In this document: positions 1 through 64,000 of the stretch, piece by piece
Layout: every line of letters starts with the position of its first letter
How positions within the stretch are numbered: the stretch's first letter is position 1
Source: a phage
Direction: 5' to 3' (one strand)
Length of the DNA: 64,000 bases
Sequence record: NC_101837.1
Program-made: the position numbers and the translations under genes
The notes under the pieces: generated by a model
The model's input: only the letters and a program-made list of their open reading frames with translations
What the model was told of the DNA's origin: nothing
Databases searched by the model: none

Positions 1-5
1 ACTGC

Positions 6-800
6 TTGCACACAATTAAGTGTAAAGCTAATGCAGTCCTTAATTATCTCGGTATTCCGGAAGATCGGTGCGTGGGGGTACTTGGAGGCACAGGTAATTT
101 CAGACTAGATCTTCCCATGCCGGAAAGATATAAAGCCAACCGTAACAATACTCTTCGACCACTGCTGCTTGGAGATGCAAGACAGTATCTCCAAAAGCAG
201 TATAATGCTCAAGTGATCAACGGTATCGAGGCTGACGACTGGTTAGCTATCCAGCAATTTGAAGGTTGGAACCACTACCAAAAAACAGGTAAGTTCAACA
301 AGTTTATTATCTCTATTGATAAGGACCAAAGAACACTACCGGGGCTTGTGTTCGATCCCATGCGAAACGATAAGGGAGATTTTGTAAGAGAAACCCCTAT
401 GCTGATCGATAACGGTATGGGGAACATCTTCATGAAGCCTAATGGAGAGGTTGGTGGTTACGGAATGCTGTTCTTCGGATACCAAATGCTGTGTGGTGAC
501 TCTGCTGACAACATTAAGCCGTATCAAGGACTTATCGGTAAGGGTAAGTTCGGAGATGCCTCAGCATTCTACCTACTGTCTCAGTGCAGCACTCCAAAGG
601 AGATGTGGGTGGCTATTATTGATCAGTACAAGAAGTGGTTCCCAAAAGGTGTTGTTAAGTATACTGACTTCAATGGTATTGATCGTAGAATTTCCGTAGG
701 TCAGTGGATGAGTATAATTTTTGACTGTTTGTATATGAAGCGAACATTCAATGATCAAACAAAACTTGTTAACGTTCTTAGAAATGTTGGAGCAATTTGA
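6..800 (+). CDS. 5'-3' exonuclease / flap endonuclease, C-terminal part; gene starts upstream of window
   Basis: GIEADD acidic motif and H3TH-like GDSADNIKPYQGLIGKGK; reading frame is open to the window edge. Confidence 0.6.
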   Translation: MHTIKCKANAVLNYLGIPEDRCVGVLGGTGNFRLDLPMPERYKANRNNTLRPLLLGDARQYLQKQYNAQVINGIEADDWLAIQQFEGWNHYQKTGKFNKFIISIDKDQRTLPGLVFDPMRNDKGDFVRETPMLIDNGMGNIFMKPNGEVGGYGMLFFGYQMLCGDSADNIKPYQGLIGKGKFGDASAFYLLSQCSTPKEMWVAIIDQYKKWFPKGVVKYTDFNGIDRRISVGQWMSIIFDCLYMKRTFNDQTKLVNVLRNVGAI

Positions 801-1132
801 TGACTAAAAATTCTGTAGATAACGCAATTATGGAAGCTGTTTTTGAGGATGATCACACAACAGGGGCACTTAAAACAAAAAATACATTCGTTGTTGCCAC
901 AGGTATGTGGCGGTTGTATGAAGATGACACCATTTCATACATCCTGTACACGGATGATTACGCAGATGACCGTGTATGGTCTGCTGTTTTAAAAGAGGAT
1001 TGTGAGCTGATTGAGGGCGAGCGGTTATGCATGTTCACCAGTGTGGAAACAGATGTTAAGCTTTGCTCTCTCGTCTTGTTCAAAGATAAGGCTTATGCTC
1101 CTGATGAAGGAGAGGAGGACGAGGAAGCATGA
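797..1132 (+). CDS. hypothetical acidic protein
   Basis: 111 aa ORF, start overlaps upstream stop (ATGA), acidic C-terminus. Confidence 0.4.
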   Translation: MMTKNSVDNAIMEAVFEDDHTTGALKTKNTFVVATGMWRLYEDDTISYILYTDDYADDRVWSAVLKEDCELIEGERLCMFTSVETDVKLCSLVLFKDKAYAPDEGEEDEEA

Positions 1133-1758
1133 GAGAGCGTCTATTATCCATAGACCAGTCGTTGACACACACAGCTTGCGTTGTATGGGACGATGGAAAG
1201 CCTGTTCATAAGGTTGTGTTACGAACTCAAAGCTCATCTGCAAAAGAGAAGAAACCAGGGACGGTTTCTTTTGCAACAGCTGCTGAGCGTATTGACTGGA
1301 TCTGCAAACAGGTCAGGTATTATATCCACACGTACGGCGTTGACACCGTAGTTATGGAAGGGCTTTCCTTTGGATCACGCGGAGATGCCACACGTGAACT
1401 GGCTGGGTTGTTTTACGGTCTTGAAGTTATGCTTTGGGATGCTTTAGCTGATTGTGAAAATGACGGCCTGTTTAAGGTCCACACAGTGACACCAACAACT
1501 GCCAAAAAGTTTGCTCGTAGTCATCTTCCTGAGGAACTTGCTTTCGAGGAGAAGAAAAAGCTTGACAAAAAGACAGGTAAAGAGCATACTGTGAAGAAAC
1601 CTGTTACGATGGATAAAAAGTTGATGGTTAAGGCCTGCGAAGTATCTGAACCTGGGTTCCTAGATGGGATCAATTTGGTACAAGGTAAGGCCGATCTCGC
1701 AGATGCTTATTGGATAGGCAGGGCGCATCTGGAGGGATTATCGCAAAGCGTAAAATAA
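1129..1758 (+). CDS. putative RNase H-fold nuclease (RuvC-like resolvase?)
   Basis: N-terminal SIDQSLTHTACVVWDD and VVMEGLSFG resemble RuvC-type catalytic strands; weak. Confidence 0.3.
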   Translation: MRERLLSIDQSLTHTACVVWDDGKPVHKVVLRTQSSSAKEKKPGTVSFATAAERIDWICKQVRYYIHTYGVDTVVMEGLSFGSRGDATRELAGLFYGLEVMLWDALADCENDGLFKVHTVTPTTAKKFARSHLPEELAFEEKKKLDKKTGKEHTVKKPVTMDKKLMVKACEVSEPGFLDGINLVQGKADLADAYWIGRAHLEGLSQSVK

Positions 1759-2315
1759 GAAAGAGAGCTGTCAAAGCCCCCGTTCATAACGGGTGGTTAA
1801 AAGATTCTAAGGACATAGCCAACTTTCGAAAAGAATTGTCAGAGGAGCAGGATGGTCTTGATCCGATCTTGTGCGAGCCACTTCGTAAGCCTTGTTTGGA
1901 TCATGACCATCTGACTGGTCGTTGCAGGGGTGTTTTGTCACAATGCACTAATACCTTTGAGGGGTATGTGCTTAAATACTGGATGAAATACTGTAACGAG
2001 TATACAGATTGCAGTTTATCAGAGGCGTTGCGCCGGATGGCTGACTATTTGGAGAAAGACTACAGCGACTTCCCGCTCCACAAAAACTACAGAGATGATA
2101 TGACAAAGTTCTTGAGGAGATGCTCTAAAGCTACGATCATTGCACGAGCAGAATCAGATCTCAATCTTGTCATTAATCCAGAGTGCACCAAGCATGAGGC
2201 TATTGAGTTCTACATGCAAGAGTTTATAAAGAAAACTGAGGAGAGAGATTTCTATGGGGATGAAAAAGGTATTCAATCCTTGCGACTCAGTCCTGATCAG
2301 GATGAAATACCGTAA
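1710..2315 (+). CDS. endonuclease VII-like (HNH-type) recombination endonuclease; true start likely downstream of 1710
   Basis: CEPLRKPCLDHDHLTGRCRGVLSQCTN matches Endonuclease_7 pattern C..C..DHDH.TG..RG.L..CN. Confidence 0.65.
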   Translation: MDRQGASGGIIAKRKIRKRAVKAPVHNGWLKDSKDIANFRKELSEEQDGLDPILCEPLRKPCLDHDHLTGRCRGVLSQCTNTFEGYVLKYWMKYCNEYTDCSLSEALRRMADYLEKDYSDFPLHKNYRDDMTKFLRRCSKATIIARAESDLNLVINPECTKHEAIEFYMQEFIKKTEERDFYGDEKGIQSLRLSPDQDEIP

Positions 2316-2475
2316 CTGGAAAGGTGTTGTTGCAGATCGCTGCGTTACTGAGCCTAATTTATGGTTTGGCTCTACAGAGTATCATAAAGAAGAGCAGTGG
2401 TTGATGCGTGCCTTCGATGTAGACAAGGGCGAATATCGTGACTTCGCTTTAAAAGACATTCTTCAGTTTTACTAA
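2254..2475 (+). CDS. hypothetical small protein
   Basis: 73 aa ORF; overlaps end of previous ORF in another frame. Confidence 0.3.
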   Translation: MGMKKVFNPCDSVLIRMKYRNWKGVVADRCVTEPNLWFGSTEYHKEEQWLMRAFDVDKGEYRDFALKDILQFY

Positions 2476-2487
2476 GGAATCTTAACG

Positions 2488-3471
2488 ATGATGACAAAGT
2501 TAACTCTTGAGCAAATTTTAACACTAAAGCAACAGGGATACACTAATAGACAAATTGCTCGTGAATTTTTAGGCCGTGAGTCACGTGAGAGCTGGATCCG
2601 ACTACAGCTTAAACGTGCACAGGAGAATATGTCAGAGATTGTAGGAGAAGCAACGGAGCGCTTCCTTGAAGAGCACAAAGGTGCTAAAGTTTGGGTGTAT
2701 GATACAGAGACATCTCCAACAAACGGCTGGTTCTTTGGGCACTATAAGACCAACATTCAAACCTGCGGTATTGAAATTATGCCCTACATGCTAACTTTCG
2801 CAGGTAAGTGGTTAGACAGTCCTAGTGTGGTTGACTGCGCTCTTCCCGATTACAAAATGTGGGATGAGGATATTCACAATGATCTCGAATTGATTCAGGA
2901 TTTGTGGTATTATCTAGATAAATGTGATGTCGCAGTAGCCCACAATTCAGGTTTTGACTGTGGGTGGGCCAACCAACGATTTGCATTTCACGGGTTGCCT
3001 CCAACAAGCCCCTACAAAGAGGTTGACACCCTTAAAATGATCAAGAAGGCATTCCGTTTGAATGCAAACACTTTGGAGTATGCATGCAAATACTTCCAAC
3101 TGGCCCGACAGAAACTGATTGATCACACATTTGAAATGTGGATCAAGTGTGTCCATGGTGATCTTGAGGCATTTAAACAGATGCGGGAGTATAATGTTGG
3201 TGATATCCTGTCTCTGGAAGGACTGTATTTGCTGGCTCGCCCGTTTGCTAAGCAGCACCCAAACATGTCATTGTACTATCAAGACGAGGAGCCAAAAGTT
3301 CGTTGTCCACGCTGTGGTGGAGAACACCTTCACGAGGAAGAAGCTTTGGCGTATACTCAACTGAGTGCATTTAAAACATACCGCTGCGAAGGTTGTGGAT
3401 CTGTTGTTCGTGACCGTAACAACATCCGCACCAGAGAAGAAATGAAAAACACCCTGATTCAGATAATCTAA
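2488..3471 (+). CDS. DEDDh 3'-5' exonuclease (DnaQ-like) with C-terminal zinc ribbon
   Basis: Exo motifs YDTETS, AHNSGFDCGW, H..D; C-terminal CPRCGG...CEGCG. Confidence 0.55.
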   Translation: MMTKLTLEQILTLKQQGYTNRQIAREFLGRESRESWIRLQLKRAQENMSEIVGEATERFLEEHKGAKVWVYDTETSPTNGWFFGHYKTNIQTCGIEIMPYMLTFAGKWLDSPSVVDCALPDYKMWDEDIHNDLELIQDLWYYLDKCDVAVAHNSGFDCGWANQRFAFHGLPPTSPYKEVDTLKMIKKAFRLNANTLEYACKYFQLARQKLIDHTFEMWIKCVHGDLEAFKQMREYNVGDILSLEGLYLLARPFAKQHPNMSLYYQDEEPKVRCPRCGGEHLHEEEALAYTQLSAFKTYRCEGCGSVVRDRNNIRTREEMKNTLIQII

Positions 3472-3479
3472 CAATTATA

Positions 3480-3501
3480 GGGAGGCTTGCGCCTCCCTTT
3501 T
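3480..3501 (+). terminator. intrinsic terminator
   Basis: GGGAGGC-ttgc-GCCTCCC hairpin followed by TTTT. Confidence 0.55.
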
Positions 3502-3516
3502 CCTCTTGGAGGCACT

Positions 3517-4335
3517 TTGAGCAAGAAAGAGTCCAACGACAAATACTACACAAACCCTGAGTATGCAGAATATCTTGTTGGTAAAGTAAAAGATAAGTAT
3601 GGGAATTGTGCATACGTTGAGCCTTCTGCTGGAAGGGGTTCTTTTTCAAAACTATTTTCAGAGATACTGTCGTACGATTTAGTACCAGATCCTGAATTTG
3701 AAGGACCAACACCGTGCATTCAGGCAAACTTCTTGGAGGTGCATCCCAAGGCAGATGTCTTCATAGGTAACCCACCATTTGGCAAGAATTCATCCTTAGC
3801 TTGCAAATTCTTTAACCATTGTGCATCATTGCTAGAGCTTGGAGGGGCTATAGCCTTCATCTTGCCACGGACATTTGAAAAAATATTTTTTGCAAACAAA
3901 CTGGACATGTCGATGCACCTTGTCTACAGCGAAAGGTGCCCTAAGAATTCGTTTTTACTTAATGGCAAACCTTATGACGTGCCATGTGTTTTCCAAATTT
4001 GGGAGAAAAAGGCGTGCAATAGGGATCCTGTAGAGATTGGAGAGAATAAGTTATTTTCTTTTAGCACACCAGATGACTACGACTTCTGTGTAAGACGTGT
4101 TGGGTATAATGCTGGAAAAGTATTGGGGGATGATGACCCAAAATCTGAAGAATCAACATATTTCATAAAATCTTTAGTTGACGGTGTTGACAGAGTGTTT
4201 GCTGAATGCTATTCTTCTTTTCAAGAAGAAGCAGGTAAGACTGCTGGAATGAAGAGTATAGGTAAGAAAGAACTACAATACATTTTGGAGACCAGGTATG
4301 ATCAAAAGCATAGACTTGACCAAAGAACTTACTGA
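3517..4335 (+). CDS. DNA N6-adenine methyltransferase (gamma-class); start reassigned to in-frame TTG after GGAGG
   Basis: Motif X YYTNPEYA, motif I YVEPSAGRGSF, motif IV GNPPFG; the ORF-track start lies inside the upstream terminator. Confidence 0.6.
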   Translation: MSKKESNDKYYTNPEYAEYLVGKVKDKYGNCAYVEPSAGRGSFSKLFSEILSYDLVPDPEFEGPTPCIQANFLEVHPKADVFIGNPPFGKNSSLACKFFNHCASLLELGGAIAFILPRTFEKIFFANKLDMSMHLVYSERCPKNSFLLNGKPYDVPCVFQIWEKKACNRDPVEIGENKLFSFSTPDDYDFCVRRVGYNAGKVLGDDDPKSEESTYFIKSLVDGVDRVFAECYSSFQEEAGKTAGMKSIGKKELQYILETRYDQKHRLDQRTY

Positions 4336-4756
4336 TGCAAAAGCTTTTGGTGAGACAGCGGTACAAAGAGGACAGGCGATGGGACTGGCACTACCTTTCG
4401 TCTTAAAAGAGCACTTTACAGATTTTCAACTTATCAAAGGTGATAAGGGAATGCTTATCCTGGAGCATAAGTTGAGTAAGAAACGCTATAAAGTCGTTTT
4501 TAATTCTAAAGCTCCAACAAAACTGGGATTCAGAACTTACAATCTTAACCCATCCTACACTAAGGGTGTTGGAAGGGTAGAACAACAGCATTTCAGTGCC
4601 AGAGCTTCTTTAGCCCCTTTGATGCTAAATTTCTCAGGGGTGGCTTTAGGATACCTTGATAAGAAAAGGGTTCTTCATGTTCGTTTCACAGACTTTGTAA
4701 CGCTTTTAGCTAACAACGAGGTTGATGAGAAGGGACGTGTAAAAACAAACTTCTAA
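4298..4756 (+). CDS. hypothetical protein
   Basis: 152 aa ORF on coding strand of operon. Confidence 0.4.
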   Translation: MIKSIDLTKELTDAKAFGETAVQRGQAMGLALPFVLKEHFTDFQLIKGDKGMLILEHKLSKKRYKVVFNSKAPTKLGFRTYNLNPSYTKGVGRVEQQHFSARASLAPLMLNFSGVALGYLDKKRVLHVRFTDFVTLLANNEVDEKGRVKTNF

Positions 4757-4771
4757 TAACGCATAGTATGA

Positions 4772-4975
4772 TTGGAGACCGAAATGACACTAGAGTTAAC
4801 AATTCCAGACAGCTTTTCAGAAAACTTTATCCCAGAAATGATGAGTAAGATGCGATCATTGCTTGATCAGATTGAGGAGGCTGTTTGGGAAGACGATGCT
4901 GTAGTGGCTAACGAGCTGGTAGATAAGTGTAAAAGTATTATTGATGCAGTTGAAGAATACCACGGAGGTTTTTAA
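4772..4975 (+). CDS. hypothetical small acidic protein
   Basis: 67 aa ORF, stop overlaps next start. Confidence 0.4.
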   Translation: METEMTLELTIPDSFSENFIPEMMSKMRSLLDQIEEAVWEDDAVVANELVDKCKSIIDAVEEYHGGF

Positions 4976-5589
4976 TGGATATTATTGTTCTTAACGCCCC
5001 ACCCAGCAGTGGTAAGGATCACATTGCAGATCTCTTGTTGGAAGCTATTCCTAACTCACACCACCGTGAGGTTAAGGAAATGCTCTTCAGTGTGGCAATT
5101 AAGGCAGCTGGTGTAACTCCTCAACTCTGGAATGCACTTTATGACCGCCACTACAAAGAAGAGCCTTGCCCTTTCTTAATGATAGACGGCAAGCATGTTT
5201 CTCCGCGAGAATGGATGATCCATTGTAGTGAAGATCTGATTAAACCTATCTTTGGTGAAGATGCTTTCGGTAAAGCCGCAGTCGCATCTTTGAAGAAAGA
5301 TTTTCCTGAAAGTAAAGGGGTTATTGTTTACTCCGATGGTGGATTTAAAGAGGAGCTGGCATGCCTTAGCGAGTACGCATACAGCACAGGTGGAGATCTG
5401 TTGTTGTTCCGTATTCACCGTGTAGGATATGACTGGGGAAATGATTCCAGAACCTATCTAAGTCTGGAAAAGAACGGAATAAAAGGGGTTGAGTTTGATG
5501 TTGTAAACCCTGAAGGTGCACCTTGGGAGTGTGCATCGGAGATTGTGTGCAAGTATATTGATGCTAAAGAGGCCCAAGAAGAATGTTAA
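4975..5589 (+). CDS. deoxynucleoside monophosphate kinase-like P-loop protein
   Basis: N-terminus MDIIVLNAPPSSGKDHIADLL resembles phage dNMP kinase N-terminus (..SG..SGKD..AD). Confidence 0.5.
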   Translation: MDIIVLNAPPSSGKDHIADLLLEAIPNSHHREVKEMLFSVAIKAAGVTPQLWNALYDRHYKEEPCPFLMIDGKHVSPREWMIHCSEDLIKPIFGEDAFGKAAVASLKKDFPESKGVIVYSDGGFKEELACLSEYAYSTGGDLLLFRIHRVGYDWGNDSRTYLSLEKNGIKGVEFDVVNPEGAPWECASEIVCKYIDAKEAQEEC

Positions 5590-6176
5590 TCGGAATTGAT
5601 GTAGATTTGACACTGGTAGATTCAGGAACAGCATGGTGGGAGTGGTTGGAGCGTTTGTATGGTCCAGCCAGTAAGACAGTCGCTAAACCTTCTAACGGAC
5701 TGATGTATTACGATCTGTCAAAGTATTGGCCTGATCGCCCCAAAGAAAACATCATAGGGCCTTTTGATTTCTGGAGTGACCCGTTCCTTTACGACTTTCT
5801 TAAGCCTGAAGAGGGGGCTATTGAGGTTATGAAAGATTTGGTGGCTCGTGGTCACAAGCTTGCGTTTATCTCGGTATGCAAGAAAGGTCACCTTGCATCT
5901 AAATCAAGGTTCTTAAAGCGTTGGACCAGTGATTTTATGGATCTGGACGATCACACCCAGGGCCACGGATTCTACGCCACACATTTCAAAGGGAATGTGG
6001 CTGTAGATGTTATAATTGACGACAGGCATGAATACCTGAACCAATTCGCTTCACGACCTGAAGTTATTAAAATCCTAAAAGATACGCCTTATGAGCAATT
6101 CGAGGAGTTAAAGGTCAGTATTGACTATGCCGCTAATAGCTGGTATAAAATAGGAAAGTTTTTAGAAGGTATTTGA
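5583..6176 (+). CDS. HAD-family 5'(3')-deoxyribonucleotidase-like
   Basis: N-terminal HAD motif I GIDVDLTL (DxDxT). Confidence 0.5.
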   Translation: MLIGIDVDLTLVDSGTAWWEWLERLYGPASKTVAKPSNGLMYYDLSKYWPDRPKENIIGPFDFWSDPFLYDFLKPEEGAIEVMKDLVARGHKLAFISVCKKGHLASKSRFLKRWTSDFMDLDDHTQGHGFYATHFKGNVAVDVIIDDRHEYLNQFASRPEVIKILKDTPYEQFEELKVSIDYAANSWYKIGKFLEGI

Positions 6177-6177
6177 A

Positions 6178-6378
6178 ATGGGCAGATGTTCTAAAGGTGG
6201 CGATCCTGTAGTCAGATACGGAGACTGGCTAGAGGTATATAATCTGGAGGGAAAGCTAGTGTATGCTTCCAGGATCACCCAGGATATGTGCTCTGATATG
6301 TTTAACAGGTACCTTGCATTTAAGGCCAACATAAACCCAGACGAAATTTCCAAAATTAAAACAAGGAGAGCTAAATAA
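6178..6378 (+). CDS. hypothetical small protein
   Basis: 66 aa ORF tightly packed between neighbours. Confidence 0.35.
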   Translation: MGRCSKGGDPVVRYGDWLEVYNLEGKLVYASRITQDMCSDMFNRYLAFKANINPDEISKIKTRRAK

Positions 6379-7361
6379 TGCTAAAACTGTGCACTGCAAA
6401 GATTATTGCTGACAGCATTTCCGAGAAAGGTAAGCGTATAACCACTTTTGAGCTAGAGTATCCTAGAATCATTCACTCTGAACTCATGACACACCGAGTT
6501 TTCAGCAGAAACGCCATGTCCTCTCGTGCAGTACCTGTTAACAAAATGCTGCAGCAGGTTGTGGAAAATCCTGCAATGCCAGTTCGTTTTGGTGTAAACC
6601 AGCGAGGTATGGAGGATGGTGGCGATCACGATCAGAAGATCCGTGTAGAGTATACTGATCTTGAGTTCTCTCCTGAAGAGTTCTGGAAAGAAGCTGCCAA
6701 AAATGCAGCCTGGCATGCAGAGAAGTTCGCACTTGCTGGTTACCATAAGCAAGTATGTAACCGCTTAGTGGAGCCTTTTCAGCGCATGAAAACAGTTGTA
6801 ACAAGCACCGAGTGGAATAATTTTTTCCACCTCCGTTGCTGGCACGATGCGGATCCTACGATTCAGATGTTGGCTAATTGTATGTGGGAGGCTCTTGGGA
6901 ATAGCACTCCTGAAATCCTTAAACCGGGTCAATGGCACACCCCATATGTAGAGCACGTTTATTTGGACGGAGAGTTTAACTACGCTGTGCGTGACACAGA
7001 AGGAAAGCTCTGCATTCTCGATACTAAAGAAGCTCTGTCTATCAGTGCTAGTTGCTGTGCACAAGTATCTTATCGAAATATTGACAGCACGTTTGAAAAG
7101 GCAGACAGCGTGGCTAAAAAATTGATTGGTGGGGATCGTATTCATGCAAGCCCTTACGAGCACCAGGCAACACCCATGGATCACGATAACGCAATGGAAC
7201 GTTTAAACTACTACCTGTCTTCATGTGAAATCACACAAGACATCAGTACTTGGCAGGAAGGTGTAACCCATCAAGACCGTGATGGTAAATTCTGGTCTGC
7301 CAACTTTTGTGGGTGGGTTCAGCACAGACAACTGCTTAATAACCACTTCGTGAAAGGTTAA
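6378..7361 (+). CDS. thyX: flavin-dependent thymidylate synthase ThyX-like
   Basis: SELMTHRVFSRNAMSSRA resembles ThyX RHR-x7-S signature (first Arg replaced by Thr); 327 aa is longer than typical ThyX. Confidence 0.6.
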   Translation: MLKLCTAKIIADSISEKGKRITTFELEYPRIIHSELMTHRVFSRNAMSSRAVPVNKMLQQVVENPAMPVRFGVNQRGMEDGGDHDQKIRVEYTDLEFSPEEFWKEAAKNAAWHAEKFALAGYHKQVCNRLVEPFQRMKTVVTSTEWNNFFHLRCWHDADPTIQMLANCMWEALGNSTPEILKPGQWHTPYVEHVYLDGEFNYAVRDTEGKLCILDTKEALSISASCCAQVSYRNIDSTFEKADSVAKKLIGGDRIHASPYEHQATPMDHDNAMERLNYYLSSCEITQDISTWQEGVTHQDRDGKFWSANFCGWVQHRQLLNNHFVKG

Positions 7362-7390
7362 TCCTATCACAGCGATAGGTAACTTTTGTG

Positions 7391-7419
7391 TTGACTAATA
7401 GTATTAGATAATCTATAAT
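7391..7419 (+). promoter_or_regulatory. sigma70-like promoter
   Basis: TTGACT-17 nt-TATAAT. Confidence 0.5.
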
Positions 7420-7459
7420 AATGGCTCACTTTGTTAGTGAGCCAGAAATGGAGACAGAT

Positions 7460-7921
7460 ATGAGTAATGTTATGATTCCTAAAAAGACATTTATTTCAGT
7501 TACTTTGGATTTCCTATCTACCGTTCCCGGGTTTAACGTTCGCACACGAAACGGTCTCCGAGCTGCACTCTTTGCCGTAGGGTTTGATTTAAAAAGTATT
7601 GATGTTCTTCGTGGAAAAAACGTTCGATGCAAAAATAAGCCAACACATTATCGAAAGGCAGATGTATTTGCTGGTGTCATGCGTGCAGACTTTAGATACC
7701 CGCAAATGTATAACGGTGTAGATATTTTAGACGTAGATAAAGCACCCGGTGAGGCAATGCTTGTGCAAGATCTTCCGTATGATATCCCTGTAGAGGATCG
7801 TGTTAATGTAAGAAAGTATACAAAACAATCTGAAAAGGCTGAAGATATTCATATTGTTGATGAACCTTTCAATTTTGAAGATCTGCATCGCCTGGAAAAA
7901 TTATTCGGTATTGAAAGCTAA
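7460..7921 (+). CDS. hypothetical protein (start moved to internal ATG downstream of promoter)
   Basis: ORF 7421-7921; the -10 box ends 1 nt before the first ATG, so internal Met (MSNVMIPKK) with GGAG RBS is more plausible. Confidence 0.4.
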   Translation: MSNVMIPKKTFISVTLDFLSTVPGFNVRTRNGLRAALFAVGFDLKSIDVLRGKNVRCKNKPTHYRKADVFAGVMRADFRYPQMYNGVDILDVDKAPGEAMLVQDLPYDIPVEDRVNVRKYTKQSEKAEDIHIVDEPFNFEDLHRLEKLFGIES

Positions 7922-7931
7922 GGTGGTGAAG

Positions 7932-8162
7932 ATGAGTCATAACTCCAAGTGGAAGGATCTTGGTTTTGCAAGTCGGGCAGAGTATGTTGGTTGGCTTTGG
8001 TTCAATGGCCTGACAAACGATATTAAAATGTATGATGATGTCTATTATGACGAGTATACAGGTAAAATTATAAATATCTCTGTAGAAGAGGATACTTTTA
8101 TCCAGCAAGATACTGATACCTGCCTTGATAAATACGTTAGTGAAGTGGAGGAAGCAAATTGA
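7932..8162 (+). CDS. hypothetical small protein
   Basis: ATG preceded by AAGGTGG RBS; ends at nrdA start. Confidence 0.35.
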   Translation: MSHNSKWKDLGFASRAEYVGWLWFNGLTNDIKMYDDVYYDEYTGKIINISVEEDTFIQQDTDTCLDKYVSEVEEAN

Positions 8163-10474
8163 TCACCAAGGTAATTAAAAGCAACGGATGTGAAGTGGCA
8201 TTCGATCCAGAACGTTTAAATAAGGCAGCTATTTTCGGTGACGACGGTAACGGCAATTGGTCACATATTGCACTGGATGCCTACAAGCGGTTGTATGATG
8301 GATGTACAACCAAAGAAGTTAACCAAGCTATTATAGACTCTTGTGTTAGCCGTAAAGACGAAGCACATTCCCGTATGGCTGGTCGTGTTCTTATTGGTCA
8401 GATTTATAAAGAGGCTTTTGGAGGGTTTACAAAGATCCCTTCCTTACCATCATTTTACAATACCATGGTTGAGAAAGGGTATTGGGAGGATATGGGCTAT
8501 AGCTTTACCGAGCTAAACACTTTAGACGCTGTTATTGACCACAGTAAAGATCTCGGTTATGGCTATGCAGTCCTTAAACAGTTTCGCGACAAATACGGGA
8601 TCAAGGATACTCTTAAAGACACCCTGTTTGAATCTCCCCAGATGATGTTTATGGGGATAGCAATGGCTGTCATGAAGAATATGCCGAAAGAACGTCGTAT
8701 CAACGATGTTGTAAAATTATACACTTATCTGTCCGACTTAAAGATCAATGCCCCGACACCGTACTTAAACGGGCTGCGCACAGGTAAGACAGGGTATGCA
8801 TCTTGTTGTGTAATAAAAGCTGACGATACAGCAAAATCTATTGGTGTGGCACGTGAAGTTGCGTACACAATGACGGTTAACCAAGCAGGTATCGGCTACT
8901 ACTTATCCTCAAGATCTGCAGGCGATGGTGTTCGTGGTAACACTATTAAACATATGGGTAAGATTCCATATTATCGAGGTATTGATGCTGGTGTTAAGGA
9001 GAACAGACAACAATCACGTGGCGGTTCTGCAACAGTATCATTCCTTGCACTGGACCCGCAGATTGATGAGCTAATCCGTTTGAGAAACCCTATGACTGTT
9101 GCTTCAAAAAGAATCAACACCATGGACTACTCCATCGGTATTAATAGGTCGTTTATCAACCGTGTGGCTAAGAATTTAGATTGGATGCTTGTTTCTTATA
9201 AGCACGCTCCTCAACTGCATGAGGGTATCTTCACCATGTCTATGGAGGAGTTCGATGCAGAGGTTGAGCGTATTGCTAAAGATGACAGTATTCCTAAAAC
9301 ATGGATCCGAGCCAGAGATCTTGCTGTTGAACTGATCACGCAGCGTACTGAGGTGGGAAGGCTGTATGTATACTGGACAGATGAGATGAATAGACATACA
9401 CCTTTTAAAGATGTGATCTATTCAAGTAACCTGTGTGCAGAAATAGCCCTCCCGACAAAAGGCTATTCAGATATGCGTAATATCTTCAAGTACGATGCTG
9501 ATGATGGAGAGGTTGCATTGTGCTTCCTGTCATCTCTTGTAGCTGGAAGGGTTACTCCAGAGGAGTATGAGGATGTTGCATACTACACGGTGCTTATGAT
9601 TGACAATGTTATGGAAATCATGACATATCCGTATGAAAATATGGAAAGCACAGTTAAAAAACGCAGATCCATCGGGGTTGGCCTTACCAATGTTGCACAT
9701 TTTATTGCCAGCCACAAGGTTACTTACGGGTCTCCTGAAAGTAAACAGCTCGTTCACGATCTTGCAGAACTTCACAGCTACAGCTTGCATAAGGCAAGTT
9801 TACGGTTGGCAAAAGAGCGTGGTGTCTGCGAGTGGATGCATAAAACAAAATATCCAGAAGGTTGGTTACCAATCGACACCTATAACAAAGAGGTCGATAG
9901 CGTGGTGAAAGATCCTTCTCTTAAACAGGATTGGGAAGGGTTACGTAAAGAAATCATTGAGAATGGTGGGCTACGTAATAGCGTTCTTGAAGCATATATG
10001 CCTAATGAAAGCTCTTCGCTGGCAACAAACACCACTAACGGGGTTTATCCTGTCCGTGAGCACATTATCTTTAAAAAGTCGCCACAAGGGCAGGTGCTGT
10101 TTATCGTTCCTGACTATGATGAGTTGAAAGAGTATTACACCTCGGCTTGGGACGTTGATACTAACGACATGATCGATATGTATGCCGTGATTCAAAAATT
10201 CACAGGTCAGGCAATCAGCGCGGATTTATACATAGACTACACCAAGTTGAAAGATGGTAAAATTTCAATGAAGGAGCAGTTAGGGTACCTTATCCGTGCC
10301 ACTAAATTCGGGATGAAGACATGGTATTATTTAAACTCTAGGGTTGGTGCTGGTGACTCCTTGGCAGAGGAACTTCATGCCAAGAAACAGGCTGAAGATG
10401 AAACCAGAAAGAACTATCCTTTGATTGCAGATAGTTCAGTTGAAGATCCGTATTGCGAAAGCTGTGCACTATAA
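8159..10474 (+). CDS. nrdA: ribonucleotide reductase class I large subunit
   Basis: N-terminal ATP-cone, NLCAEIALPT active-site region, 771 aa; TTG start after GGAGGA. Confidence 0.9.
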   Translation: MITKVIKSNGCEVAFDPERLNKAAIFGDDGNGNWSHIALDAYKRLYDGCTTKEVNQAIIDSCVSRKDEAHSRMAGRVLIGQIYKEAFGGFTKIPSLPSFYNTMVEKGYWEDMGYSFTELNTLDAVIDHSKDLGYGYAVLKQFRDKYGIKDTLKDTLFESPQMMFMGIAMAVMKNMPKERRINDVVKLYTYLSDLKINAPTPYLNGLRTGKTGYASCCVIKADDTAKSIGVAREVAYTMTVNQAGIGYYLSSRSAGDGVRGNTIKHMGKIPYYRGIDAGVKENRQQSRGGSATVSFLALDPQIDELIRLRNPMTVASKRINTMDYSIGINRSFINRVAKNLDWMLVSYKHAPQLHEGIFTMSMEEFDAEVERIAKDDSIPKTWIRARDLAVELITQRTEVGRLYVYWTDEMNRHTPFKDVIYSSNLCAEIALPTKGYSDMRNIFKYDADDGEVALCFLSSLVAGRVTPEEYEDVAYYTVLMIDNVMEIMTYPYENMESTVKKRRSIGVGLTNVAHFIASHKVTYGSPESKQLVHDLAELHSYSLHKASLRLAKERGVCEWMHKTKYPEGWLPIDTYNKEVDSVVKDPSLKQDWEGLRKEIIENGGLRNSVLEAYMPNESSSLATNTTNGVYPVREHIIFKKSPQGQVLFIVPDYDELKEYYTSAWDVDTNDMIDMYAVIQKFTGQAISADLYIDYTKLKDGKISMKEQLGYLIRATKFGMKTWYYLNSRVGAGDSLAEELHAKKQAEDETRKNYPLIADSSVEDPYCESCAL

Positions 10475-10480
10475 TTTTAA

Positions 10481-10500
10481 AGGGGCTTCGGCCCCATTTT
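10481..10500 (+). terminator. possible intrinsic terminator / attenuator between nrdA and nrdB
   Basis: GGGGC-ttcg-GCCCC hairpin followed by ATTTTA. Confidence 0.4.
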
Positions 10501-10512
10501 AGAGGTAGAATA

Positions 10513-11601
10513 ATGGCTGTATTTAATGCTGAGAACACCGCTCATAAAACTGGTGACTATCCGCTGTTTCTGGGACAGCAAATGGGTATGTACGACTCTA
10601 TCAACAAAAAATATCCACAACTGTTTGAACTATACAAAAAACAAAAAGAGCAAGATTGGGCAGAGGATGAAGTGGATTTGTCGCAATCTATTTCAGATTT
10701 TGTAACATGCTCAAAGTCAACTTATGACGTGATGGTGCAGACCTTGATGTGGCAATGGGAGGCTGATAGCGTTGCGGCAAGATCGATCATCTGCCTCTTT
10801 TCACCATTCATCACTAATAGTGAGCTTTTCACTCTATTGATGAAACAGTCAGAGATTGAAGTTCTTCACGCACTAACTTACTCAGAGATTGTTAGACAAT
10901 GCCTCCCTAATGCCCGTGAGATTATAGAAGAGATTCAGGAAAACCAAAACGTTCTGAGCAGATCCGGAGTTATTGTCAAATACATGCAAGAGCTTGAGGT
11001 TATTGGTGCAAAATACCGACTGGATCCTTCTAGTGTTGAAGAAGATGTTGTGCGGAAATGCATTCTTAGAGCGCTTTTTGCACTTTTAGCTCTGGAAAGT
11101 ATTGAGTTTATTGCAAGTTTTGCATGCACTTTCGCAGTAGCTGAACAGGGTATCTTTGTTCAGGTGGCGCAGCTTGTTCAAAAAATCATGCTTGACGAAA
11201 TGCTACATTCGAAAGGTGATTTTGCCATCATTGATATCTTGCTTAATGATCCCGCATGGGAGAAAAGCTTCCTTGAGATAAAGGGGGAGTTAAAAGAGAT
11301 TCTTGATGAAGTACGAACCAAAGAGTACGGTTGGAGTGACTATATTTTCAGCGAAGGAAGAGCGATTATAGGTCTTAACTCACCGTTGCTTAAAGAGTGG
11401 GTTGACTATAACTGCTCACCGATTTATGATTACTACGACATCGACAAAGACTTTGTGCCGCCAACAAAGGACCCGCTACCGTTTATGCAGGTGTGGATGA
11501 AACCTTCATTGCAACAGACGGCGAACCAAGAAATGTCGAACACTGACTACCGCGTCAACACAACTGTTAACGACGCTGAAGAAGAAATTTGGGAGTTTTA
11601 A
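10513..11601 (+). CDS. nrdB: ribonucleotide reductase class I small subunit
   Basis: Di-iron/tyrosyl-radical type sequence with E..H motifs (ALTYSEIVRQ, DEMLHS); start at ATG 10513 rather than ORF-track 10453. Confidence 0.85.
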   Translation: MAVFNAENTAHKTGDYPLFLGQQMGMYDSINKKYPQLFELYKKQKEQDWAEDEVDLSQSISDFVTCSKSTYDVMVQTLMWQWEADSVAARSIICLFSPFITNSELFTLLMKQSEIEVLHALTYSEIVRQCLPNAREIIEEIQENQNVLSRSGVIVKYMQELEVIGAKYRLDPSSVEEDVVRKCILRALFALLALESIEFIASFACTFAVAEQGIFVQVAQLVQKIMLDEMLHSKGDFAIIDILLNDPAWEKSFLEIKGELKEILDEVRTKEYGWSDYIFSEGRAIIGLNSPLLKEWVDYNCSPIYDYYDIDKDFVPPTKDPLPFMQVWMKPSLQQTANQEMSNTDYRVNTTVNDAEEEIWEF

Positions 11602-11604
11602 TAT

Positions 11605-11883
11605 ATGAGCTGCGAAAAATCTTTTTTCATCATCATTTACGGTAAGGATAACTGCCCACATTGTGTCAGAGCAAAAGAATTTGCAATCAGCAAAGGTCTG
11701 CCTTTTGTATATAAGACACTTGGCGAGGGCTACACAAAAGAAGAGCTTATTGAGAAGTGTAGTCCAATCGTCCCCAGAACGTTGCCGCAGATCTTCTTAG
11801 AAAGCGATCTTGACAGTGTCCATATAGGCGGTGCAGACGATTTCATCTCTTTTGTTAAGAATGGTTTTGGAGAGAAAAAGTGA
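11605..11883 (+). CDS. glutaredoxin / NrdH-like redoxin
   Basis: CPHC active-site motif (YGKDNCPHCVRAKEF), 92 aa, between nrdB and nrdD. Confidence 0.7.
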   Translation: MSCEKSFFIIIYGKDNCPHCVRAKEFAISKGLPFVYKTLGEGYTKEELIEKCSPIVPRTLPQIFLESDLDSVHIGGADDFISFVKNGFGEKK

Positions 11884-12743
11884 AAGTTGTAAAACGGGAC
11901 GGTAGAGAAGAGTTTTATAACGGAATTAAGGTGATCAAGGCGGCAGAGTCCGCCTTACTTGAGTCTGGACATACTGAAGAAGAAGCTTACCGGATAGCTT
12001 GTGCAGTTAATGAAGTTGTTGCTAACAATCTACCAACCGACCAGTGCACGATCTCTGTAAAAAATATCCATATCCTTGTTGAAGATGCTCTTATGGATAT
12101 GGGTTTAAAATGTGCAGCCAGAGAATACATCCAGTATAGACAGACAAGAGATAATAACAGAGAGGCAGGTGGAAAACTGCTTGCAGATATTAGTGGCTTC
12201 TTGGATCGAACTTGTGATGAATTTACAAAAGAAAACGCAAATAAGCCTACTAATCATGTACACACTCATCGCGACCTGCTTGCAGGCATCCTTAGCAAAC
12301 ACCTTGCATCAACACAGATCCTGCCAGACCGTGTTTCAGAAGAGCACAATAAAGGCTTCATCCATGTGCATGATCTTGACTACTTGATCAGTCCGTTAAC
12401 AAACTGTTGTTTGGTAAATTATCCAGATATGTTGGAAAACGGATTCAACATTGGCAACGCCCATGTCAGTAAGCCGAAGTCAATAGGGGTTGCAACAACA
12501 ATCCTTAGTCAAATCTCTAGCGCGGTAGCTAGTGCTCAATATGGTGGTCAGACTATGAGCCATATTGATCATTATCTGGCACAGTATGCTGAAGCAACCT
12601 ATGAGAAGAACCTTAAATTTTGCCAGGAACATTGGTTGCCGGATGCTGAAACTGTTGCAATGCAAATGACAGATAAAGACGTGTTTGACAGCATGCAGAC
12701 GTTGCTTTATCAGATCAACACACTAACCTCGGTAAACGGTTAA
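11880..12743 (+). CDS. nrdD: anaerobic ribonucleotide reductase NrdD, exon 1 (3' boundary approximate)
   Basis: N-terminal ATP-cone (MKVVKRDGREEFYNGIKVIK); ORF terminates where structured non-coding RNA begins. Confidence 0.7.
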   Translation: MKVVKRDGREEFYNGIKVIKAAESALLESGHTEEEAYRIACAVNEVVANNLPTDQCTISVKNIHILVEDALMDMGLKCAAREYIQYRQTRDNNREAGGKLLADISGFLDRTCDEFTKENANKPTNHVHTHRDLLAGILSKHLASTQILPDRVSEEHNKGFIHVHDLDYLISPLTNCCLVNYPDMLENGFNIGNAHVSKPKSIGVATTILSQISSAVASAQYGGQTMSHIDHYLAQYAEATYEKNLKFCQEHWLPDAETVAMQMTDKDVFDSMQTLLYQINTLTSVNG

Positions 12744-13027
12744 CAAACTGGCCGTTTTAAAACTCTGCTAACCTCAGTATGAGGGGTCAGCTGATCGCTG
12801 GCTAACGGGGAACGCTAAGGCGAAAGCTATGCCAATCCCGTGACTAGCTTCACAAGGAGTGAGGCGGTTGTAACGACTAACCTTTTGGTGTAGGGATTAT
12901 GGAAGATTCCGAAACGCAGGGGTCTGATTAAGAATCACACGGTGTGATTTCAGGCAAGAGATAGTCTGGCCTTGTGGAAACATAAGGGTGGGGACCGCAA
13001 ACCCCTTTTATCACATTAAGTTTAGGT
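12744..13027 (+). other. putative group I self-splicing intron interrupting nrdD (boundaries approximate, no internal ORF)
   Basis: ~285 nt non-coding insert between two halves of one NrdD; contains GACTA...GCGG (R-like) and AAGATAGTC (S-like) elements typical of the group I core. Confidence 0.55.
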
Positions 13028-14260
13028 TTGGACACTTCGGTCTTTGGTAGAATGATTACCAAAAATTACTTGAAAGTCCACAAAATGGGTCTTGGTGAAG
13101 AACGTATCACACCTGTGTTCCCTAAAGTGCTGTTCTTCCTGGAAGAGGGTGTCAACATGAACCCTGGGGATCCTAACTATGATTTGAAACGATTAGCTCT
13201 GGAATGCTGTGCAGAACGTATCTATCCTGACTTCGTATCTGTACCACTAAATAGAAAAGTGACAGGCTCGACAGATGGCAAAGTAACTAGCATGGGTTGC
13301 AGGAGTTTTCTTAGCAAATACAATGACTTGGAAACAGGCGAGGAGAAATACCTTGGCAGATTTAACTTAGGCGTTGTTAGCCTTAACCTGCCAATGATTG
13401 CGGCAAAAGCTAAGACGGAAGGTGTTGATTTCTTTGCAGTTCTTGACGAATACTTGGATCTTGCATATGAGGCTCACCTTGTAAGGGTTAACCGTCTAAA
13501 AGGAACAAAGGCAGGGCAGAACCCCATCATGTGGTGTGAAGGCGCTCTTGCTCGCCTGGATCCTGAAGAGAGTATTGATAAACTCTTCTATGACGGGTAC
13601 GCTTCCATCAGTATTGGGTATATTGGTGTGTATGAAACCTGTCAGATTTTGGGCAGAGAGGGTGACAAGGCTTTAGCTCTTGGAATCCTTCAGCACATGA
13701 GAGATGCTTGTGAGCGATACAAGAAGGAAAGTAGACTAGCATTTAGCTTGTACGGCACTCCTTCTGAGAGTCTATGCTATAAAGCTGCAACCTGTCTGGA
13801 TCGTGAATATCCGGAAGTGTTGAAGCACGAGCATGAATATCTCACCAACAGTTTCCATCAGCCAGTGTGGATAAATAGCTCTCCTTTTGATAAGTGGGAG
13901 TATGAGGAAGGTTTTGCTATGATCTCCTCTGGTGGCAACATTGGATACGTAGAGACACCTAACCTGAAAAACAACCTGGATGCTTTAGAGGCTCTTGTTG
14001 ACTTCGGGTATAAACATATTATGTATTTTGGTATTAACCAACCTGTGGATAAATGTCTCAAGTGTGGTTTCTCTGGTGAGTTCAGTGCAACAGCTAAAGG
14101 GTTCTGCTGCCCTGCGTGCGGATGCCACGATGAACAATATATCTCAGTGATCCGAAGAGTGTCTGGATATCTTTCCAGTCCTAACTCCCGTCCTTACAAT
14201 AAAGGTAAGCAAGCGGAAGTTATCGAGCGAGTTAAGCACTACGGAAGTTGTGGTTGCTGA
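13028..14260 (+). CDS. nrdD: anaerobic ribonucleotide reductase NrdD, exon 2 (5' boundary approximate)
   Basis: C-terminal Zn site CLKCG...CCPACGC and glycine-radical motif RRVSGYL; frame open upstream of the first ATG back to ~12986. Confidence 0.8.
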   Translation: MDTSVFGRMITKNYLKVHKMGLGEERITPVFPKVLFFLEEGVNMNPGDPNYDLKRLALECCAERIYPDFVSVPLNRKVTGSTDGKVTSMGCRSFLSKYNDLETGEEKYLGRFNLGVVSLNLPMIAAKAKTEGVDFFAVLDEYLDLAYEAHLVRVNRLKGTKAGQNPIMWCEGALARLDPEESIDKLFYDGYASISIGYIGVYETCQILGREGDKALALGILQHMRDACERYKKESRLAFSLYGTPSESLCYKAATCLDREYPEVLKHEHEYLTNSFHQPVWINSSPFDKWEYEEGFAMISSGGNIGYVETPNLKNNLDALEALVDFGYKHIMYFGINQPVDKCLKCGFSGEFSATAKGFCCPACGCHDEQYISVIRRVSGYLSSPNSRPYNKGKQAEVIERVKHYGSCGC

Positions 14261-14297
14261 TACTTGACAAAAGCCACAAGGATGTGGCACTATACAG

Positions 14298-15290
14298 ATG
14301 TTTAGGGAAGTTAGGAAACAAGAAATGGCTAAATTATCAACAGAAGAGTTTATAGAGAAGGCGAAAATCATTCACGGTTATAAATACGATTACACGAAAA
14401 CAGTGTACGTGGATTGCTATGCGAAGGTTTGCATTACCTGCCAAATCCATGGGGATTTTATGCAAGCACCTTGTAAACACTTGCAAGGTCGTGGTTGTCC
14501 TTTTTGTGCAAAACTTTCTCGTGCTGCAAAGTGTAATAAAGGTCTTAAATTTGTAGAAAGGGCCAAAGAAATCCATGGAGATAAATATGACTACTCTCTC
14601 GTATACTACAAGACTTGCAAAGACAGGGTAGAAATAATCTGCAACACTTGTGGAAATCACTTTACACAGACACCTGATAACCATATAAATTTGAAAAGAG
14701 GTTGTCCAGTTTGCAAGGGGTCAAGAATCTCACAAAGTAAAACATCACCACACGAAAAGTGGGTTGAGTCCATAAGAAGTAGAAATCCTTATGTTGAGAT
14801 ATTGGAAGAAATTATTGGGTGGGATAAGAAAGTCCTGTGCTGCTGTAAAGGTTGTAGCCACACATGGTTAACCGTACCAAGCAGTCTTAAGCAGGGACAT
14901 GCTTGCCCTAGATGCGCTAAAACAGGATTTTTATCACACGATAACGGAAAACTCTACATTATGGTTGATGATCCAGAAGTACCTACATTTATGAAAATAG
15001 GGGTCAGTCATAATGAAAGTAAGCGAAGAGACCAGATACTTAAAAGTGCACAAAGATCTAGAGCTGGTATCCGCGATCTTCACATAGTGAAAACGTTGGA
15101 AGGATCAACTGAAAACATGCTGGCTGTAGAAAAATCTATGCACAAAGCCTTCAGTAAATATAAAATAAACTTCCCTGTAAAATTTGATGGTAGTACCGAA
15201 TTCTTTAACTACAGACCTGAAGTGTTCAGTATGGTAGAATCAGCGCACAGAGAGATTTGTTGTAAACATAGGACAGGTAATAACCTGTAG
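14298..15290 (+). CDS. free-standing homing-endonuclease-like protein (T5orf172 / GIY-YIG superfamily C-terminal domain, repeated Cys/His N-terminal modules)
   Basis: Repeated HG(Y/D)KYDY...GCP(F/V)C modules; C-terminal LYIMVDDPE...KIGVS...STEFFNY resembles T5orf172 domain. Confidence 0.45.
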   Translation: MFREVRKQEMAKLSTEEFIEKAKIIHGYKYDYTKTVYVDCYAKVCITCQIHGDFMQAPCKHLQGRGCPFCAKLSRAAKCNKGLKFVERAKEIHGDKYDYSLVYYKTCKDRVEIICNTCGNHFTQTPDNHINLKRGCPVCKGSRISQSKTSPHEKWVESIRSRNPYVEILEEIIGWDKKVLCCCKGCSHTWLTVPSSLKQGHACPRCAKTGFLSHDNGKLYIMVDDPEVPTFMKIGVSHNESKRRDQILKSAQRSRAGIRDLHIVKTLEGSTENMLAVEKSMHKAFSKYKINFPVKFDGSTEFFNYRPEVFSMVESAHREICCKHRTGNNL

Positions 15291-15338
15291 AGCCATATAT
15301 CAACCTTTAAACATGTTATAAACTAAAGGAGGTGCAGC

Positions 15339-15455
15339 ATGTCATCAGGCATTTATAAAATTTGCAAGTGTGGTTGTCGTTGCAATCTTCGTTGGTGCAA
15401 GGCACTGGACGATTTTATTTGGCATTGCCCTGAATGTGATACGGAGTATCTATGA
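15339..15455 (+). CDS. 38-aa Cys-rich zinc-ribbon micro-protein (not in ORF track)
   Basis: Strong RBS AAGGAGGT 7 nt upstream of ATG; CKCGCRC...CPEC; stop overlaps nrdG start (ATGA). Confidence 0.45.
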   Translation: MSSGIYKICKCGCRCNLRWCKALDDFIWHCPECDTEYL

Positions 15456-15925
15456 ACATTGTCGGATACACAGAAGTATCTTACACAGAAGGGCCAGGTA
15501 TTAGAACTGCCTTGTGGGTATCTGGGTGCCCACACGCTTGCCCTGGTTGCTTTAATCAGGCATTTTGGTCAAAAGATAAGGGGAGGGAGTTCACTGAAGA
15601 AGATTTGCAAAAAATCTTGTCAGATCTGGATAACCCGTCTGTGTGCGGTATCTCTCTGCTGGGTGGAGAACCCTTAGCATACTATAATGAGCCAGGTATT
15701 ATTAGCCTGATGGAGAAAATTAAGGAAAAATTTGGTGACAAGAAAACTATTCTTGTATATACTGGGTTCACATTTGACCATATCTCTAGTGATGTTCTTA
15801 AACTGGCTGATATCATCATTGACGGTAAGTATGTAAAAGATTTACCAACCAAGAAACCGTTCCGAGGCAGTGATAACCAAAGAATGTTTAAAAAAGTATC
15901 AGGCGGTTGGGTTCAGGTAGACTAG
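15452..15925 (+). CDS. nrdG: anaerobic RNR activating enzyme (radical SAM)
   Basis: CPHACPGC radical-SAM cysteine cluster near N-terminus, 157 aa, adjacent to nrdD. Confidence 0.85.
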   Translation: MNIVGYTEVSYTEGPGIRTALWVSGCPHACPGCFNQAFWSKDKGREFTEEDLQKILSDLDNPSVCGISLLGGEPLAYYNEPGIISLMEKIKEKFGDKKTILVYTGFTFDHISSDVLKLADIIIDGKYVKDLPTKKPFRGSDNQRMFKKVSGGWVQVD

Positions 15926-15928
15926 TTG

Positions 15929-15958
15929 TTGACAAAGCTTTGTTTAGATAGGTATAAT
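15929..15958 (+). promoter_or_regulatory. sigma70-like promoter
   Basis: TTGACA-18 nt-TATAAT. Confidence 0.55.
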
Positions 15959-15989
15959 TATCGTAAAATGAAAGCAGAGGAGGTGCCAA

Positions 15990-16103
15990 ATGGCTAAAAA
16001 AGCCTTGAAGAAGGCGTACAAGAAAGAGATTGCGCTTGAGCTTAAGAAAAAACACAAGCGTGAAAAGAAACATCATGAAGATGAAGAGGGGGTGCAACAG
16101 TGA
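15990..16103 (+). CDS. 37-aa lysine-rich micro-protein (not in ORF track)
   Basis: ATG after GAGGAGGTG RBS; MAKKALKKAYKKEIALELKKKHKREKKHHEDEEGVQQ. Confidence 0.4.
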   Translation: MAKKALKKAYKKEIALELKKKHKREKKHHEDEEGVQQ

Positions 16104-16450
16104 CACAAGAACGTATCGATTTGGCTAATAAGTTTGTAGACCTCATTTTGCCACGGTTAGTTACTCAACATGCAGATGCTATTTCTACTAATCTTGATGG
16201 CTTACGCCTAATGCTGAATCGCACAGATGACCCTCGTATTCGGGCTGATTTAGAAGCCTCTGCCAACAAACTGGAAAAGTTCTTGCAAGTAGACACGCAA
16301 GAAGCCTTGCACAAGATTATGGTGGAAGGTTTCTCTAAAGAATTTACCATTAAAGAGCTTAAGGAGCTGATCCACCAAGAAGAGATGAATATCCGAGTTC
16401 AGGCTGTTGCAAGCAGCATGGAAGCGGCTATTGAAAAACTGTTGCAGTAA
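16100..16450 (+). CDS. hypothetical protein
   Basis: 116 aa, GTG start 8 nt after GAGGGGG. Confidence 0.45.
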   Translation: MTQERIDLANKFVDLILPRLVTQHADAISTNLDGLRLMLNRTDDPRIRADLEASANKLEKFLQVDTQEALHKIMVEGFSKEFTIKELKELIHQEEMNIRVQAVASSMEAAIEKLLQ

Positions 16451-16488
16451 AAGTACTTGGCACATCTCAATCTGAAAGGAGTCCCAAC

Positions 16489-17277
16489 ATGGGTCGAGCT
16501 AAAGAAACAAAACGCATGCGTGATGAAGCTAGAGAGGCTCGCAAATCTGATCGCCTGCGTAAGGCTGCTGAGAAATTTGCTGACGAAAGAGAGCACACCG
16601 CTCCAGCTCTCCGACCAATGAATAAGAAGCAGCAAAAGTATCTTGATTATCTAGGGTCACGTAAGATTATTATTGTAAACGGCGTGTTTGGATCCGGTAA
16701 GACATTTATGGCATCTGCATATGCAGGTGATCTTCTGCGTAAGAACGAGATTGATAAGATCATTGTTGCACGTCCTTACGTCCAGACAGGAAAGACTTCA
16801 GGATTTAAACCCGGAAATGCAATGCAGAAACTGTGGCCCTATCTTCGAAGCATGATGGACACGATTTGTCGTCGTGTTGGCAAAGGTGCTTTTGCCGCAA
16901 TGCTGGGAGACGGTCAGAACAGTCGTATCGAGATTTGTGAAGTTGAAAGCATTCGTGGTCGTAGTTTCGATGAGCGATGCTTTGTCCTGATTGACGAGGC
17001 ACAGCAAACTAACCCTGAAGAAATGTTGTCAATTATCACAAGGATCTCTGATCAAGCCACCCTTGTAATTATGGGTGATAATAGCCAACGTGACATCCCT
17101 GGTAAATCTGGCCTTGCATGGGTGACGGATTTCTTTACTCGTCATCCAGATCCTGAGGTTGGAATGATCAGCTTTGATAGTCCAGACGATGTCGTTCGTT
17201 CCGGGTTGGGTCGTCAAATCGCACTCAATCTTATTGAGGATCGTGCAAATCATATTTGGACCCCTGTTTCCGAGTAA
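16489..17277 (+). CDS. phoH: PhoH-like ATPase
   Basis: Walker A GVFGSGKTFMA, Walker B-like VLIDEAQ, PhoH-like overall layout. Confidence 0.8.
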   Translation: MGRAKETKRMRDEAREARKSDRLRKAAEKFADEREHTAPALRPMNKKQQKYLDYLGSRKIIIVNGVFGSGKTFMASAYAGDLLRKNEIDKIIVARPYVQTGKTSGFKPGNAMQKLWPYLRSMMDTICRRVGKGAFAAMLGDGQNSRIEICEVESIRGRSFDERCFVLIDEAQQTNPEEMLSIITRISDQATLVIMGDNSQRDIPGKSGLAWVTDFFTRHPDPEVGMISFDSPDDVVRSGLGRQIALNLIEDRANHIWTPVSE

Positions 17278-17321
17278 TACAGAAGGGTGGTTATTCCACC
17301 CTTAAATATCTAAAACAGTTG

Positions 17322-17350
17322 TTGACAAACAGGTAAGCTTTAGATATTAT
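17322..17350 (+). promoter_or_regulatory. sigma70-like promoter
   Basis: TTGACA-17 nt-TATTAT, preceded by GGGTGG-ttatt-CCACCC hairpin. Confidence 0.55.
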
Positions 17351-17380
17351 TATCGGACAAGACAAGGAGAAGGAGATAGT

Positions 17381-17692
17381 ATGGCTACAATACAAGAGAG
17401 ACTGAATAAAATATACTGCCTGTTTGTCTATAACGGCGAGACAATTTTGGCAAATAAAGGATCCAAGAATGTGTGGATCAAGGACAGCGGTGGTAATATA
17501 ATCAACTTAGCGTTGCTACGTGAGCGCCGACACAGATTCTTTATCGAGTCTCGAATTATTGAAAGCAGCACTTGCTACAGAACAGGCGATAAAGTAATTG
17601 TTGACAATGATACGTGGTATGTGGTAGATTGGCAATCATTGAGTTGTGATGCTTCTGACAATCGTAAGTACTCCATAGTGATTGCTAAATAA
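17381..17692 (+). CDS. hypothetical protein
   Basis: 103 aa ORF with AAGGAGA RBS downstream of promoter. Confidence 0.45.
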   Translation: MATIQERLNKIYCLFVYNGETILANKGSKNVWIKDSGGNIINLALLRERRHRFFIESRIIESSTCYRTGDKVIVDNDTWYVVDWQSLSCDASDNRKYSIVIAK

Positions 17693-17752
17693 AGGTAAAT
17701 GTGAATCAGGTTTAAATAAATAGCTTTCAACTTCCAATATTAAGGATTTCTC

Positions 17753-18802
17753 ATGAATTTAACACCTCGCAGCACCATGGTACACGGCATGAAAGAAAAA
17801 CAGAACGGTTTCGAACCTATGAGTAATAAAATGTTTGGTATGCCGGGCGGTATCATGGAAACATACAGCTACCCAACACCTGTTGTTGACCACGTTCTTT
17901 ATATCGACGATTTGGAGGACCTGCAGGATCATATGTCTCGTCTGCAGACGATCCGTATGGCTCAGCCGGAAGAAAGCATTCGTGTGATCATCAATAGCCC
18001 TGGTGGTTGCGTGCACATTGCAATGGCCTATCTGCAGGCATTCCGCGAGTCTCAGGCAAGCGTTGTTGCACATGCTGAAGGGATGTGCTGCTCTGCTGGA
18101 ACAATCTTATGGCTTGGTTGCAAAGAACGTACTGTGGCTCCGGACACAGAATTTATGTTCCACTACTATCAAGGTGGCACTTATGGTAACGGTGTTAACA
18201 TGAATACTCAGGTCAGCTACTGGAAAAAACGTTTTGAACACCTGATCGAAAAATACTACGGTGGGGTGCTGACAGAAGATGAGATCGCATCCATCACAGC
18301 TGGTGGCGAAGTGTGGTTGGACGGAGAAGAGTTGGCAGCACGCACTGGAGCTATTATTCTGGATGAAGGCAACATACAACGCATCCAGAACGGACAAAAA
18401 CCGAAAAAGCTTCTGGCAAAAGGTGATGAAGAAGGCGTGTTAGGTGAAGCAGGTCTTCCGGAGATTCATCAGTGCACATCTTTAGATGAGTTAGTTCATG
18501 CTGTTGAATCTGCAAAAGCGGGTGGTTCGAAAGGTGATGTTCACACTGTGTTCCTGAATCTGCAGATGGAAAGTGGCGAGACCGTCCGAATTGCCCTGGG
18601 TGAGATTACTTCAGAAGATCTGCAGAGATTCTCTGTCGTTGAACTTCAGGATATTCTGTCTCAATTGAAGACTACTCTGAACGGCGGTGAAGAGGTTAAG
18701 GTGAAAGATAAGACTCGCAAGCGTCTTGTGGACAATATTATTAAAACAGCAAAAGAGCTCAATGAAAAAATCCTTGGTGCAGGAATTGTCGAAGAAGCTT
18801 AA
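17753..18802 (+). CDS. ClpP-family serine peptidase with ~150 aa C-terminal extension
   Basis: ClpP-like Ser (GMCCSAGTILW) and His (MFHYYQGG) motifs; acidic/coiled C-terminal tail. Confidence 0.6.
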   Translation: MNLTPRSTMVHGMKEKQNGFEPMSNKMFGMPGGIMETYSYPTPVVDHVLYIDDLEDLQDHMSRLQTIRMAQPEESIRVIINSPGGCVHIAMAYLQAFRESQASVVAHAEGMCCSAGTILWLGCKERTVAPDTEFMFHYYQGGTYGNGVNMNTQVSYWKKRFEHLIEKYYGGVLTEDEIASITAGGEVWLDGEELAARTGAIILDEGNIQRIQNGQKPKKLLAKGDEEGVLGEAGLPEIHQCTSLDELVHAVESAKAGGSKGDVHTVFLNLQMESGETVRIALGEITSEDLQRFSVVELQDILSQLKTTLNGGEEVKVKDKTRKRLVDNIIKTAKELNEKILGAGIVEEA

Positions 18803-18813
18803 ACATTAATTCT

Positions 18814-18838
18814 AAAGCCCTCTTCGGAGGGCTTTTAT
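18814..18838 (+). terminator. intrinsic terminator
   Basis: AAGCCCTC-ttcg-GAGGGCTT hairpin followed by TTT. Confidence 0.7.
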
Positions 18839-18853
18839 GATCTGGAGATTTGC

Positions 18854-19387
18854 ATGACTTGTGCTAGAAAACCTGATGAACAACGTAACGCCTACGATGA
18901 GTATGTGACACCGGAATGGTGTGCAGAAGGGCTGTATGACCTTATTCCGTTCCCAGAAGACTGGACCTACTTAGAGCCTTGCAGGAATAGTGCCTCAGGT
19001 GTGTTCTACTCCCGTATGCCGTTAGGATCTGCATGGGGAGAAATCCAAGAAGGTGTTGACTATCTGAATACAGAATACAACCATGTTGACTGTATTATCA
19101 CCAACCCGCCGTACAGCCTGGCTCGTGAGTTTGTGAACAAGGCGTTGAAAGATGCCGACGTAGTTATTATGCTTTTGCGTCTTAATTTTCTGGAAAGCAA
19201 AGCCAGATTTGAATGGTGGCTTGATAATGCACCTACTACTGTGATCACAATATCTAAGCGTCCATCATTTCAATCAAACGGCAGAACTGACGGGCAAGCA
19301 TATGCATATTTTGTGTGGGATAAGAAAAACCGTTTAGACTTGCCGCCGTTTATGTGGTTGGCACCCCCAGAGGTAGACCTGAAATGA
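18854..19387 (+). CDS. small DNA N6-adenine methyltransferase (phage Dam-like, gamma-class)
   Basis: EYVTPEW, YLEPCRNSASGVF (motif I), ITNPPYS (motif IV); 177 aa. Confidence 0.6.
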   Translation: MTCARKPDEQRNAYDEYVTPEWCAEGLYDLIPFPEDWTYLEPCRNSASGVFYSRMPLGSAWGEIQEGVDYLNTEYNHVDCIITNPPYSLAREFVNKALKDADVVIMLLRLNFLESKARFEWWLDNAPTTVITISKRPSFQSNGRTDGQAYAYFVWDKKNRLDLPPFMWLAPPEVDLK

Positions 19388-19668
19388 AAATGAGTGCTAA
19401 GGACAAATTACACCAGCTAGCGCTAAAACGCCCTGTAACGCTCCCTGACGAGCTTAACTCCATTTATGATGCGATTGTAGGGGAGATACAAAATAAAGCG
19501 TTAGCAGGCTTTCTGGGGTGCGGATTTTCGATAAATCTACCCTCGCATCTCTCAGATTACTTCCCGCACATTGTTGGAGATTTAAGGGCAGGAGGTCTGC
19601 AGGTAGATGTTGTTGGCATCTCCCCAGAGAAAAATAATACGGTTGCCTACTTGACAGTAACCTGGTAG
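19384..19668 (+). CDS. hypothetical protein
   Basis: ATG overlapping upstream stop; 94 aa. Confidence 0.4.
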   Translation: MKMSAKDKLHQLALKRPVTLPDELNSIYDAIVGEIQNKALAGFLGCGFSINLPSHLSDYFPHIVGDLRAGGLQVDVVGISPEKNNTVAYLTVTW

Positions 19669-19704
19669 TTGTGTATTGTTGTTTTCAACAAGAGGGGGTC
19701 ATTT

Positions 19705-19944
19705 ATGTACAAGTCATTTTCAATCTACTCAAGACAGGCGAAACACTACACAGAGATCCTGATCACTCAGAAAAAATCTGTGGAAGGTGAGTGGGAATAT
19801 CACCATAAAATGTTGCGTCCAGACTGGGTTTTTGATAGACTTATTGCTATGATCCCTCTCGGAGAAGTATACCCTCTGACAGCCCATCGCGATGCTTGGG
19901 ATTTAATTGATTACATAGATTCATTTAAGGAGCCTAGATTATGA
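19705..19944 (+). CDS. hypothetical protein
   Basis: ATG after AGAGGGGG RBS. Confidence 0.35.
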   Translation: MYKSFSIYSRQAKHYTEILITQKKSVEGEWEYHHKMLRPDWVFDRLIAMIPLGEVYPLTAHRDAWDLIDYIDSFKEPRL

Positions 19945-20339
19945 AGATTGAGATTACTAAAGAAGGTAAGAAAGTGTCCGGCAACTATGCAACAGTAATT
20001 CGGGATTTAATGTTTGAAGCCACCAAGATCGGTACATCTAAAGTTGGTCAAACTGTTAGTGTGAAAAGTAATATCTCCACAGGAGAGAAGGTATTCATTG
20101 TGGTCAAAGGGCAGGATCCCGTGGAAGGAACAGTGGGCCGAGGTGGCTACCTGTGCATTTCTGAAGAGCCGCGTATGTTAGTGGCTGACGCTACTATGGG
20201 TGGGAAACGTGTGTGCGAGGCGGATGAGGTAATGATTATCCAACCTGTTGATCCAGATGACCCAGCAACTTGGGTGGTAGGAAATGAAATCTTCTCTTTA
20301 GAAGAGTTATCCTTCCCAGCACCGCGCTCTGTTCAGTAA
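19941..20339 (+). CDS. hypothetical protein (possible distant member of small acidic paralog family A)
   Basis: MKIEITKEG N-terminus, VKGQD core, acidic C-terminal region. Confidence 0.45.
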   Translation: MKIEITKEGKKVSGNYATVIRDLMFEATKIGTSKVGQTVSVKSNISTGEKVFIVVKGQDPVEGTVGRGGYLCISEEPRMLVADATMGGKRVCEADEVMIIQPVDPDDPATWVVGNEIFSLEELSFPAPRSVQ

Positions 20340-20376
20340 TAATTTATCTTACCAGGGACGGTAGGTAGGAGGTAGC

Positions 20377-20610
20377 ATGAAAGTTAAATTTCTTACAGAT
20401 TTAGGGTACCCTTCCTTGGTTGACTGTGTTGGTAAAATTGTGGAAGCAAAACGGCTATCTGCAAACGAGAATGTTGTCCTGGTTAAAGGGAAGGATTTAC
20501 TAGCTGCAGGTGCAGAGTCTGGCAGGATCTCTCCTGATTATATGTATTACCTATCTTTAAGTAATCTGCCAGAGCGAGGCGGTAAAGGCCTTGAAGTTGT
20601 GGAGGAGTGA
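20377..20610 (+). CDS. small acidic protein, paralog family A
   Basis: MKVKFL..., VLVKGKDLLAAGA, C-terminal EVVEE. Confidence 0.5.
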   Translation: MKVKFLTDLGYPSLVDCVGKIVEAKRLSANENVVLVKGKDLLAAGAESGRISPDYMYYLSLSNLPERGGKGLEVVEE

Positions 20611-21140
20611 CAGGTATGCTTCTGATTAACTGGGAAGACCTCTATGGGGACAAAGACCCTGTTGCGTTTGTTGATCGTAGGTGGAGATACACTGAAGAAC
20701 AACTGGCGGCAAAAAATCTAACTGCAAAACGCAGAAAGATCATCCAGTGCAAGTACAAATACGCACAGTTTGCTGCAAAAGTGTCTCCACAAATCGAGAG
20801 CTTTGTGCTTAAATTGTATGACGAGTACCTCAAATCCAAATTGGATTTTGTGCAGGTGTACCGTGCACAGGTACGACCAGATACCAACATGTGTAGATGG
20901 AAGGTTGTTTGTGAAGGTAAAGATTTGCCGCTCAGCTTGACAATTGAGTGGCGTTATGGGTATCATGAGTGTGGTCTGTATGATATTTGGGATGTCATTG
21001 TAGATCCTGCTAAGCATCTGAACACAGAGGAGCTGGAATATATCAATAAGGTTATTCTCGATATGTTTTTCAGCTACACACATGAAAACTCTGAGAAAGA
21101 ACGGGATAATTTTCTTGACACCCTCAGCGACCATTTGTAG
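20607..21140 (+). CDS. hypothetical protein
   Basis: 177 aa ORF. Confidence 0.45.
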   Translation: MTGMLLINWEDLYGDKDPVAFVDRRWRYTEEQLAAKNLTAKRRKIIQCKYKYAQFAAKVSPQIESFVLKLYDEYLKSKLDFVQVYRAQVRPDTNMCRWKVVCEGKDLPLSLTIEWRYGYHECGLYDIWDVIVDPAKHLNTEELEYINKVILDMFFSYTHENSEKERDNFLDTLSDHL

Positions 21141-21170
21141 TATACAATTTAACCTACAAAGGGAGGACCA

Positions 21171-21398
21171 ATGAGTATAAATGTTGTGCTAATAGGTTAC
21201 CTGGTAATGTCCGTTATAACAGCGGTATTCTTGACAGGTGTATGCATCGTGTCCAGACGAAGGGTGAAGTTTGATGATTTTATCACCATCATCACTGCTG
21301 CACCTTTTTGGCCTGTTGTTATCTTCATCGTAATAATGTGCCTAGTTGATTACTACAAGAATATCAGGAAGGAGAGTAGGGATGGAGACCGCACCTAA
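21171..21398 (+). CDS. small membrane protein
   Basis: Two hydrophobic segments, GGAGG RBS. Confidence 0.45.
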   Translation: MSINVVLIGYLVMSVITAVFLTGVCIVSRRRVKFDDFITIITAAPFWPVVIFIVIMCLVDYYKNIRKESRDGDRT

Positions 21399-21617
21399 AA
21401 CTATCTATACTGTTCTTAAAGAGATTGCGTTCTACGCAGATCTTAGCCAGGCACCTTTATGGGAAAAGAGCATGTATTTAAAATGGTGCGTTAATTTAGG
21501 GAGACCTTCCAGTGTTTCAAGCCATGTTTATTGAGATGCTATCTGGGATATTGTTACTGGTAGCCATCTTAGGTGGTGCAGTTCTGATGTATAACTATCT
21601 TGAAAAAGGAGACAGCA

Positions 21618-21803
21618 ATGGTAAAAAATAAATCTTTAGAGCAGGCTGAAAACCTTCTCCACGAGCTGGTAAAGGAGTGGAAAGTTGAATACTCAGATTT
21701 TAATGCACGAGAGGGTGAAGATTATTGGCCTACGGAGCGCTCAGAGGGCGAATGGTATCAAGATTTTATAGAGTGGTTATATCAGACGTGCGATGAGGGG
21801 TGA
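21618..21803 (+). CDS. hypothetical small acidic protein
   Basis: ATG after AAAGGAGA RBS (MVKNKSLEQ...). Confidence 0.4.
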   Translation: MVKNKSLEQAENLLHELVKEWKVEYSDFNAREGEDYWPTERSEGEWYQDFIEWLYQTCDEG

Positions 21804-22270
21804 CGATGTTTGTTAAATATGTAAAAACGTGCCTCAACAGTCTTGGCAGAGAGCATTGGTACACCTTGCTTGAAAAAGGGGAAATTTTAACAAAATCTGG
21901 AAAGATAACTTTGATACCTCTTGATAGTAAAGGTAAAGACCCGTCACGACTTGTTATAGATGATTACGTTACAGGTGTGACGTTCGAGGTCTCTGTGGAG
22001 AGGTTAATACGCAGAGCTGGCGGCCCTTATGACCGAAGAGAGTATGTTTTCGATTCCGTTACAGAGATGGGGGAGCATCCGTCTTTAATGTTCAGGATGG
22101 TAATCAGAGATATGAGGTCATCTATAGATAGGATCGTAAAGGACATTAAGGAACCTTTTAGAGTAAAAGTTAAGAAGTTTTTCGATTCTAAGATTAACAT
22201 ACTCGCCGTTGCACTAGGTGTAGTTCAACTTCTGTTAATTTTGCACTATTTTGAACTACTATTTAAGTAG
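21800..22270 (+). CDS. hypothetical protein with C-terminal transmembrane anchor
   Basis: C-terminal ILAVALGVVQLLLILHYF hydrophobic helix. Confidence 0.45.
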   Translation: MTMFVKYVKTCLNSLGREHWYTLLEKGEILTKSGKITLIPLDSKGKDPSRLVIDDYVTGVTFEVSVERLIRRAGGPYDRREYVFDSVTEMGEHPSLMFRMVIRDMRSSIDRIVKDIKEPFRVKVKKFFDSKINILAVALGVVQLLLILHYFELLFK

Positions 22271-22332
22271 TAGTTGAGATATGGCACAAAGGATGTGCCA
22301 TAGTGAAATAAACTAAGAAAGAGGTAGAGAGA

Positions 22333-22680
22333 ATGCCAAAGATTAAAACGTTATTACTGTGGGTAGCTGTTTTAGCTTTTATAGGGTACTGGACTTGGGA
22401 AACTGAATTAAAAGATATCGGATATACCAGTCTTGAGAGCAAGGCGTGCATTGGCATAACCGATGCGTTCAGGCAAAATGCTATGGATCATGAATGTGTT
22501 GATGCAGATATAGATGAGAAACTGTCTAAGGACAAAGATTTTTACCATGGGCATGCTTTACTTGATAGTGGTGACACTGTAGAGTTCTGGTCGTGGTTTC
22601 GTGAAGATGGAACAATAAAAACAGCAGTAAAGATCTCTAACAAAGAGTTAATGCTGTTGCAGCAAAAGGAGGCTCAATGA
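22333..22680 (+). CDS. hypothetical protein with N-terminal signal-anchor
   Basis: N-terminal LLLWVAVLAFIGYW hydrophobic segment. Confidence 0.45.
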   Translation: MPKIKTLLLWVAVLAFIGYWTWETELKDIGYTSLESKACIGITDAFRQNAMDHECVDADIDEKLSKDKDFYHGHALLDSGDTVEFWSWFREDGTIKTAVKISNKELMLLQQKEAQ

Positions 22681-22964
22681 TCTGGATATCCTATGCTGAT
22701 GGTACCATGCTGTATACTGCAGGTACCAGATATGAAGTTCAGGAGAACGATAAAAAATTTATCGTAAAAACATTTGACAAGGACGACAACCTTTTGCTAG
22801 AATTGACTTACAAAGTTGGAGAGGTATCCAATATCCAGTTGGATTGTGGTCATAAAGATAATCCACTCAAAAAACCTGGAGTAGGTAAGGCTTCAGAAGA
22901 ACGTCTGTCTCGTATTGCAGAAAGCGTTTCTCCCCAAAAATCTAAGAAGAGGACTAGAAAATGA
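22677..22964 (+). CDS. hypothetical protein
   Basis: 95 aa, translationally coupled. Confidence 0.45.
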   Translation: MIWISYADGTMLYTAGTRYEVQENDKKFIVKTFDKDDNLLLELTYKVGEVSNIQLDCGHKDNPLKKPGVGKASEERLSRIAESVSPQKSKKRTRK

Positions 22965-23155
22965 AAAACTTACGTTTTAACACTTATTACTACAACACAT
23001 TGAATGATTTGTATTATATTGTTCGAAGTAAAAGTCCTGAAACAGTCCTATTCTGCCGCGAACCTTTCAAAGGGGAGGAAGTAGAGTCTGAGATGAATGT
23101 TAGCCAGATCACCTCTTTGTTGCTCTCAGGCGCAATGGAAGAAGCAATATTCTAA
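22961..23155 (+). CDS. hypothetical small protein
   Basis: 64 aa, coupled start. Confidence 0.4.
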   Translation: MKNLRFNTYYYNTLNDLYYIVRSKSPETVLFCREPFKGEEVESEMNVSQITSLLLSGAMEEAIF

Positions 23156-23173
23156 ACCAGGCAGGAGGGTTTT

Positions 23174-23362
23174 ATGAAGCACTATTGCCTGTCTGGTAGA
23201 ATGGGTGCAGATTGTGATTGGGTTTTCTTAAAACTTGTCAGCATTCGAGAGTTCATCCCAGAGGAAGAGCAAGAAAGCGAGCTGATGTCATGGATCAACC
23301 ATTACGGTAACACTTTTCGGCATGTTAAGGTAGAAGAGTTGCCAAGCGAGGCTGAATTATGA
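23174..23362 (+). CDS. hypothetical small protein
   Basis: 62 aa, GGAGGG RBS. Confidence 0.4.
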   Translation: MKHYCLSGRMGADCDWVFLKLVSIREFIPEEEQESELMSWINHYGNTFRHVKVEELPSEAEL

Positions 23363-23655
23363 AACTTTTTGAGTGGTTTAAAAAGTTTAAATATAAAGCT
23401 GTAGCCATCGTGCCGTGGTCCATTCAGTGGGTTGATGAAGGTGGTCTACCGATACCTGGTGACAAAGATACTGGGTACTGGATTATGATGGAGAACGGGT
23501 TTGGAAAGCGAAAGTATACGTGCACAAACTCTACTCGATCTGCACTTAATAGAGTGCCTGGTTACAAACTTATGGTTGTGTGGAAAATGTCAGGCGTGCC
23601 TCCAGCCAATGCTCAATTTCTTACTGACAATCCGACCACGGTAGAGGGAGATTGA
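23359..23655 (+). CDS. hypothetical protein
   Basis: 98 aa, coupled start. Confidence 0.45.
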   Translation: MKLFEWFKKFKYKAVAIVPWSIQWVDEGGLPIPGDKDTGYWIMMENGFGKRKYTCTNSTRSALNRVPGYKLMVVWKMSGVPPANAQFLTDNPTTVEGD

Positions 23656-23657
23656 TA

Positions 23658-23939
23658 ATGAAAAAGATTAACAGTAGTGAAGTAGAGTTTAAACTTGTCG
23701 GAAAAGGCACTTACTGGGAAGTTCGTCAAAAGGTATATTTGTTCGGTCTTATTCCCTACTGGTCTAAATTCTACTGGGGAGCTAACGAGTTGGGAAGATA
23801 CGCCACCAAATCAATGGCACTTATTGGTATAGCAGAGTACATTGCAGCCCGAGACAGGGTTGGAACCACTTATTACTACACTGCTGACGATATTCGTAAC
23901 AGTGTTTACGTCCCACAACCACCTGATGGAGACCGTTGA
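23658..23939 (+). CDS. hypothetical protein
   Basis: ATG after GGAGGGAG RBS (ORF-track start 23652 is TTG). Confidence 0.45.
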   Translation: MKKINSSEVEFKLVGKGTYWEVRQKVYLFGLIPYWSKFYWGANELGRYATKSMALIGIAEYIAARDRVGTTYYYTADDIRNSVYVPQPPDGDR

Positions 23940-24163
23940 TGAAAGTTAAAGTTTTAGATTCAAGCTTCTATATTGGTCAGGAGCCTTTAGTAGGAAAAGT
24001 GTTTACTGCTGTCCCTAACGAAGATTACCCTGACCTTTTAAAAATAAAAGGAGCAGATCTTATTGCCGCTGGTGCATCTCAGGAATGCTTTGACAGTCAG
24101 TGGACCTATAACTTTGCCCTAGGTGAGGATGTAGAGGTAGTGGAGGACGATCATGAAGGTTAA
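23939..24163 (+). CDS. small acidic protein, paralog family A
   Basis: MKVKVLDSSFYIGQ..., KGADLIAAGA, C-terminal EVVEDD. Confidence 0.5.
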   Translation: MKVKVLDSSFYIGQEPLVGKVFTAVPNEDYPDLLKIKGADLIAAGASQECFDSQWTYNFALGEDVEVVEDDHEG

Positions 24164-24407
24164 AATTCTTGATTCTAACGTCTACTTGGGACAATCCTTC
24201 CTGAATGGAAAGGTCGTTCCTGCGGTATACTTTGAAGGGTTGCCGTGGGATGATCCTGTGCGGCAACATCACAGTTATGTAGGCCACAACGTGGTGTTTA
24301 TCTTGGGATCAGACCTGATCACCGCTGGTGCACCTGAATATTATTTCGGGGAAGAGTCCTACTATGCCTTTGGGGTAGGGTCAGATGCAGATATTGTAGA
24401 GCTGTGA
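24153..24407 (+). CDS. small acidic protein, paralog family A (tandem duplicate of 23939-24163)
   Basis: MKVKILDSNVYLGQ..., GSDLITAGA, C-terminal DIVEL. Confidence 0.5.
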   Translation: MKVKILDSNVYLGQSFLNGKVVPAVYFEGLPWDDPVRQHHSYVGHNVVFILGSDLITAGAPEYYFGEESYYAFGVGSDADIVEL

Positions 24408-24419
24408 TGGGTAACCGTT

Positions 24420-24818
24420 GTGAAAAATAAACTGTTTAAAGTTACAATGAAAATTCGCGGGGCTTGGAGCGTAAAGCAAGGGCGTATCCCAGAATTTGAG
24501 AAAGACTTCTACGTAGTCTCCACCTCGGAGGAGGCTGCATGCTGGCAGGCTGGCTATGCATATGCAAGAACCTGGTACGAAGGATACCAGACTGGTGGCT
24601 ATGACGGAGAAATTATCAGCAAGGGTGTAGAAGAAATTAATGTGTTGACAAGTGAAAAAGTTTTTGTTATAGTGCATCCAGATTCCAGAGTGAAGCATTA
24701 CTGGAATGCCAGAACAAAAACTTGGACACCGTTTGCAGATTCTGCTACACCACTTTTAAACCAGAAAGCTCTTGACTCTGTCCCGAGCTATGGGGTTGTT
24801 GAAGAAAAGCTAAACTGA
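24420..24818 (+). CDS. hypothetical protein, paralog family B (start uncertain)
   Basis: Shares EKVFVIVHP.S...YW......WTP block with 26625-27020. Confidence 0.45.
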   Translation: MKNKLFKVTMKIRGAWSVKQGRIPEFEKDFYVVSTSEEAACWQAGYAYARTWYEGYQTGGYDGEIISKGVEEINVLTSEKVFVIVHPDSRVKHYWNARTKTWTPFADSATPLLNQKALDSVPSYGVVEEKLN

Positions 24819-24835
24819 AACGGTGAGGTACTAAC

Positions 24836-25126
24836 ATGATGGATTTAGTTCTAGACACTGATAACACCGGAGCGTTTAAAAAGGATGGTGTAACAAGCGT
24901 TGACCAATCATTCCCTGCCAAGATTGACTCAAAATGGACCTACAAGTTTGATGGAGAGATCTTCGCAAATGATGAGAAGGTTGTAGATGCTGCAGCCATT
25001 TTGAACGCTCTAGGGTACGACCCTGTGAATTCTTTGATCAAGGATCCTGTTGAGTTTGCAGAGTATGTTCGAAAAATGGCAGATCTTGCTGTGGATATTT
25101 TAAAAACTATCGACAACAATCTGTAA
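24836..25126 (+). CDS. hypothetical acidic protein
   Basis: 96 aa, GGTGAGG RBS. Confidence 0.45.
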   Translation: MMDLVLDTDNTGAFKKDGVTSVDQSFPAKIDSKWTYKFDGEIFANDEKVVDAAAILNALGYDPVNSLIKDPVEFAEYVRKMADLAVDILKTIDNNL

Positions 25127-25132
25127 AAACTG

Positions 25133-25161
25133 TTGACACAACGCTTCAGATTTAGTATCAT
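25133..25161 (+). promoter_or_regulatory. sigma70-like promoter upstream of HPF-like gene
   Basis: TTGACA-17 nt-TATCAT. Confidence 0.5.
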
Positions 25162-25208
25162 TGTTTTCAAAGAGGGTTTGGTTCCCTCTTCTTTAAAAGG
25201 AACACGTT

Positions 25209-25526
25209 ATGCAAATTGAAATCACTGGCAACGTAGAAATCACTGAAGGTATGGTGTCTTTCATTTCCCACAAAATGTCTAAGCTGGAGCGTTTGCATCC
25301 CTCTGCCAACTATGCACGTGTGAGTGTAAAAGTTGAAAATGATCACCAGGAAGTTATGGCGTTCATTTTTGACAATTCTGGAAAAGAAGTTATTGCCAAA
25401 GCTAAAGGCAGTGATGCTTACGAGGCAACTGACCGTATGGTAGATGTTGCAGCACGTCAACTGGCTAAATGCGGTGGAAAGAGAGGTAAGGGGAAAGGCA
25501 AAGTAAAGATTGACTTTAGAGAATGA
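25209..25526 (+). CDS. hpf: ribosome hibernation promoting factor / RaiA (YfiA) family homolog
   Basis: MQIEITGNVEITEGM...KLE...VKVEN...KAKGSDAYEATDRMVDVAARQLAK matches the HPF/RaiA family pattern along its length, as recalled (not computed). Confidence 0.75.
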   Translation: MQIEITGNVEITEGMVSFISHKMSKLERLHPSANYARVSVKVENDHQEVMAFIFDNSGKEVIAKAKGSDAYEATDRMVDVAARQLAKCGGKRGKGKGKVKIDFRE

Positions 25527-25535
25527 GGTGCTACA

Positions 25536-25637
25536 ATGGGTGTGATCAAGAAATTAGTCCCAAATGTAGAGATTGCATGCTTTGAAATTATGTTTGCAAT
25601 CGCAGTTGTAGTTAATGTGTTAGGTTACGGCTATTAA
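25536..25637 (+). CDS. 33-aa hydrophobic micro-protein (not in ORF track)
   Basis: ATG after GAGGTG RBS; one predicted TM helix. Confidence 0.3.
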   Translation: MGVIKKLVPNVEIACFEIMFAIAVVVNVLGYGY

Positions 25638-25663
25638 TATCAAATAATTGAGGAGACCTCTAA

Positions 25664-25933
25664 ATGAAAATTAAATTATTCAAAACTGAGCTGGCAGACA
25701 AAAACTGTGGACTGGTTGAAGGTATGATTGTCGAAGCACAACCAGTTGACTATATGAAGGTGGTTCGTGATGCCCTGGGTGAAGGTTTTGATCTGATGGA
25801 GCCAGCTCTGCGAGAAGATGTTATCGAGATGGCTAAAAAGCACACACCTGAAGGCATGGTGGTGTTTGTTGCACCGGGTAACGGAGAAGAGTTGATTGTA
25901 ACTCCGGATGTGTATGAGATTGTAGAGGAATAA
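25664..25933 (+). CDS. small acidic protein, paralog family A
   Basis: MKIKLFKTE..., C-terminal YEIVEE. Confidence 0.5.
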   Translation: MKIKLFKTELADKNCGLVEGMIVEAQPVDYMKVVRDALGEGFDLMEPALREDVIEMAKKHTPEGMVVFVAPGNGEELIVTPDVYEIVEE

Positions 25934-26024
25934 TCCTGCTTGGATTAGCATACTTCCTCGATAAGGAAGGTTTGTAATTATTTGTGGGAAAGGAATCCCA
26001 ATCTCTTACCAGAGGTGATACTAT

Positions 26025-26288
26025 ATGATTGTTTATTTTAAAACTTCAGGTGGATACCCTGATTCTCAAAGCTTGATCGGAAAAACGTGCACAGCATACT
26101 CACCTCTTGATGAGGAGGTAGGCGATATTCTACGAAATATGTATCGGATTGATCCTCAAGAAGCTTTTGATCAAAACCTTGTATTTGTCAAGGGCTCAGA
26201 CATGAAGTCTTTGGGAGCATTCCCTGAAGCAGATGATGATGCCGTTTATTCGTTCATGACCCCTTTTGAAGCTATGGTTGTTGGGTGA
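26025..26288 (+). CDS. small acidic protein, family A-like
   Basis: VFVKGSDMKSLGA core. Confidence 0.45.
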   Translation: MIVYFKTSGGYPDSQSLIGKTCTAYSPLDEEVGDILRNMYRIDPQEAFDQNLVFVKGSDMKSLGAFPEADDDAVYSFMTPFEAMVVG

Positions 26289-26292
26289 TAAT

Positions 26293-26625
26293 ATGAAAGT
26301 ACGCTTTATTGGTGAAACAATTCCTGTGCATCTCCGGTCGCCTGAGGATTCTGCAGATCTTGCATCTCAAAAGGCGAGAGGTTATGATAAGAAAGTAACC
26401 TCAACTGATGTAGTGCTTGAGGCTACTAGTCTACCTGACCCTGCTGCATTCTTTAATCATTATGGGTACTATTTCAGCAATCTGATGAATATCGGTGAGC
26501 TTGTGTTTATTAGTGGTGGAGAAATTGTTAGCAAGCTTGGCGGCGATCCGGATATCTTTCATGAAACCTGTCCTTTTGCATTTGTAGTAGGTTCAGATGT
26601 GGAAGTTATTGAGGAGGTGCGGTAA
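26293..26625 (+). CDS. small acidic protein, family A-like
   Basis: MKVRFIGE..., C-terminal VEVIEEVR. Confidence 0.45.
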   Translation: MKVRFIGETIPVHLRSPEDSADLASQKARGYDKKVTSTDVVLEATSLPDPAAFFNHYGYYFSNLMNIGELVFISGGEIVSKLGGDPDIFHETCPFAFVVGSDVEVIEEVR

Positions 26626-27020
26626 TGGTAAGCCTATACCGTGTTGAGTATAGCTCAGATACTGTATACAACGTAAGAAGCAAAGATCGCAGCGACAGAG
26701 TGCAAGAAATGTATGTTCTTGCCGACAGTCCGTTATCTGCAGCGTTCAAGGCAGGGGCTCTTGCATCTCGTTGGAAATTTGAAGGTGGATCTTTCTATGA
26801 AGAAACCCTTGAAGATTCTGTTGTTATTTCTTCTGTAGAGGTTTCAGATGACTACGAAGGGAAAAAGTTCGTAATGCGGCACCCACACAGCAACATTGCG
26901 TACTACTGGGATGTTCTGAACAACGAGTGGACCCCAGATCTTCAGAAGGCTACTGTGCTAACACCGTTTTTGGCAGATAAGTTCCCACCAGAAGGTAATT
27001 TATCCGCACTGTTTCAGTAA
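26625..27020 (+). CDS. hypothetical protein, paralog family B
   Basis: KKFVMRHPHSNIAYYWDVLNNEWTP block shared with 24420-24818. Confidence 0.45.
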   Translation: MVSLYRVEYSSDTVYNVRSKDRSDRVQEMYVLADSPLSAAFKAGALASRWKFEGGSFYEETLEDSVVISSVEVSDDYEGKKFVMRHPHSNIAYYWDVLNNEWTPDLQKATVLTPFLADKFPPEGNLSALFQ

Positions 27021-27038
27021 TTTTCTTGCACACAGGTG

Positions 27039-27067
27039 TTGACAACGCCAACCCTGTGTGAAATAAT
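27039..27067 (+). promoter_or_regulatory. sigma70-like promoter with flanking palindrome
   Basis: TTGACA-17 nt-AATAAT; CACAGG...CCTGTG inverted repeat brackets the -35. Confidence 0.5.
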
Positions 27068-27099
27068 ACCTTCATCTTAACAAGACAGGGGACCGATTG

Positions 27100-27357
27100 A
27101 TGAAGATTAAATTGAAAAACCTTGAAACGGCAGAGATTCAGGACGGTGTTGATTTCCGTTCTAAAGATGGTGACATCTTAGAGGTAAATATTCCAACCTA
27201 CGAGCTGATTAAAGGTTTTGGCAACGTTCCGGAAGAGGATATTACAGAAATTCTTATGATGTTGATTCTTGACGGAACTGTGTTTGTAGGTGAAGGTGAG
27301 AACGCTATTGCAATCCCAGGCCATTTTTATGAAGTAGTTGACGAAGAGGTGCTGTAA
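27100..27357 (+). CDS. small acidic protein, paralog family A
   Basis: MKIKLKNLE..., C-terminal YEVVDEEVL. Confidence 0.5.
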   Translation: MKIKLKNLETAEIQDGVDFRSKDGDILEVNIPTYELIKGFGNVPEEDITEILMMLILDGTVFVGEGENAIAIPGHFYEVVDEEVL

Positions 27358-27708
27358 ATGAAAGTAGAAATTACCGGTTTTGATGTGAATGTGGTTCCGG
27401 AAGATATTTTAGCTAAACTTCCAGAAGGTTTTGGTAACGGCGTTGTGGTGGATGCTGTTCCTCCTACTAAAGACATTCTGCTGCAGTATGGTGTAGCAGA
27501 GGAAGATGTCGATAAAGTTCTTACAATGATGGCAATCGATCGTGTTGTCGTTGTTAAAGGTCTCGATAATTTTGAGAGTGATCCACTGATTATTCGTGGA
27601 GATGACTACAAAATCATCGATAATGAAGGCCAAGAGTTCTATGAGCCTTGTGCAGAAGATATTCTTAACTTATTACTGGAAGCAGGCACCGAAGAGGAGG
27701 ACGAATAA
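27358..27708 (+). CDS. small acidic protein, paralog family A
   Basis: MKVEITGF..., VVVKGLD, acidic tail EEEDE. Confidence 0.5.
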   Translation: MKVEITGFDVNVVPEDILAKLPEGFGNGVVVDAVPPTKDILLQYGVAEEDVDKVLTMMAIDRVVVVKGLDNFESDPLIIRGDDYKIIDNEGQEFYEPCAEDILNLLLEAGTEEEDE

Positions 27709-28037
27709 TGAAGATTGACCCGTTACTGAAGGCTCGTGCAGAAAAAGCGTACACCATTAAGTTGACCAACTTGGTTCCTACTTGTCATCCGGATGTAGGT
27801 TGGCCCGAAGGTTTGGTGGAGGGAACTGTAACAGCTGCATACCTTCCTAACATCAAATACCTCATGGAAATCTTGGAGCTGGATGAGGAAACGGCAGAAG
27901 AGTTCCAGTTGGACATGAAACAAAGTGGGACTCTGGTTATTCACGGGTGGTACAATACTAAAGATGCAGAAGACCCTCTGGTAACTTCTAATCTGGCATA
28001 TGAAATCTTAGGGCCTTTGAACCTGGAGGAAGACTAA
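27708..28037 (+). CDS. small acidic protein
   Basis: 109 aa, acidic C-terminus, coupled start. Confidence 0.45.
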   Translation: MKIDPLLKARAEKAYTIKLTNLVPTCHPDVGWPEGLVEGTVTAAYLPNIKYLMEILELDEETAEEFQLDMKQSGTLVIHGWYNTKDAEDPLVTSNLAYEILGPLNLEED

Positions 28038-28324
28038 TGAAAGATCTGGTTAAGATTAAGATTAAAGATACCAATGGAGAACTCAGCCATTTTGGAATTA
28101 ATGATGGTGACGAGCTGATCGCACACCTGCCTACCAAGGAAGTTGTAAGCAAAGCAGTTGCCGGAGAAGAAGATGCAATGCAGGCTGCAGGTGTGGATGA
28201 AAACTATGTAGCTATGTGCATGTGCCGAGATCAGGTTGTTCTGTATAAAGCGTATCGACCAAACGGAGCCACGGAGTGGCTTGTATTCCGACCAGAAGGA
28301 TATGAAATCTTAGAGGCACTATGA
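28037..28324 (+). CDS. small acidic protein, paralog family A
   Basis: MKDLVKIKIK..., C-terminal GYEILEAL. Confidence 0.5.
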   Translation: MKDLVKIKIKDTNGELSHFGINDGDELIAHLPTKEVVSKAVAGEEDAMQAAGVDENYVAMCMCRDQVVLYKAYRPNGATEWLVFRPEGYEILEAL

Positions 28325-28413
28325 TAAATCTTGCCAAGGTTGCAACGGCACTATTAATTATTTGCTGGTCAGTAACCTTAACACTGTGTCTTGTATTTCA
28401 GTAAGGTGCTTAT

Positions 28414-28677
28414 ATGAACATCCTGATGTGGGTTGTAGCAGTGGCGTTTGTTGCATGTTTTTGCTGCTGGGTTGCGGTGAGGATTTCTGTAGCTACCCTT
28501 CGGAAGTTGGGGTTCTCAGAGTGGGATATTAATATCCTTTCTTTTCGCAATGAAACAATCTCAGCCGCCCTACTCTGTAAGAAATTCAAGTGGGAACCTT
28601 GTGAGGTCATGAACTATCTAAGAACGGGTGATATACCTGAAAGATTTAAAAAAGTTCTTGACGGCAATGATAAATGA
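28414..28677 (+). CDS. small membrane protein
   Basis: N-terminal MNILMWVVAVAFVACFCCWVAV TM helix. Confidence 0.4.
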   Translation: MNILMWVVAVAFVACFCCWVAVRISVATLRKLGFSEWDINILSFRNETISAALLCKKFKWEPCEVMNYLRTGDIPERFKKVLDGNDK

Positions 28678-28705
28678 TAGTATAGTGACTAACAAGAGGT
28701 GAGGA

Positions 28706-28843
28706 ATGACTGATTTTACTGAAGCTTTAATGATGGCCTTGTCTGTTTTAGCGCTATCGGTGTGTTTTGGGGCGTTATTCACATCTCTGGTTAAAGTTTT
28801 ACATACAGTATTATTACCCAAGGAGCGCAGTAATGACGAAGAT
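28706..28843 (+). CDS. 45-aa hydrophobic micro-protein (not in ORF track)
   Basis: ATG after AAGAGGTGAGG RBS; TM helix ALMMALSVLALSVCFGALF. Confidence 0.3.
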
Positions 28844-29084
28844 TGACTTAAATGCTGGAGACCATGTTGTTGTCAAATGCATCGGAGATTATCTTGGATT
28901 CACAATCGGCAATACTTACGAGGCGGTAGTGGCGAAGGTTTACCATGATAAAGTCCTCAGTCTTGTATTTGACTGCGATGATGATGGGGATGACCGATAC
29001 GTCTGTGAGGTGCTGGCACGAGACGATAGTGAAGACCAGAAATTCCTGGTTATTGAACTGAACGGTATTTTTGTAGAACGTTAA
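28833..29084 (+). CDS. hypothetical acidic protein
   Basis: ATG after AAGGAG RBS (ORF-track 28767 start unlikely). Confidence 0.45.
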   Translation: MTKIDLNAGDHVVVKCIGDYLGFTIGNTYEAVVAKVYHDKVLSLVFDCDDDGDDRYVCEVLARDDSEDQKFLVIELNGIFVER

Positions 29085-29112
29085 TTTAAAACAACATAAG
29101 GAGACTCTTACT

Positions 29113-29418
29113 ATGGCTAAATCTAAAGTTGAACTGTTCACCTCTCTTCCTTCTGACACTGCAGAGCGTGATCGCCTTCGCAAAACAATCGAAGAACTGG
29201 TAGAACTCCAACTTCAGATTAAAGATCTGAAAGATGCCATTAAGGATATCATTCTCGTTGAGAAGCAGGATCACCTGTATTCTCCTAAATTCATCAAATC
29301 TCTGGTGGCTACCGAGTTCGATATTCGCTATGAGGCTGAAAAACGTCGCGCTAAAATCGAAGAAGAGGTTGAGCACATGTCTGAGGCAGACATTCTGTTC
29401 AAACGCTCTGTAGAATAA
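29113..29418 (+). CDS. hypothetical coiled-coil protein
   Basis: 101 aa, AAGGAGA RBS, followed by strong terminator. Confidence 0.5.
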   Translation: MAKSKVELFTSLPSDTAERDRLRKTIEELVELQLQIKDLKDAIKDIILVEKQDHLYSPKFIKSLVATEFDIRYEAEKRRAKIEEEVEHMSEADILFKRSVE

Positions 29419-29423
29419 TGACA

Positions 29424-29452
29424 AAGAGGGGGGCTTGGGCCCCTCTTTTTAC
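29424..29452 (+). terminator. intrinsic terminator
   Basis: AGAGGGG-ggcttgggc-CCCCTCT hairpin followed by TTTT. Confidence 0.7.
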
Positions 29453-29473
29453 TATCTATGAAGGAGATTTGAG

Positions 29474-29800
29474 ATGGGTATGCCGATTACTGTAAAAGAG
29501 CTAAATGAACGTGATGCAGGTGGTCTATGGCCTGCACGAAAAATCCGCTGCGTCTATATGAAAGAGAATCTTGAACATCTTGATCAACAGGTAAAGGTCG
29601 GCGATATTTTCGAGGTCTTCTATTCCAATCGGCGCAACTGGGAAACCATTCAGCCTTCTGGTTTTGTTCTTGCCAAACTTGACACTGGAGAAGTGATTAT
29701 CCCTGGGTTGGATATTGTCTTCGAAATTATCCAAGAGTGGGATCCGGATAAGATTAGATACGAAGAATTATTCGGTAAAGGTATTATCAAACCTGTGTGA
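29474..29800 (+). CDS. hypothetical protein
   Basis: 108 aa, AAGGAGA RBS. Confidence 0.5.
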   Translation: MGMPITVKELNERDAGGLWPARKIRCVYMKENLEHLDQQVKVGDIFEVFYSNRRNWETIQPSGFVLAKLDTGEVIIPGLDIVFEIIQEWDPDKIRYEELFGKGIIKPV

Positions 29801-29808
29801 GGTGGATT

Positions 29809-30108
29809 ATGTCTACAAAGGCGGCTAAATACTCCTATATGCCATCAACCTCTGCAGAGGTAGACTTTAGTTTCGATGTGTTTCCACTGTTTGAGGTGAT
29901 TCTGGCATACCCAACAATACTATCTACTCCTGAATCACTTGTACCTGTTAAGTTGCAGAACGCTATGCATTCTATGCACTACAACAATAAATGTAGGCAC
30001 AGATGGTGTCAGGACGAGGAAAAAGATTTGGATAGTTTGAGGGATTTTGACAGTCACCTTTTGACACCTTTCAGCTACTCCAACCTTGATAAGCCCTCAT
30101 GGGTATAG
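29809..30108 (+). CDS. hypothetical protein
   Basis: ATG after GAGGTGG RBS. Confidence 0.4.
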   Translation: MSTKAAKYSYMPSTSAEVDFSFDVFPLFEVILAYPTILSTPESLVPVKLQNAMHSMHYNNKCRHRWCQDEEKDLDSLRDFDSHLLTPFSYSNLDKPSWV

Positions 30109-30132
30109 CAAAATATCAAATTTAAGACACCT

Positions 30133-30159
30133 AGGACGCTCTGTGGCGTCCTTTTCTTT
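30133..30159 (+). terminator. intrinsic terminator
   Basis: AGGACGC-tctgtg-GCGTCCT hairpin followed by TTTCTTT. Confidence 0.65.
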
Positions 30160-30321
30160 ATCTGGTGCACGATTGCATACCTTGGACAGATAATCTCGTT
30201 ACAGAGCGTTTAAGAGCTTTCTACAAACAAGTCTCTCTTTCGAGCGTAGCGAGAACGCACGTCCGTTTTGACCCAAATCACCATACGCTCGGATTTTAAC
30301 CAAACCCTCGCGGCGTTTCTG

Positions 30322-30350
30322 TTGACACATTACCGCTCTCGTGATAGTAT
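30322..30350 (+). promoter_or_regulatory. sigma70-like promoter
   Basis: TTGACA-17 nt-TAGTAT. Confidence 0.5.
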
Positions 30351-30468
30351 CCACACATCGTTTGGAGAATATGGGATACACAATGAGAACATTGTCTGAA
30401 GTTTTAGTGGTGATCCTGATGATTATTACGTCCATAGCGGCTGTTGCCGGAATACTCACAGGTGGAAC

Positions 30469-30681
30469 ATGATCAACACACATGCATCTGAAGAGACATC
30501 CAAAGGAGTGACCATATGTCCATTGGCTGAGCCAGTGAAAGGGGAAAACTTCGATTCTGAAGATTCTCCATCTTCGCTCCAGGTAGATCCTGAGGCTGAT
30601 GACTTGACGTGGGGAGACATCGTAGATATCTGGTTCTCTATTATGCCTGAGCACGAAGAGTTCAGAGGTGGTAGACTATGA
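30469..30681 (+). CDS. hypothetical acidic protein
   Basis: 70 aa, AGGTGG RBS. Confidence 0.4.
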   Translation: MINTHASEETSKGVTICPLAEPVKGENFDSEDSPSSLQVDPEADDLTWGDIVDIWFSIMPEHEEFRGGRL

Positions 30682-30803
30682 AGCACCGAGCCCACACAGG
30701 TTCCTCATGCTAAAGCATGGCCTGAAGAGGCAAACGTGCATAATTCCAGCGTATTGGAACGCATAAAACCCTGTTCACACTCTCATTTTCCAGAGGAGAT
30801 TTC

Positions 30804-31019
30804 ATGAAGATAGAAATATTTGGTGGGGCTGACAACACTCGTGGCCTGATTTACCTTGAATTCGATGAATCATACCTGCCAGAGGTGTTAAATATAGACT
30901 CTGTTGCTGAGGCTTTGGGAGTAAACCCTAAAGAACTCCACTCTTGTGCTGAGATCGATGGTTGGGAAGAGACCATGAACATTGATTTCAGTGAAGTAGA
31001 GGATGAACCGCTGGACTGA
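30804..31019 (+). CDS. small acidic protein, family A-like; last plus-strand gene before the non-coding region
   Basis: MKIEIFGG..., acidic C-terminus EVEDEPLD. Confidence 0.45.
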   Translation: MKIEIFGGADNTRGLIYLEFDESYLPEVLNIDSVAEALGVNPKELHSCAEIDGWEETMNIDFSEVEDEPLD

Positions 31020-32549
31020 CACACAATTAGCTGCCCGGCTAAAGTGCTGGAAGCACCTATAACACATCTTTCAACTAAATTTCCTACCACCACAATCACT
31101 TACCTCCCACACATGACTGTTTGCTTGTTTAGTGAGCAGTCATGCCTTGACATTCTTGCCTATCTTGATAAAATTAAGTTCTTCTCTTTTCTTTTACCGA
31201 GTAATTCGGGTTTTCTGTTCTCTTCGGTTTGAAGGGGTATGGAGATACACCTGAGTGAACAGGGTGAACAACCGAACCTTTGGCTATGGCATTAGCATGG
31301 CGAAGCGGACGGGTGACGAAAGAGGGGCCGGAGGACACCAGTCACTGCCATATGATATATGGGTGATAACCTGAAGAGTCTGAATAAGTGTTTAAGTACC
31401 AGTCAGAGGAAAAGGTGAATGGTAGCCGAAGGGGGATGGGGGGTTTCTTGTATCTTTAATTTGTATATTATGTATACACTTGTAAACCAATCTCATCTGA
31501 ATCTGTTTACCACACAAAGCGGATAGAGACAAATATCACCTATTAAACTTGAATTATTTATAGAAAATACCACAACACCAATTAAGTCTTTGATTTTAAA
31601 CACAAATCCTACAGATATTCAACCTCCATATTTAACATACTCGTAACATATTCCATACTCTACCTGTCTGATCAATTTACCCAACTACATCCCCATATTT
31701 TCCCTGTCTGTACTACCCCATCCCCGCCGGGAGTCCCGTCATATCTGGCTTTCCAGCAAATATCACACCCACAAATATCATTGCCTGAAGAGGGTTTCAT
31801 CCCATAATACATGCCTTACATGAAGAGCGCTTCATACACCACGTAAATTTTTTAATTGACCTCCCCGCCGCCGGAGAGGTTGGCTTTTCCCCACACAGAC
31901 CTGAAGAGTCAGCCAGAAATATCTGAACAGGTCCAGTTCTGCCTTGTCATGAGCCGTAGCGACTGGAGTGCTGCCAGGCGGACGGAATGGGAATACTTCT
32001 CATTCTTATAATAATTCTCAAATATCGAGGCAGTGAGGCAAATTAATAGGTGAGGCCGTTCACACAGTGGCACAACATTTGCAATCTATTTTGTGGGGGT
32101 GAATGAGAATACCTATCATTGTGAGAACTGTTATCATTACGGGCAATTTAACATAATACCCATTATGCGCACCACTGGCGATCCATACAGGGATTGATAA
32201 CATGAGTTACAGTTTACGCATATAACAATCATATTTCTTACTATTTGTGTGGGATATAGTTAGCAGCCGATAGATTAGATATTGACCTGTGGACTTCCAA
32301 CCGTCTAGACGTCTAAACGCCCACACAACAAGGATTATACATACATTACTGAATGTAAACAGGGCCGCAAAAATGCTACCATACCAGTTTGTAAATTTTT
32401 CATGCAGCACTTGACAAAGAGAGGAAAAACTTGTCTGACATGCTGGGCATACTTCACACCTTAAACATACTCAACACTGGATACAATAACAATTGTTACT
32501 ATTGCATGCCTCACTGTTCACGTATAGACTATTTGCTCAAAAATGATAA

Positions 32550-32569
32550 GCCATGCCATTCGTTTGCAT
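32550..32569. repeat. 20-bp direct repeat, copy 1 (GCCATGCCATTCGTTTGCAT)
   Basis: Exact 20-mer repeated at 32822-32841. Confidence 0.7.
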
Positions 32570-32654
32570 GATAACAATAACGATCAACAACAATAAAGAC
32601 TGAAATGATAACGTTGTTGATTTGACTGACTAACAATTAACAGGCTAATAATCT

Positions 32655-32798
32655 ATGACATAATATAAAAGCAGGGCAACTATTAGCAGATCTATAGTTG
32701 CCTTGCTTGTTATGTCATGATTAACTAAATACAAGGCAACTATGATCTGATTAATAGTTTGCAGACAAACTATCACGGGGGTGATGGTTACTGCTTTT
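32655..32798. repeat. iteron-like cluster bracketed by an 18-bp inverted repeat
   Basis: ATGACATAATATAAAAGCAG ... CTGCTTTTATATTATGTC arms enclose at least 5 copies of GGCAACTAT / ATAGTT(T)GCC in both orientations. Confidence 0.65.
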
Positions 32799-32821
32799 AT
32801 ATTATGTCGCGACTCCGTCGC

Positions 32822-32841
32822 GCCATGCCATTCGTTTGCAT
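32822..32841. repeat. 20-bp direct repeat, copy 2
   Basis: Identical to 32550-32569; followed by a further ATAGTTGCC copy. Confidence 0.7.
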
Positions 32842-33502
32842 AGTTGCCTTATTGTTACAGATAAAATAATTGTATTGTTAATTATTTCTTATCTTTCTAT
32901 TAGTCATCTAATGATTCCAGTTAGTATAGTAACGTACAGTAAACATTAGACGACTAAAGATTTCTCTGATTATGATAACTTGCCGTGACAATTTCAGACT
33001 GTTTACGAAAAATGTTGACACCTGAGCTGATTTATGTTATGCAATTTAAACGAATAATTATTTTATGCAGGTATTGACTATTCTGTTATCCTATGGTCGG
33101 AATAAATACTTAGCAGGCTATAGAATGGTGAGCGTACGTAAATTCTGAGATCTGTCGGCTATAGTTATACTCGATTTTTCACGTAGAACACGCTTTTTGG
33201 TTTGTGTAAGTGTATGACTTATAAAGATTTTTAGTTGTTGACAAGATATTGAAGATGTGCATCAGGTTAAATTTTGTGCAATAGCTGCATTACGTGCAAT
33301 TTTGGAAGGAAAACGGGTAAAAATAGCACCGCTACCACACAATGAAAGGTTATGCAATAGTTATTTTACATGTATATTTGTACAGTGTGTGGGATTGATG
33401 GCTCGTCAATTATTCCACTTGCCAGGTAGGGCCGTTTATGGTAGGGAGGAAGAGCAGACAAAAAGAAAGGGACCTAAGCCCCTTGATAATTCAGTTAAAA
33501 AA

Positions 33503-33922
33503 TTATAATGATTCGTATATTTCAAAAATCCGATTTGCCAGGTCGTTACGGTACCGGAATTTTTCATCACGTTTGATCATAAGATCTTTATAGCCGTACT
33601 CTTTAAGCACTTCATTAACTTTATGGCGGCACACCTTCATATTATCCTGAGCGTCACCAATAAACCTGTTGCTATGGTGCATGGCTTTAATTTCTTCTTC
33701 CAGGACCAGGGCAACTATGCGGACCGGATCAAGCTGATAGGCGGTAACATCCATGCGGCATTGTAAACGGCTTTTTACGTCTGCCACCGGATATACTGCA
33801 ACCTCTTCCCCGTCAACATTGACAATAATTAGTTTACCATCGATTTCGAATCCTTTCGCCGCCGGACCGTGACAAAAAGCGTTATCAAAGCTATATGCCG
33901 GATTATTAGATTTAATGTTCAT
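33503..33922 (-). CDS. hypothetical protein
   Basis: 139 aa, AAGAGG RBS. Confidence 0.5.
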   Translation of the reverse strand: MNIKSNNPAYSFDNAFCHGPAAKGFEIDGKLIIVNVDGEEVAVYPVADVKSRLQCRMDVTAYQLDPVRIVALVLEEEIKAMHHSNRFIGDAQDNMKVCRHKVNEVLKEYGYKDLMIKRDEKFRYRNDLANRIFEIYESL

Positions 33923-34065
33923 GGTGTTTTTACCTCTTAGTTAATTTTCTTACAACTTCCCTTCAAAAAAGAATATAGCAAAACTGCCGATCCCTGTCAA
34001 CCAGGGATAGCATAATTTTTATGTGATCAAGGGGCTTTAAGCCCCTGACCGTGCACCTTGTTGTA

Positions 34066-34329
34066 TTATTTGTTGCTCATCCAGTTTTCCCAAGCTGCCT
34101 GATAATCTGCCTCACTACGGCGGATCTCTTCTTGCTCTTCAAGTCGGATCTCTTCTTCCAGGTACCCCAAGATGTCAGCCTTTTTGGTCTGGCGTAGCAT
34201 CCAGTCATCTTTTTTGCGAGTGAAGATCTTATAAGCTTTCTCGCAAACCTCTTTTTTGCTACCTTTCTGGACTTCAAGAACACGATAAGCCATATATTGA
34301 ACTAATTTGAGCTGATCAAGGCGTTTCAT
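34066..34329 (-). CDS. hypothetical charged protein
   Basis: 87 aa, AAGAGG RBS. Confidence 0.5.
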   Translation of the reverse strand: MKRLDQLKLVQYMAYRVLEVQKGSKKEVCEKAYKIFTRKKDDWMLRQTKKADILGYLEEEIRLEEQEEIRRSEADYQAAWENWMSNK

Positions 34330-34391
34330 GATGTTTTTCCTCTTTATGTGGTTTTTGTTTAGTGGGCCTTTTGGCCCGTGTCATTATCTTA

Positions 34392-34664
34392 TTACTTACG
34401 GCGGCAGAATTCAAGCGTTTTTAATTGATAATCTTCCTCAGCCTGGAGTACAACCGCCTCGATCATTTCGTTGGCATTGTTGAAGCCATATCCTTTAGCG
34501 AATTCATCCGCACCACCTTCGTGATCATGTTCTGCGTTCATCGCTTCCACGAAATGGAATTCAAGATTATTGAGATAAGGGCTTGATGTTCCGTCCTCTT
34601 TTTCGATGAGATCCCAAATAGCATTGAAACGTGATTCAACTTCTTGGTTAATCCAGCTTAACAT
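34392..34664 (-). CDS. hypothetical acidic protein (start at internal Met with RBS)
   Basis: GAGAGG RBS before MLSWINQ... Confidence 0.5.
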   Translation of the reverse strand: MLSWINQEVESRFNAIWDLIEKEDGTSSPYLNNLEFHFVEAMNAEHDHEGGADEFAKGYGFNNANEMIEAVVLQAEEDYQLKTLEFCRRK

Positions 34665-34767
34665 GGCGTTTTCCTCTCTTCCGGTTGTTGTGTGGGCGCT
34701 TTTGCCCCCTTCGAGATAAATGCTACCCCACCACCTGGCAGATGTCAACGGTTTTTATAGTTTTTAT

Positions 34768-34815
34768 ATAGCAGGCACACCCGGTGATTGTCTCCCCCCC
34801 GTCGCCAGGTGCCTG
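34768..34815. repeat. GC-rich ~48-nt intergenic element (inverted copy of the 43723-43772 element)
   Basis: GCAGGCAC...CCGGTGATTGTCTCCCCC...GGTGCCTGC; reverse complement matches CGGCAGGCACC...GACGGGGGAGACAA.CACC at 43723. Confidence 0.55.
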
Positions 34816-34877
34816 CCGTGAAACAAGTATAACAAAAAACAGGACCATTGCAAGCCCTGTTTTGTAGTTTATAAGGA

Positions 34878-35069
34878 TTATATTTTTTCGCCTATGTAGT
34901 CCGGTCGGTTTTTCTCTGTCATGCGCTTTAGCAATTCTTGCATGTTACTTATGGCTTGTAGTGTATCCCCTTCCAGGCTTGAATCGACATAATCAGGATC
35001 GTCTATGACCTTTCTATGATTATGATAACGCAGTACCGCCAATACCTTTCTAACTTGTTCGATATTCAT
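34878..35069 (-). CDS. hypothetical small protein
   Basis: 63 aa. Confidence 0.45.
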   Translation of the reverse strand: MNIEQVRKVLAVLRYHNHRKVIDDPDYVDSSLEGDTLQAISNMQELLKRMTEKNRPDYIGEKI

Positions 35070-35081
35070 TTTTACCGCTCT

Positions 35082-35216
35082 TTAAAACAAGGTGCCAACC
35101 GTTTCCAATAGATCACTGACTACCAGGACAATACCGATCAGCACATACCTAACCATAAGGAGAAAGAGCGCCAGCGATCCCGCCACAATCCCCAAGGTGA
35201 TGATTATCTTTCTCAT
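35082..35216 (-). CDS. 44-aa hydrophobic micro-protein (not in ORF track)
   Basis: MRKIIITLGIVAGSLALFLLMVRYVLIGIVLVV; start 2 nt after upstream stop. Confidence 0.4.
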   Translation of the reverse strand: MRKIIITLGIVAGSLALFLLMVRYVLIGIVLVVSDLLETVGTLF

Positions 35217-35218
35217 GG

Positions 35219-35503
35219 TTAACGGTTTACGTAAGTTTTCCCGTTTACGGTGATGGGCAGATCCTCCAGGTCTGGATCTTCCTTAAGGTCGCGAGCAAGT
35301 TCACCGCACCGGACACCCTCGAATCCGTAGTACTCTGTCGTGCCGTCCTTAAAAGTTTTAGCGGCAAGGCATAAGCGATAAGTAACCCCGATTCGATTGA
35401 CGGCATGAATATCCGTTAGATTAACCTCTTTTGCCAGCTCTTTAGCCATTACAGGCGCATTAAGTCCAACAACCAGGGCAACCACTGCGATCATCTTTTT
35501 CAT
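35219..35503 (-). CDS. small secreted/periplasmic protein
   Basis: N-terminal signal peptide MKKMIAVVALVVGLNAPVMA-KE, AGAGGA RBS. Confidence 0.5.
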   Translation of the reverse strand: MKKMIAVVALVVGLNAPVMAKELAKEVNLTDIHAVNRIGVTYRLCLAAKTFKDGTTEYYGFEGVRCGELARDLKEDPDLEDLPITVNGKTYVNR

Positions 35504-35594
35504 TGTGTCTATCCTCTTTCTGCTACGTTTAAGGCGGCGGTAACCGCCTGTTTATGCTTTGTTGGTTAATTTTCGGGTATCGGTATAAATTAAA

Positions 35595-35810
35595 CTATGC
35601 TGTACGCTCAACTATAACAACGGTTTGAGGGATCTCACCTTCCACCACTATCAAGGCCTTTTTCTGCGTGATGGATATCTTTACCCGTTGCAGCGTGGCG
35701 GTGAAGTCTTTCATTTCGTCACGTGGTGTTTTAGTGCAATACCAGATCTCAGGCTTGCCGATCTGTAAGTTGCGTAAAAATTCCGTTTTGCCTGTTTTGT
35801 TAGTGATCAT
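35595..35810 (-). CDS. hypothetical small protein
   Basis: 71 aa, GGGTGAGG RBS. Confidence 0.45.
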   Translation of the reverse strand: MITNKTGKTEFLRNLQIGKPEIWYCTKTPRDEMKDFTATLQRVKISITQKKALIVVEGEIPQTVVIVERTA

Positions 35811-35819
35811 TTGCCAACC

Positions 35820-35924
35820 TCACCCGATACCGTTGGAAGACAAGATCACATTAGCCATGGTTGCAATCAGGCCAATACCCAGGGCAATAACCAGGATCAC
35901 CGCATCAATTAATTTCTGTTTCAT
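35820..35924 (-). CDS. 34-aa hydrophobic micro-protein (not in ORF track)
   Basis: MKQKLIDAVILVIALGIGLIATMANVIL...; GAGGAAAAC RBS. Confidence 0.4.
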   Translation of the reverse strand: MKQKLIDAVILVIALGIGLIATMANVILSSNGIG

Positions 35925-36014
35925 TTTGTTTTCCTCTTCTTGTTCCAGGTGGCGGACCATTCCACCGCCTTATGTATTATGCTTTGTAAGATGGTTGTTT
36001 GTTTTCAAACTATT

Positions 36015-36194
36015 TTAACGATAATCATCGTACGCTTTATTAACCTGGCGAATATAACATTCAAAAGCCAGATCAATAGATTTATATTCACGGATATACT
36101 CACCATAGGAAACCACATACATTTCTATAGCTTCCTCATATGCGAGGAGAATAGAATCCAAGCCTACGATCTCAGTCTTTGCAATAATAGCCAT
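36015..36194 (-). CDS. 59-aa hypothetical protein (below ORF-track cutoff)
   Basis: ATG after AAGAGGA RBS. Confidence 0.4.
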   Translation of the reverse strand: MAIIAKTEIVGLDSILLAYEEAIEMYVVSYGEYIREYKSIDLAFECYIRQVNKAYDDYR

Positions 36195-36265
36195 GATTTT
36201 TATCCTCTTTGTGGTTGGTGGGGCTTGCCCCTTTGATTTATATACTACAGTCTTATATGGTCATG

Positions 36266-36499
36266 TCAACTATTTTCAAAAAATTTTTCTGCTGTGATAT
36301 TTTTCCCGGTAGGGTTCGCTACTTTCAAAATTTTATCATGCACTGGACGCCCAAAAGAATAAGCGCCGTACACAGTACACCAATAATCGCCGTCAGGCTG
36401 TACTATTACCGCCGCATAGGGTACGCCTTTTTCGTTTTTGCTGACAAAATAGATCACGTTGCCATTAATAGCCTCGGCGCGTTTAATTTGTTCCATCAT
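36266..36499 (-). CDS. hypothetical small protein
   Basis: 77 aa. Confidence 0.5.
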   Translation of the reverse strand: MMEQIKRAEAINGNVIYFVSKNEKGVPYAAVIVQPDGDYWCTVYGAYSFGRPVHDKILKVANPTGKNITAEKFFENS

Positions 36500-36554
36500 G
36501 ATGATTTGCCTCTCTTTATTTTCATAATTGGGGGCCTTTTCGGCCCCGCCAGGT

Positions 36555-36839
36555 TTATTTGTTGATAGCGTGCAGCGGGAAAGGTACGCCAGGTTGATAG
36601 ATAACTTTTACAACCTCATCAGGGCAAAAGAAATTACAAAATTCACCCTGATAAGCCTCATCCTCTTTTAATTCTTCATCAACATACTGGAAAAAGTAGT
36701 CAATGCTTGGATAATCCTGACCGGGATTATATTCAACCATGGTTAATAACAATTCTTGATCATTCCGTATGATATGCATACCAGCTTTTAAGTATTTGGC
36801 TTCCATTTCTACTACATCGCCAACGGTAACAATAGCCAT
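36555..36839 (-). CDS. hypothetical acidic protein
   Basis: 94 aa, TAGGAG RBS. Confidence 0.5.
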   Translation of the reverse strand: MAIVTVGDVVEMEAKYLKAGMHIIRNDQELLLTMVEYNPGQDYPSIDYFFQYVDEELKEDEAYQGEFCNFFCPDEVVKVIYQPGVPFPLHAINK

Positions 36840-36984
36840 GGTTTTAACTCCTATCTATCCGGTTAATGATTGGAGGCCTCACCGCCCCCCCGACACCCTT
36901 TATTATCCATATTGTAGGACTTGATGCAAGTACTTCTTTAAAAATTTTTTAAGCGCCTTGGGGGCCGCTGTAACGCCAAAATAA

Positions 36985-37011
36985 TAAAGGCTATGCAACC
37001 GCATAGCCTTT
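36985..37011 (-). terminator. intrinsic terminator (minus strand)
   Basis: On minus strand: AAAGGCTATGC-ggtt-GCATAGCCTTT, 11-bp stem, followed by ATTATTTT. Confidence 0.6.
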
Positions 37012-37046
37012 ATGTGATTATATCGCTGCAGGCCCTGCCAGGGGCC

Positions 37047-37397
37047 TTATTTTGCATTCTTTCCTATATTGCCGCTACGGTACCAGCGTTTACGGTGAAA
37101 ATGGTAATAATCACCATCGGCATTAAACATTAGATGATTTTCAATAACCAGCTTACGAAGGTGGGCCGGATCTTGTTCCATTCTTGCCAGATTCTGGCGG
37201 CTGTTACGTAAGCGGATAAATTCCATATTCAGGCCGTTGATTGCAGCATGGATGTCAAAGTAACCACCTTTGAGACGTTCACGCATGGAGTTAAGCTCAA
37301 CACAATATACAGATTTCTCACAAATCAAGGTATTAGCCAGGGCGCGGACCTGGGCAAGGGGGTTAAGCTCATTAAGGTAATATAGTTTTACTTTCAT
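37047..37397 (-). CDS. hypothetical protein
   Basis: 116 aa. Confidence 0.5.
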   Translation of the reverse strand: MKVKLYYLNELNPLAQVRALANTLICEKSVYCVELNSMRERLKGGYFDIHAAINGLNMEFIRLRNSRQNLARMEQDPAHLRKLVIENHLMFNADGDYYHFHRKRWYRSGNIGKNAK

Positions 37398-37414
37398 AAA
37401 ATCACCTGCTGAAA

Positions 37415-37735
37415 TTAGTTTGAGAAAACATCGTTCACAATAGCGATCACAATGCCGCCCACCTTGTCACGGTCAACAATGCACAAATCACCATAGATCA
37501 TGTGGTAGTCTGGATGATCTTTCACGGAATAATCAATGAGTGTTTTCTTGTCATCCAGCTTACTAACTTCCATTCTCATAACGATATGAGAATCATCAAA
37601 GGCATTATTCCGAAAAGTCATAACCTGACCGCCAGGGCACCCGGTGATTTCCACCTCCACGCCGTCTACGATCTGACCATCAAAGAAATAAAGATTATTA
37701 GCCTGGATAAACATGATCATTACTCCTTTTTGCAC
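37415..37735 (-). CDS. hypothetical protein
   Basis: 106 aa. Confidence 0.5.
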   Translation of the reverse strand: MQKGVMIMFIQANNLYFFDGQIVDGVEVEITGCPGGQVMTFRNNAFDDSHIVMRMEVSKLDDKKTLIDYSVKDHPDYHMIYGDLCIVDRDKVGGIVIAIVNDVFSN

Positions 37736-37760
37736 TGATTATTTTAACAGGGTTTAAATT

Positions 37761-37805
37761 TACTTTATTGATGGCCCTGGAGTCAAGGCCATCTAAAAAT
37801 AAATT
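37761..37805. repeat. conserved ~45-nt hairpin element, copy 1 (abuts stop codon of 37806-38006)
   Basis: TTTACTTTATTGATGGCCCTGGaGTCAAGGCCATCTAAAAATAA; GATGGCC/GGCCATC 7-bp stem, 10-nt loop. Confidence 0.7.
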
Positions 37806-38006
37806 TTACAGGCCTACAATCTCTTTAATTCGTTTTACTGCTGCCTCAGCGCCTTGAGGGTAAAAATTATGGTAACCAATCACGCGAGTGATACTAATCG
37901 CCGTTTGATGATCTTCATAATCACCTTTAAAGATTTCTTGACCGTCAATCAGCACGGCAATTTTTTCTTCTTTTTTGAAGTTAATAACGCGGATATTGTT
38001 GCTCAT
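37806..38006 (-). CDS. hypothetical small protein
   Basis: 66 aa, AAGGAGAAA RBS. Confidence 0.5.
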   Translation of the reverse strand: MSNNIRVINFKKEEKIAVLIDGQEIFKGDYEDHQTAISITRVIGYHNFYPQGAEAAVKRIKEIVGL

Positions 38007-38146
38007 TTTGTTTCTCCTTTTGGAACTTTGTCTATGCGGTGGGGAGTGTCTCCCCGTTGATTGTTATTATCCATATTCTGGATCGGATTGCAACACTCAG
38101 GGAGAAAAAAATTTGAAAAGTTAGGCCCCAGGGATCGGGGCCGTTA

Positions 38147-38266
38147 TCAATTACTTACAGCGATAAAATACATCCCTACGCCTAACAATATTTCAAGGGC
38201 GATGATCTCAAGCCATACCATAACACGGCGCGCCTTATCGGTGCGGGGCTTATCCTTGGGTGTCAT
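38147..38266 (-). CDS. 39-aa hydrophobic micro-protein (tentative, not in ORF track)
   Basis: MTPKDKPRTDKARRVMVWLEIIALEILLGVGMYFIAVSN; AGGAGG upstream. Confidence 0.3.
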   Translation of the reverse strand: MTPKDKPRTDKARRVMVWLEIIALEILLGVGMYFIAVSN

Positions 38267-38485
38267 CGTCTCCCCCTTTCCTCCTGTTAGCAGTGACGTG
38301 GTTTGCAATGGCCCCCAGGAGTATTATCACCACGCACATTACAAGAAAAATTATCTCTGTCGTTGTTCGATCCATTGTTATAAAATTCCTTAAGATCAGG
38401 CCTGAAAATAAAGCTTTCGTTATTGAATCCATCCCGCCAGGCGGCTGGCTTCAAATCTTCACTAAAGGGGTTAATTAACGTGGCA

Positions 38486-38857
38486 TTATTTAAACGGCTG
38501 GTCCACATATTTTCTATTCCTCTCAAATAGGCGATCCGCCTCAGTTAAACAAATCTCATGGGCGTGATCTCTGGTTTTAGCTTCATCGAAAACCTGTTGT
38601 GCAAGGCTGCAACGTAGGGAGACTGGAAGATCGCTGTAGTAGGCGTTGACAAATGTTTGAGCGTCGTACAGGTCTGAAAATACTTTACCCTTTCTATTAT
38701 TCCCCTTGTCAACAATTGCAAGGATAACAAGTACAATAGTTGCAACCACCCCCAGGAAAATAGATATAATAAACCATAAAAAAGCGGATCTACCCATCTT
38801 GCCAGCGATCCAGGCGTTGAACAAGGCAACTACTACAGCCAAAATAATAAATTCCAT
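38486..38857 (-). CDS. membrane protein (2 TM helices + soluble C-terminal domain)
   Basis: Start at internal Met MEFIILAVVVALF with AAAGAGG RBS. Confidence 0.5.
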   Translation of the reverse strand: MEFIILAVVVALFNAWIAGKMGRSAFLWFIISIFLGVVATIVLVILAIVDKGNNRKGKVFSDLYDAQTFVNAYYSDLPVSLRCSLAQQVFDEAKTRDHAHEICLTEADRLFERNRKYVDQPFK

Positions 38858-38921
38858 TCTATGTACCTCTTTTGCAGTTCTGTTTAACAATAAGGCGGCA
38901 AATATGCCGCCTGTTACCTGA

Positions 38922-39302
38922 TTAAAAATTATCGCCGTAAATCTTTCCGCTTTCTGCCCACACCACCACGCGGGGCATGTTATCCCATACATCTTGTTTC
39001 AGATTTAACGCGTGCAATTCTTCGGTGGTGCTCATACCGGGCACGGGCTGATTGTATACTGCAAAACGACCGCCTGCATAATCATAGGCCAGAGTTAAAT
39101 CACACTGGATCATCTTTTTGATCATGGCGTTAAGCATAGCGTTAGCCGCGTACTGGTCACGTTTTAAAGGCAACTCTTTGATTAGTTTGCGATAGTTTTC
39201 GATATGGTCGCACACTGTTTCACGTGGAAGATCTTTCATATCTTCACGGAATGTAACCAGGTTAAACATAACGGTGTCAATAGCTTTAGTAGTGTTTTTC
39301 AT
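38922..39302 (-). CDS. hypothetical protein
   Basis: 126 aa. Confidence 0.5.
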   Translation of the reverse strand: MKNTTKAIDTVMFNLVTFREDMKDLPRETVCDHIENYRKLIKELPLKRDQYAANAMLNAMIKKMIQCDLTLAYDYAGGRFAVYNQPVPGMSTTEELHALNLKQDVWDNMPRVVVWAESGKIYGDNF

Positions 39303-39393
39303 GATGTTTTCCTCTTTGTTTTGTGGGGGGGCAAGTCATCTCGCCCCTTGAGTTTTTAATATAGCAGGTTTTTAGATTATTGCAACACTTTAT

Positions 39394-40017
39394 TTATGAA
39401 AAACTCATCTCCCCATATTCATCCACATCAAACCGCCAATCATTGGCTTCAATAAGGCCGATCAGGTTTTCGGTAGTAAACTGTTCAAGATAGGCCTCCT
39501 CCAGGTCTACGTAAACCTTGCGGGATAGCTCCCGTACCGTCTCGGTGATCAGCTCTTCCAGCTCTTCAACTTTGTCCTCTTGCTTGGTGGTCAGGTCTAG
39601 CCAATTAGTATCGATGCACCCTCCTATTGTGTTTTCGTGATGATAATGGCTAAACGGGATACGTTCAACACTGGCTGATAACTCGCCATCGTGCATTGTG
39701 CCGAACAAGTGACGAATTGATCGGAACTTGGTCAGGGCCTTTACTTTACGCAAGAATTTTTCTAAATCCACGTTTTCAGCACTGATTGACGCGCCATCGC
39801 CTTGACACCAAAAGCCGGACCAACGTATTTCGGTATCTTCAAGGCCGTACTCTGGAAAGACATATTCTTTATAGTGTTCAATTACACTTTCTGCAAAAAA
39901 ATTATCCCCGCTGTGTTCTTCTCTTTCGCGGACCATTTCAATAGCTTTTTCTTTTTGTTCGTCGGTCAGCACGTCGAAAGATAAATTGTAACCTGTGGTA
40001 ATGTTAACGGTGGTCAT
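39394..40017 (-). CDS. hypothetical acidic protein
   Basis: 207 aa, Asp/Glu-rich, AGGAGAAAA RBS. Confidence 0.5.
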   Translation of the reverse strand: MTTVNITTGYNLSFDVLTDEQKEKAIEMVREREEHSGDNFFAESVIEHYKEYVFPEYGLEDTEIRWSGFWCQGDGASISAENVDLEKFLRKVKALTKFRSIRHLFGTMHDGELSASVERIPFSHYHHENTIGGCIDTNWLDLTTKQEDKVEELEELITETVRELSRKVYVDLEEAYLEQFTTENLIGLIEANDWRFDVDEYGEMSFS

Positions 40018-40091
40018 GATATTTTCTCCTATTTTCTTTGTTAGTGGCGGGAAGTTTTCCCGCCTGTGTGTTTAAGTATACTTATCGAGAT

Positions 40092-40352
40092 TTACTTGTC
40101 AACACTATTTTTTAAATTATTGTGGCGTAAAATGTTCAAGATCTCTTCAACGTCATCAACACGGCGGCAATTTTTAAACGCTACCAGTTGCCCCAGTATT
40201 TTAATCACTGGACGGCCTTGCCAGTGCCCTTGGAGAAAGCGAGCTTTAACTTTATCGGTGGAACTATCACGCCACCAAATGGCCTTGTTGTTGCAGTAGT
40301 AAAAATTATTCAGGACAACATCAACTTTATCAAAATTTTTTAATTTACGCAT
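40092..40352 (-). CDS. hypothetical small protein
   Basis: 86 aa, AAGGAG RBS. Confidence 0.5.
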   Translation of the reverse strand: MRKLKNFDKVDVVLNNFYYCNNKAIWWRDSSTDKVKARFLQGHWQGRPVIKILGQLVAFKNCRRVDDVEEILNILRHNNLKNSVDK

Positions 40353-40394
40353 GGCGTTTACTCCTTTCTCTCTTTGATGTGGTTAGTATAGCTA

Positions 40395-40422
40395 ACCTGT
40401 TTAAGATGTCAAGCTTTAAATA
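40395..40422 (-). promoter_or_regulatory. sigma70-like promoter (minus strand)
   Basis: Minus strand TTGACA-16 nt-TATACT. Confidence 0.5.
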
Positions 40423-40560
40423 AAATCACTGTCAATGATATTTTTAACGCCATAAAACGGCCCTAAGCGATGTTTTCAGGTTAAAGGGGGGCGATTGCAT
40501 AGGTGGGGCCTTTTTGGCGCTTACAGGGCCAACCGGGGGCGCTATTCGTAGGATAGAAAT

Positions 40561-40585
40561 AAAAAGCCCCGCACAATGGCGGGGC
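40561..40585 (-). terminator. intrinsic terminator (minus strand)
   Basis: Minus strand GCCCCGC-cattgt-GCGGGGC followed by TTTTT. Confidence 0.65.
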
Positions 40586-40593
40586 GTTGGTTG

Positions 40594-40815
40594 TTATTTG
40601 CCTTTGTGGCGGTATCGTTCCGCCTGTCGTTCACGTTCCAAAAGCAGGCCCGGTAATTTGCGATCATAATGATTCCGCCAGATCTTCCCAAATCTTTTTG
40701 GCTTATTCAGTTTATTGTTGCGCTGGCGGCGTTCCGGCAGCTCTTCGGAAGCATGAGATCGCTTTACAATTTTCTCGAAATTAATTTTCATATATTCCCC
40801 CCTTGCTAACTTCAA
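40594..40815 (-). CDS. hypothetical basic protein
   Basis: 73 aa, Arg/Lys-rich. Confidence 0.45.
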   Translation of the reverse strand: MKLARGEYMKINFEKIVKRSHASEELPERRQRNNKLNKPKRFGKIWRNHYDRKLPGLLLERERQAERYRHKGK

Positions 40816-41134
40816 TATTGGCCTGAATAGCCCGGATACGGCGCTTTATAACTTCCTGATCTGTGTGGTCGTATCCCCAAAAGTCTACAATTTTTGCGCC
40901 CCCCGCCTCCAGGCGGTATAGTGTTTCCTGCATTTTGTAAGCCGGGATCGGTCGCGGTGTTACTTGGTCACCTTCTTTATTTTTATACTTTATAATATAA
41001 TCTTCGTTATCGTTGAATGCCCAAAATGGATATTCTGCAAGGGCGGTACTTCCTCTTTCCTTTTTATCCTGGATCTTATTTACAATTAAAGCCGTAGCAA
41101 TAGCGCCAATAATAAAACTTGCCCCGCTGATCAT
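40781..41134 (-). CDS. membrane-anchored protein
   Basis: N-terminal TM SGASFIIGAIATALIV. Confidence 0.5.
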   Translation of the reverse strand: MISGASFIIGAIATALIVNKIQDKKERGSTALAEYPFWAFNDNEDYIIKYKNKEGDQVTPRPIPAYKMQETLYRLEAGGAKIVDFWGYDHTDQEVIKRRIRAIQANIEVSKGGIYEN

Positions 41135-41208
41135 GTACTTTCTCCTTTCATGGTGTTAATAAATTATCTTTATAGATGGCCCTGCAACCAGGACCACCGA
41201 AAAAATAA

Positions 41209-41454
41209 CTATTTCACAATGCCTACAAAACAGATCCCGCCTTCACCTATATAAGCAATATCGGTCACTTTATAACTTGTCAAGATCTGCTTATTTAGTT
41301 CATTAATAAAATCGGTCATTGCGTTGGTGTAGTTGTCTTCCGTGTCTAAGGCATAATCCCAGGTGTACACCTTTTTACGTCCGAAGCCTTTTACCATGAT
41401 ACGGGCGCTTTTGGTGTTGGTAGGGGCATAATATTTGGTGATTAGTGCTGCCAT
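41209..41454 (-). CDS. hypothetical small protein
   Basis: 81 aa, TAGGAG RBS. Confidence 0.5.
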   Translation of the reverse strand: MAALITKYYAPTNTKSARIMVKGFGRKKVYTWDYALDTEDNYTNAMTDFINELNKQILTSYKVTDIAYIGEGGICFVGIVK

Positions 41455-41500
41455 GGTTTTAACTCCTATGCATTAGTTCAGTGTTAACAGTATAAAGTTT

Positions 41501-41545
41501 ACTTTATTGATGGCCCTGGTGTCAAGGCCATCTAAAAATAAGCTT
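41501..41545. repeat. conserved ~45-nt hairpin element, copy 2 (abuts stop codon of 41544-41885)
   Basis: GTTTACTTTATTGATGGCCCTGGTGTCAAGGCCATCTAAAAATAA. Confidence 0.7.
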
Positions 41546-41885
41546 ACTCGTTTTCTTCCAGCTCCGCAAGCTCTTCTTTTGCTTCTTCTAACTCTGTCTG
41601 TAATTCCTGGTATTCTTCATCGTCCTCAATATCCAGGCTGTCGATGTAGTCGCTAAATCCGCAGCGGTAAGCGATAGGATCTAGCTCCTTGAGGATACGC
41701 GACGGAAGAAAAGAAATGTTTCCGATCATAATTTCGCCGTAGATCTCGTCTAACCATTCATCATAGTTTTCGTCGTACTTGTCCTCGTCGATTTCAAAGT
41801 TATCGATCTTATTCTCAAGGTCTGCGATCTGTTTTTTCAGTTCAGCGATCTGCATAGCTTTTTCTGAGGCGGTCATAGTAGTCAT
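41544..41885 (-). CDS. hypothetical acidic coiled-coil protein
   Basis: 113 aa, Glu-rich. Confidence 0.5.
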   Translation of the reverse strand: MTTMTASEKAMQIAELKKQIADLENKIDNFEIDEDKYDENYDEWLDEIYGEIMIGNISFLPSRILKELDPIAYRCGFSDYIDSLDIEDDEEYQELQTELEEAKEELAELEENE

Positions 41886-41937
41886 GGTGTTTTTCTCCTT
41901 TTGTGTGTTCTGGGAAGTTTTCCCGTTTATGTGCTTA

Positions 41938-41965
41938 TTATATCGATTTAAGTTAGCTTGTCAAT
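41938..41965 (-). promoter_or_regulatory. sigma70-like promoter (minus strand)
   Basis: Minus strand TTGACA-16 nt-TATAAT. Confidence 0.5.
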
Positions 41966-42084
41966 TAAAAGTTTAAGAAAAATTTTGCGACACCGTTGGC
42001 GCTACCCATCAACATTTGCGCCAGGATGTACCCAATGATGCAAACGATGATGGTTACCTTTGTGTGCTGGCGTGTAGTGCTCAT
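41965..42084 (-). CDS. 39-aa hydrophobic micro-protein (not in ORF track)
   Basis: MSTTRQHTKVTIIVCIIGYILAQMLMGSANGV...; GGAAAAGGAGGC RBS. Confidence 0.4.
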   Translation of the reverse strand: MSTTRQHTKVTIIVCIIGYILAQMLMGSANGVAKFFLNF

Positions 42085-42120
42085 CTTTAAGCCTCCTTTT
42101 CCGCTCAACTGTGGTTAGTT

Positions 42121-42165
42121 TACTTTATTGATGGCCCTGGTGTCAAGGCCATCTAAAAATAAACT
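42121..42165. repeat. conserved ~45-nt hairpin element, copy 3 (abuts stop codon of 42165-42560)
   Basis: TACTTTATTGATGGCCCTGGTGTCAAGGCCATCTAAAAATAA. Confidence 0.7.
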
Positions 42166-42560
42166 CAATAAGTTTTTAGTACTTTCCCGTCCAATCTGTC
42201 AAGCTGGATCTCGATAGCTGCAGAAAACCTATTGTAAACCACATCGCCCAGGGAGTCCAGCCAATCTATGACGTTATATACCTGCTCTTTATTCTTGCAA
42301 GTCCGGATCCGTTTCATTACGTAAGACGGATCAATATTAGCGCTCTCGTTGTTGTGGTCCTGCGCCTGGCCTGCTGCGCTAGTTATAGATTTTACAACCA
42401 CCTGAAAGGGCTTTAAGGTGCCTTTTGCGTTCATCTCACGCGCTTTTGCGGCGCGGTTGTTATATGTTACACAACGGCGGCAAATGTTGACCAAATGCAT
42501 ATCAATAATTTTTTCATCGTTTGCCAGTTCGTTCATGATGCGGCGTACGTTCTTATTCAT
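42165..42560 (-). CDS. hypothetical protein
   Basis: 131 aa. Confidence 0.5.
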   Translation of the reverse strand: MNKNVRRIMNELANDEKIIDMHLVNICRRCVTYNNRAAKAREMNAKGTLKPFQVVVKSITSAAGQAQDHNNESANIDPSYVMKRIRTCKNKEQVYNVIDWLDSLGDVVYNRFSAAIEIQLDRLDGKVLKTY

Positions 42561-42608
42561 GATCTTTTTCCTTTGTGCTGGCGGGAAACATTCCCGCCTT
42601 TTGTGTCT

Positions 42609-42636
42609 AGTTTACTTAAATTTTGCAGCGTGTCAA
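42609..42636 (-). promoter_or_regulatory. sigma70-like promoter (minus strand)
   Basis: Minus strand TTGACA-16 nt-TAAACT. Confidence 0.45.
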
Positions 42637-42642
42637 TGATTT

Positions 42643-43041
42643 TTATTCGTGGGCGCATGTTACAATGTGTTTTTTATAGCCCAGGTGGTCAGCAAGTGCC
42701 GACAAAAACTCTTCTTCGTAGATCCAGCCGTCGGCAGTGATCCCCATAGCATTTAATGCGCTCTCAAGTGCTGCGTTAGCTTTATCGTAACCGTGACCGC
42801 TCGCCTTGCCGCCAGTATAACCGTACTTATTGTTCTTGTTGTCGTGAATCCAAAACACGCAGTAGTGAGTGTTCCCGCTGGCGGCGGCATAATACCGGAT
42901 CTCAGCTACTTCGTGCAAATTATTGTCATCGTCCAGGCCCACCAGATTATAAGCCTTGTAAAATCCACGATCACGGCGGCAGTTCTTGACATCAGAAAAA
43001 GAAAAGTCCGCATTATCAAAATTAAAGGTAGTGGTTTTCAT
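42643..43041 (-). CDS. hypothetical protein
   Basis: 132 aa, Gly-rich ...GGKASGHGYDKANAALESALNAMG... Confidence 0.5.
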   Translation of the reverse strand: MKTTTFNFDNADFSFSDVKNCRRDRGFYKAYNLVGLDDDNNLHEVAEIRYYAAASGNTHYCVFWIHDNKNNKYGYTGGKASGHGYDKANAALESALNAMGITADGWIYEEEFLSALADHLGYKKHIVTCAHE

Positions 43042-43105
43042 GATTTTATCCTCTTAGTGTCTTTTGTGCTTTTAGTGTATTTGGTGTCGGACTATATGTC
43101 AATAC

Positions 43106-43303
43106 TTATTTTTTATTAAACCAGTGGTTGATCTGTCCTTTTGTCAGGGCGCAACGATTAAGCTGTTGCCGGGTATAGCTCTGACCGCGACGGAATTTAT
43201 AAAGGCCTTGCCCGTTGTTGATGGTTACGTCCACCTGGCAAACCATTTGATCGGTGACCACCTGGCGAGTGTTGCGACGTACTTTGATCCCGTATGCGTT
43301 CAT
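43106..43303 (-). CDS. hypothetical small basic protein
   Basis: Start at internal Met with AAGAGGA RBS. Confidence 0.45.
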   Translation of the reverse strand: MNAYGIKVRRNTRQVVTDQMVCQVDVTINNGQGLYKFRRGQSYTRQQLNRCALTKGQINHWFNKK

Positions 43304-43384
43304 AAATTTATCCTCTTTACTGGTTAGTGCGGTGTTGTTCACCTTGTAGGGTAATAATACCATGATTAACCTTGTTGTCAACGA

Positions 43385-43525
43385 TTATTTTAAATTATTT
43401 TTATGATAGAATCCACCTGCCGCCCCCGCCAGGTTAACCACCATTTTTTCGTACTCTTCTTTATGTTCCCGCGCTTCTGTATCATTAATCACTACATTTC
43501 CCAGGTGAGTAGCATTACCTTTCAT
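43385..43525 (-). CDS. 46-aa micro-protein (not in ORF track)
   Basis: ATG after GAGGAGG RBS; MKGNATHLGNVVINDTEAREHKEEYEKMVVNLAGAAAGGFYHKNNLK. Confidence 0.4.
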   Translation of the reverse strand: MKGNATHLGNVVINDTEAREHKEEYEKMVVNLAGAAGGFYHKNNLK

Positions 43526-43722
43526 TTTTGTACCTCCTCTTCAATTGTTTACCCTACAGTATGGGCCTACCAGGTTTGCAAGATTTCACCCTCTCCCACC
43601 TGGTCAGTTAGGTCCTGCCAGGCTGGCCCCGCCAGGTTGCAGCGGTTAGCGCATCAGGTTAGAAAAATTTTTTGAAAAGTGTTGACAGCGGCCCCGACAG
43701 GTGGCACAATATACCTATCGAA

Positions 43723-43772
43723 AGGACGGCAGGCACCGGTGACGGGGGAGACAACCACCAGGGATGGGCGCT
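43723..43772. repeat. GC-rich intergenic element (forward copy; partial third copy at 43865-43905)
   Basis: CGGCAGGCACCGGTGACGGGGGAGACAACCACCAGGG; related GGCCGGGAGACAATCACCGGGCC at 43877. Confidence 0.55.
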
Positions 43773-44039
43773 GCATAAAATGAGAACGGTTATCATTATC
43801 ATTTAAAAATTTATGCAAAAAATCCTTGCTTTCTTTGTCCTGTGTGATACTATAATAACAAGCCGGGGCAACAGGGGCCGGGAGACAATCACCGGGCCTG
43901 CCCGTTATTCTGCAAACGAGAATGATTATCATTCAAGATTCTAAATGAGAACTCCTCGCATTTAATAAATTTAATTAGCACGCTAATTACCCTCCGTAAC
44001 AATTTACTATAAAATAGTATCCACTAAAATATTCCCATA

Positions 44040-44510
44040 TAGAAATTTTAAAAATCCATTTCTGAAAACGAAAAATCGATTTCGTCCCCAAAAATTTCAG
44101 GTTGAGAGCCGGAACGATTTCCAGAAAATCCGATTCAGAAAACGAAAAACAGGTCGAGTACTGAGAAATTTATCGAGAAAAATTTTCAGAAAATCCAAGC
44201 CCTGAAATGAAAAGTAGATCGAGTACCTGGAAAGCTGCACCGCAACTTCAAGATAGCGGTTAGATTGTTACCATAGAAGGTCAAGGGTAAGTGGAGGAAG
44301 TTCTAGTAGAGGGAGGTTAGCATGTGTGGGAAATCTATAATGGTGGCCTGGAATATGGTGCAAACGATAGGATGAGTTATTCAGCTTGTCGCGCCTACTC
44401 TGAAAAATCCATTTTAGTTTTCGATCCATTTTCTGATTTTCTAAGAATTTTAAAATATCCAGCCCGGTGAAATATCAAAAGGAGGAAATCCATTTTAGAA
44501 ATCCCCCTTA
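44040..44510. repeat. degenerate direct-repeat array (core GAAAATCC(A/G)(A/T)TT, at least 5 copies) in a 1.1 kb non-coding region
   Basis: aaaatccatttctgaaaacgaaaaatcga / cagaaaatccgattcagaaaacgaaaaac / cagaaaatccaagccctgaaatgaaaag / gaaaaatccattttag / ggaaatccattttag. Confidence 0.6.
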
Positions 44511-44538
44511 TACTTGATATGCCAGGAATTTTCAAGTA

Positions 44539-44868
44539 TCAGTTGTCTTTGTTTTTAGGTTTGTACATGCGCAGAGGTATGGTCTTTGTAACATTCCATT
44601 TCCTCAACCCTTCCCAGCTCCAGTTGTGGGCGTGGTATCCGGTTATGCATGCACTACTGGAGTGATCGTAAGCATAAGAGAACGCTAAGCGCACCAGGTG
44701 GGGCCAGTCCTTCCATGGTTGTGGACCGTAAGCTTTTCTCCAACACCGACACAAACTAAATGTCTCAAGAATAGGAAGGATAACAAATCCATACACCGCC
44801 ACCAGAATAGCCAGCGCAATGATTGTCAGGAATACATACCCTGCAGTTGAAATGATGATCTCTGTCAT
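44539..44868 (-). CDS. membrane protein
   Basis: N-terminal TM IISTAGYVFLTIIALAILVAVYGFVILPI. Confidence 0.45.
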   Translation of the reverse strand: MTEIIISTAGYVFLTIIALAILVAVYGFVILPILETFSLCRCWRKAYGPQPWKDWPHLVRLAFSYAYDHSSSACITGYHAHNWSWEGLRKWNVTKTIPLRMYKPKNKDN

Positions 44869-45062
44869 TTGTCCTCCCCTTTCTTACGAATATAGATGTG
44901 AGAGCCTGCCTGTATATAAATTTCTCGACCATCTTCTGCAAAGATATGAAATACACGATCACCTTCGTACTCGATACGAGATATTTTCATAATGGTCTTT
45001 CCACCTGGGATACGGATCTCGTCCCCCACAGCGATGTTCCATGCAGATTTAAGCTTAAACAT
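44865..45062 (-). CDS. hypothetical small protein
   Basis: Start at internal Met with AAGGAAGG RBS. Confidence 0.45.
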   Translation of the reverse strand: MFKLKSAWNIAVGDEIRIPGGKTIMKISRIEYEGDRVFHIFAEDGREIYIQAGSHIYIRKKGEDK

Positions 45063-45300
45063 CTGCACCTTCCTTTGGGAGCTCGAACTCTGGCATAGCC
45101 ATATACGCCACAACAGGGTTGTAATCAAAGTAGAAATGACCGTTAATTATCCCAGTTTTGTGAGCATAGTCACCAGATCCTGCAAGAACAACCTCGCAAA
45201 CTCCGAAATCAACCTTGCCATTCTCATCTGCCATGGCTACAATATACTTTCCTAGAGGCATGTTTTTAACGCCGTCTACAAATGTCCACCCTTTGTTCAT
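45055..45300 (-). CDS. hypothetical protein
   Basis: 81 aa. Confidence 0.5.
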   Translation of the reverse strand: MNKGWTFVDGVKNMPLGKYIVAMADENGKVDFGVCEVVLAGSGDYAHKTGIINGHFYFDYNPVVAYMAMPEFELPKEGADV

Positions 45301-45321
45301 AACTTTATCTCCTGGACTTTC

Positions 45322-45654
45322 TTAAGGTAACCAGTAAACAATTTCGCCTTTCAGTTCCATGTCGTTACCGACATAGATTTTCCAGCCATCCATTTTAGCC
45401 ACTGCAGGAGTGAAGTCCGAAGAACCACTAACCTCTTTCCAAGTCCCGTAGTCAGGTTGCCAGATATAGAATCCACCTTCCTTGTCCCATGCTCCATATA
45501 CCACATCGAGCAGGTTGCCCATTGCAACAATAGTAGGCCGTGGGAATAATACATCTACAGATGCACCACAATTTCGGGTAGATTTTAAATTACAATCCCA
45601 AAAGATGTCTGCCAGTGTGGCGGCAATAGCTTTACGTCTTTCCAATGTTACCAT
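45322..45654 (-). CDS. hypothetical protein
   Basis: 110 aa. Confidence 0.5.
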   Translation of the reverse strand: MVTLERRKAIAATLADIFWDCNLKSTRNCGASVDVLFPRPTIVAMGNLLDVVYGAWDKEGGFYIWQPDYGTWKEVSGSSDFTPAVAKMDGWKIYVGNDMELKGEIVYWLP

Positions 45655-45664
45655 GGCACGATAC

Positions 45665-45856
45665 TCACTTGTTGTTAAGAAGTTCTAAAACTTTCTGTTT
45701 TACTTTGTCAAGGTCTGTGGATTCAAAAACTGTACGATATCCCCAACTTTGCCCATAGGAGTGACTGCAATCCCCGTAGCACCATTGCTCAATTTGATAG
45801 TATTCAAGGAACGGGTGCTGTCTAACTATGATACCATCCCGGTTAAAAATTACCAT
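45665..45856 (-). CDS. hypothetical small protein
   Basis: 63 aa. Confidence 0.45.
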   Translation of the reverse strand: MVIFNRDGIIVRQHPFLEYYQIEQWCYGDCSHSYGQSWGYRTVFESTDLDKVKQKVLELLNNK

Positions 45857-45919
45857 AATACATCACCCTCTGTTAGTTTATGCGTATATTATACACTGCA
45901 GTTTTCAGATGTCAACCTC

Positions 45920-46114
45920 TTACAGATTGCTCCAGTACAATCGGCATTTACATTTTGGGCAATGAGGTTCTTTTATGTAGTAACCGTCAGTCTTTGGAAC
46001 ACTTTTTGGTGCAGTTTTAAGATTGTACCTGGTAAAACATCGGAAGCAGGTTACCTCTCCCACCTGTTGATCGTTGATCCACTCACCGGAGTAAAGTTCT
46101 TTCTTGTTTCTCAT
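45920..46114 (-). CDS. small zinc-ribbon protein
   Basis: CFRC...CPKCKC; start at internal Met. Confidence 0.4.
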   Translation of the reverse strand: MRNKKELYSGEWINDQQVGEVTCFRCFTRYNLKTAPKSVPKTDGYYIKEPHCPKCKCRLYWSNL

Positions 46115-46365
46115 AATTCTCTCCCAAATCCTCTGCAATCTTATACCAAAATCTCCAGCCAGAAAGCACACGGGAACACTTTGAGGATTGAATCTTTACT
46201 TGGCTAGGAAGTTCTTTTTCCGTATGGTAGGTAGAAATACCCTCCTGCAGATTCGAATATAGCTCCTTCGGTTGTATCTACCACAGCAAGAATTAAGATT
46301 TTAGTCTCCACAGTGCTCTCCTCTCTTAGTTGTCGTGGAAACTATATCACCTCAGAAGATGGTCG

Positions 46366-46905
46366 TCAACACTTTTTGTACTCCACCACGACAATATCTA
46401 TGTCGAAAGTGGCAAGGTTAATAACGTCCTCTACGTGTTCCCACTTCAAACCGCCTATGCCGCACCCGATCTTAGGGATGTAGAATGGTAAAGTCGATCC
46501 GCTGAATACTTCATTGACTAGCTCAAAGCCTTTCAGGATTGAGAAATACTCAGCATTAGGTCCTGGGTAGAACTGGGTATATAGATTGATTCCGTAGACA
46601 ATACCTATCGGAGATAAGTGCTCCCATCGGGAGAACGCACCCAGTTTACTTAGGCAACCGTATCTAGTCTCTTTGTCGGCTGACAGTGCTTGAGGAAACT
46701 CACGGGCAATCTGTTTTGCTATACCCTTGCCCATTGTGTGGAAGCAGTTACAACCGTGGATCAGGTGACCAGCACCGCTCTTAAAAAGGGAGATTAAATC
46801 TCCCTCTACAGTATCAATAATCACGGTAAGCCAGCTCCTCTTCCGCAATTTCAAAAAACTCAGTCCAGCACTGTGGCATATTGGAGTTACCGAAGTGGCT
46901 TTCAT
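46366..46905 (-). CDS. macrodomain protein, TARG1/OARD1-like (putative ADP-ribose hydrolase); start uncertain, overlaps upstream ORF
   Basis: GDLISLF...HLIHGCNCFHTMGKGIAKQIAREFP and C-terminal IPKIGCGIGGL resemble the TARG1/OARD1-type macrodomain pattern (GDLF..HC.S.D..MGAGIA..FK..FP) as recalled. Confidence 0.55.
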   Translation of the reverse strand: MKATSVTPICHSAGLSFLKLRKRSWLTVIIDTVEGDLISLFKSGAGHLIHGCNCFHTMGKGIAKQIAREFPQALSADKETRYGCLSKLGAFSRWEHLSPIGIVYGINLYTQFYPGPNAEYFSILKGFELVNEVFSGSTLPFYIPKIGCGIGGLKWEHVEDVINLATFDIDIVVVEYKKC

Positions 46906-47239
46906 AGTAAAGGTTCTTACCGCTAGGAAGGTAGAAATCTGTTACCTCATAAAATCCACAATCGTCGCACTCACCTTCTTCAAACTTGGCCTTAACCTTA
47001 ATACCGAGGAAGGTGAAAAGTTTATGGACATCTTCAGTTTCGAACTCCCAGGGAATGTTGTTTTCCGCATCGGTGTAGAACTGGATCAGCAGACCATTGT
47101 CCAGTTTACCAAAATACTCTGTGAAGTAACTTCCTTCCCAGAAATCTTTATGACAAATAATATCCATGCGTTTGCCCATAATAATGGTGTGAGCGTTTTG
47201 GGCATCGTCACGAATCAGTTTTGGCATTTCATAGATCAT
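46814..47239 (-). CDS. hypothetical acidic protein
   Basis: 141 aa. Confidence 0.5.
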   Translation of the reverse strand: MIYEMPKLIRDDAQNAHTIIMGKRMDIICHKDFWEGSYFTEYFGKLDNGLLIQFYTDAENNIPWEFETEDVHKLFTFLGIKVKAKFEEGECDDCGFYEVTDFYLPSGKNLYYESHFGNSNMPQCWTEFFEIAEEELAYRDY

Positions 47240-47307
47240 CTTAGTTCTCCTGGTTCAACAGGTGGTGGCGCTACAGGAAGATCATAAAACATAGCTATCA
47301 CAGTCTC

Positions 47308-47505
47308 TTACACAGGAATTGCTTCAAACAGGCCGTTATCTATACCGTCCTTCAGATAGAGATTATATTCTATGTCGGTATCTGTATAAAGGGCAGCATC
47401 CAGCATTCTATCTGTGAGTCCATCCATTGGGTGGAGAAACCACCACCCACGCCAGTCAAAGTAACAGCCTGGTGCATCTTCTCTTACACGGATTCGATAA
47501 ATCAT
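47308..47505 (-). CDS. hypothetical small protein
   Basis: 65 aa, AGGAGG RBS. Confidence 0.45.
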   Translation of the reverse strand: MIYRIRVREDAPGCYFDWRGWWFLHPMDGLTDRMLDAALYTDTDIEYNLYLKDGIDNGLFEAIPV

Positions 47506-47601
47506 GGGCAGTGGCCTCCTGTTAGTTATACATCCCAGTTTTCTTCGTTCATCGCGTCCTCCCGTTATATGAAGTTATAATTGCACACCTTTCAACCTGT
47601 G

Positions 47602-48018
47602 TCAACAGAAAACTTCAACAAATTCTTCCACAGTTTTAATGTCGTGGGAAAAAGGTTTACGGCTATAACGGGCAATAGCACTATCAACCACCGCCCGGTA
47701 CTCTAAATCTTCAGAATATTTCATGAAGCATTGTAGCGTCTCTGGACAGATAGCTAAATAGCTCCACCACCCCTCTTCAGATTGGTAGTCAAATCCCATA
47801 CTCTCCAACCATGAAGCATATACGCCTGCACCCTCAAGCCAGTGAGTATTTTCATCCAGAAACTTGTTAATAGACATGTGAGCTTCTAAGCATTTATCCA
47901 GCTCTTTTCCGTTAACCAGCCACGCACTGACCGTGGCGCATCCAAGGTCTACAGATTGAGTTGACAGGTTGTATTGGTCATAGTTCTCAGGTTTAACAAT
48001 GATATCTTCTAATGTCAT
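47602..48018 (-). CDS. hypothetical protein
   Basis: 138 aa. Confidence 0.5.
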   Translation of the reverse strand: MTLEDIIVKPENYDQYNLSTQSVDLGCATVSAWLVNGKELDKCLEAHMSINKFLDENTHWLEGAGVYASWLESMGFDYQSEEGWWSYLAICPETLQCFMKYSEDLEYRAVVDSAIARYSRKPFSHDIKTVEEFVEVFC

Positions 48019-48039
48019 TTTTCAGATCTCCTTATACAA

Positions 48040-48068
48040 AAATGCCCCACCCTTTCGGGCAGGGCTAT
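48040..48068 (-). terminator. intrinsic terminator (minus strand), copy 1 of a duplicated terminator
   Basis: Minus strand CTGCCC-gaaa-GGGTGG (GAAA tetraloop, G-U wobbles) followed by GGCATTTTT; near-identical at 58761-58788. Confidence 0.55.
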
Positions 48069-48080
48069 GTTAGTTATGTG

Positions 48081-48659
48081 TTAAAAGTATTCGTATAAGT
48101 ATCCATCTGGAGCTGGAATTTTTTCATGAATGTAGTAACCAATATATATTCCGGTTTCTCTGCTACAAGAGTTGTGAGATACCCATTCTTTAAGAACGTT
48201 ACCATTCATGTCCAACCTCCTTACATTTTTGCACCGTCTACCGCTGGTGCTTCTATGTAACAGAATATCCTCTGTCTGCTTGTCTTTATTTTCTCCCCAA
48301 GTCGTTAAACGGATATTATCAAAAGAGTACCCTTTGAAATCATCTATCCTGTCACAAGAAGGCTTTTTCCTTTTGTCGTATCCGCTGGCTACCCACTGAT
48401 CATACAACTCTTTGTAACCGTTAAGGTATAGCCACTCCTTAAACTCTTTTTTGGTGTAAGTCGGAGGAGGGTGACCTCTTTGCTTGCTGTTGCACTTTTG
48501 AGCCTTGTACAACACACGTATTACACCTTTTTCTGAAGAGTCTTTAGCAAATTGGTCAGCCTCCCTGCTGGCCTTCTTGCAACACTCTTTGCACGTTGAT
48601 TTGTTACTGGTGTAGAAGTCGGAGGCCTCCTTGTCCTCTCCACAACGTTTGCATTTCAT
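48081..48659 (-). CDS. HNH-like (HNH_3/AP2-type) homing-endonuclease-like protein with N-terminal zinc ribbon; catalytic His apparently replaced by Arg
   Basis: MKCKRCG...CKEC; SCDRIDDFKGYSFDNIRLTTWGEN vs HNH_3 pattern DH.D...NN..NL.L.T..EN. Confidence 0.4.
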   Translation of the reverse strand: MKCKRCGEDKEASDFYTSNKSTCKECCKKASREADQFAKDSSEKGVIRVLYKAQKCNSKQRGHPPPTYTKKEFKEWLYLNGYKELYDQWVASGYDKRKKPSCDRIDDFKGYSFDNIRLTTWGENKDKQTEDILLHRSTSGRRCKNVRRLDMNGNVLKEWVSHNSCSRETGIYIGYYIHEKIPAPDGYLYEYF

Positions 48660-48667
48660 AACTGACC

Positions 48668-49894
48668 TCAGAAAGGGATCGAGTCATCGAACTCATACTG
48701 CGCCGGATTCTGATCCATCGGGTCATCTTCCTCGTCATTTACAGGAGGAGCGTCTACAGTGTTTTGCTGTGGAGCTGCTTCCTGTTTGGCAGCTTGAGGT
48801 TCTTGATGGTCAGTGGACCCAGCACCGTTCTTGATCCAATCGTACAACGGCTCAGCCAGATTAGTCAAGACATCTTTCGCTTCTGCAGTAATTGCCACTG
48901 CAAAATCATCAACTTTCGTTTTCTTGTCAATACGGCGACAAGCGTTCAACACCGCATTACCGACACTGGCACCTACTTCATCTTCAGTTCGGTTGGTGGC
49001 TTGAGCATACTCTTTCTTAAGCTCAATGGTGACTACGTGCAGTGTTTTAGCCACGCCCAGTGGGTCGTCTACCTTAAACCCGCGATCCAGGATGATCTGC
49101 AACGCATTGATGCTATGCCCCGTTTCCACACCGATAGGGTCGTAAGAGGATTTACGCTTGCCACCGGAGCCTTGAGTGCCGTTCTCTGCCTTAGGGGGAT
49201 AGGCTTTGAAACCACTGATAATGTTTCCGGTGTCTTTGTCAACAATGGCTGCAACACGACCACCTACCACCAGGTCTTTAAGCTGCTCATCAGTTACAAC
49301 CATAGCACCTTCGCCAATCTTGTGGTCATTAACAGTAACCACGTTGCCAACAATCTGAGTCACATCGCCATAGATGCGTAAAACGTCCTGATTGGCATTC
49401 TGCTGAGGTTTCTGCTTCTGGCCTTGTGATTGTGCACCTTGTTGCTGTTTTTGCTGCTGAGTCGCTGCTGGAGCCTCTCCTGCACCCAGCTTGACCATCT
49501 TAGCCAGTGAGCCTTTGTAATAGGTCTTACCGTTATGCTCGTTTGCCTTCAAAGGGATATTTACGATCCATCCCGGCGTTACGGTTTCCCACTTGTCATC
49601 AATTTTAACAGAGACAGAGTCTTGATGACCAGGTTTAAGCAGCTTATCACCCATGCTGATCCAGACTTCTTCACCACCTTGAAGCAGGTTATCAGAGGAA
49701 TCCAGTTCAGAAATCAGTAAAGAGATGGTGTGGCTGGACTCAATTTTCTTACCTTGCCACACAGTGGTTTTAATACCTGTTGTAGGATCAGCACCTTTGA
49801 TAGGCTTGATGCTGACGCGTTTAATCATGCCGTGAGCCAGTAAAACAGTTTCACGCGGATTCATCGGGTTAGCGAATTGTTGAATAACGCTCAT
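48668..49894 (-). CDS. putative ssDNA-binding protein with SSB-like acidic C-terminal tip
   Basis: 408 aa; Gln-rich linker (QQQKQQQGAQSQGQKQKPQQ); C-terminus EEDDPMD...EFDDSIPF resembles bacterial SSB DDDIPF tip; N-terminal fold not recognised. Confidence 0.4.
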   Translation of the reverse strand: MSVIQQFANPMNPRETVLLAHGMIKRVSIKPIKGADPTTGIKTTVWQGKKIESSHTISLLISELDSSDNLLQGGEEVWISMGDKLLKPGHQDSVSVKIDDKWETVTPGWIVNIPLKANEHNGKTYYKGSLAKMVKLGAGEAPAATQQQKQQQGAQSQGQKQKPQQNANQDVLRIYGDVTQIVGNVVTVNDHKIGEGAMVVTDEQLKDLVVGGRVAAIVDKDTGNIISGFKAYPPKAENGTQGSGGKRKSSYDPIGVETGHSINALQIILDRGFKVDDPLGVAKTLHVVTIELKKEYAQATNRTEDEVGASVGNAVLNACRRIDKKTKVDDFAVAITAEAKDVLTNLAEPLYDWIKNGAGSTDHQEPQAAKQEAAPQQNTVDAPPVNDEEDDPMDQNPAQYEFDDSIPF

Positions 49895-50259
49895 TATTTG
49901 TCTCCTTGTTCTTCGTTAGTGTTTGCCGTGTGTGCAAACCCTGCTTGAATTAATTTGTCCTGAACTTGAGCCAACAGGCCCATTGCAAAACTTGTGGTCC
50001 CAGAGAGGGCCATCAGCATATCTCGTTGTTGAGCTACCCAACCTAAGGCATAGTCCAAACGACGATATTTTTCTTCTTCACGCAGAGCCTGAAATAATTG
50101 TTCAGCCTCCGGTTGTTGTGTGAGCTCCTGAAGTCTTCCCATGAAAGAAGAAAGCACTAGCAAAAGAGACACTTGATCTTTACTTAACCCTAAGAAAAAT
50201 TCTTGAGGTTGTTCTTGCTCGTTCATCGCAACCGACGCTTGATCGTTCATTTGTTCCAT
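49894..50259 (-). CDS. hypothetical protein
   Basis: 121 aa, coupled to downstream gene. Confidence 0.5.
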   Translation of the reverse strand: MEQMNDQASVAMNEQEQPQEFFLGLSKDQVSLLLVLSSFMGRLQELTQQPEAEQLFQALREEEKYRRLDYALGWVAQQRDMLMALSGTTSFAMGLLAQVQDKLIQAGFAHTANTNEEQGDK

Positions 50260-50342
50260 TATGGAATCTCCGATTTTATTTGAACAACATAGAAGGAGAC
50301 ACTATTTTAGCATCCCCTTCTGCAAATTACAATAGGTATTTG

Positions 50343-50588
50343 TTAGCCAATCACTTCAAAAGTTCCCCAATTCCCGTCCAGCAGGCAGGTGATCGGATCC
50401 CCATCGTCGTCAAAGATTTCAAAGTTTTCAGCATCCAGGATGTGACCCTCGAACACGATACTTTCGTCGCCACCACCAGAAATAACAGCGTATTCCTTAC
50501 CTTGAGTCAAGTTTTGACACCCTTTGCCACCAAAACCTACTTCAACACAACGTACTTTCTGTCCTGCGCGAGCAACTGCTTCAGTCAT
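50343..50588 (-). CDS. hypothetical small acidic protein
   Basis: 81 aa. Confidence 0.45.
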   Translation of the reverse strand: MTEAVARAGQKVRCVEVGFGGKGCQNLTQGKEYAVISGGGDESIVFEGHILDAENFEIFDDDGDPITCLLDGNWGTFEVIG

Positions 50589-50605
50589 CTTAAGGTCTCC
50601 TGATA

Positions 50606-50926
50606 TTAATCGTCAAGTTCAAAATAGATTTTAACAGCTTCATCAAAGATTGGAATCCCGATGTTGTTGATAAGCTGCCAAACTACCATATCTTTACCCG
50701 GATCTGGGAGAATGTCAACCTTTCTCCATGCGCTGTATATCCAGTTCGGACCACCTTCTGCACTAACTGGCAGATTTTCACCAGCCTCCTGCAGATACTT
50801 ATACAGCAAAAGATATTCTGGATACTCTAGAACACTGTCCTCTGTAGTATATAGCAGTTCACGGTATACTTTTAAGAACCCTGCTGGGGTAATGTTTTCA
50901 GTCTTCATTTGCCGCTTCTCCTGCAT
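50606..50926 (-). CDS. hypothetical protein
   Basis: 106 aa. Confidence 0.5.
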   Translation of the reverse strand: MQEKRQMKTENITPAGFLKVYRELLYTTEDSVLEYPEYLLLYKYLQEAGENLPVSAEGGPNWIYSAWRKVDILPDPGKDMVVWQLINNIGIPIFDEAVKIYFELDD

Positions 50927-51290
50927 TCATCAGGTCTGCCATAGCGTCACCTACGAAGAGAACAACCACATCGTTGACAGCGTCAGCATCATCTTTGTTG
51001 ACGTTGCTGAATTTAGGACACACAGCAATGATCATATAGACACCGTTACCAACCTGGACTGTCCGTGTGGTGCACATCATGGCGGTATTTGTGCCTTCTT
51101 TGAAGGCGAAGCCTTGAAGACGCTCCTCTAAAGTGTTACCGGTAGATTTCAGAAGCGCCAGCTCGTCCAAGGCATAGATGATATCTCCGGAAGTTAGTGT
51201 TGCCTTGCCATCAGACACCATAATAACTCCATCAGCACCGTCAAGCTTAGAGGCTTCAAAGATATCAATATCCCAAATATTTTTCATCAC
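50898..51290 (-). CDS. hypothetical acidic protein
   Basis: 130 aa. Confidence 0.5.
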   Translation of the reverse strand: MMKNIWDIDIFEASKLDGADGVIMVSDGKATLTSGDIIYALDELALLKSTGNTLEERLQGFAFKEGTNTAMMCTTRTVQVGNGVYMIIAVCPKFSNVNKDDADAVNDVVVLFVGDAMADLMNAGEAANED

Positions 51291-51547
51291 GCTTCCTCTT
51301 CGTCTAAGGAGTTGAAGATTTCACCGAAGTATTCTAAGACTTCTAGCTCCCGTGTGGTGCAGAAAACACAGTCACCGTTGTCATCCTCGATAACTGCCTC
51401 TTTACCCAGCACATCTACTTCAAGTTTATCGTTCAACAGGACAGCTCCTGTGTAAACTTTGTCGGCTGTGCAGTCCCGAAAAGCAGAGTCCTTCTCCAGA
51501 TAGTCTGGCTTAACCTTGGCTTTAATTCGTTGATATTGTTTGGTCAT
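51287..51547 (-). CDS. small Cys-containing acidic protein, paralog family D (start moved to ATG downstream of promoter)
   Basis: DSAFRDCT...DDNGDCVFCT shared with 51611-51865; AAAGGGGA RBS. Confidence 0.5.
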   Translation of the reverse strand: MTKQYQRIKAKVKPDYLEKDSAFRDCTADKVYTGAVLLNDKLEVDVLGKEAVIEDDNGDCVFCTTRELEVLEYFGEIFNSLDEEEA

Positions 51548-51578
51548 TGCTGTGGTCCCCTTTCGTTTTGATAGGGCC

Positions 51579-51607
51579 ATTATATTAGGCCCCATCGCTA
51601 TTGTCAA
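51579..51607 (-). promoter_or_regulatory. sigma70-like promoter (minus strand)
   Basis: Minus strand TTGACA-17 nt-TATAAT (consensus). Confidence 0.55.
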
Positions 51608-51610
51608 GTA

Positions 51611-51865
51611 TTAATGCTCAGGTTTTACAAAAACCACTTCATTAACAGTGCACCAGACAGAGTCTCCTTCATCATCTTTAAAGGTAAGGCACTGTGCTGA
51701 GTTTTCCAGCTCATCAATCTCTTCTTGTGATAAAGGAGCCCCTTCTTCCAGAAGGGCTTTTACCAGAGGGTTCTCACAAAACTCCGCTTCATAAATTGCA
51801 CCGATTGTGCAATCTTTAAAAGCTCGGTCATTTTCAACGCATTCTGGCTTCAAAGTAATTTTCAT
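51611..51865 (-). CDS. small Cys-containing acidic protein, paralog family D
   Basis: DRAFKDCT...DDEGDSVWCT. Confidence 0.5.
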   Translation of the reverse strand: MKITLKPECVENDRAFKDCTIGAIYEAEFCENPLVKALLEEGAPLSQEEIDELENSAQCLTFKDDEGDSVWCTVNEVVFVKPEH

Positions 51866-51941
51866 CTTAGCGGTTTCCTTAGTTATTTAAAAATCAACGC
51901 TCTGTTTGTGTGAAGCATCTTATATCTAATCTTACTTCTTG

Positions 51942-52313
51942 TCAATGACTATTTTCAATCAGCCACACAGGGTCGAGGTAAATTTGTTGGCGTGTTGCCC
52001 AATGACAAACTTCATTGTACATCTGAACCTCTTTGTCTGTCAATTCACGAATAGGCTCATCTATACCCTCATTTTTGTGGTAATCCCAGTCGGCATCGAT
52101 TTCCCACAGCCATGACTTGTTGTCACCACGCTTACGCACACAGAAGTCACCAGGACGGCCTGCCAGTGCATTTAAGAACTCGTTCTCTGCTCGCTCCTGA
52201 AGAATGCTAAGGAGCAAAACGTTGGAGCATGACCGTAAAATATGCTTCAGCTCGCAGTCATCAATCTCAACTTCAATACGTTGTTTGACTGTGTGGGTAC
52301 CTTTTACTAACAT
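51942..52313 (-). CDS. hypothetical protein (start at internal Met with GAGGAG RBS)
   Basis: MLVKGTHTVKQ... Confidence 0.5.
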   Translation of the reverse strand: MLVKGTHTVKQRIEVEIDDCELKHILRSCSNVLLLSILQERAENEFLNALAGRPGDFCVRKRGDNKSWLWEIDADWDYHKNEGIDEPIRELTDKEVQMYNEVCHWATRQQIYLDPVWLIENSH

Positions 52314-52323
52314 TCTATCTCCT

Positions 52324-52518
52324 CTATACAAACTCTGCAAGTGTTGTGTTGTTCACTGCACCGCAGTAAATGGAGTATCCCAGCCCATTAGGGTGCAGAA
52401 ACCACGGCGTGCCGAAATTATCTTTCACGTAGACATCGCCGTTGCTTGTAAAGGGCCAATATTCTTCACCAAGGGTGAAATACCTGCTCATACCCTCAGC
52501 CAGATACTTTACTTTCAT
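52324..52518 (-). CDS. small protein, paralog family C
   Basis: GTPWFLHPNGLGYSIYCGA motif shared with neighbours; GAAGAGG RBS. Confidence 0.45.
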   Translation of the reverse strand: MKVKYLAEGMSRYFTLGEEYWPFTSNGDVYVKDNFGTPWFLHPNGLGYSIYCGAVNNTTLAEFV

Positions 52519-52742
52519 AGGTCCTCTTCAACAGCTACAAACTTGGCAAGCAGGGTGGTTCCGTAGATATGATACTCACCGTTTGCCAGATGGGAGATAA
52601 ACCAGGCAATCCCTTCCTCGTCTTTAATCATCTTGTTTGCACGAGCTTTATCGTAATAAACCTCGTAGGTCTTTCCTTCTTTAAAGAATGACAGGTCTGT
52701 CATCTTTTCTTCTACAAAAGTAGCTTTAACCAAAGTTGTCAT
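52515..52742 (-). CDS. small protein, paralog family C
   Basis: GIAWFISHLANGEYHIYG; AAGGAG RBS. Confidence 0.45.
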   Translation of the reverse strand: MTTLVKATFVEEKMTDLSFFKEGKTYEVYYDKARANKMIKDEEGIAWFISHLANGEYHIYGTTLLAKFVAVEEDL

Positions 52743-53023
52743 TGATCGGTCTCCTTCTTGTTAAGTCTGAATACTGCAATAATAGCATTCCCAAGGTGCA
52801 GTGTCAAATCATTTCCAAGATACCACAGCATTCCACGGTCATCTTTGATGAAAGGGTAGCAATCTGGTGCCTTCCAGACATTGTACACTTTCCCAACCTG
52901 AAAGAAATCAGGCCCTGTTGGGATTTTAGTGCCTGGCCACACTTGAGATACCTGAACACACTCCACCTGCATAATAACAGGGATAGTCATGGATGTAAAT
53001 GTTTTTGTTGGTTCTACTACCAT
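52739..53023 (-). CDS. small protein, paralog family C (start at internal Met)
   Basis: GMLWYLGNDLTLHLG; AAGAGGAG RBS. Confidence 0.45.
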   Translation of the reverse strand: MVVEPTKTFTSMTIPVIMQVECVQVSQVWPGTKIPTGPDFFQVGKVYNVWKAPDCYPFIKDDRGMLWYLGNDLTLHLGNAIIAVFRLNKKETDQ

Positions 53024-53072
53024 AAAAGTCTCCTCTTTGCTCAACAACACTTCCATGTGTTGATAGTTTACA

Positions 53073-55850
53073 TTAGTGACAATCACCCCAATTACGACCA
53101 CACAGGTATTCACCTGTGATCTGGAACGGGACGCCCATCATTTTAGAAGCTTGCCAGAAGCAATGCACCACCATTTCACCCACAGGGCTCCAGATAAGTT
53201 CAAGCTTTCCGTCATCGTTCAGGATAGGATCGTACACCGTGTTTCCGTCTCTGTCAACCACTTCGTTTCCGTCCTCATCCTTGCGTGCCTTTTTGTACTT
53301 ATGACCGTCGAACACATGAAGTTTGGCCTCCTGCTCTGCCTTAAATGCTTCCAGTTCTTCGATTGTGTCGAAGGTGTACACAGTCTTATACTTCGGTGTG
53401 TCAGGGACTTGAAGCTGATATTCGTCATGGTAATAGATAATACGACGAACACCTTCATCGTACCACCCACGCTTCACCATTTGATGGTGCATGAGTATCC
53501 CAACTAAGTCACACAACGATGCGCCGCCATTTTGTTGGTATGCATTAAGTAAAGAGTGTTTAGATCGGGTCCAGATAGCATGACCATCAAAAGAGTAGAT
53601 AAACTTCTTACCCGTTGCTTCCCAGAATTTCTCCAGATCTTCTTTACGCCCCTTAAGACCAGGGTTGGCATCCCAGAGTGCATCGATTACCCTTTGTCCC
53701 AACTCTGGAGAGATGTCCAGCATATCTGCAACTTTATCTTTTTGTGCCCCATACATAACCCCATACGTGATAGGTTTACCGTCGTTACGAGACACCTCTC
53801 TACCTGCTACTTTTGTATATGCCTCAGCATTGTTTTGGTGTGCGTCCCCGTTACTTACAACATCGTAATACAGGCCGTTGTCGAACTCAAAGGCACCCCA
53901 AGCCCCGATAAGCTGCTCTAAGTTGGACCCGTCAATACCGATCTCAAAGTATCCTGGAGGAACACCCCACAGACTACGCATCTCTTTACCCATAACCACT
54001 TTAGGAGATGGTTTAGGCATGTTTGCACAAATACTGTGTTTCTGTCGGGAAGTGTTTGTTAATCCAGAACTTTTAGCAGGAAGCTTATGGTCAATCTTCA
54101 AACGTGGGTGATTAAGAAGACCAGTATCAACCTTATCCTCCTTGATTGGATCAAGGACCGATCTGCGGTTTCGCAATGATAACCACAAGACGATATCTTT
54201 AGCCATCTCTCCGTTCAATTTTTCAAGATTCGGGCATAGGTGTCCAAACGTATCTTTCAGTTGCGGAGAAGTAATAAGTGCCCTAGCTTTTCTACGTATT
54301 TTCCCGAATACTTCCTTTTTAATCCTTTCGGAGTTAGGAAAGCTTCGGAACTTGTGCACGGTTGTCTGGAACTTAGCATCAGTTTTGTTCCAGAAGTTGA
54401 TAATTAGGTCACAATACTCTGACTCTAAAAGCTCGTCCATATATGCATACACTCGTGCATCAACATCTGCATCAGGTAGAGCTTTCTTCTTGCTGTCTTT
54501 AGTTACATCCTTAGTTCTCCACATTGTCGGAAGCCAACCAGCACTGATCAGGTATCGCTTAATATCGTCCTGATTGCTGATTTTCATAGGTATCTTGCAG
54601 TCAGGCATTCGCTTCTGCTGTAGATCACTTATTGCCTGATCCATTAGCTCTTTAGGTAAAGGTTGTGGTGTGGAGGTGCCCTTGATATAGCCCCTCAAGA
54701 AATCCGCCATCTTGTCAGGGTCTTTACAGCCCATCTCTTCACACCATTTTATCCCCATCTTACTGACATCTCCTGTGGAGGTAAATGCTCGCTTAGGAGG
54801 AGCTTTGAATTCTAAAGCACTCATGTCCACAGGGTAGCCAAGCTTGTCTTTTAACCATTTCCAACCATTATTGGAGATTGTCCCATCCTGGTTAAACGGC
54901 TTTTCAGGGAACTTAGGCCGCTGAGACATTGATAACTCTTTTAAAGGAAGTTGTGGTTCAACACGATCAGCGATCTCTTTCATCCACGCATCGCAGCGGT
55001 CACGTAAAGCAATAGCCCCATCTATGTCGAAATACACACCCTGTCGAGCCTGCAGCTCCATCAGGAAATGCTGCAGCATGCCTCGGCGTAATGCATTCTT
55101 CCAGGTAATCTTCTTGAATCCTTTAGGCTTCTCTTTGGCAGGGTCATACATAAAGTTCTGCATGTCAGATTTGCCGTAGAATACACCTTTTGATTCCGCT
55201 ACCAACTCTTTCCAGAGCAACTCCTGGATGATAACGTCCTCGAACACACGATCCACATATTTCCACAGCGGAAGATCGCGCCAGTCATCAATTTGAACTT
55301 TCTGGTTACCAAGGGCGTAGCCCCATGCCATAAGGCCGTGAGGACCAACAGGTTGCATTTTCTTAGTAACCGGGTTGAATACAGCGTCCGGACAACCTTT
55401 TGGTAAAGGGCGATCAGGCCACAAGATTCGGCTCATAGCCAACGTATCAAACAGGTTAACCTGGTGGTCGTTGATAGTCCCCATGCATTTAGGATCACGG
55501 AACATATCAAAATGAATACCGGATAATCTTTCCATTAGCATAAAGTCATAACTGTAGCAGTTATGGCAGTTCAAAGCTGTTGGTGACCAGTCAGAATTGC
55601 CTGTAAGCCAACCTTCCAACTCCGAAAAATCTGCTATGCGAACTTCAAAATCTTTATAAAGAGTTTTCTTTGCCAGAATGAAGTTCTTAGCCTTTTCTAT
55701 ATCCTCCTCGGAGTAGTGTGTGCGGTCATTTAGAGGAAGGAACAGCATAAAACGGTTCTTATTCAGCTCTTTAAACAGACCGCAGTGATAATAAAGATCT
55801 GGGTCTTCCAGCAAACCGGATGACTCAAAATCGAAAGACCACATACTCAT
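53073..55850 (-). CDS. family A DNA polymerase, T7 gp5-like
   Basis: 925 aa; motif B-like KPITYGVMYGAQ, motif C YYHDE, C-terminus GRNWGDCH resembling T7 gp5 terminus (recalled); AAGGAG RBS. Confidence 0.9.
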   Translation of the reverse strand: MSMWSFDFESSGLLEDPDLYYHCGLFKELNKNRFMLFLPLNDRTHYSEEDIEKAKNFILAKKTLYKDFEVRIADFSELEGWLTGNSDWSPTALNCHNCYSYDFMLMERLSGIHFDMFRDPKCMGTINDHQVNLFDTLAMSRILWPDRPLPKGCPDAVFNPVTKKMQPVGPHGLMAWGYALGNQKVQIDDWRDLPLWKYVDRVFEDVIIQELLWKELVAESKGVFYGKSDMQNFMYDPAKEKPKGFKKITWKNALRRGMLQHFLMELQARQGVYFDIDGAIALRDRCDAWMKEIADRVEPQLPLKELSMSQRPKFPEKPFNQDGTISNNGWKWLKDKLGYPVDMSALEFKAPPKRAFTSTGDVSKMGIKWCEEMGCKDPDKMADFLRGYIKGTSTPQPLPKELMDQAISDLQQKRMPDCKIPMKISNQDDIKRYLISAGWLPTMWRTKDVTKDSKKKALPDADVDARVYAYMDELLESEYCDLIINFWNKTDAKFQTTVHKFRSFPNSERIKKEVFGKIRRKARALITSPQLKDTFGHLCPNLEKLNGEMAKDIVLWLSLRNRRSVLDPIKEDKVDTGLLNHPRLKIDHKLPAKSSGLTNTSRQKHSICANMPKPSPKVVMGKEMRSLWGVPPGYFEIGIDGSNLEQLIGAWGAFEFDNGLYYDVVSNGDAHQNNAEAYTKVAGREVSRNDGKPITYGVMYGAQKDKVADMLDISPELGQRVIDALWDANPGLKGRKEDLEKFWEATGKKFIYSFDGHAIWTRSKHSLLNAYQQNGGASLCDLVGILMHHQMVKRGWYDEGVRRIIYYHDEYQLQVPDTPKYKTVYTFDTIEELEAFKAEQEAKLHVFDGHKYKKARKDEDGNEVVDRDGNTVYDPILNDDGKLELIWSPVGEMVVHCFWQASKMMGVPFQITGEYLCGRNWGDCH

Positions 55851-55908
55851 ATACAGTTCTCCTTAAAGGGGAGGCGGTTGTACTACCCCTCCCACTCTTT
55901 GTTAAACA

Positions 55909-57987
55909 TTAAAAAGGCGTTTCATCATCCTCAAAACCAGGGACCGGGTCAGAGGATGGATCATCGTACTGGAGGTCTTCCTGCGTGTCAACAGGCTTAA
56001 CAGTAGGAGTTACAACCTTATCAGCCACAACCTTGCCCATAGGTGTTTCTACAACTGCATGCTCCTGATCCTCAAACATAGCCTGAGGTCTCCAAACAAC
56101 CTCCCCACCTTCTCCATCTGTAAACATTTGCATTTCTTTGTCCCAGTACCAATTACTGGCATCATGGAACTTACCTGTGTGCGGGTCCATAACCAAAGTG
56201 TCAGCAATACCTAGAGTTTTTGCTGGACGGTTTTTAAGACCTACCAGACGGACACGTCCACGAGAACGATCCACCATTTCTTCGGCCTCGACACCTATGA
56301 CTACCCAACTCAACTGTTCAAGCCCCGCCGATCCTCGCAAATTCTCTTTTCGCACAGGATACCAGAAAGGTAACGGGTTACCATCCTTGTCCTTAGGAGG
56401 CACAATCTCTGTACGTTTGAGGTGAGCGATCACCAAGATAAACACGTTAAACTGCTTACAAAACGCAGCCAGTTGAGTCATAGCCATGTCCAGTTCTTTT
56501 CGCTCATCCTTAACATTAAGCCCTGAAATTACCATGGACAGGTGATCCAGCACAATATAACGGCAATGGTACAGGCAAACCATTTGCTTAAGCTTGGTAA
56601 TCAACTCGTCCACCGGAATAGATCCGAAATGTTTGAACACTTTGATTTTTCCAGCTTTTGCCCATGATTGGTGAATCTCTGCGTGTTCTTGATCAGTTAA
56701 AAACTGGCTAGGATCTTCAACAAACTCTTTAACATCAAACCCTAACTGGTTTGCATACAAGGAGTTAATTGCTTCCTCTGGGTCCTCCTCAAGATGGATC
56801 ATACATAGACGATCATCCTCTTCATAGTCATCAGCCTTCTGGCATGTCGGGTCCATTAGGTATCTTGCAATACAATGTTCCAGTTTTTTAGCTACAGTTG
56901 TTTTACCGCCCCCTGATGGCCCTGTAAGCATTACGAGTGTCCCTTTGTGCAAGCCTTTTAGCATTTTTTGCAGTTTTGGGAACTCTGCGCTGATATCTAC
57001 CCCGTTGGAAGTCTTTTTCCGCAAAGACTCGATAGAGAAGTCTTCTAAATCCGACACAGCATCAGGCACATATTTAACAGGGTGCCGGAACATGTTGACA
57101 ATATCTTCCAGCTTTTTAGCCTTCAGCATGTCACGGATATCTTTTACCCCGTCAGGGTCATTTACTTCACCAGGGTATTCTACGTGGTAAACGTTATCAG
57201 CCATCAAAAATGCTGCGATATTGTGCGTGGCCTCAACACCTTTAATGACGTGTTTTTGCTTCTCTACCTCGTTAGCTGCATCGTTATCCATTGCCAGCAC
57301 AACTGTTCCATAGCTACGGATAAACTTCTCATTGTTTGCAAAAGTATCCACTGCGTTTGCACATCCACAGTTAATTCCAACAAAAGGCAGGCAGGGTTTT
57401 CCTGCCAGATCACCACCGTTGATAACTGCGTCGATCCCGTCCTGGACCTCTTTAGCCCACTGCTTCACCTTTGCCGGGGCTTTAGCGTTGGTGAGAATCC
57501 CTTTTACTTGTATCTGATATGCAGCCTGCCATGCTGCAATAACATCACCTTCCCCCTCACAAACGTTAATCTGCTTACGGTTGTTGGAAGATGCACACAG
57601 CTTTTGACCAAACATCTGGGAGTTGGCCTTTACGATGCCAACAACGGAGAAGTGGCCCCTTTGTTCTTTAGGAATAGTCCAGTCACGCTTTTTGAAACCG
57701 GACAGATTTCCGTAGCGGTCGTAATATGGGAAATATGTTGCAGTGACTGTCACACCGTCTTCTTGTGACAATGCTGATCGCACACCAAAATATTGTGCAG
57801 CCATCAGACCGATATTTTGTTGTGGGACAGGGACAATTTTAGTATTTTCTAAAACAGTCTCTACAGTTTCAACTTCTTTTTCATCACGATAGTCTCGTTT
57901 CACACTTCCCCCACTTTTATACTTAGTTGCTTTCGGGTTTGGCTCACCGAAACGGTTGTATGCAGATGCCATAAATTTACTTCCCAT
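55909..57987 (-). CDS. bifunctional primase-helicase (TOPRIM + DnaB-like), T7 gp4-like
   Basis: TOPRIM CEGEGD and DNDAAN; Walker A LTGPSGGGKTT; 692 aa; AAGGAG RBS. Confidence 0.85.
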   Translation of the reverse strand: MGSKFMASAYNRFGEPNPKATKYKSGGSVKRDYRDEKEVETVETVLENTKIVPVPQQNIGLMAAQYFGVRSALSQEDGVTVTATYFPYYDRYGNLSGFKKRDWTIPKEQRGHFSVVGIVKANSQMFGQKLCASSNNRKQINVCEGEGDVIAAWQAAYQIQVKGILTNAKAPAKVKQWAKEVQDGIDAVINGGDLAGKPCLPFVGINCGCANAVDTFANNEKFIRSYGTVVLAMDNDAANEVEKQKHVIKGVEATHNIAAFLMADNVYHVEYPGEVNDPDGVKDIRDMLKAKKLEDIVNMFRHPVKYVPDAVSDLEDFSIESLRKKTSNGVDISAEFPKLQKMLKGLHKGTLVMLTGPSGGGKTTVAKKLEHCIARYLMDPTCQKADDYEEDDRLCMIHLEEDPEEAINSLYANQLGFDVKEFVEDPSQFLTDQEHAEIHQSWAKAGKIKVFKHFGSIPVDELITKLKQMVCLYHCRYIVLDHLSMVISGLNVKDERKELDMAMTQLAAFCKQFNVFILVIAHLKRTEIVPPKDKDGNPLPFWYPVRKENLRGSAGLEQLSWVVIGVEAEEMVDRSRGRVRLVGLKNRPAKTLGIADTLVMDPHTGKFHDASNWYWDKEMQMFTDGEGGEVVWRPQAMFEDQEHAVVETPMGKVVADKVVTPTVKPVDTQEDLQYDDPSSDPVPGFEDDETPF

Positions 57988-58741
57988 TAATTCTGCTCCT
58001 TACTACAGGCTCGTTTGCTAGGAATACGGCTTTTGCCCAGCCACGTGGTGTGAGGCTTCGAATCATCTTCGTTCTTGCACTCTTTCCACCCAGCTTGGCG
58101 TGTTGCATGGAATACCCGCTAACCGCGTCAACTATTTGCGGGACAGGTTTTGTGGCTGGGATTATAAATCCATTACCTATCCAGCCGCAAGTTATTTTTG
58201 GATAGGCATCACGTGGAGCTATAAATTCAGGAAACCATGGGTTTACATCATCTTCCGGTAAATACCCGCCATAATCCGAAGGGTGAAAACGGTAATCAGG
58301 TTTGCGCCACAGTGTGGACATAACACCCACAGGATTCTCTACATGCCACGGGCAATCGTAAATCTCTCCCATCTCTTCCGCAACCCGAGCATCCTTTACA
58401 GCATTAATTTGGATCATGGGGTCCTTAGCCAGCTTTTTCTTAAAATGTGCAGCACCTGATACCGCTAAATGCGTGCACGGAGGAAATGCAAGAATAAAAT
58501 CTGGAGCCGGATACATGCAAAAAGTTTCCTGAGGGAACCACGGGTCAATCCAATAGTCCACATAGTGAATGTTGGGATGATCGGTGATCACCTCTGCATA
58601 ACTGCCGTGATCAGCGCCTTCTGCATTAAAGCACAGGCACAGGTACCCAGCTTTTGCCCAGTCAATGACTGCACCACCAGACCCGTCAAATAGACTCCAC
58701 ACAACACCTTTGTGGTAGTGTTCTTTGTAGATAAATTTCAA
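57977..58741 (-). CDS. short C5-cytosine methyltransferase-like protein (motifs I, IV, VI present, no obvious target-recognition domain); start moved to TTG after AGGAG
   Basis: SLFDGSGG (motif I), AFPPCTHLAVSG (PC motif), VENPVG (ENV motif); ORF-track GTG start lies inside a terminator hairpin. Confidence 0.5.
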   Translation of the reverse strand: MKFIYKEHYHKGVVWSLFDGSGGAVIDWAKAGYLCLCFNAEGADHGSYAEVITDHPNIHYVDYWIDPWFPQETFCMYPAPDFILAFPPCTHLAVSGAAHFKKKLAKDPMIQINAVKDARVAEEMGEIYDCPWHVENPVGVMSTLWRKPDYRFHPSDYGGYLPEDDVNPWFPEFIAPRDAYPKITCGWIGNGFIIPATKPVPQIVDAVSGYSMQHAKLGGKSARTKMIRSLTPRGWAKAVFLANEPVVRSRINGK

Positions 58742-58760
58742 TTTGCTGTCTCCTAATGCA

Positions 58761-58788
58761 AAAAGCCCCACCCTTTCGGGCAGGGCCT
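58761..58788 (-). terminator. intrinsic terminator (minus strand), copy 2 of duplicated terminator
   Basis: Same CCCCACCCTTTCGGGCAGGGC core as 48040-48068, followed by T-run on minus strand. Confidence 0.55.
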
Positions 58789-58792
58789 AGTG

Positions 58793-59275
58793 TTAAACCC
58801 GGATACCTATTGTATACTCGGTGGATACCAATGTCAAATCTAAATTTAAAATTTCTTGCATCTCATAATATGCGTCCAGGGTTAGATACATTTCCCCATC
58901 CTTTTCTGCATACTTGTCCAAGTGCTTAAGGCATTTCGGATAACTATCGAGTGCAGCTTTCAGACACTCAAATTCTGTGCTGTTAATGAATCCTTCCATC
59001 TTAGCTACCCGTTCTGGAGTAACGATAGCACTGTAGTGAGATTTAGCTTCCTGAATGCAATGGGTCCAAGCATCAACTTTCTCTTCGAAAAGCCCGAAGA
59101 ACTTCTTTTTGGTGAGCTTCAGATTCTTTAAGTGCTTAAGCACTCGGTTGCCGATCACAGCCACATCACGAAACTTAAGGATCACTTTGTCGATATCCTC
59201 GCGGCCTATTTTCACAAAGCAAGCCTCGCACATTTCAGGAGTGGCATAGCCTACTTTCCACATAAAATCTGACAT
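58793..59275 (-). CDS. hypothetical protein
   Basis: 160 aa. Confidence 0.5.
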   Translation of the reverse strand: MSDFMWKVGYATPEMCEACFVKIGREDIDKVILKFRDVAVIGNRVLKHLKNLKLTKKKFFGLFEEKVDAWTHCIQEAKSHYSAIVTPERVAKMEGFINSTEFECLKAALDSYPKCLKHLDKYAEKDGEMYLTLDAYYEMQEILNLDLTLVSTEYTIGIRV

Positions 59276-59287
59276 AACACCCTCCCC

Positions 59288-59683
59288 TTATTCCTGAAAA
59301 GCAACGATATCATATGAACTTGCAGATGATCCTGGTGAAGAATGACTCCAGTCTAGGTCATCAGAGTAGTCAGCGTACTGTGCACCACTACGTAGTTTGT
59401 ATTTTACCCACTTACCTGGTGCAGGGTTTTCACCACCTTCCCATACTTCCCAGCCTTCTGGCAGGCCGTCCTGGGGGTAGTCATCCACCTCACTAATAAT
59501 CTTAGGGTTTGGCACCAAGATCCCTGCAGGCTCTTCCTTCCTGATAAGTGTCCACACAGCGTAGGTGTCTGAGCAGGCGCATGATAGCAAAGTATATCCA
59601 CTATTCAGAACTTCTGCAAGCTCTTTCTCAGCATCTTCCAACTTGGTTAAGTGGTATTGGACAATCTTCACATCTGTAATCAT
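59288..59683 (-). CDS. hypothetical acidic protein
   Basis: 131 aa. Confidence 0.5.
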   Translation of the reverse strand: MITDVKIVQYHLTKLEDAEKELAEVLNSGYTLLSCACSDTYAVWTLIRKEEPAGILVPNPKIISEVDDYPQDGLPEGWEVWEGGENPAPGKWVKYKLRSGAQYADYSDDLDWSHSSPGSSASSYDIVAFQE

Positions 59684-60027
59684 CAGAAACCTCCCACTTC
59701 TTCGGCAAATGCAGCTGCTGTCGTCGCTGCATCAAGATAGGACTCTAGTTCACGGGCTGCACGTTTGTAAATTGAGTGGCGCATATCGTTTGGCAGTTTG
59801 TGGAAGTCCACCTCTTCACCGTTGTGGTAAACATGCACATCAGTGATCTGTCTAAATCCATAATAGTCAACATCAGAATCACGACACTCTGGGTCTGGCA
59901 ACTGGACAACTGCCTGAGCTTCCACAGTGAACATATCGTCAAGTTCAAAATCGATTTCAAAAGTGTATGGTTTATAACGTTTCATCATTTGATTGTACTC
60001 TTTATTGATCAGACTTATCTTTCGCAA
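59683..60027 (-). CDS. hypothetical protein
   Basis: 114 aa. Confidence 0.5.
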   Translation of the reverse strand: MRKISLINKEYNQMMKRYKPYTFEIDFELDDMFTVEAQAVVQLPDPECRDSDVDYYGFRQITDVHVYHNGEEVDFHKLPNDMRHSIYKRAARELESYLDAATTAAAFAEEVGGF

Positions 60028-61327
60028 CTAAGGCCGGGGCAAGTTTGTAATAACGGAAGCCACCACCACCTTGCCAGTTTACAGACTTAGAAATACCACC
60101 TTGATCTTCGCCATCGATCACTTTTTCCAAGCGCGGAATAATATGGGTATGACAATGATCACCTAGCTCGATTGAGATCCAGCGTCTTTTCATCTTATGA
60201 GCTACAGCAGCAGTAGTTCCCGAACCACCGAATGAATCCAATACCAAATCGCCTTCTCGCGTGCACATTTCGAAAATCCGCTTCAAAAGCGCTTCTGGTT
60301 TTTTCCCATTTTTGAAACTAACGCCGCCTTCATTTGCTATTCCATTCCAACTAATGTCTGTCCAAACATCAGTTATTAGTTCCGCAGGTTGCATCTCACC
60401 GTCAATTTCCAAAAGCCTATTGGAGTAAAAGACCATTTGCCTACCATTTGCGATATAAAATCCTTCAACATCCTCATTTGGATGTACATAAACCTTATCC
60501 CTATCTTTCTTTGACTTCTCGATAGTTTCTTTTCTCTTTATTTTAGCACCACCACCAATTGCAACAGATTGAAATACACGTTCTGCATTATCAATTGCGA
60601 ATTGTGCTAATTCATCATCGAATGTATCAGGCAGTTTTTTCTTGGCTTCTTTTGCATCTTTATAGCCATTGGCCTTTGCAAACGCATCGGCAATACTGCA
60701 CCACGTCCAATTTTTATAATGGTCATCCGGGTTTAATAGGTATTTGTTATATCCTGTATCATACCCTTTAGGTATATAGATTTTGTTAAGCGGTTTCTGG
60801 GTGCGATCTTTTGCATATACAAGCAAAAAGTTTGCTGTGGAGAAAACTGTGGCTCCTGTTGCCTTAAATCCCGAAGGGGAATTTGTGGTCATCGATATGG
60901 TATTTAACTGATTTGCACGACCAAAAATCTCGTCCATCAAAACTTTTAAATACGCCATTTCGCAATCATCTAAGTGAACGAATATTACCCCATCATCACT
61001 TAGAAGATTACGAATTATTTCTAACCTATCCCTCATTAAGCCCAGCCAAATGGAATGCTCCAGGCTATCATCGTAATGCTCAAAAGCCCTCCCGGTATTG
61101 AATGGTGGGTCTATGTAAACACACTTCACTTTGCCTGCATACTCTTGCTCTAGCGCCTTCAATGCTAATAAGTTATCTCCAAAAATCAGTTTATTATCAA
61201 AAATATCGTTTTCGGTCACTTTCTGGCTGTGGTAAGATTTGCTAGAATCTTCTAACAAAATGTGTGGCTCTAACTTTTTGCGCTCGTTTTTACCTATCCA
61301 GGTAAGTTCTAATTTGGTTTTGCTCAT
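60002..61327 (-). CDS. orphan DNA methyltransferase, N4/N6 beta-class (Mod-like)
   Basis: N-terminal LTWIGK, motif IV VYIDPPFNTG, motif I DLVLDSFGGSGTTAAVA. Confidence 0.75.
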   Translation of the reverse strand: MSKTKLELTWIGKNERKKLEPHILLEDSSKSYHSQKVTENDIFDNKLIFGDNLLALKALEQEYAGKVKCVYIDPPFNTGRAFEHYDDSLEHSIWLGLMRDRLEIIRNLLSDDGVIFVHLDDCEMAYLKVLMDEIFGRANQLNTISMTTNSPSGFKATGATVFSTANFLLVYAKDRTQKPLNKIYIPKGYDTGYNKYLLNPDDHYKNWTWCSIADAFAKANGYKDAKEAKKKLPDTFDDELAQFAIDNAERVFQSVAIGGGAKIKRKETIEKSKKDRDKVYVHPNEDVEGFYIANGRQMVFYSNRLLEIDGEMQPAELITDVWTDISWNGIANEGGVSFKNGKKPEALLKRIFEMCTREGDLVLDSFGGSGTTAAVAHKMKRRWISIELGDHCHTHIIPRLEKVIDGEDQGGISKSVNWQGGGGFRYYKLAPALVAKDKSDQ

Positions 61328-61388
61328 CGTTTGGTGCTCTCCTTAGTTTTTTGTGGGGAGGAGGCCTCCCCTTTATACTCACATCTTA

Positions 61389-61730
61389 CTACTCAAGGTC
61401 TTCAGAGTCAAGCTCAAAAAGAATCAAACTGTGCATGCCTGCAGATAGATTAACACACCCTGCAACAATAAGGGTCTGATAGTAAGGTTCAGCACCCTCA
61501 ATGTCTTCGTTAAAATCCACAACAAGGTAGTCACCTTTGTTAAAGGTGTATTTGTCCGATGTAAACGCAAAACCTGCCCAGTCCCCTACTGCAGGGTCTT
61601 TATCAGTCACCTTTGTTAACAGTAGATCTTTTTCACGGGATCTTTTAGTAAAATCGTGAATCACAACATCCTTCTCTTCAGGAGTTGGATTGCCACACAC
61701 GTAGTTAACTATATTTCTCCACAAACTCAT
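61389..61730 (-). CDS. hypothetical protein
   Basis: 113 aa, coupled to helicase gene. Confidence 0.5.
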   Translation of the reverse strand: MSLWRNIVNYVCGNPTPEEKDVVIHDFTKRSREKDLLLTKVTDKDPAVGDWAGFAFTSDKYTFNKGDYLVVDFNEDIEGAEPYYQTLIVAGCVNLSAGMHSLILFELDSEDLE

Positions 61731-63097
61731 ACGTCCCCCTCTTCGGCTCTGGTTTCAAAATCTTTCCTGACAATTTTGTCCAAGTCAGGGAATGTTGTAT
61801 TGTAAAACTCTACGACTCGCGGGTCAACAATAATGTCAACTTCTCTTAGTGGACGCAACAAGTTTATTCCTTGTATTGTCTTAACCCGACTCAAAGCAAC
61901 ATACGTCATCCCAGGAGAGAAAGCTCCGTTCTTTCCAAGGTCCAGGTTGTAACAATCTAGCGTAAGTCCTTGACTTTTATGAGATGTTACGGCATACCCA
62001 GATTTCAGAGGAAGTTGCCTGTATGACCCAATCACTACCCTCTCTATAAACTTCTCCATCTTCCTTTCTGCAATGTTGTATCTCTGAGATGGCTTATACT
62101 CGTTATTTTCCCACAACCTCTGCTCTATGTCAACCTGTGTTCCATCTTCAAGCTCTACCACCACCGCCTTGTTCTTAAATTTAACAATTGTGGCACGTGT
62201 TCCGTTAACATAATAAGGTACTTTGTGCGTCGGGTCAACATCGTTGGCGGTTATCATAACTTTCATGCCAATTTTCAACTTCATCTCCTGCTCAACTGGC
62301 AGGGTGGAGGGAAACTTACCCTTCATTTCACCAGTGTATACCTTCTCTGGGGCGTTGATGGCATCATAGAACCTTCTGTTCACTTCCTCTGCTTGTTTGT
62401 TGGTGGCGCAAATTGTGAGAGCGTCTGTTGGTACACCGCCTTTGTAACAGCGAGCATTAAGTTCTGCTACAACCTCTTTTATGCGACGACCCTCACGAAC
62501 ACAGTTGAGCATTGTGGCAAATCGAATAGACTCCTGTCGGAACTGGTCTATTAGGGCTATGTTGTGAAGGTCCAGCTCTTTCCAAGATTCGGTATAGCAA
62601 CACAGGTCCGTATGGTAGAAGTTGAAATAGGCTTCCTTCTCCACAGAAGAGACAACAGGAGGTGCCTGGTAAAAATCGCCAAACAATATGACCTGTATGC
62701 CTCCGAAAGGTTTGTCATTTTTTCGAAGGAAGCGGAGTTTCCTATCCATCTCTATAAACTTATCAGCACGGATCATAGAGATTTCATCGATAATTAGGAT
62801 GGTAAATGCCTTGCTTTTCAAAGGCTTTGCTGTTTTTGCCCTTATTGCGGTCCAGTCTGACTCCATGCTCACACCTGCTGCAAGATCGAAGGTTCGGTGT
62901 GCTGTTGCTCCATTAACGTTTAAAGCGGCTACCCCTGTCGGGGCAACCGTTATGCAAGAGTCTCCATACATCGACTGGATCATGTTGATGAGATACGTCT
63001 TCCCACAACCTGCAGGTCCTGAAACGAAGACATTCTCACCGCTCATGATTGCAACGAGGGCAGCATCTGTGCCTACATCATACTGCCCTTTTTCCAT
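61727..63097 (-). CDS. SF1 DNA helicase, Dda/RecD/PIF1-like
   Basis: Walker A VSGPAGCGKTY, Walker B LIIDEISM, 456 aa. Confidence 0.8.
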   Translation of the reverse strand: MEKGQYDVGTDAALVAIMSGENVFVSGPAGCGKTYLINMIQSMYGDSCITVAPTGVAALNVNGATAHRTFDLAAGVSMESDWTAIRAKTAKPLKSKAFTILIIDEISMIRADKFIEMDRKLRFLRKNDKPFGGIQVILFGDFYQAPPVVSSVEKEAYFNFYHTDLCCYTESWKELDLHNIALIDQFRQESIRFATMLNCVREGRRIKEVVAELNARCYKGGVPTDALTICATNKQAEEVNRRFYDAINAPEKVYTGEMKGKFPSTLPVEQEMKLKIGMKVMITANDVDPTHKVPYYVNGTRATIVKFKNKAVVVELEDGTQVDIEQRLWENNEYKPSQRYNIAERKMEKFIERVVIGSYRQLPLKSGYAVTSHKSQGLTLDCYNLDLGKNGAFSPGMTYVALSRVKTIQGINLLRPLREVDIIVDPRVVEFYNTTFPDLDKIVRKDFETRAEEGDV

Positions 63098-63987
63098 TAC
63101 GCCTCCTCGTAAAGAATGTCGATAGTGTTACCGTCACGATCAACTACATATTCAATAGGGTCTCCATCTTTGCGTGCTTCCGGAGCTACCACAATCTCAT
63201 AGCGGCATGCACGGCACTTGGCGCTATTGTGTTGGTATGGCACACTAACCACATCTGCAGGGTCAACCATGACAGTCATTACAGTGCCGTAGCTCTTTGC
63301 ATACTCTTTGCTGGCGCAGTGTAAGCCATAGGAGCACGCAGCTTCCGGATCATCCTCTACAAAGTTACGAGGCATGGATACAAAAGCACCCTGGTATTGT
63401 GGAACTTTACCACTGTGCCAATCTACCCACTTGCTGCCGTTAAACTGAACCCCTTTGTAGCAAATGATTCGACCATCTTCTGCAATCTGGATATCGTTGG
63501 CCTGCATAAAATCGTAGAGCATGTTTACAGATTTTGCAGAAGGATTGCGTAGCAGGCGAACTAGGAATTTCACATAGCGGTCATCCAGTGTTCCGTCTGC
63601 ATAATCTTTCTCAATTTTCTTTGCAATGGTGGATCGCATCTCTACACCGTAGTAGTAGAGCTTACCATCCTTCATGATCAGGTTGTCTGCAAGTGTGGTG
63701 AACTCATTCTTGCGTTCCAACCAGACAAGGATTTCACCAATTGCCTCGTCATATTCCTGAACAGAGATATGGTCGAAGACTTTCTGGTAAACTTCCTCAC
63801 TTTCACTGCGGCGAATTTCAAAAATACCTTCGTTGCAGGTGATCTGGAGGAGTTCTCCACAAATAACTACTAAAGGCTCGATGCTTCGAGTCTGTTGCTG
63901 AGACACACTGCTCACCACCTCCAGCACCGGATCTTTGACTTCTACTAAAGGTTCTTCTGACTTGATTGCCACCCCAGTGAACCCCAC
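63097..63987 (-). CDS. hypothetical protein (start near window edge)
   Basis: 296 aa, coupled to helicase; no motif recognised. Confidence 0.45.
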   Translation of the reverse strand: MGFTGVAIKSEEPLVEVKDPVLEVVSSVSQQQTRSIEPLVVICGELLQITCNEGIFEIRRSESEEVYQKVFDHISVQEYDEAIGEILVWLERKNEFTTLADNLIMKDGKLYYYGVEMRSTIAKKIEKDYADGTLDDRYVKFLVRLLRNPSAKSVNMLYDFMQANDIQIAEDGRIICYKGVQFNGSKWVDWHSGKVPQYQGAFVSMPRNFVEDDPEAACSYGLHCASKEYAKSYGTVMTVMVDPADVVSVPYQHNSAKCRACRYEIVVAPEARKDGDPIEYVVDRDGNTIDILYEEA

Positions 63988-64000
63988 ACCGTGAACAACA

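Follow-up and report, generated by a model that had tools for sequence, protein, structure and literature searches.

What do four methyltransferase-like genes do in one phage genome, and is one of them, a C5-like gene beside the replisome genes, truncated or full-length? The window analysed here (64,000 nucleotides of sequence record NC_101837.1) belongs to an rV5-like Vequintavirus, one of the familiar types of E. coli phage. It shares 99.8% identity with Escherichia phage slur16 (Vequintavirus) over the 7 kb compared. The four open reading frames were found where the first-pass annotation had placed them, with the motifs it described:

3517 to 4335, plus strand: TaqI/BseCI-like compact gamma-class N6-adenine methyltransferase-like gene, 272 aa (motif order X-I-IV)
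18854 to 19387, plus strand: minimal gamma-type NPPY methyltransferase gene, 177 aa (phrog_799 match at 8e-67)
57977 to 58741, minus strand: compact C5-cytosine methyltransferase-fold gene (phrog_757), 254 aa (motifs I, IV and VI, and fold)
60002 to 61327, minus strand: orphan type III Mod-like beta-class N6/N4 methyltransferase gene, 441 aa (PF01555 at 3.8e-42)

A regular-expression scan covering all window ORFs of at least 100 aa returned the motifs [DNS]PP[YFWH] or xPC[QSTNDK] in these four only. Their assignment to three classes (gamma twice, beta and C5) likewise holds, on the motif orders, the PF01555 match and the C5-methyltransferase fold. The genes are real but already known, and as such the finding is ordinary: RefSeq and GenBank name all four as methyltransferases, and two of the four carry that annotation in rV5 itself. 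Inspection of the flanking genes revealed no nuclease partner adjoining any of them, so that all four are orphans as far as the flanking genes reveal, as had been proposed. The searchable literature yielded no experimental methylation data on any of the four enzymes.

The start of the 272-aa gene at ATG 3517 is backed by homologues and RefSeq, while the mechanical ORF opens at TTG 3487. Its protein displays, in order, motif X (YYT), motif I (EPSAGRGSF) and motif IV (GNPPFG). Structurally, 228-251 of its 272 residues align with BseCI, MmeI, CamA and TaqI as against about 150 with RNA enzymes. The alignments with the DNA enzymes are lengthened by about 100 C-terminal residues, which indicates that its C-terminal domain resembles theirs. 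In the gamma-class test of this and the 177-aa protein the Pfam family Eco57I stayed below threshold (15.5 bits, cutoff 25.3), as did EcoRI_methylase (20.2 bits, cutoff 26.4) and Dam (19.8 bits, cutoff 28.1) for the 177-aa protein. The latter has the motif order YVTP, LEPC, TNPPYS, aligned to residues 21-111 of M.TaqI, and is a bare gamma-type catalytic core without a separate recognition domain. Its family (160-227 aa) has matches in 543 phage records, and the family profile finds M.TaqI first among PDB entries (2.2e-5, across motifs X-I-IV) and the rRNA methyltransferase ErmC' second (3.8e-4). The missing recognition domain is plainer in this NPPY protein than in the C5-like one, a point that had been overlooked. 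The Mod-like protein has IDPPFNTG (motif IV), then about 160 aa at the position of a target-recognition domain (TRD), then DSFGGSGTT (motif I). PF01555 covers its residues 67-393 with 145 bits (cutoff 26.7), phrog_67 matches at 4e-63, and the PDB matches, a Mod subunit (6k0w, 1.3e-28) and EcoP15I Mod (4zcf, 2e-24), cover both ends. No Res gene lies beside its gene, whose neighbours encode a Dda-like helicase of 456 aa and small proteins without a known function.

The C5-like gene indeed adjoins replisome genes: it overlaps the start of the primase/helicase gene, and the DNA polymerase gene comes next. The stop codon of the one and the ATG of the other overlap by 11 nt, which suggests translational coupling. 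The C5-like gene starts at TTG 58741, preceded by AGGAG, whereas the alternative start GTG 58771 falls within a terminator-like hairpin. The elements of this locus are as follows, those upstream of the gene being candidates by consensus match only:

55909 to 57987, minus strand: primase/helicase gene (ATG at 57987)
58750 to 58837, minus strand: region upstream of the compact C5 gene
58837-58809, minus strand: sigma-70-like promoter candidate, 11 of 12 positions matched
58788-58763, minus strand: terminator-like hairpin
58754-58750, minus strand: predicted AGGAG ribosome-binding site

Between the compact C5 gene and the Mod-like gene lie three small ORFs of unknown function.

The catalytic motifs of a C5 methyltransferase are retained in the 254-aa protein. 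Motif I (FDGSGG, residues 18-23) aligns with motif I of DNMT3B, HaeIII, HhaI and SpCmoX and is conserved in the family, with variation at Gly20. Cys89 in the FPPC of motif IV aligns with HhaI Cys81 and SpCmoX Cys98, and the stretch from motif I to motif IV aligns with DNMT3B and M.HaeIII. The motif VI ENP (Glu135) is found 46 residues past the Cys, closing a predicted strand after a long helix; it is assigned on position and topology, since the sequence alignments stop earlier. Both the Pro-Cys cysteine and the ENV-type glutamate, whose absence the first-pass annotation had named as a reason to doubt the enzyme, are thus present and invariant in the family: F86 P87 P88 C89, E135 N136 P137, K225 I227 R228 S229 P232 R233 G234 and other residues are identical in all 80 sequences. 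Farther on, ahead of a strand at 184-189, lie two candidates by position for the motif VIII arginine, the residue that touches the flipped-out cytosine: R177, conserved at 93%, and K182, which never varies; no significant alignment stands behind either. Near the C-terminus, helices are predicted at 222-229 and 233-251, where the family shows an invariant IRS-x-T-P-R-G; if R233 is the motif X equivalent, Gly-Asn is missing at that position. Motifs IX and X have no sequence match in the PDB, and the C-terminal half as a whole shows no significant sequence match with any solved C5 methyltransferase. In place of a separate TRD there are only about 30 residues (approximately 190-221), of lower pLDDT and of varying length across the family. 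A Pfam and NCBIfam search with the protein gave nothing at E<=0.1, PF00145 included; one close family member reaches E 0.0067 with PF00145 (16.3 bits, cutoff 22), and PF00145 is precomputed for a few members.

The description of this protein as truncated does not survive comparison with its relatives. The phrog_757 family comprises 3,543 clusters at 90% identity and, at 50% identity, 2,030 clusters with E<=1e-3; nearly all of the best 150 of these 2,030 clusters have lengths of 205-260 aa and align with the profile from end to end, so that 254 aa is the usual length in a very large family. Of 50,697 phage records, 1,503 contain a family match. We conclude that the protein is a full-length phrog_757 member, a predicted compact C5-cytosine methyltransferase which keeps motif I, Pro-Cys and the ENV-type Glu. 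It adopts the C5-methyltransferase fold, with DNMT3B and other C5 methyltransferases as the nearest solved folds. The catalytic domain of DNMT3B, the best structural match, is itself about 285 aa and has only a short TRD loop; the argument that a protein with no room for a TRD is barred from DNA methylation is therefore not supported. In the 79 related loci the compact C5 gene is surrounded by genes of replication and recombination; in 32 of them a Dam-like NPPY methyltransferase gene is directly upstream, and no neighbour gene is common to all 79. The identity of the genes, the fold, the conserved motifs, the size of the family and the genomic setting are established, as is the orphan status within the reach of the flanking genes.

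The explanation that we prefer, with a probability of roughly 70%, is that an rV5-like genome carries four conserved orphan methyltransferase genes, of which three appear to encode amino-methyltransferases and the fourth a compact C5-cytosine enzyme that methylates phage DNA. We infer the DNA substrate, methyl as the transferred group, the specificity and the biological role. The C5 enzyme would be made alongside the primase/helicase and the polymerase and act on replicating phage DNA. Cys89 would attack C6 of a flipped-out cytosine, the methyl group of SAM would go to C5, and beta-elimination would then free the enzyme. The motif read is probably very short, because the recognition element is so small. 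Jointly, the four enzymes would modify phage DNA at a small number of specific motifs, and would protect it at most against particular restriction systems rather than serve as a broad shield. The broad anti-restriction self-modification proposed at first is not supported: in published plating, Vequintavirinae showed exceptional sensitivity towards the restriction systems examined (Maffei et al.); in the BASEL plating, protection against six RM systems was undetectable.

Several other readings have to be considered. It is conceivable, though unlikely, that one or both of the NPP[FY] proteins (3517-4335 and 18854-19387) are RNA adenine methyltransferases producing m6A in rRNA or tRNA. Several homologues bear the name "predicted RNA methylase", one matches the RrnaAD Pfam family, and the 177-aa family combines the second rank of ErmC' with the lack of a separate DNA-recognition domain. 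Against this, the gamma-class DNA enzymes align with the 272-aa protein over far more residues than the RNA enzymes do, the top match of the 177-aa family is M.TaqI, and PHROG and GenBank label both proteins DNA methyltransferases, at the level of annotation. An RNA substrate for the compact C5 protein, in analogy to DNMT2 acting on tRNA, or free dCMP or dCTP, appears highly improbable. DNA methyltransferases outscore DNMT2 in the structure comparison, the gene resides in modules for replicating and recombining DNA, often next to a gene for a Dam-like DNA methyltransferase, and the C-terminal half holds many invariant Lys and Arg. The known enzymes for methylation or hydroxymethylation of dCMP are built on the thymidylate-synthase fold and not on the C5-methyltransferase fold, and nothing speaks in favour of the earlier suggestion that free dCMP is the substrate. 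Just as little probability attaches to a protein inactive alone, be it a subunit that regulates or assists another enzyme, like DNMT3L, or the larger piece of a split enzyme like M.AquI that needs a second polypeptide for recognition. Its very small size and the three small ORFs ahead of the Mod-like gene would suit such an arrangement. Yet all 80 sequences keep the catalytic Cys, the Glu and the SAM motif, which argues for a working active site; the 79 loci share no neighbour gene, and the structure model includes the helices at the C-terminus with which the cofactor pocket is closed.

A group other than methyl might also be transferred, for example carboxymethyl, the group that the phage enzyme CmoX transfers, from the carboxy-SAM made by the host's CmoA, so that coliphage DNA would contain 5-carboxymethylcytosine; we regard this as a long shot, if a slightly better one than the two preceding. 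E. coli makes carboxy-SAM, and a coliphage could consequently do without its own cmoA. The invariant FPPC and the equally invariant Pro-Arg-Gly, which opens the last helix at the motif X site by topology, recall CmoX (PDB 8yf3), a phage DNA cytosine C5-carboxymethyltransferase of 372 aa with a full TRD (Yang et al. 2025, PMC12783734). The hallmarks of that enzyme are an "SPPC" motif IV and, in place of HhaI Asn304, a motif X Arg (SpCmoX R350) that binds the carboxyl group of Cx-SAM; its gene usually adjoins cmoA and an amide ligase gene (PMC12783734). The compact family has FPPC, not SPPC, Pro-Pro-Cys being common to both, and the correspondence of R233 to R350 comes without a significant alignment. 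"PPC" is found in ordinary methyltransferases as well, e.g., M.HaeIII, and motif X of DNMT3A reads "GRSW" with SAM as the cofactor, so that an Arg at motif X is not diagnostic. A tblastn search of the window and of the 10 kb around the gene in 79 diverse viral loci detected no homologue of SpCmoA or SpCmoY, which counts against carboxymethylation, as does the presence of the family in phages of Arthrobacter, Flavobacterium and Roseobacter, hosts that may not supply carboxy-SAM. In its widest form, the proposal would make phrog_757, at 205-260 aa, the smallest self-sufficient C5-cytosine DNA modifier known, with a DNMT3-like loop that reads a 2-3-base motif and, in enterobacterial hosts, with host carboxy-SAM possibly admitted via the invariant Pro-Arg-Gly, and to this we give an equally slim chance. 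If true, a few percent of sequenced phages (approximately 1,500 of 50,697 records) would carry an overlooked 5-carboxymethylcytosine or other non-methyl C5 adduct.

The four predicted enzymes can finally be set against known systems. M.TaqI, M.BseCI and CamA have the X-I-IV order with NPPY/F in common with both NPP[FY] proteins, and 228-239 residues of the 272-aa protein align structurally with them; these enzymes, however, are 421-585 aa long, and the C-terminal domain of the 272-aa protein is far smaller than theirs. In the 177-aa protein the large C-terminal DNA-recognition domain of the same three enzymes is absent. Type III Mod subunits (EcoP15I Mod; 4zcf, 6k0w) have in common with the Mod-like protein PF01555 and a DPPF ahead of FxGxG, the beta-class order, but they measure 618-644 aa and work with Res, whereas the phage protein has 441 aa and no adjoining Res.

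The 254 aa of the compact C5 protein compare with about 327-330 aa in M.HhaI and M.HaeIII (PF00145), in which a TRD of about 80-100 residues lies between motifs VIII and IX where the phage protein has its loop of about 30 residues. CmoX is larger still, has its full TRD and is usually accompanied by cmoA and an amide ligase; the compact C5 gene has neither neighbour, and the Arg match is unproven. The closest architecture is that of the catalytic domain of DNMT3A and DNMT3B, in which the recognition domain is likewise a short loop. Identity to these is only 12-15% and the phage protein lacks the regulatory domains PWWP and ADD; the likeness is one of architecture, descent aside.

The first-pass annotation had described four DNA methyltransferase-like genes of three classes, all of which were recovered with their motifs:

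3517-4335, + strand, 272-aa protein with an NPPF motif
18854-19387, + strand, 177-aa protein with an NPPY motif
57977-58741, - strand, 254-aa C5-type protein with catalytic Cys89 and Glu135 (the compact C5 protein)
60002-61327, - strand, 441-aa Mod-like protein with a DPPF motif

A motif regex scan of all ORFs of at least 100 aa in the window found an amino-methyltransferase motif IV or a Pro-Cys only in these four. Their class assignments are essentially right, and since no nuclease partner lies next to any of the four genes, so is their designation as orphans.

The four genes are conserved in a well-sampled phage genus and already annotated there. Escherichia phage slur16 is 99.8% identical over a 7-kb stretch that holds two of them, and about 120 further rV5-like Vequintavirus phages are at least 90% identical over the same stretch. 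The slur16 RefSeq record labels the ORFs "SAM-dependent methyltransferase", "DNA methyltransferase", "DNA methyltransferase" and "methyltransferase"; the label of the 272-aa protein in the rV5 record DQ832317 is "putative DNA N6-adenine methyltransferase". The 254-aa protein is annotated as "Dcm-like C5 cytosine methyltransferase" in BASEL phages, and NCBI applies the name "DNA cytosine methyltransferase" to it in numerous E. coli assemblies. All four genes are present in the BASEL phage Bas51 (WalterGehring). Dozens of GenBank records in the series MG0656xx, deposited as "Campylobacter phage" with Campylobacter jejuni as stated host, share 98-99% identity with E. coli rV5-like phages over all four methyltransferase genes (window 3517-4335, 18854-19387 and 55000-62000 compared). 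The host label of these records looks doubtful, with contamination or mislabelling as possible causes.

Neither the 272-aa nor the 177-aa protein passes Pfam thresholds, and both belong to the gamma class by family profiles and structure. The family of the 272-aa protein (about 260 aa) conserves YYT, EPSAG-G, GNPPFG and further motifs, and its AF2 model is confident (pLDDT 91.5). PF26055 is precomputed for homologues of this protein, and was not recovered when these were scanned against Pfam. The 177-aa protein is a bare catalytic core, whose family (160-227 aa) has its best match in M.TaqI (2.2e-5, spanning motifs X, I and IV), with ErmC' next. That one or both of these proteins act on RNA we regard as unlikely.

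The identity of the Mod-like methyltransferase is unambiguous. It scores 145 bits against PF01555, matches the type III Mod subunits 6k0w (1e-28) and EcoP15I Mod (2e-24), and has DPPF followed by FGGSGTT, with about 160 residues between them at the position of the target-recognition domain (TRD). No Res gene was found beside it, the neighbours being a Dda-like helicase and small proteins of unknown function. Directly downstream lies an ORF of 114 aa (59683-60027, - strand) with its main match to phrog_4240, of unknown function, and a weak one to phrog_1573 "DNA methyltransferase" (E 1.4e-5); its product might assist the Mod-like enzyme as a small accessory protein.

The first-pass annotation regarded the 254-aa protein as truncated. 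Instead, its length is typical of the very large family of compact proteins to which it belongs, and a truncated pseudogene is ruled out by the length statistics of this family together with its invariant catalytic residues. No Pfam or NCBIfam match was found for the protein, which matches phrog_757 "DNA methyltransferase" at 5e-87. Clustering of its homologues gives 3,543 clusters at 90% identity and 2,030 at 50%; among the 150 best of the latter, almost all span the full profile and are 205-260 aa long. Longer members are rare, and a recognisable fused domain (HNH) is present in one only. According to tblastn, 1,503 of 50,697 phage records, or about 3% of deposited phage genomes, carry the protein, among them rV5-like, T1-like, Dhillonvirus and Klebsiella Webervirus-type phages, lambdoid prophages and phages of Roseobacter, Flavobacterium, Vibrio and Arthrobacter; the hosts include Salmonella as well as these genera, Escherichia and Klebsiella. 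No characterised C5 methyltransferase is known to be as small as the members of this family.

Among 80 members compared, which reach down to about 40% identity, the invariant residues include F86-P87-P88-C89, E135-N136-P137, D178, Y180, K182, T184, W187 and K225-x-I-R-S-x-T-P-R-G. A PDB search with the single 254-aa sequence returned noise only, so that a profile was needed; profile searches align motifs I to IV of the family with DNMT3B, M.HaeIII, M.HhaI and the phage DNA cytosine C5-carboxymethyltransferase SpCmoX, with its cysteine on the catalytic cysteine of all four. In the AF2 model (pLDDT 86.6, pTM 0.87) strands and helices alternate as expected, and only about 30 residues lie between strand 184-189, which should carry motif VIII, and the first C-terminal helix (222-229). 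This loop is modelled with lower confidence and occurs in several length and sequence versions across the family; judged from the model, it is the probable remnant of a TRD. The versions (residues ~190-221; window ~58079-58174, - strand; loci L007-L085) include "GYSxQH", "DNPGW" and a longer "DRKDPKKGxNFSPV" insert, and may correspond to different target motifs. Outside the loop the protein is nearly invariant.

The compact C5 gene starts with a TTG at 58741, preceded by AGGAG. A longer, GTG-initiated ORF is unlikely, as its start falls inside a terminator-like hairpin. The stop codon overlaps by 11 nt with the ATG of the primase/helicase gene (55909-57987, - strand), which fits an enzyme that marks DNA during replication. 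Upstream (58763-58837, - strand), the end of the preceding gene contains a sigma-70-type promoter close to consensus (TTGACA-17-TACAAT, 11 of 12 positions). The hairpin, which has 11 base pairs and a T-run, comes directly after the promoter, and the ribosome-binding site and TTG come next. From its sequence, this arrangement could serve as a 5' leader through which the C5, primase/helicase and polymerase genes are regulated.

We sought a conserved recognition-subunit partner in 79 related viral loci with a compact C5 gene, and found no gene that accompanies it in all of them. Its commonest neighbour, directly upstream in 32 of the 79, is a 179-aa Dam-like NPPY methyltransferase (e.g., locus L017, 8477-9016); others are an SNF2 helicase, SSB, an Erf-type recombinase and NinG-like proteins. 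In T1-like and lambdoid phages the Dam-like and compact C5 genes recur together as a cassette of two methyltransferases. Both small NPP[FY] genes of the rV5-like window are placed away from the compact C5 gene.

The broad anti-restriction role proposed for the four genes conflicts with published plating data on BASEL phages. In Maffei et al. 2021, these phages are challenged with two type I, two type II and two type III systems, and the methyltransferase genes of T1-like phages are reported not to be linked in any simple way to resistance against restriction. T1-like phages also carry the compact C5 gene. The plating data show no broad restriction evasion by rV5-like phages, and a literature search for methylome or restriction data on these phages returned annotation-level statements only. 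In the window, CCGCGG, CTCGAG and GGCGCC do not occur (4-7 expected for each), CGATCG and TGGCCA occur once each (8.8 and 7.4 expected), while GATC (344 vs 333) and CCWGG are at expectation. The absence or strong depletion of several GC-rich six-base palindromes suggests that site avoidance contributes to restriction evasion alongside methylation.

Two further regions of the window deserve mention. An ORF-poor stretch of about 2.3 kb (~31350-33250) separates the + strand and - strand gene blocks and contains a cluster of inverted and direct repeats at 32550-32860; examples are AAGCAGGGCAACTAT / ATAGTTGCCTTGCTT and a direct repeat whose 20-nt copies match perfectly and are 272 nt apart. tRNA and Rfam scans of the whole window, this stretch included, returned nothing. 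The stretch could function as a replication origin or hold divergent early promoters. The anaerobic ribonucleotide reductase gene nrdD (region 11880-15290) is split into two ORFs, followed by an endonuclease-like ORF:

11880-12743, nrdD part 1, ATP-cone and NRDD profile positions 1-154
13028-14260, nrdD part 2, NRDD profile positions 172-562 and glycyl-radical domain
14298-15290, DUF4379 and T5orf172 endonuclease-like ORF, between nrdD and nrdG

The halves lie 284 bp apart; the gap holds an HNH endonuclease gene in slur16 but not in the window, and the Rfam scan detected no group I intron at the split.

The compact C5 family is the sole point of wider interest here, and the finding otherwise matters little. 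If its product and motif were defined, this would explain a common item of phage annotation and inform host-range predictions in phage therapy, because 5mC attracts type IV restriction; a very small enzyme for cytosine modification might also be obtained from the family as a tool. A literature search for tests of its activity or specificity found annotation-level statements only.

The FPPC motif and the invariant Pro-Arg-Gly at the start of the last helix raise the question of whether the enzyme transfers a carboxymethyl group, as SpCmoX does, instead of methyl. However, a Pro-Pro-Cys or a motif X Arg also occurs in ordinary SAM-using enzymes such as M.HaeIII and DNMT3A, and tblastn with SpCmoA and SpCmoY, the CmoA and amide-ligase partner proteins of SpCmoX, detected no homologue in the window, nor in the 79 viral loci up to 10 kb from the compact C5 gene. 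We consider carboxymethyl transfer highly improbable.

Among solved C5 methyltransferases, none matches the C-terminal half of the compact protein significantly in sequence: a profile of the last 80 residues found none in the PDB, and global hhalign of the family with M.HhaI and SpCmoX gave no meaningful full-length alignment. Neither comparison identified a counterpart of the motif VIII Arg or of the motif X Asn. By eye, "CLWTGNGF" and "PRGW" resemble "YFWGNLPG" and "GRSW" of DNMT3A, a likeness without statistical support that we do not count as evidence. The best structural match is the DNMT3 catalytic domain (about 285 aa), a DNA-methylating domain whose TRD loop is similarly short; the small size of the compact C5 protein is therefore no argument against DNA methylation.

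Follow-up and report, generated by a model that had tools for sequence, protein, structure and literature searches.

What interrupts the class III ribonucleotide reductase gene nrdD in an rV5-like Escherichia coli phage of the genus Vequintavirus, and does the endonuclease-like gene directly downstream play any part in its spread? In the 64,000-nt stretch of phage DNA analyzed here (the window), the first-pass annotation placed the ATP-cone half and the glycyl-radical half of NrdD in two open reading frames (ORFs). It proposed that a group I intron without an ORF separates them and that the neighboring endonuclease assists the intron's mobility. We find, with a probability of roughly 90%, that the insert is a phage IA2-type group I intron lacking an ORF, and we infer from its sequence that it is self-splicing. 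The arrangement is an ordinary one for phages and is already annotated in close relatives (the BASEL phages). The downstream gene is an independent mobile cassette, encoding a predicted endonuclease, in the gap between nrdD and nrdG.

Boundaries of the nrdD insert

The two ORFs lie on the plus strand at 11880-12743 (287 amino acids) and 13028-14260 (410 amino acids), with a gap of 284 nt, and profile searches confirm the assignment of the two halves. In Pfam, the first ORF matches the ATP-cone and positions 1-154 of the NRDD profile; the second frame, translated from 12998, matches NRDD positions 156-562 and Gly_radical, and the two NRDD pieces abut at 154|156. NCBIfam NF006732 divides in the same way, exon 1 covering positions 3-287 (273.9 bits) and exon 2 positions 288-706 (524.9 bits), abutting at 287|288. 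Either half alone falls below the cut-off of 657, and the simple sum of the separately scanned halves, 799 bits, lies above it; by that sum the gene is a full-length class III NrdD at the equivalog level. The splice sites, which the first-pass annotation had left open, fall after U12740 and after the omega-G at 12997.

Exon 1 (11880-12740, plus strand) comprises 287 codons, which encode the ATP-cone plus the N-terminal portion of the NrdD core, and it starts at a GTG that overlaps the stop codon of grx. Exon 2 (12998-14260, plus strand) comprises 420 codons and a stop, covering the NrdD core, the glycyl-radical domain, and the C-terminal zinc site; its product is 45% identical to T4 NrdD. Neither exon contains an internal stop or a frameshift. 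Because exon 2 begins 30 nt before the mechanical TTG start of the second ORF, the intron measures 257 nt (12741-12997, plus strand) and not the ~285 nt of structured RNA first described, although the structure itself held up (z = -3.97, below).

Intron-less alleles are contiguous across 12740|12998. The nrdD of Murica is a single 2,124-nt coding sequence whose length equals that of exon 1 plus exon 2, and a synthetic spliced junction aligns to intron-less relatives as a single 283-nt piece. The alignment reads AACGG[G]|CAAAC in Murica and DrSchubert versus AACGGT-intron-G|CAAAC in the window, which places the insertion in phase 0, after the Gly287 codon (GGU|CAA). The insert opens with an in-frame UAA and ends with the omega-G at 12997, and the 5' splice site follows U12740, the last base of exon 1, which forms a U.G pair with G12751 in P1. 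Excision at these points restores the frame, and both the U.G pair and the terminal G are those of a group I intron. In the proposed reaction, guanosine would attack after U12740 and the exons would be ligated after G12997; the pre-mRNA should self-splice, yielding a message for a 707-amino-acid NrdD, and unspliced RNA would end translation at the UAA that opens the intron.

Outside the element, a conserved Cys-rich ORF of 38 amino acids (15339-15455, plus strand), a hypothetical protein in relatives, overlaps the start of nrdG (15452-15925, plus strand), which encodes the NrdD activase and matches Pfam Fer4_12 and Radical_SAM.

The insert as a group I intron

RF00028 is the sole Rfam match in the whole 64-kb window. 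The match runs the full length of the intron (model positions 1-253) at 29.3 bits, with E = 0.0017 for the window and 2e-5 in 801 nt. The Infernal scan proposed in the first-pass annotation thus succeeded in length but not in score: 29.3 bits is below the gathering threshold of 50 bits, and a default scan of the window at that threshold returned zero matches, the intron being visible only in E-value mode.

The intron RNA has a minimum free energy (MFE) z score of -3.97, with 0 of 200 shuffles folding as well, and its centroid fold recovers P1, P3, P3.1, P3.2, P4-P6, P7.1, P7.2, P8, and P9. Across seven related introns, 84.5% of cells are paired, versus 37 to 51% in slid controls, and 22 pairs have changed on both sides; none of 500 shuffles reached the observed values, a statistic inflated by kinship, as the covariation is drawn mostly from few lineages. 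These counts are based on hand-checked helices and on a second alignment (A2) of ORF-less relatives, which replaced a MAFFT alignment (A1) built from types A, B, and C after removal of the ORF; A1 misaligned P7.1 through P8 and was left out. For the HNH-type intron L002, Rfam produced a misalignment, caused by the 540-nt ORF.

A comparison of haplotypes A, B, and C shows compensatory changes in P1, P3, P6a, and P9. The group I core (P3-P9, P7, and J8/7) is present with covariation, and both its P7 GACUA/UAGUC and its J8/7 AAGAGA recur in T4 and in the Rfam consensus. The P7.1 and P7.2 hairpins, which follow P7 and precede the 3' strand of P3, point to subgroup IA2. The R-like and S-like motifs quoted at first were correct only approximately: the exact string AAGATAGTC is absent, the R element is GTTGTAACGACTA (12867-12879), and the J8/7-P7 element is AAGAGATAGTC (12956-12966). 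The larger claim of a group I intron without an ORF is confirmed by the contiguous intron-less alleles, the full-length RF00028 match, and the covarying fold. A P1-P9 fold supported by covariation in seven introns can be drawn.

Architecture of the intron

P1 (12734-12757, plus strand) pairs exon nucleotides 12734-12740 and intron nucleotides 12741-12742 with the internal guide at 12749-12757 over 9 bp, a helix that is present in the centroid fold; the pair 12734:12757 is A-U in the window, C-G in the HNH-type intron, and U-A in L044. The 5' strand of P3, CUCUGC (12763-12768, plus strand), pairs with GCAGGG (12916-12921). All of its cells are paired in seven sequences, both sides change in four of the six pairs, and the centroid fold agrees. 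The P3 register given by Rfam (12796-12803 with 12915-12921) was rejected, with 55% of cells paired, no better than controls.

Between P3 and P4 (12772-12803, plus strand), covariation and the centroid fold support two peripheral hairpins, to which we assigned the labels P3.1 (12772-12784) and P3.2 (12785-12803). P3 is not adjacent to J3/4, a departure from the textbook core. The layout recurs in the MFE folds of L015, L018, L021, and L045; for Bacillus phage S4-2 it was recovered only by pairing bases by hand. Listeria phage LP-114 was rejected as an example of the same subarchitecture, its P4-P6 sequence being common to both but its P3 standard, and a first model with a P2 (12767-12769/12789-12791) and a distal hairpin was dropped because it breaks in type B. 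A literature search on P3.1/P3.2 returned just a list of optional helices.

The P4-P6 domain (12805-12869, plus strand) consists of P4 (12805-12810/12836-12841), P5 (12814-12815/12831-12832), and P6/P6a (12842-12869), with a CUAAG/UAUG receptor-like internal loop in P5 and a GAAA loop on P5a. All seven sequences keep P4 and P5 unchanged and paired, P6a has compensatory changes, and the domain's core resembles those of Bacillus and Listeria phage introns. Next along the plus strand (12875-12910) come the invariant 5' strand of P7, GACUA (12875-12879), which pairs with 12962-12966, and the hairpins P7.1 (12880-12889) and P7.2 (12893-12910), both retained in types B and C with different sequences. 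The 3' part of the core (12916-12987, plus strand) holds the 3' strand of P3 (12916-12921), P8 (12922-12955), J8/7 and the 3' strand of P7 (12956-12966), and P9 (12970-12987), which is capped by a GAAA loop. P10 is only 2 bp long. A hairpin across the 3' splice site (12990-13005, plus strand) pairs intron GGGG (12990-12993) with exon 2 CCCC (13002-13005) and persists with other sequences elsewhere, GGAG/CUCC in type B and GGCUG/CAGCC in L044.

That the insert is never spliced, leaving nrdD as two polypeptides (compare the Aeh1 NrdA split by mobE) or as a pseudogene, strikes us as very improbable. It would fit the subthreshold Rfam score, the two separate coding sequences annotated in many GenBank records, and a report of nonsplicing HNH-containing "introns" in related phages (PMC7344957). 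A second polypeptide is, however, hard to reconcile with an exon 2 frame whose first ATG lies at 13052 with no evident ribosome-binding site, and the stop codon that ends exon 1 is created by the insert itself. Decay is equally hard to reconcile with open exons whose intron-specific substitutions are all synonymous, with catalytic core elements that are intact and covarying, and with insert boundaries that match a group I intron exactly.

Distribution of the intron among Vequintavirus phages

The site has three states among ~120 close relatives: about two thirds (~79) have no intron, 13 database phages carry the window intron, and 28 records have a sister intron whose P8 houses an HNH gene. 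The ORF-less intron is near-identical (99-100%) across otherwise mosaic genomes, lying as the same 257-nt sequence at the same site in HeinrichReichert, RudolfGeigy, AlexBoehm, CM1, navn, SophiaRose, and others. In the BASEL records, nrdD is given as a join of two segments, with exactly 257 nt excised (PMC8594841). A literature search found no paper describing an nrdD intron in Vequintavirus; the introns reported in the rV5 paper are all terminase introns.

The sister intron (797 nt; FV3, FFH2, WalterGehring, and Mangalyan) occupies exactly the same site and shares the guide sequence, P4-P6, and P7. It differs from the window intron through compensatory changes in P1, P3, P6a, and P9, has longer P7.1/P7.2 and a different flanking exon haplotype, and holds a 177-amino-acid I-HmuI-like HNH ORF in the P8 loop. 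Ribozyme identity between the two is only ~86%; the ORF-less form therefore did not arise by recent deletion. Eight intron-specific exon substitutions, all synonymous, lie at 12683-12734 and at 13009, spanning ~70 nt. The site is shared by two haplotypes, of which the other carries the HNH gene, and each travels with a short flanking exon stretch of its own, as expected from gene conversion (homing-type transfer) rather than vertical descent. The short exon tract could instead reflect selection on P1 pairing or on cleavage resistance.

The downstream endonuclease cassette

The gene at 14298-15290 (plus strand) encodes 330 amino acids; an alternative start, ATG 14325, has AGGAAA 7 nt upstream and is where five of seven aligned homologues begin. 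Its product comprises three treble-clef zinc-finger modules followed by a C-terminal T5orf172 domain, the GIY-YIG-like domain noted in the first reading of this gene, and here scored by Pfam at 27.3 bits against a cut-off of 20. Pfam also returned MUG113 (24.1 bits; cut-off 22.3) and a DUF4379 zinc finger, and the gene matches PHROG 681, "endonuclease," at E = 8.5e-55. We take T5orf172 to be a member of the GIY-YIG clan. The protein is 98% identical to a "putative homing endonuclease" of WalterGehring, and Y220, K233, G235, R243, and E301 are invariant in seven homologues, down to 34% identity. Above-threshold scores and conserved catalytic-type residues mark the gene as a free-standing, homing-endonuclease-like one. 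A sequence search of the PDB gave nothing significant, and an NCBIfam scan assigned no family.

The gene sits in an inserted, sporadically distributed cassette (14290-15326, plus strand) with sharp alignment borders among close relatives, and HeinrichReichert, Murica, V18, and DrSchubert lack it. Diverged alleles (73%, 52%, and 44% identity) occupy the same nrdD-nrdG gap in other phages, and the family extends to 653 phage records, often with multiple copies per genome. None of the same-intron phages listed has the window's endonuclease allele; among those records, the combination of intron and allele in the window is a new mosaic.

Possible routes of intron spread

Since the intron copy has no endonuclease of its own, any spread must depend on recombination, which would be either general or begun in trans by a nuclease acting at or near the insertion site. 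The neighboring T5orf172 enzyme, put forward in the first-pass annotation, is one candidate for such a nuclease: it would cleave intron-less alleles of nrdD at or close to the site, and repair would then transfer the intron to naive phages, either alone or together with the endonuclease gene. Layout and precedent recommend the idea, given that T4 mobE mobilizes a defunct nrdB intron (PMC2790892) and that collaborative homing is known (PMC3984707, PMC2988022). The cassette lies only 1.3 kb from the intron, and nrdD is interrupted in all three phages with the window's endonuclease allele (the window, WalterGehring, and Mangalyan), although three are too few to count as evidence. We nevertheless consider it unlikely. 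The family occupies the gap in ~16 of 79 phages without an intron, 5 of 13 with the ORF-less intron, and 5 of 28 with the HNH intron (Fisher p = 0.15). The ~16 phages with an intron-less nrdD include A142 and PMBT16 (by coordinates), and 8 of the 13 with the identical intron lack the endonuclease gene. Nor do linked substitutions point to co-inheritance: intron-linked substitutions end <60 nt from the site, with none in the 1.3 kb toward the cassette, and endonuclease-linked substitutions stop short of the intron. In the block beside the cassette (14105-14204), the window has the endonuclease-free Murica type and WalterGehring the other type. The proposal that the neighbor assists intron mobility is therefore unsupported, its family spanning all three intron states and the linked tracts being separate.

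A different nuclease, the HNH nickase of the sister intron, may tentatively be credited with the spread and persistence of the ORF-less form: in coinfections, intron-less alleles would be cut and the ORF-less allele, itself immune, would serve as repair template. Both haplotypes lie at an identical site with a common guide sequence, the ORF-less form is 99-100% identical in mosaic genomes, and the linked exon tract is short and centered on the site, as expected if the break falls at the site itself; the HNH protein carries HNH_3 and I-HmuI-like NUMOD domains. Against this, HNH cleavage at the nrdD site is a prediction, general recombination in coinfection followed by drift could yield the same pattern, and the ~86% ribozyme identity speaks against recent derivation by deletion. 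As a source of nuclease, the sister-intron HNH nickase is the most plausible, and the T5orf172 enzyme is less so.

Taken as one reading, the window intron may belong to a phage IA2 subclass in which two hairpins part P3 from P4, which would therefore score under the Rfam threshold and be underdetected, and may be a hitchhiker spreading by gene conversion begun by a nuclease encoded elsewhere. We advance this joint reading as a possibility, well short of an even chance.

Comparison with known systems

The T4 nrdD (sunY) intron interrupts the same host gene and, like the window intron, is an IA2 intron with P7.1/P7.2 and without P2. The window insertion lies 32 nt downstream of T4's (after Gly287 versus inside the Tyr codon equivalent to Y277), and it has no ORF, whereas the T4 intron encodes I-TevII. 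T4 scores 105 bits against RF00028 versus 29 bits for the window intron, which, unlike T4's, has the extra P3.1/P3.2 hairpins. The neighboring endonuclease is of the T5orf172 type in the window and is the HNH mobC in T4; in some T4 relatives, SegH reportedly stands in place of mobC, according to a SegH study. The T4 order nrdD(intron)-mobC-nrdG nevertheless parallels the window's order of intron-bearing gene, free-standing endonuclease, and nrdG (PMC2988022). T4 mobE with the nrdB intron/I-TevIII likewise sets an endonuclease-deficient intron beside a free-standing endonuclease (PMC2790892), and the collaborative homing systems of cyanophage S-PM2 psbA and the phage PhiI DNA polymerase have a similar layout (PMC3984707). 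In such trans and collaborative systems, mapping put the cut at or close to the intron site, and inheritance was endonuclease dependent (PMC2790892, PMC3984707). In the window, unlike in those systems, neither co-occurrence nor linked conversion tracts back a link.

The DNA polymerase introns of Bacillus phages SPO1 and SP82 (I-HmuI/I-HmuII) are of the phage IA type, as in the window, but lie in a different host gene and a different host phylum. Their HNH gene lies in P8, a feature that only the sister intron shares, the window copy having no ORF. The sister intron's HNH protein has an I-HmuI-like NUMOD domain.

Implications

Our findings at the nrdD locus leave current understanding unchanged. 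Their use is partly practical. The GenBank records of CM1, navn, bov10K2, SophiaRose, Mangalyan, and FFH2 give nrdD as two or three genes, and the exact splice sites permit a correct join. Rfam has a blind spot here, its default scan missing the window intron and its relatives, and it puts P3 beside J3/4, whereas covariation puts P3 upstream of two extra hairpins; adding such introns to the seed alignment would improve the detection of phage introns. One nrdD site in these phages exists in three states, with no intron, an ORF-less intron, or an HNH intron, and it adjoins an independently mobile endonuclease slot, a locus that would suit tests of how introns without endonucleases persist.

A group I intron at an exact position within an otherwise complete nrdD

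The window phage is a Vequintavirus, an rV5-like Escherichia coli myovirus. Approximately 120 phage records match segment 11880-15290 at 90-99% identity, led by Escherichia phage WalterGehring (96.5% identity, query coverage 98%). The local gene order begins with nrdB (10453-11601) and grx (11605-11883), continues through nrdD and, 3' of it, a 330-aa ORF (14298-15290), and ends with nrdG (15452-15925). Between the last two lies a conserved 38-aa Cys-rich ORF (15339-15455; CxCxC...CPEC) that overlaps the nrdG start codon and is annotated as a hypothetical protein in relatives.

A mechanical ORF list gives nrdD in two pieces, 11880-12743 and 13028-14260, separated by a 284-nt gap. The first matches the Pfam ATP-cone and NRDD profile positions 1-154; the frame opening at 12998 matches NRDD positions 156-562 and Gly_radical. 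The two halves cover positions 3-287 and 288-706 of NCBIfam NF006732. This coverage confirms the earlier observation that nrdD is split between two ORFs and indicates that no part of NrdD is missing.

To place the splice sites, we searched a synthetic junction, 12600-12740 fused to 12998-13140, against the phage collection. It returned a single unbroken 283-nt match in the intron-less phages Murica, DrSchubert, nimi, LL12, rV5_ev156, and many others. By alignment, the junction reads ...AACGGG|CAAAC... in intron-less alleles versus ...AACGGT[intron]G|CAAAC... in the window, and Murica nrdD is one 2124-nt CDS, exactly the sum of exon 1 (861 nt) and exon 2 (1263 nt). These contiguous alleles and the length of the Murica CDS place the predicted intron, 257 nt long, at 12741-12997. 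It follows the Gly287 codon in phase 0; this codon is GGT in intron-containing alleles and GGG in intron-less ones. The intron opens with an in-frame UAA and ends with G12997, and in a 9-bp P1 the final exon nucleotide, U12740, is joined to G12751 by a U.G pair. The group I intron proposed in the first-pass annotation stands, now with exact boundaries.

Covariation supports the fold and revises P3

A default Rfam scan returned zero matches. In E-value mode, the group I model RF00028 aligned over its entire length to 12731-12987, with a score of 29.3 bits where the gathering cut-off is 50 (E = 2e-5 in a local scan and 0.0017 over the whole window), the sole Rfam match in the window; the T4 nrdD intron scored 105 bits in the same test. 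The intron RNA folds better than 200 of 200 shuffles (z = -3.97). We compared the fold of this ORF-less intron (type A) with three groups of relatives: an HNH-containing sister intron (type B), the intron of the T4-like IMG/VR contig L044 (type C), and ORF-less IMG/VR relatives retrieved via their P4-P5 core. In the resulting seven-sequence alignment, 84.5% of cells are paired versus 37-51% with slid partners. Both-sided changes occur in 22 pairs and 0 of 500 shuffles reach the observed values, although these shuffle counts exaggerate the support because the aligned sequences are kin, and the slid controls and single compensatory pairs are the stronger evidence. Such pairs include 12734:12757 in P1 (A-U in type A, C-G in type B, and U-A in type C), where changes at the exon wobble base are matched in the guide sequence, 12767:12917 in P3 (G-C, C-G, or U.G), 12972:12985 in P9 (U-A or C-G), and 12848:12864 in P6a (C-G or U-A). 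P7 (GACUA/UAGUC) and J8/7 match T4 and the Rfam consensus. The presence of P7.1 and P7.2 between P7 and the P3 3' strand points to subgroup IA2; P2 is absent, as it is from T4 sunY. L9 is a GAAA tetraloop, and the P5 internal loop CUAAG/UAUG resembles the 11-nt receptor, a candidate likeness.

The Rfam register for P3 (12796-12803 with 12915-12921) was rejected, with 55% of cells paired and zero covariation. Pairing 12763-12768 with 12916-12921 leaves 100% of cells paired with both-sided change in four of six pairs, and the thermodynamic centroid recovers this helix unaided; on these comparisons, it appears the better supported assignment. With P3 so placed, two hairpins (12772-12784 and 12785-12803) lie between its 5' strand and P4. 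The layout recurs in minimum-free-energy folds of four unrelated IMG/VR phage introns (L015, L018, L021, and L045, beside which L012 is also listed) and, via hand pairing only, in Bacillus phage S4-2; in other relatives, such as L022, L037, and Listeria LP-114, P3 adjoins J3/4. Because an optional "P3.1" is already listed in the literature (PMC3873408), we regard the layout as a variant rather than a new principle. The low Rfam score of the window intron is probably due to this layout, as are the sub-threshold RF00028 scores of similar introns. The intron's 3' tail (12990-93, GGGG) also base-pairs with the opening codons of exon 2 (13002-05, CCCC) across the 3' splice site, a helix that reads GGAG/CUCC in type B and GGCUG/CAGCC in L044.

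Distribution and probable intron-linked conversion

The 257-nt intron is present at 99-100% identity in 13 records of the phage collection, and a 797-nt form bearing a 177-aa HNH/I-HmuI-like NUMOD gene in its P8 loop is present in 28; the remaining approximately two thirds of close relatives are intron-less. The BASEL records annotate nrdD as a two-piece join (PMC8594841), with CDS spans that imply removal of exactly 257 nt in HeinrichReichert and 797 nt in WalterGehring, and many other records give nrdD as separate CDSs. Our literature search found no paper on this Vequintavirus nrdD intron; the rV5 paper reports introns in terminase only. A diverged, HNH-type-related intron occupies the identical NG|Q site in the distant, T4-like nrdD of L044 (3550-4290, reverse strand), and this insertion site has therefore been used across phage lineages.

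Some relatives carry an nrdD group I intron at a second site, SMG|CRSF, equivalent to ~13290 in the window. It is ORF-less in L017 (~2285-2540) and holds an HNH-like ORF in phage navn (L008 3228-3977); L044 is also listed for this site. The window lacks the second-site intron, and allele divergence is raised around its position. In the HNH-type intron of L002, we spotted by eye TTGACA-N17-TAGTGT in the P7.1 loop (~3510-3560), directly 5' of the HNH ORF; this sequence may serve the intron ORF as a promoter.

Across the 2124-nt nrdD, only eight substitutions are common to all type A carriers and absent from every other allele. All eight are synonymous, and their positions, 12683-12734 and 13009, put each of them no more than ~60 nt from where the intron inserts. 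This pattern looks like a short co-conversion tract and argues for transfer of the intron between genomes that are mosaic in their other parts. Phage V18 (L003, NC_041937; 3001-3281) carries all eight substitutions yet lacks the intron and two further bases. Its nrdD is unannotated, and small indels occur close to the second intron site; these features suggest a reference-guided assembly artefact rather than true loss of the intron. Close relatives also fall into two sharply distinct haplotypes at 14105-14204 and 15405-15900, with divergence of 24% at the nrdD 3' end and ~50% across nrdG. These haplotypes assort independently of intron and endonuclease state, indicating heavy local mosaicism.

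The neighboring endonuclease behaves as an independent passenger

ORF 14298-15290 combines DUF4379 treble-clef zinc-finger modules with a C-terminal T5orf172/MUG113 domain above Pfam thresholds, and matches PHROG 681, "endonuclease" (E = 8.5e-55). Seven homologues, down to 34% identity, share invariant Y220, K233, G235, R243, E278, H282, D297, G298, and E301, a pattern that appears GIY-YIG-like. The original call of a T5orf172/GIY-YIG-like endonuclease is upheld. Translation may start at ATG 14325 instead of 14298; this is the start position in five of seven aligned homologues, with AGGAAA 7 nt upstream. The family spans 653 phage records and 1123 places. The cassette holding the gene (14290-15326) has sharp borders and is absent from HeinrichReichert, Murica, V18, and DrSchubert, and other vequintaviruses carry diverged alleles in the same gap (73%, 52%, and 44% identity). 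The window and WalterGehring versions lack, in frame, one 63-aa zinc-finger module (189 nt) that the Mangalyan gene (L006 5459-6619) has.

The further proposal that this endonuclease assists intron mobility is unsupported. Genes of the family occupy the nrdD-nrdG gap in 5 of the 13 records with the type A intron, 5 of the 28 with type B, and ~16 of the 79 with no intron (Fisher p = 0.15); coordinates confirm the gene beside an intron-less nrdD in A142 and PMBT16, and 8 of the 13 identical-intron phages have no gap endonuclease. Neither the substitutions linked to the intron nor those linked to the cassette run on in the direction of the other element, and in the block just upstream of the cassette (14105-14204) the window is of one type and WalterGehring of the other. 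For this particular allele a role is unlikely but conceivable: all three of its known carriers have an interrupted nrdD, a sample too small to count as evidence. Taken together, the co-occurrence counts, substitution tracts, and block types suggest that intron and cassette behave as independent passengers. The short tract would be better accounted for by cleavage right at the insertion site, with the HNH enzyme of the sister intron as one possible agent.

The T4 nrdD intron lies 32 nt upstream of the window's site, inside the Tyr codon equivalent to Y277, and T4 carries the free-standing mobC between nrdD and nrdG, the position of the window's endonuclease; the target of mobC is still given as unknown (PMC2988022). 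The window arrangement is a close parallel of this textbook case. Public genomes already contain, and annotate, this intron and this endonuclease, and the layout mirrors that of T4. Useful gains remain: the splice coordinates are now correct, the P3 assignment has better support, and the locus offers a clean example of a conversion tract linked to an intron.

Follow-up and report, generated by a model that had tools for sequence, protein, structure and literature searches.

The nine micro-ORFs analyzed here (m1 to m9, Table 1) belong to an ordinary, already known class, and are mostly bona fide small genes. At least seven of them show the evolutionary signature of protein-coding genes (m1, m2, m4, m6, m7 and m8, with m5 weaker). 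They are known small genes of rV5-like phages, probably encoding accessory micro-proteins for host interaction, which would be made from early-type transcripts of the host RNA polymerase.

Genome setting and annotation

The window, the whole stretch of 64,000 nucleotides analyzed (NC_101837.1), is an rV5-like myovirus (Vequintavirus) genome of the E. coli phage kind, and shares 97-99.9% DNA identity with CM1, rV5_ev147, Murica and Bas51. All nine micro-ORFs reside in two convergent blocks of small genes, in which sigma70-type promoters are numerous (52 sigma70-like promoters vs. 34.5 expected, and 63 vs. 35.2). The top-scoring ones are all in sense orientation. A promoter, P118, is annotated at the position of the m2 promoter in the rV5 record, a terminator at the hairpin following m7 in the Murica record. 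A cluster of iteron-like motifs was also noted in the window.

All nine frames proposed in an earlier note were confirmed, each with an ATG start and a stop codon. Eight ends had been placed correctly; the frame given as 28706-28843 lacks its stop codon, the true end being 28846. Five of the nine (m5 to m9) lie on the minus strand. The good Shine-Dalgarno (SD) sequences attributed to the set are clear, 5-10 nt upstream, in eight members (AAGGAGGTG, GAGGAGGTG, GAGGTG, GAGGTGAGGA, GAGGA, GGGGGAG, AAGGAGG, GAGGAGGT), m5 having none. Packing is tight as described, the m1 stop overlapping the nrdG start (ATGA) and m2 the next gene by 4 nt.

That these genes had been missed because of a 60-aa cutoff is true solely of the ORF table used for the earlier note, as public records already carry all nine. 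Eight are CDSs, as hypothetical proteins, in the original rV5 record DQ832317 of 2006 (counterparts cited are ORFs 118, 145, 156, 170, 173, 181 and 193), and nine in the BASEL or CM1 records (CM1_00109/111/138/148; bas51_0105/0109/0119/0125/0128); bas54 genes are annotated counterparts too. All match PHROG v4 families, eight over the full length with high significance, m9 partially; these families are sequence clusters without tested function. Searches of Pfam, PDB and folds gave no significant match for any of the nine.

Table 1. Micro-ORFs and associated signals in the window; w is dN/dS, and Tn-seq classes based on 6-12 TA sites are noisy
Feature	Position	Strand	Description	Family, counterparts	w (p)	Bas54 ortholog, class, TA sites hit
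m1	15339..15455	+	38 aa, Cys-rich, 7 Cys + His, CxCxCxC...C...HCPEC; SD AAGGAGGTG	phrog_20137	0.14 (3e-5)	bas54_0177, 'Intermediate', 6/9
sigma70 promoter	15929..15958	+	TTGACA-18-TATAAT, consensus 12/12, immediately 5' of m2			
m2	15990..16103	+	37 aa, Lys-rich, acidic tail	phrog_7670; rV5 ORF118	0.07 (6.5e-7)	bas54_0175, unclassified, 2 TA sites
50-aa ORF	21382..21534	+	soluble; intact 11/11	phrog_16157; rV5 ORF130	0.13	
39-aa ORF	21512..21631	+	TM peptide, GTG start; intact 10/11	phrog_15251; CM1_00124, rV5 ORF131	0.09	
m3	25536..25637	+	33 aa, hydrophobic, between HPF-like gene and 89-aa gene; SD GAGGTG	phrog_15151; rV5 ORF145	0.58 (0.33)	bas54_0154, non-essential, 10/10
27-aa ORF	28321..28404	+	TM, MINLAKVATALLIICWSVTLTLCLVFQ; fills 90-nt gap, ATGA overlap on upstream stop; intact 16/16		0.34 (0.017)	
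m4	28706..28846	+	46 aa, acidic N-terminus, charged C-tail; overlaps next gene by 14 nt; intact 16/16 (start ATG or GTG)	phrog_16755; rV5 ORF156	0.24 (0.004)	bas54_0144, 'Intermediate', 9/12
33-aa ORF	30371..30472	+	TM peptide; intact 12/12	phrog_34195; bas51_0137	0.12	
m5	35082..35216	-	44 aa, very hydrophobic; no SD	phrog_16005	0.62 (0.07)	bas54_0128, non-essential, 8/9
m6	35820..35924	-	34 aa, predicted N-in single TM	phrog_14631	0.42 (0.0017)	bas54_0125 (54% identical), 'Reduced fitness', 7/9
Hairpin	38124..38142	-	terminator-like, GC-rich, GGCCCCGATCCCTGGGGCC, 7 pairs, 6 GC; directly 3' of m7 stop			
m7	38147..38266	-	39 aa, basic N-terminus, TM segment with two Glu	phrog_13629; 118 records	0.23 (0.002)	bas54_0117, non-essential, 11/11
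sigma70-like promoter	41964-41937		strong, downstream of m8			
m8	41965..42084	-	39 aa, predicted N-in single TM	phrog_16391; rV5 ORF193	0.16 (1.3e-6)	bas54_0107, non-essential, 6/6
sigma70-like promoter	42146-42117		strong, upstream of m8			
m9	43385..43525	-	46 aa, hydrophilic, shortened allele	phrog_21957 (partial)		bas54_0103 (58 aa), 'Intermediate', 12/14

Coding signal, dispensability and alternative readings

Under strict criteria (ATG, SD match of at least 5 nt, location in gaps between ORFs of at least 60 aa) nine ORFs were counted in sense and none in antisense orientation in the same gaps. Among 11-16 related genomes, pooling gives a dN/dS of 0.31 for the frames as proposed and of 0.75 and 1.42 for the two alternatives (binomial P = 2e-18), in counts which take codon variants as independent, ignore phylogeny and recombination, and span a region of patchy diversity. 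Start, SD and stop are kept, and indels are in-frame, in relatives diverging by up to 55% at the protein level. Conservation and dN/dS, the checks suggested in the earlier note, are individually significant for m1, m2, m4, m6, m7 and m8, weaker for m5; m3 has no signal of selection. No transcriptome, Ribo-seq or small-protein mass spectrometry data for rV5 were found in the literature.

The sole experimental dataset found is HIDEN-SEQ (preprint), a Tn-seq analysis of phage Bas54 on E. coli K-12. Sequence-verified orthologs of the micro-ORFs are dispensable under these laboratory conditions, four being non-essential, three intermediate, one of reduced fitness, one unclassified and none essential, in classes which at 6-12 TA sites are noisy and may include polar effects. 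Dispensability fits accessory roles, and would suit equally the membrane depolarisation, superinfection exclusion and inhibition of host or defence proteins earlier envisaged for the hydrophobic peptides.

It is very unlikely that the set consists of chance open frames or non-coding spacers, called by pipelines merely because they are open. Single members do lend themselves to this reading. The start of m3 is changed to ATA in two of 16 genomes, D# (where a new ATG occurs at codon 3) and S127 BCL3 (where none replaces it), and the gene sits in a low-diversity patch, so that the selection test has no power and retention of the ORF is trivial; m3 is perhaps not translated at all. The m9 family is intact in nine of 12 relatives, the exceptions being rV5 (a truncated form) and CM1 and Murica (a disrupted one); m5, weakly constrained, is missing in three genomes, and annotators disagree on m1, skipped in Murica and rV5_ev147 and replaced by a different frame in rV5. 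Against chance stand the sense-only occurrence of the ORFs, the low pooled w (about 1 in alternative frames), the six individually significant genes, the conserved translation signals and in-frame indels, and the persistence of m1 and m2 in phages with a NrdG only 55% identical.

Some of the ORFs might alternatively be leaders or coupling devices serving a downstream gene (m1 for nrdG, m2 for a 116-aa gene, m5 after a 94-aa gene), the peptide itself being irrelevant. The 4-nt ATGA-type overlaps of m1 and m2 with the next genes, the 2-nt spacing at m5, the promoter-proximal location of m2 behind a perfect sigma70 promoter and the low insertion counts in the gene downstream of its Bas54 ortholog are in line with coupling. 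Yet what is conserved is the amino acid sequence (w of 0.07 for m2, 0.14 for m1) and not mere openness: all seven m1 Cys are unchanged throughout, divergent phages in which m2 identity has dropped to 30-40% still have its motif, and m1 is intact in rV5 and L032 though another gene separates it from nrdG. Such a role is unlikely. A function of the hydrophobic peptides in lysis or killing is also quite unlikely, be it as holin/antiholin partners or as depolarising pores of the type I toxin kind, with m7 in a holin cassette. BASEL records name a 123-aa protein with two TM segments, encoded upstream of m7, 'putative holin', and in size and hydrophobicity the peptides are similar to toxins of the Hok/TisB type and to small holin partners. 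However, neither Pfam nor PHROG identifies the 123-aa protein as a holin, in Bas54 its counterpart is non-essential (27 of 28 TA sites hit), as is that of m7, the essential spanins are located at the terminase operon, and the peptides reside in early-type units with sigma70 promoters, not in a late lysis cassette. Accessory micro-proteins of host interaction remain the preferred reading.

Features of the single micro-proteins

The protein encoded by m1 is Cys-rich, as earlier noted, has zinc-knuckle motifs and is intact in all relatives. The gene was found in 121 Vequintavirus records, and the order nrdD, m1, nrdG is shared by about 120 genomes as well as two divergent contigs. Variants of 41 and 54 aa with a CxxC knuckle directly follow nrdD in divergent contigs of about 133-140 kb. 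Identity in divergent phages is 82-87% for the m1 core, 82% for NrdD and 55% for NrdG, and by this comparison m1 appears as conserved as NrdD, and more than NrdG. The m1 family does not extend beyond this phage lineage, and other NrdDG systems, e.g. L011, do without it. The nrdD gene contains a group I intron. The label 'ribonucleotide reductase' given to phrog_20137 derives from neighbouring genes and transferred annotation, and is not evidence. A metal-knuckle micro-protein (zinc-ribbon or rubredoxin-like), with a function linked to the genes of the anaerobic ribonucleotide reductase, may be envisaged. The orthologs of nrdD and nrdG are non-essential, that of m1 intermediate, unlike what a pure NrdDG helper would predict.

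The Lys-rich composition claimed for m2 was found. The gene is the first cistron of a unit including the 116-aa gene and PhoH, with 12 synonymous and four non-synonymous changes among relatives. In L019 and L032 the position of m2 is taken by counterparts of 41 aa that feature the motif AYxKE[IF]xLE[LI]K[KR]. The protein may form a basic, amphipathic helix followed by an acidic tail, and bind either an acidic macromolecule, such as nucleic acid or the ribosome, or a partner encoded downstream.

Each of m3 to m8 has one TM-like segment by hydropathy, as had been proposed, and N-termini are basic, acidic in m4. The six are most likely, judging from composition and gene context, N-in single-pass membrane peptides of sigma70-driven early operons. 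In the inner membrane they would adopt an N-in/C-out orientation, as helices of a tail-anchored-like kind. Rather than depolarising the membrane in bulk, they would bind, helix to helix, a partner located there; candidates are a transporter, receptor or defence sensor of the host and a membrane protein that the phage itself encodes. The start of m5 lies 2 nt past the stop codon of the gene for a 94-aa protein with a signal peptide (35219-35503), which is suggestive of coupling. The w of m5 is barely lower than in the alternative frames (0.80 and 0.90), identity is 45-68% vs. about 95% in the flanks, and the gene is missing, with flanks intact, from Murica, MiataMamis and A147 (three of 16 genomes). 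Homologs were found in Vequintavirus alone, with DUF7396 below threshold. Such fast divergence and presence/absence polymorphism would be typical of arms-race genes. An alternative 46-aa start of m6 at 35960 is not conserved, being broken in six of 12 relatives. The m7 gene ends a three-gene unit, following those of the 123-aa protein and a 73-aa soluble protein. Fourteen of 15 genomes share an identical TM core (residues 18-39), while the N-terminus varies, also by an in-frame indel; the 123-aa protein is a candidate partner.

The m9 allele differs by two in-frame deletions from a family of 56-58 aa proteins, its length being unique to the window, and the soluble protein encoded may be dispensable or in decay. 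The same span holds at least four further conserved micro-ORFs, absent from the earlier note (Table 1). The 27-aa ORF (w of 0.66 and 0.97 in alternative frames) is found at full length in 117 records; it has no PHROG family, and no CDS occupies the gap in 10 annotated records inspected. It is apparently unannotated in public records.

Comparison with known small proteins

The best matches of m1 are zinc-binding modules, none significant (E 0.18-9). With zinc-finger, ribbon and rubredoxin proteins (PDB 8q5b; LysW, 3wwl) m1 and its variants share knuckles of the CxxCG-like and CPxC types, spaced by about 18 residues, and the AF2 model predicts short beta-hairpins. In contrast to these proteins, the first knuckle of m1 in the window is CxC and not CxxC, and three Cys and the His are extra; metal binding is putative. 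YfaE, an 84-aa 2Fe-2S ferredoxin encoded with E. coli nrdAB, maintains the cofactor of class Ia ribonucleotide reductase. Being likewise small, Cys-rich and fixed in a reductase operon, m1 may be a functional analog; YfaE however serves class Ia and is unrelated in sequence, and a role of m1 with class III NrdD/NrdG is hypothetical.

T4 Imm and Sp, T5 Llp and phi80/T1 Cor are small single-pass phage membrane proteins (60-100 aa, some lipoproteins) with demonstrated phenotypes, blocking superinfection or modulating the envelope. The m3 to m8 genes are also accessory, laboratory-dispensable phage genes of early-type units with predicted membrane-anchored products, but these are shorter (33-46 aa), have no sequence similarity to the former and lack a lipobox. 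In bacteria AcrZ, MgtS, MgrB, SgrT, KdpF and CydX are small membrane regulators, acting via helix-helix contact, and Hok, TisB, Ldr and Ibs type I toxins, acting via membrane damage. No homology of m3 to m8 to either group was detected; the likeness is in size (20-50 aa), single TM helix and positive-inside N-terminus. Differently from type I toxins, no antisense RNA partner is evident for m3 to m8, and the TM segment of m7 carries two conserved Glu, unusual for toxins.

Reality and coding signal of the micro-ORFs

The nine micro-ORFs listed in the earlier note, m1 to m9 (Table), are all found in the DNA with an ATG start, five of them on the (-) strand; start and stop positions were correctly placed, save that m4 lacks a stop codon at 28843 and ends at 28846. 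Their packing is tight, as had been claimed: the m1 stop and the nrdG start share an ATGA, and m2 ends in a 4-nt overlap with the next gene. The good Shine-Dalgarno (SD) sequences are obvious in eight ORFs; m5 has none, and starts 2 nt past the stop codon of the upstream gene. A strict screen of the gaps separating ORFs of at least 60 aa (ATG start, SD match over 5 nt or more) yields nine ORFs on the coding strand; the opposite strand of these gaps has none.

Syntenic DNA was collected from 11-16 other genomes, nearly all of which keep start, SD, stop and length of the micro-ORFs; in-frame indels are found in m7 and m9 of divergent relatives. The pooled dN/dS, a count of codon variants that uses neither a tree nor a recombination model, is 0.31 in the proposed frames vs. 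0.75 and 1.42 in the alternative frames (binomial P 2e-18). Purifying selection, with conserved start, SD and stop, marks m1, m2, m4, m6, m7 and m8 (p<0.005); m5 is borderline, and m3 gives no such signal. Disruption in relatives, which the earlier note would have taken as refutation, is met in the m9 family, of which rV5 has a truncated copy and CM1 and Murica have disrupted ones; most other ORFs are kept. The m9 product is hydrophilic, and the allele of the window is uniquely shortened by two in-frame deletions, the family being 56-58 aa long. The nine-ORF observation is thus correct and clearly non-random, and some seven or eight of these ORFs can be regarded as real small genes. No Ribo-seq, proteome or transcriptome of any rV5-like phage was found in the literature searched, and statements reaching past small, conserved, membrane-like or Cys-rich, and accessory are mechanistic inference.

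The 15-30 kb and 30-45 kb segments match by megablast 126 and 239 phage records, respectively, nearly all from the genus Vequintavirus (E. coli rV5-like myoviruses; 93-99.9% identity), and including Shigella phage CM1, rV5_ev147, Murica and BASEL phage Bas51. Nucleotide diversity among Vequintavirus genomes is patchy over 15300-30100 (median 10 variable sites per 100 nt, at least 25 patches with 3 or fewer), a distribution consistent with mosaic recombination, and uniform-rate conservation tests are therefore invalid for short elements. This bears on m3, in which codons 1-8 are hypervariable, codons 9-33 and the next 26 nt almost invariant; third positions vary at 0/25 of these codons vs. 37% in flanking genes. 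The m3 start is changed from ATG to ATA in two genomes: D#, where a new ATG arises at codon 3, and S127 BCL3, where none does. The idea of an RNA or DNA element lying under m3 was considered and dropped, because comparable invariance is common, neither strand folds stably when set against shuffled sequence (z +0.5, +0.2), and Rfam has no match at the patch. About 5% of the 100-nt windows in the 15-30 kb interval are as invariant, in at least 25 scattered patches that include ordinary genes, so that the low diversity of m3 is nothing special. The ORF is not judgeable by substitution patterns, and is the weakest candidate. Next to m3 the phage encodes a homolog of HPF/RaiA-like ribosome hibernation factors and an 89-aa protein, also labelled 'sigma 54 modulation factor' in some records; the Bas54 orthologs of both genes tolerate insertions (10.1101/2025.11.20.689424).

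Annotation and dispensability

The micro-ORFs had been presented as missed by a 60-aa ORF cutoff; they are CDSs in public records already. The 2006 rV5 record DQ832317 has m2 to m8 as ORFs 118, 145, 156, 170, 173, 181 and 193, an annotated ORF in the m9 region, and the m1 stretch covered by an ORF in another frame. Micro-ORFs, m1 included, are annotated in the CM1, Bas51, Bas54, Bas56, Bas58 and MiataMamis records. All nine products match PHROG v4 family HMMs (E 2e-16 to 4e-36), eight over the full length (1-N) of both protein and profile, m9 by residues 16-44 only of a 56-position profile. None has a match in Pfam, or a significant one in PDB or by Foldseek; tblastn places m1 and m7 in some 120 Vequintavirus records and nowhere else, and an Rfam scan of the window returns nothing at the gathering threshold.

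Four ORFs absent from the original list lie in the same span: three further conserved micro-ORFs, and a 27-aa hydrophobic ORF that suits the 'missed' headline more closely than the nine do. This 27-aa ORF occupies a 90-nt intergenic gap, with an ATGA overlap upstream and its stop 9 nt ahead of the next start, is intact in 16/16 genomes and full length in 117 records, and has no PHROG family; of 10 annotated records inspected, none has a CDS in the gap.

Table. Coordinates of the micro-ORFs and of neighbouring features, selection statistics, and Bas54 counterparts with reference-host classes (Extended Data Table 8 of 10.1101/2025.11.20.689424; TA sites hit in brackets), which are noisy for genes with 6-12 TA sites
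Feature	Coordinates	Strand	dN/dS	p	Bas54 counterpart	Class
m1	15339-15455	(+)	0.14	3e-5	bas54_0177	Intermediate (6/9)
m2	15990-16103	(+)	0.07	6.5e-7	bas54_0175	Unclassified (2 TA sites)
m3	25536-25637	(+)	0.58	0.33	bas54_0154	Non-essential (10/10)
m4	28706-28846	(+)	0.24	0.004	bas54_0144	Intermediate (9/12)
m5	35082-35216	(-)	0.62	0.07	bas54_0128	Non-essential (8/9)
m6	35820-35924	(-)	0.42	0.0017	bas54_0125	Reduced fitness (7/9)
m7	38147-38266	(-)	0.23	0.0024	bas54_0117	Non-essential (11/11)
m8	41965-42084	(-)	0.16	1.3e-6	bas54_0107	Non-essential (6/6)
m9	43385-43525	(-)			bas54_0103 (family)	Intermediate (12/14)
Conserved micro-ORF, 50 aa	21382-21534	(+)				
Conserved micro-ORF, 39 aa, TM	21512-21631	(+)				
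Conserved micro-ORF, 33 aa, TM	30371-30472	(+)				
Hydrophobic TM ORF, 27 aa	28321-28404	(+)	0.34	0.017		
nrdD ORFs	11880-12743, 13028-14260					
Insertion in nrdD	12740-12996	(+)				
HNH-type endonuclease gene	14298-15290	(+)				
HPF/RaiA-like gene	25209-25526	(+)				
89-aa gene	25664-25933	(+)				
300-nt gene	~29809-30108	(+)			bas54_0140 (gene order, size)	
ORF-poor zone	~31050-33450					
Motif cluster	32550-32860					
94-aa protein	35219-35503	(-)				
2-TM protein, 123 aa	38486-38857	(-)			bas54_0115	Non-essential (27/28)

Bas54 is a Vequintavirus analyzed by transposon-insertion sequencing (HIDEN-SEQ; bioRxiv preprint 10.1101/2025.11.20.689424). Orthologs of the nine ORFs were verified by sequence (54-100% identity), and none falls in the essential class on the reference host. 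In the comparison of clinical isolates, bas54_0123-0134 are depleted as one block, most strongly at 0132-0134 (10.1101/2025.11.20.689424); the block includes the m5 and m6 orthologs, and such joint depletion resembles an operon or polar effect more than one specific to a peptide. Judged by gene order and size, the 300-nt gene is the putative counterpart of bas54_0140, which is needed to overcome DS-28, a predicted defence system of E. coli CFE311 (10.1101/2025.11.20.689424). In short, the genes already stand in the records as hypothetical proteins, and by experiment a laboratory host can be infected without them.

Discovery value is small, the ORFs having stood in rV5-like phage records as hypothetical genes from 2006 on, and belonging to existing PHROG families. 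The resource is a vetted shortlist of about 8-12 micro-proteins that joins coordinates to selection statistics and to the corresponding Bas54 transposon data. Vequintavirus is a genus in therapeutic use. Metal-knuckle proteins and small membrane peptides of phages are little explored as a class; superinfection exclusion, inhibition of cell division and anti-defence activity have been traced to individual members. Most promising for follow-up are m1, nrdDG-linked and unusually conserved, and m7, with its near-invariant, Glu-containing TM helix; further ones are the fast-diverging, presence-polymorphic m5, and the apparently unannotated 27-aa ORF.

Membrane peptides and their transcription units

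The single-TM character claimed for m3 to m8 is borne out by hydropathy, each having one TM-like segment, at least some 19 residues long and unequally charged on its two flanks (Kyte-Doolittle 19-residue windows 2.08-2.79). The N-flank carries 2-6 K/R in m3 and m5 to m8, and is acidic in m4. With basic N-termini, and C-tails short or absent, m3 and m5 to m8 would insert N-in/C-out as tail-anchored-like helices, and may act via helix-helix contacts.

Matches to sigma70-type promoters are enriched (52 vs. 34.5 expected; 63 vs. 35.2 expected), and the best ones are all sense. A perfect TTGACA-18-TATAAT lies upstream of m2, m8 is flanked by two strong promoters, m5 and m6 reside inside one promoter-to-terminator unit, and a GC-rich hairpin is found directly 3' of m7. 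This layout fits accessory operons read by the host RNAP (early-type).

The TM core of m7 (residues 18-39) contains two Glu and is invariant in 14/15 genomes, the N-terminus being variable. Such a pattern speaks for a specific partner, which may be the 2-TM protein encoded upstream in the same operon. This 2-TM protein is called 'putative holin' in BASEL records. It receives no holin assignment from Pfam or PHROG, its Bas54 ortholog is non-essential, and the Bas54 spanins are essential and located at the terminase operon (10.1101/2025.11.20.689424). Placing m7 in a lysis cassette is therefore unsupported, as is the holin label; the label is probably wrong, or else the 2-TM protein is not the sole holin. 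Used as anchor in IMG/VR, the 2-TM protein retrieves only two loci.

Homologs of m5 are confined to Vequintavirus. The gene is absent from Murica, MiataMamis and A147, where both flanking genes remain, and elsewhere is 45-68% identical vs. about 95% for the flanks; fast divergence and presence/absence polymorphism suggest the pattern of an arms-race gene. Three m5 variants score 13-17.7 bits against Pfam DUF7396, below the gathering threshold of 27 bits, and the window allele has no match. The 94-aa protein directly upstream of m5 features a classical signal peptide (MKKMIAVVALVVGLNAPVMA followed by KE); a small secreted phage protein would then be translationally coupled to the membrane peptide. 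For m6 the 34-aa form of the earlier note is the conserved one; a 46-aa form was discarded, the extension being broken in 6/12 relatives.

The (+) gene block (~1-31 kb) and the (-) gene block (~33.5-64 kb) converge on an ORF-poor, AT-rich zone. Four copies of GGCAACTAT in alternating orientation reside here within 174 nt, the whole window having 6 vs. 0.54 expected. The copies sit within longer inverted repeats, and a perfect 20-nt direct repeat (32550, 32822) flanks them. Rfam has no match in the zone, and the equivalent Bas54 intergenic region of about 2 kb tolerates no transposon insertions (10.1101/2025.11.20.689424). The cluster is a candidate origin or protein-binding array.

The nrdD-nrdG region

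Compared with Murica and rV5_ev147, nrdD is split into two ORFs by a precise 257-nt insertion, which IMG/VR UViG_3300010279 has as well. A match to the Rfam Group I intron model extends from one end to the other (29.3 bits, E=1e-5, under the gathering score of 50), and the insertion is probably an ORF-less group I intron, comparable to the known group I intron of T4 nrdD. Inserted between nrdD and m1 is the gene of a 330-aa homing endonuclease of HNH type (phrog_681/559), which Murica and rV5_ev147 lack; the nrdD-nrdG interval is a mobile-insertion hotspot.

The Lys-rich m2 product does have a net charge of +6. Being promoter-proximal and coupled to the next gene, m2 could be taken for a pure leader ORF; yet 12 synonymous vs. 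4 non-synonymous changes denote conservation of the amino-acid sequence, not of openness alone, which makes that role unlikely. In two divergent contigs (~133-140 kb) a Lys-rich 41-aa gene occupies the position of m2, ahead of PhoH, and an m1 variant directly follows nrdD and precedes nrdG. Identity between the window and one of these contigs, L019, is 82% for NrdD, 82% for the m1 core, 55% for NrdG and 33% for the gene downstream of m2; m1 is hence as constrained as the reductase.

The m1 product had been described as a Cys-rich zinc ribbon overlapping the nrdG start. The seven Cys and the overlap are there; the zinc-ribbon or rubredoxin-like fold hits are not significant. The weak matches are all to zinc-binding modules (best E 2.9 by Foldseek, 0.18 by phmmer against PDB), and the AF2 model, of modest confidence (pLDDT 69), has short hairpins. 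A Pfam search at E up to 10 gives no match for m1 and P0010, and for P0011 a single chance-level one (Cas12f1-like TNB, E 0.36). The knuckle reads CPEC in the window allele, and the 41- and 54-aa variants have CxxCG as first knuckle. Such features make m1 a probable metal-knuckle micro-protein. It is not a detached C-terminal piece of NrdD, which keeps its own Zn-ribbon and glycyl-radical motif. An exhaustive HMMER search finds only the lineage-restricted 41- and 54-aa variants, matches of 1093 and 248 aa being artefacts of summed repeats; nrdG as anchor in IMG/VR retrieves only two loci.

That m1 is a rubredoxin- or zinc-ribbon-like, metal-binding micro-subunit dedicated to the anaerobic ribonucleotide reductase (RNR) system of the phage is possible but rather improbable. 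Such a role would explain why m1 keeps its place between nrdD and nrdG, why in most genomes its translation is coupled to that of nrdG, and why it is conserved like NrdD while NrdG has drifted. Against it, the m1 family is limited to this lineage, one distant nrdDG locus has no m1, another small gene lies between m1 and nrdG in rV5 (237 nt) and in the second divergent contig, L032 (34-aa ORF), and the noisy transposon class of m1 is unlike those of nrdD and nrdG. As a reductase subunit, m1 would bind NrdD, or feed or stabilise the Fe-S cluster of NrdG, a partnership analogous in logic to that of YfaE with the class Ia RNR.
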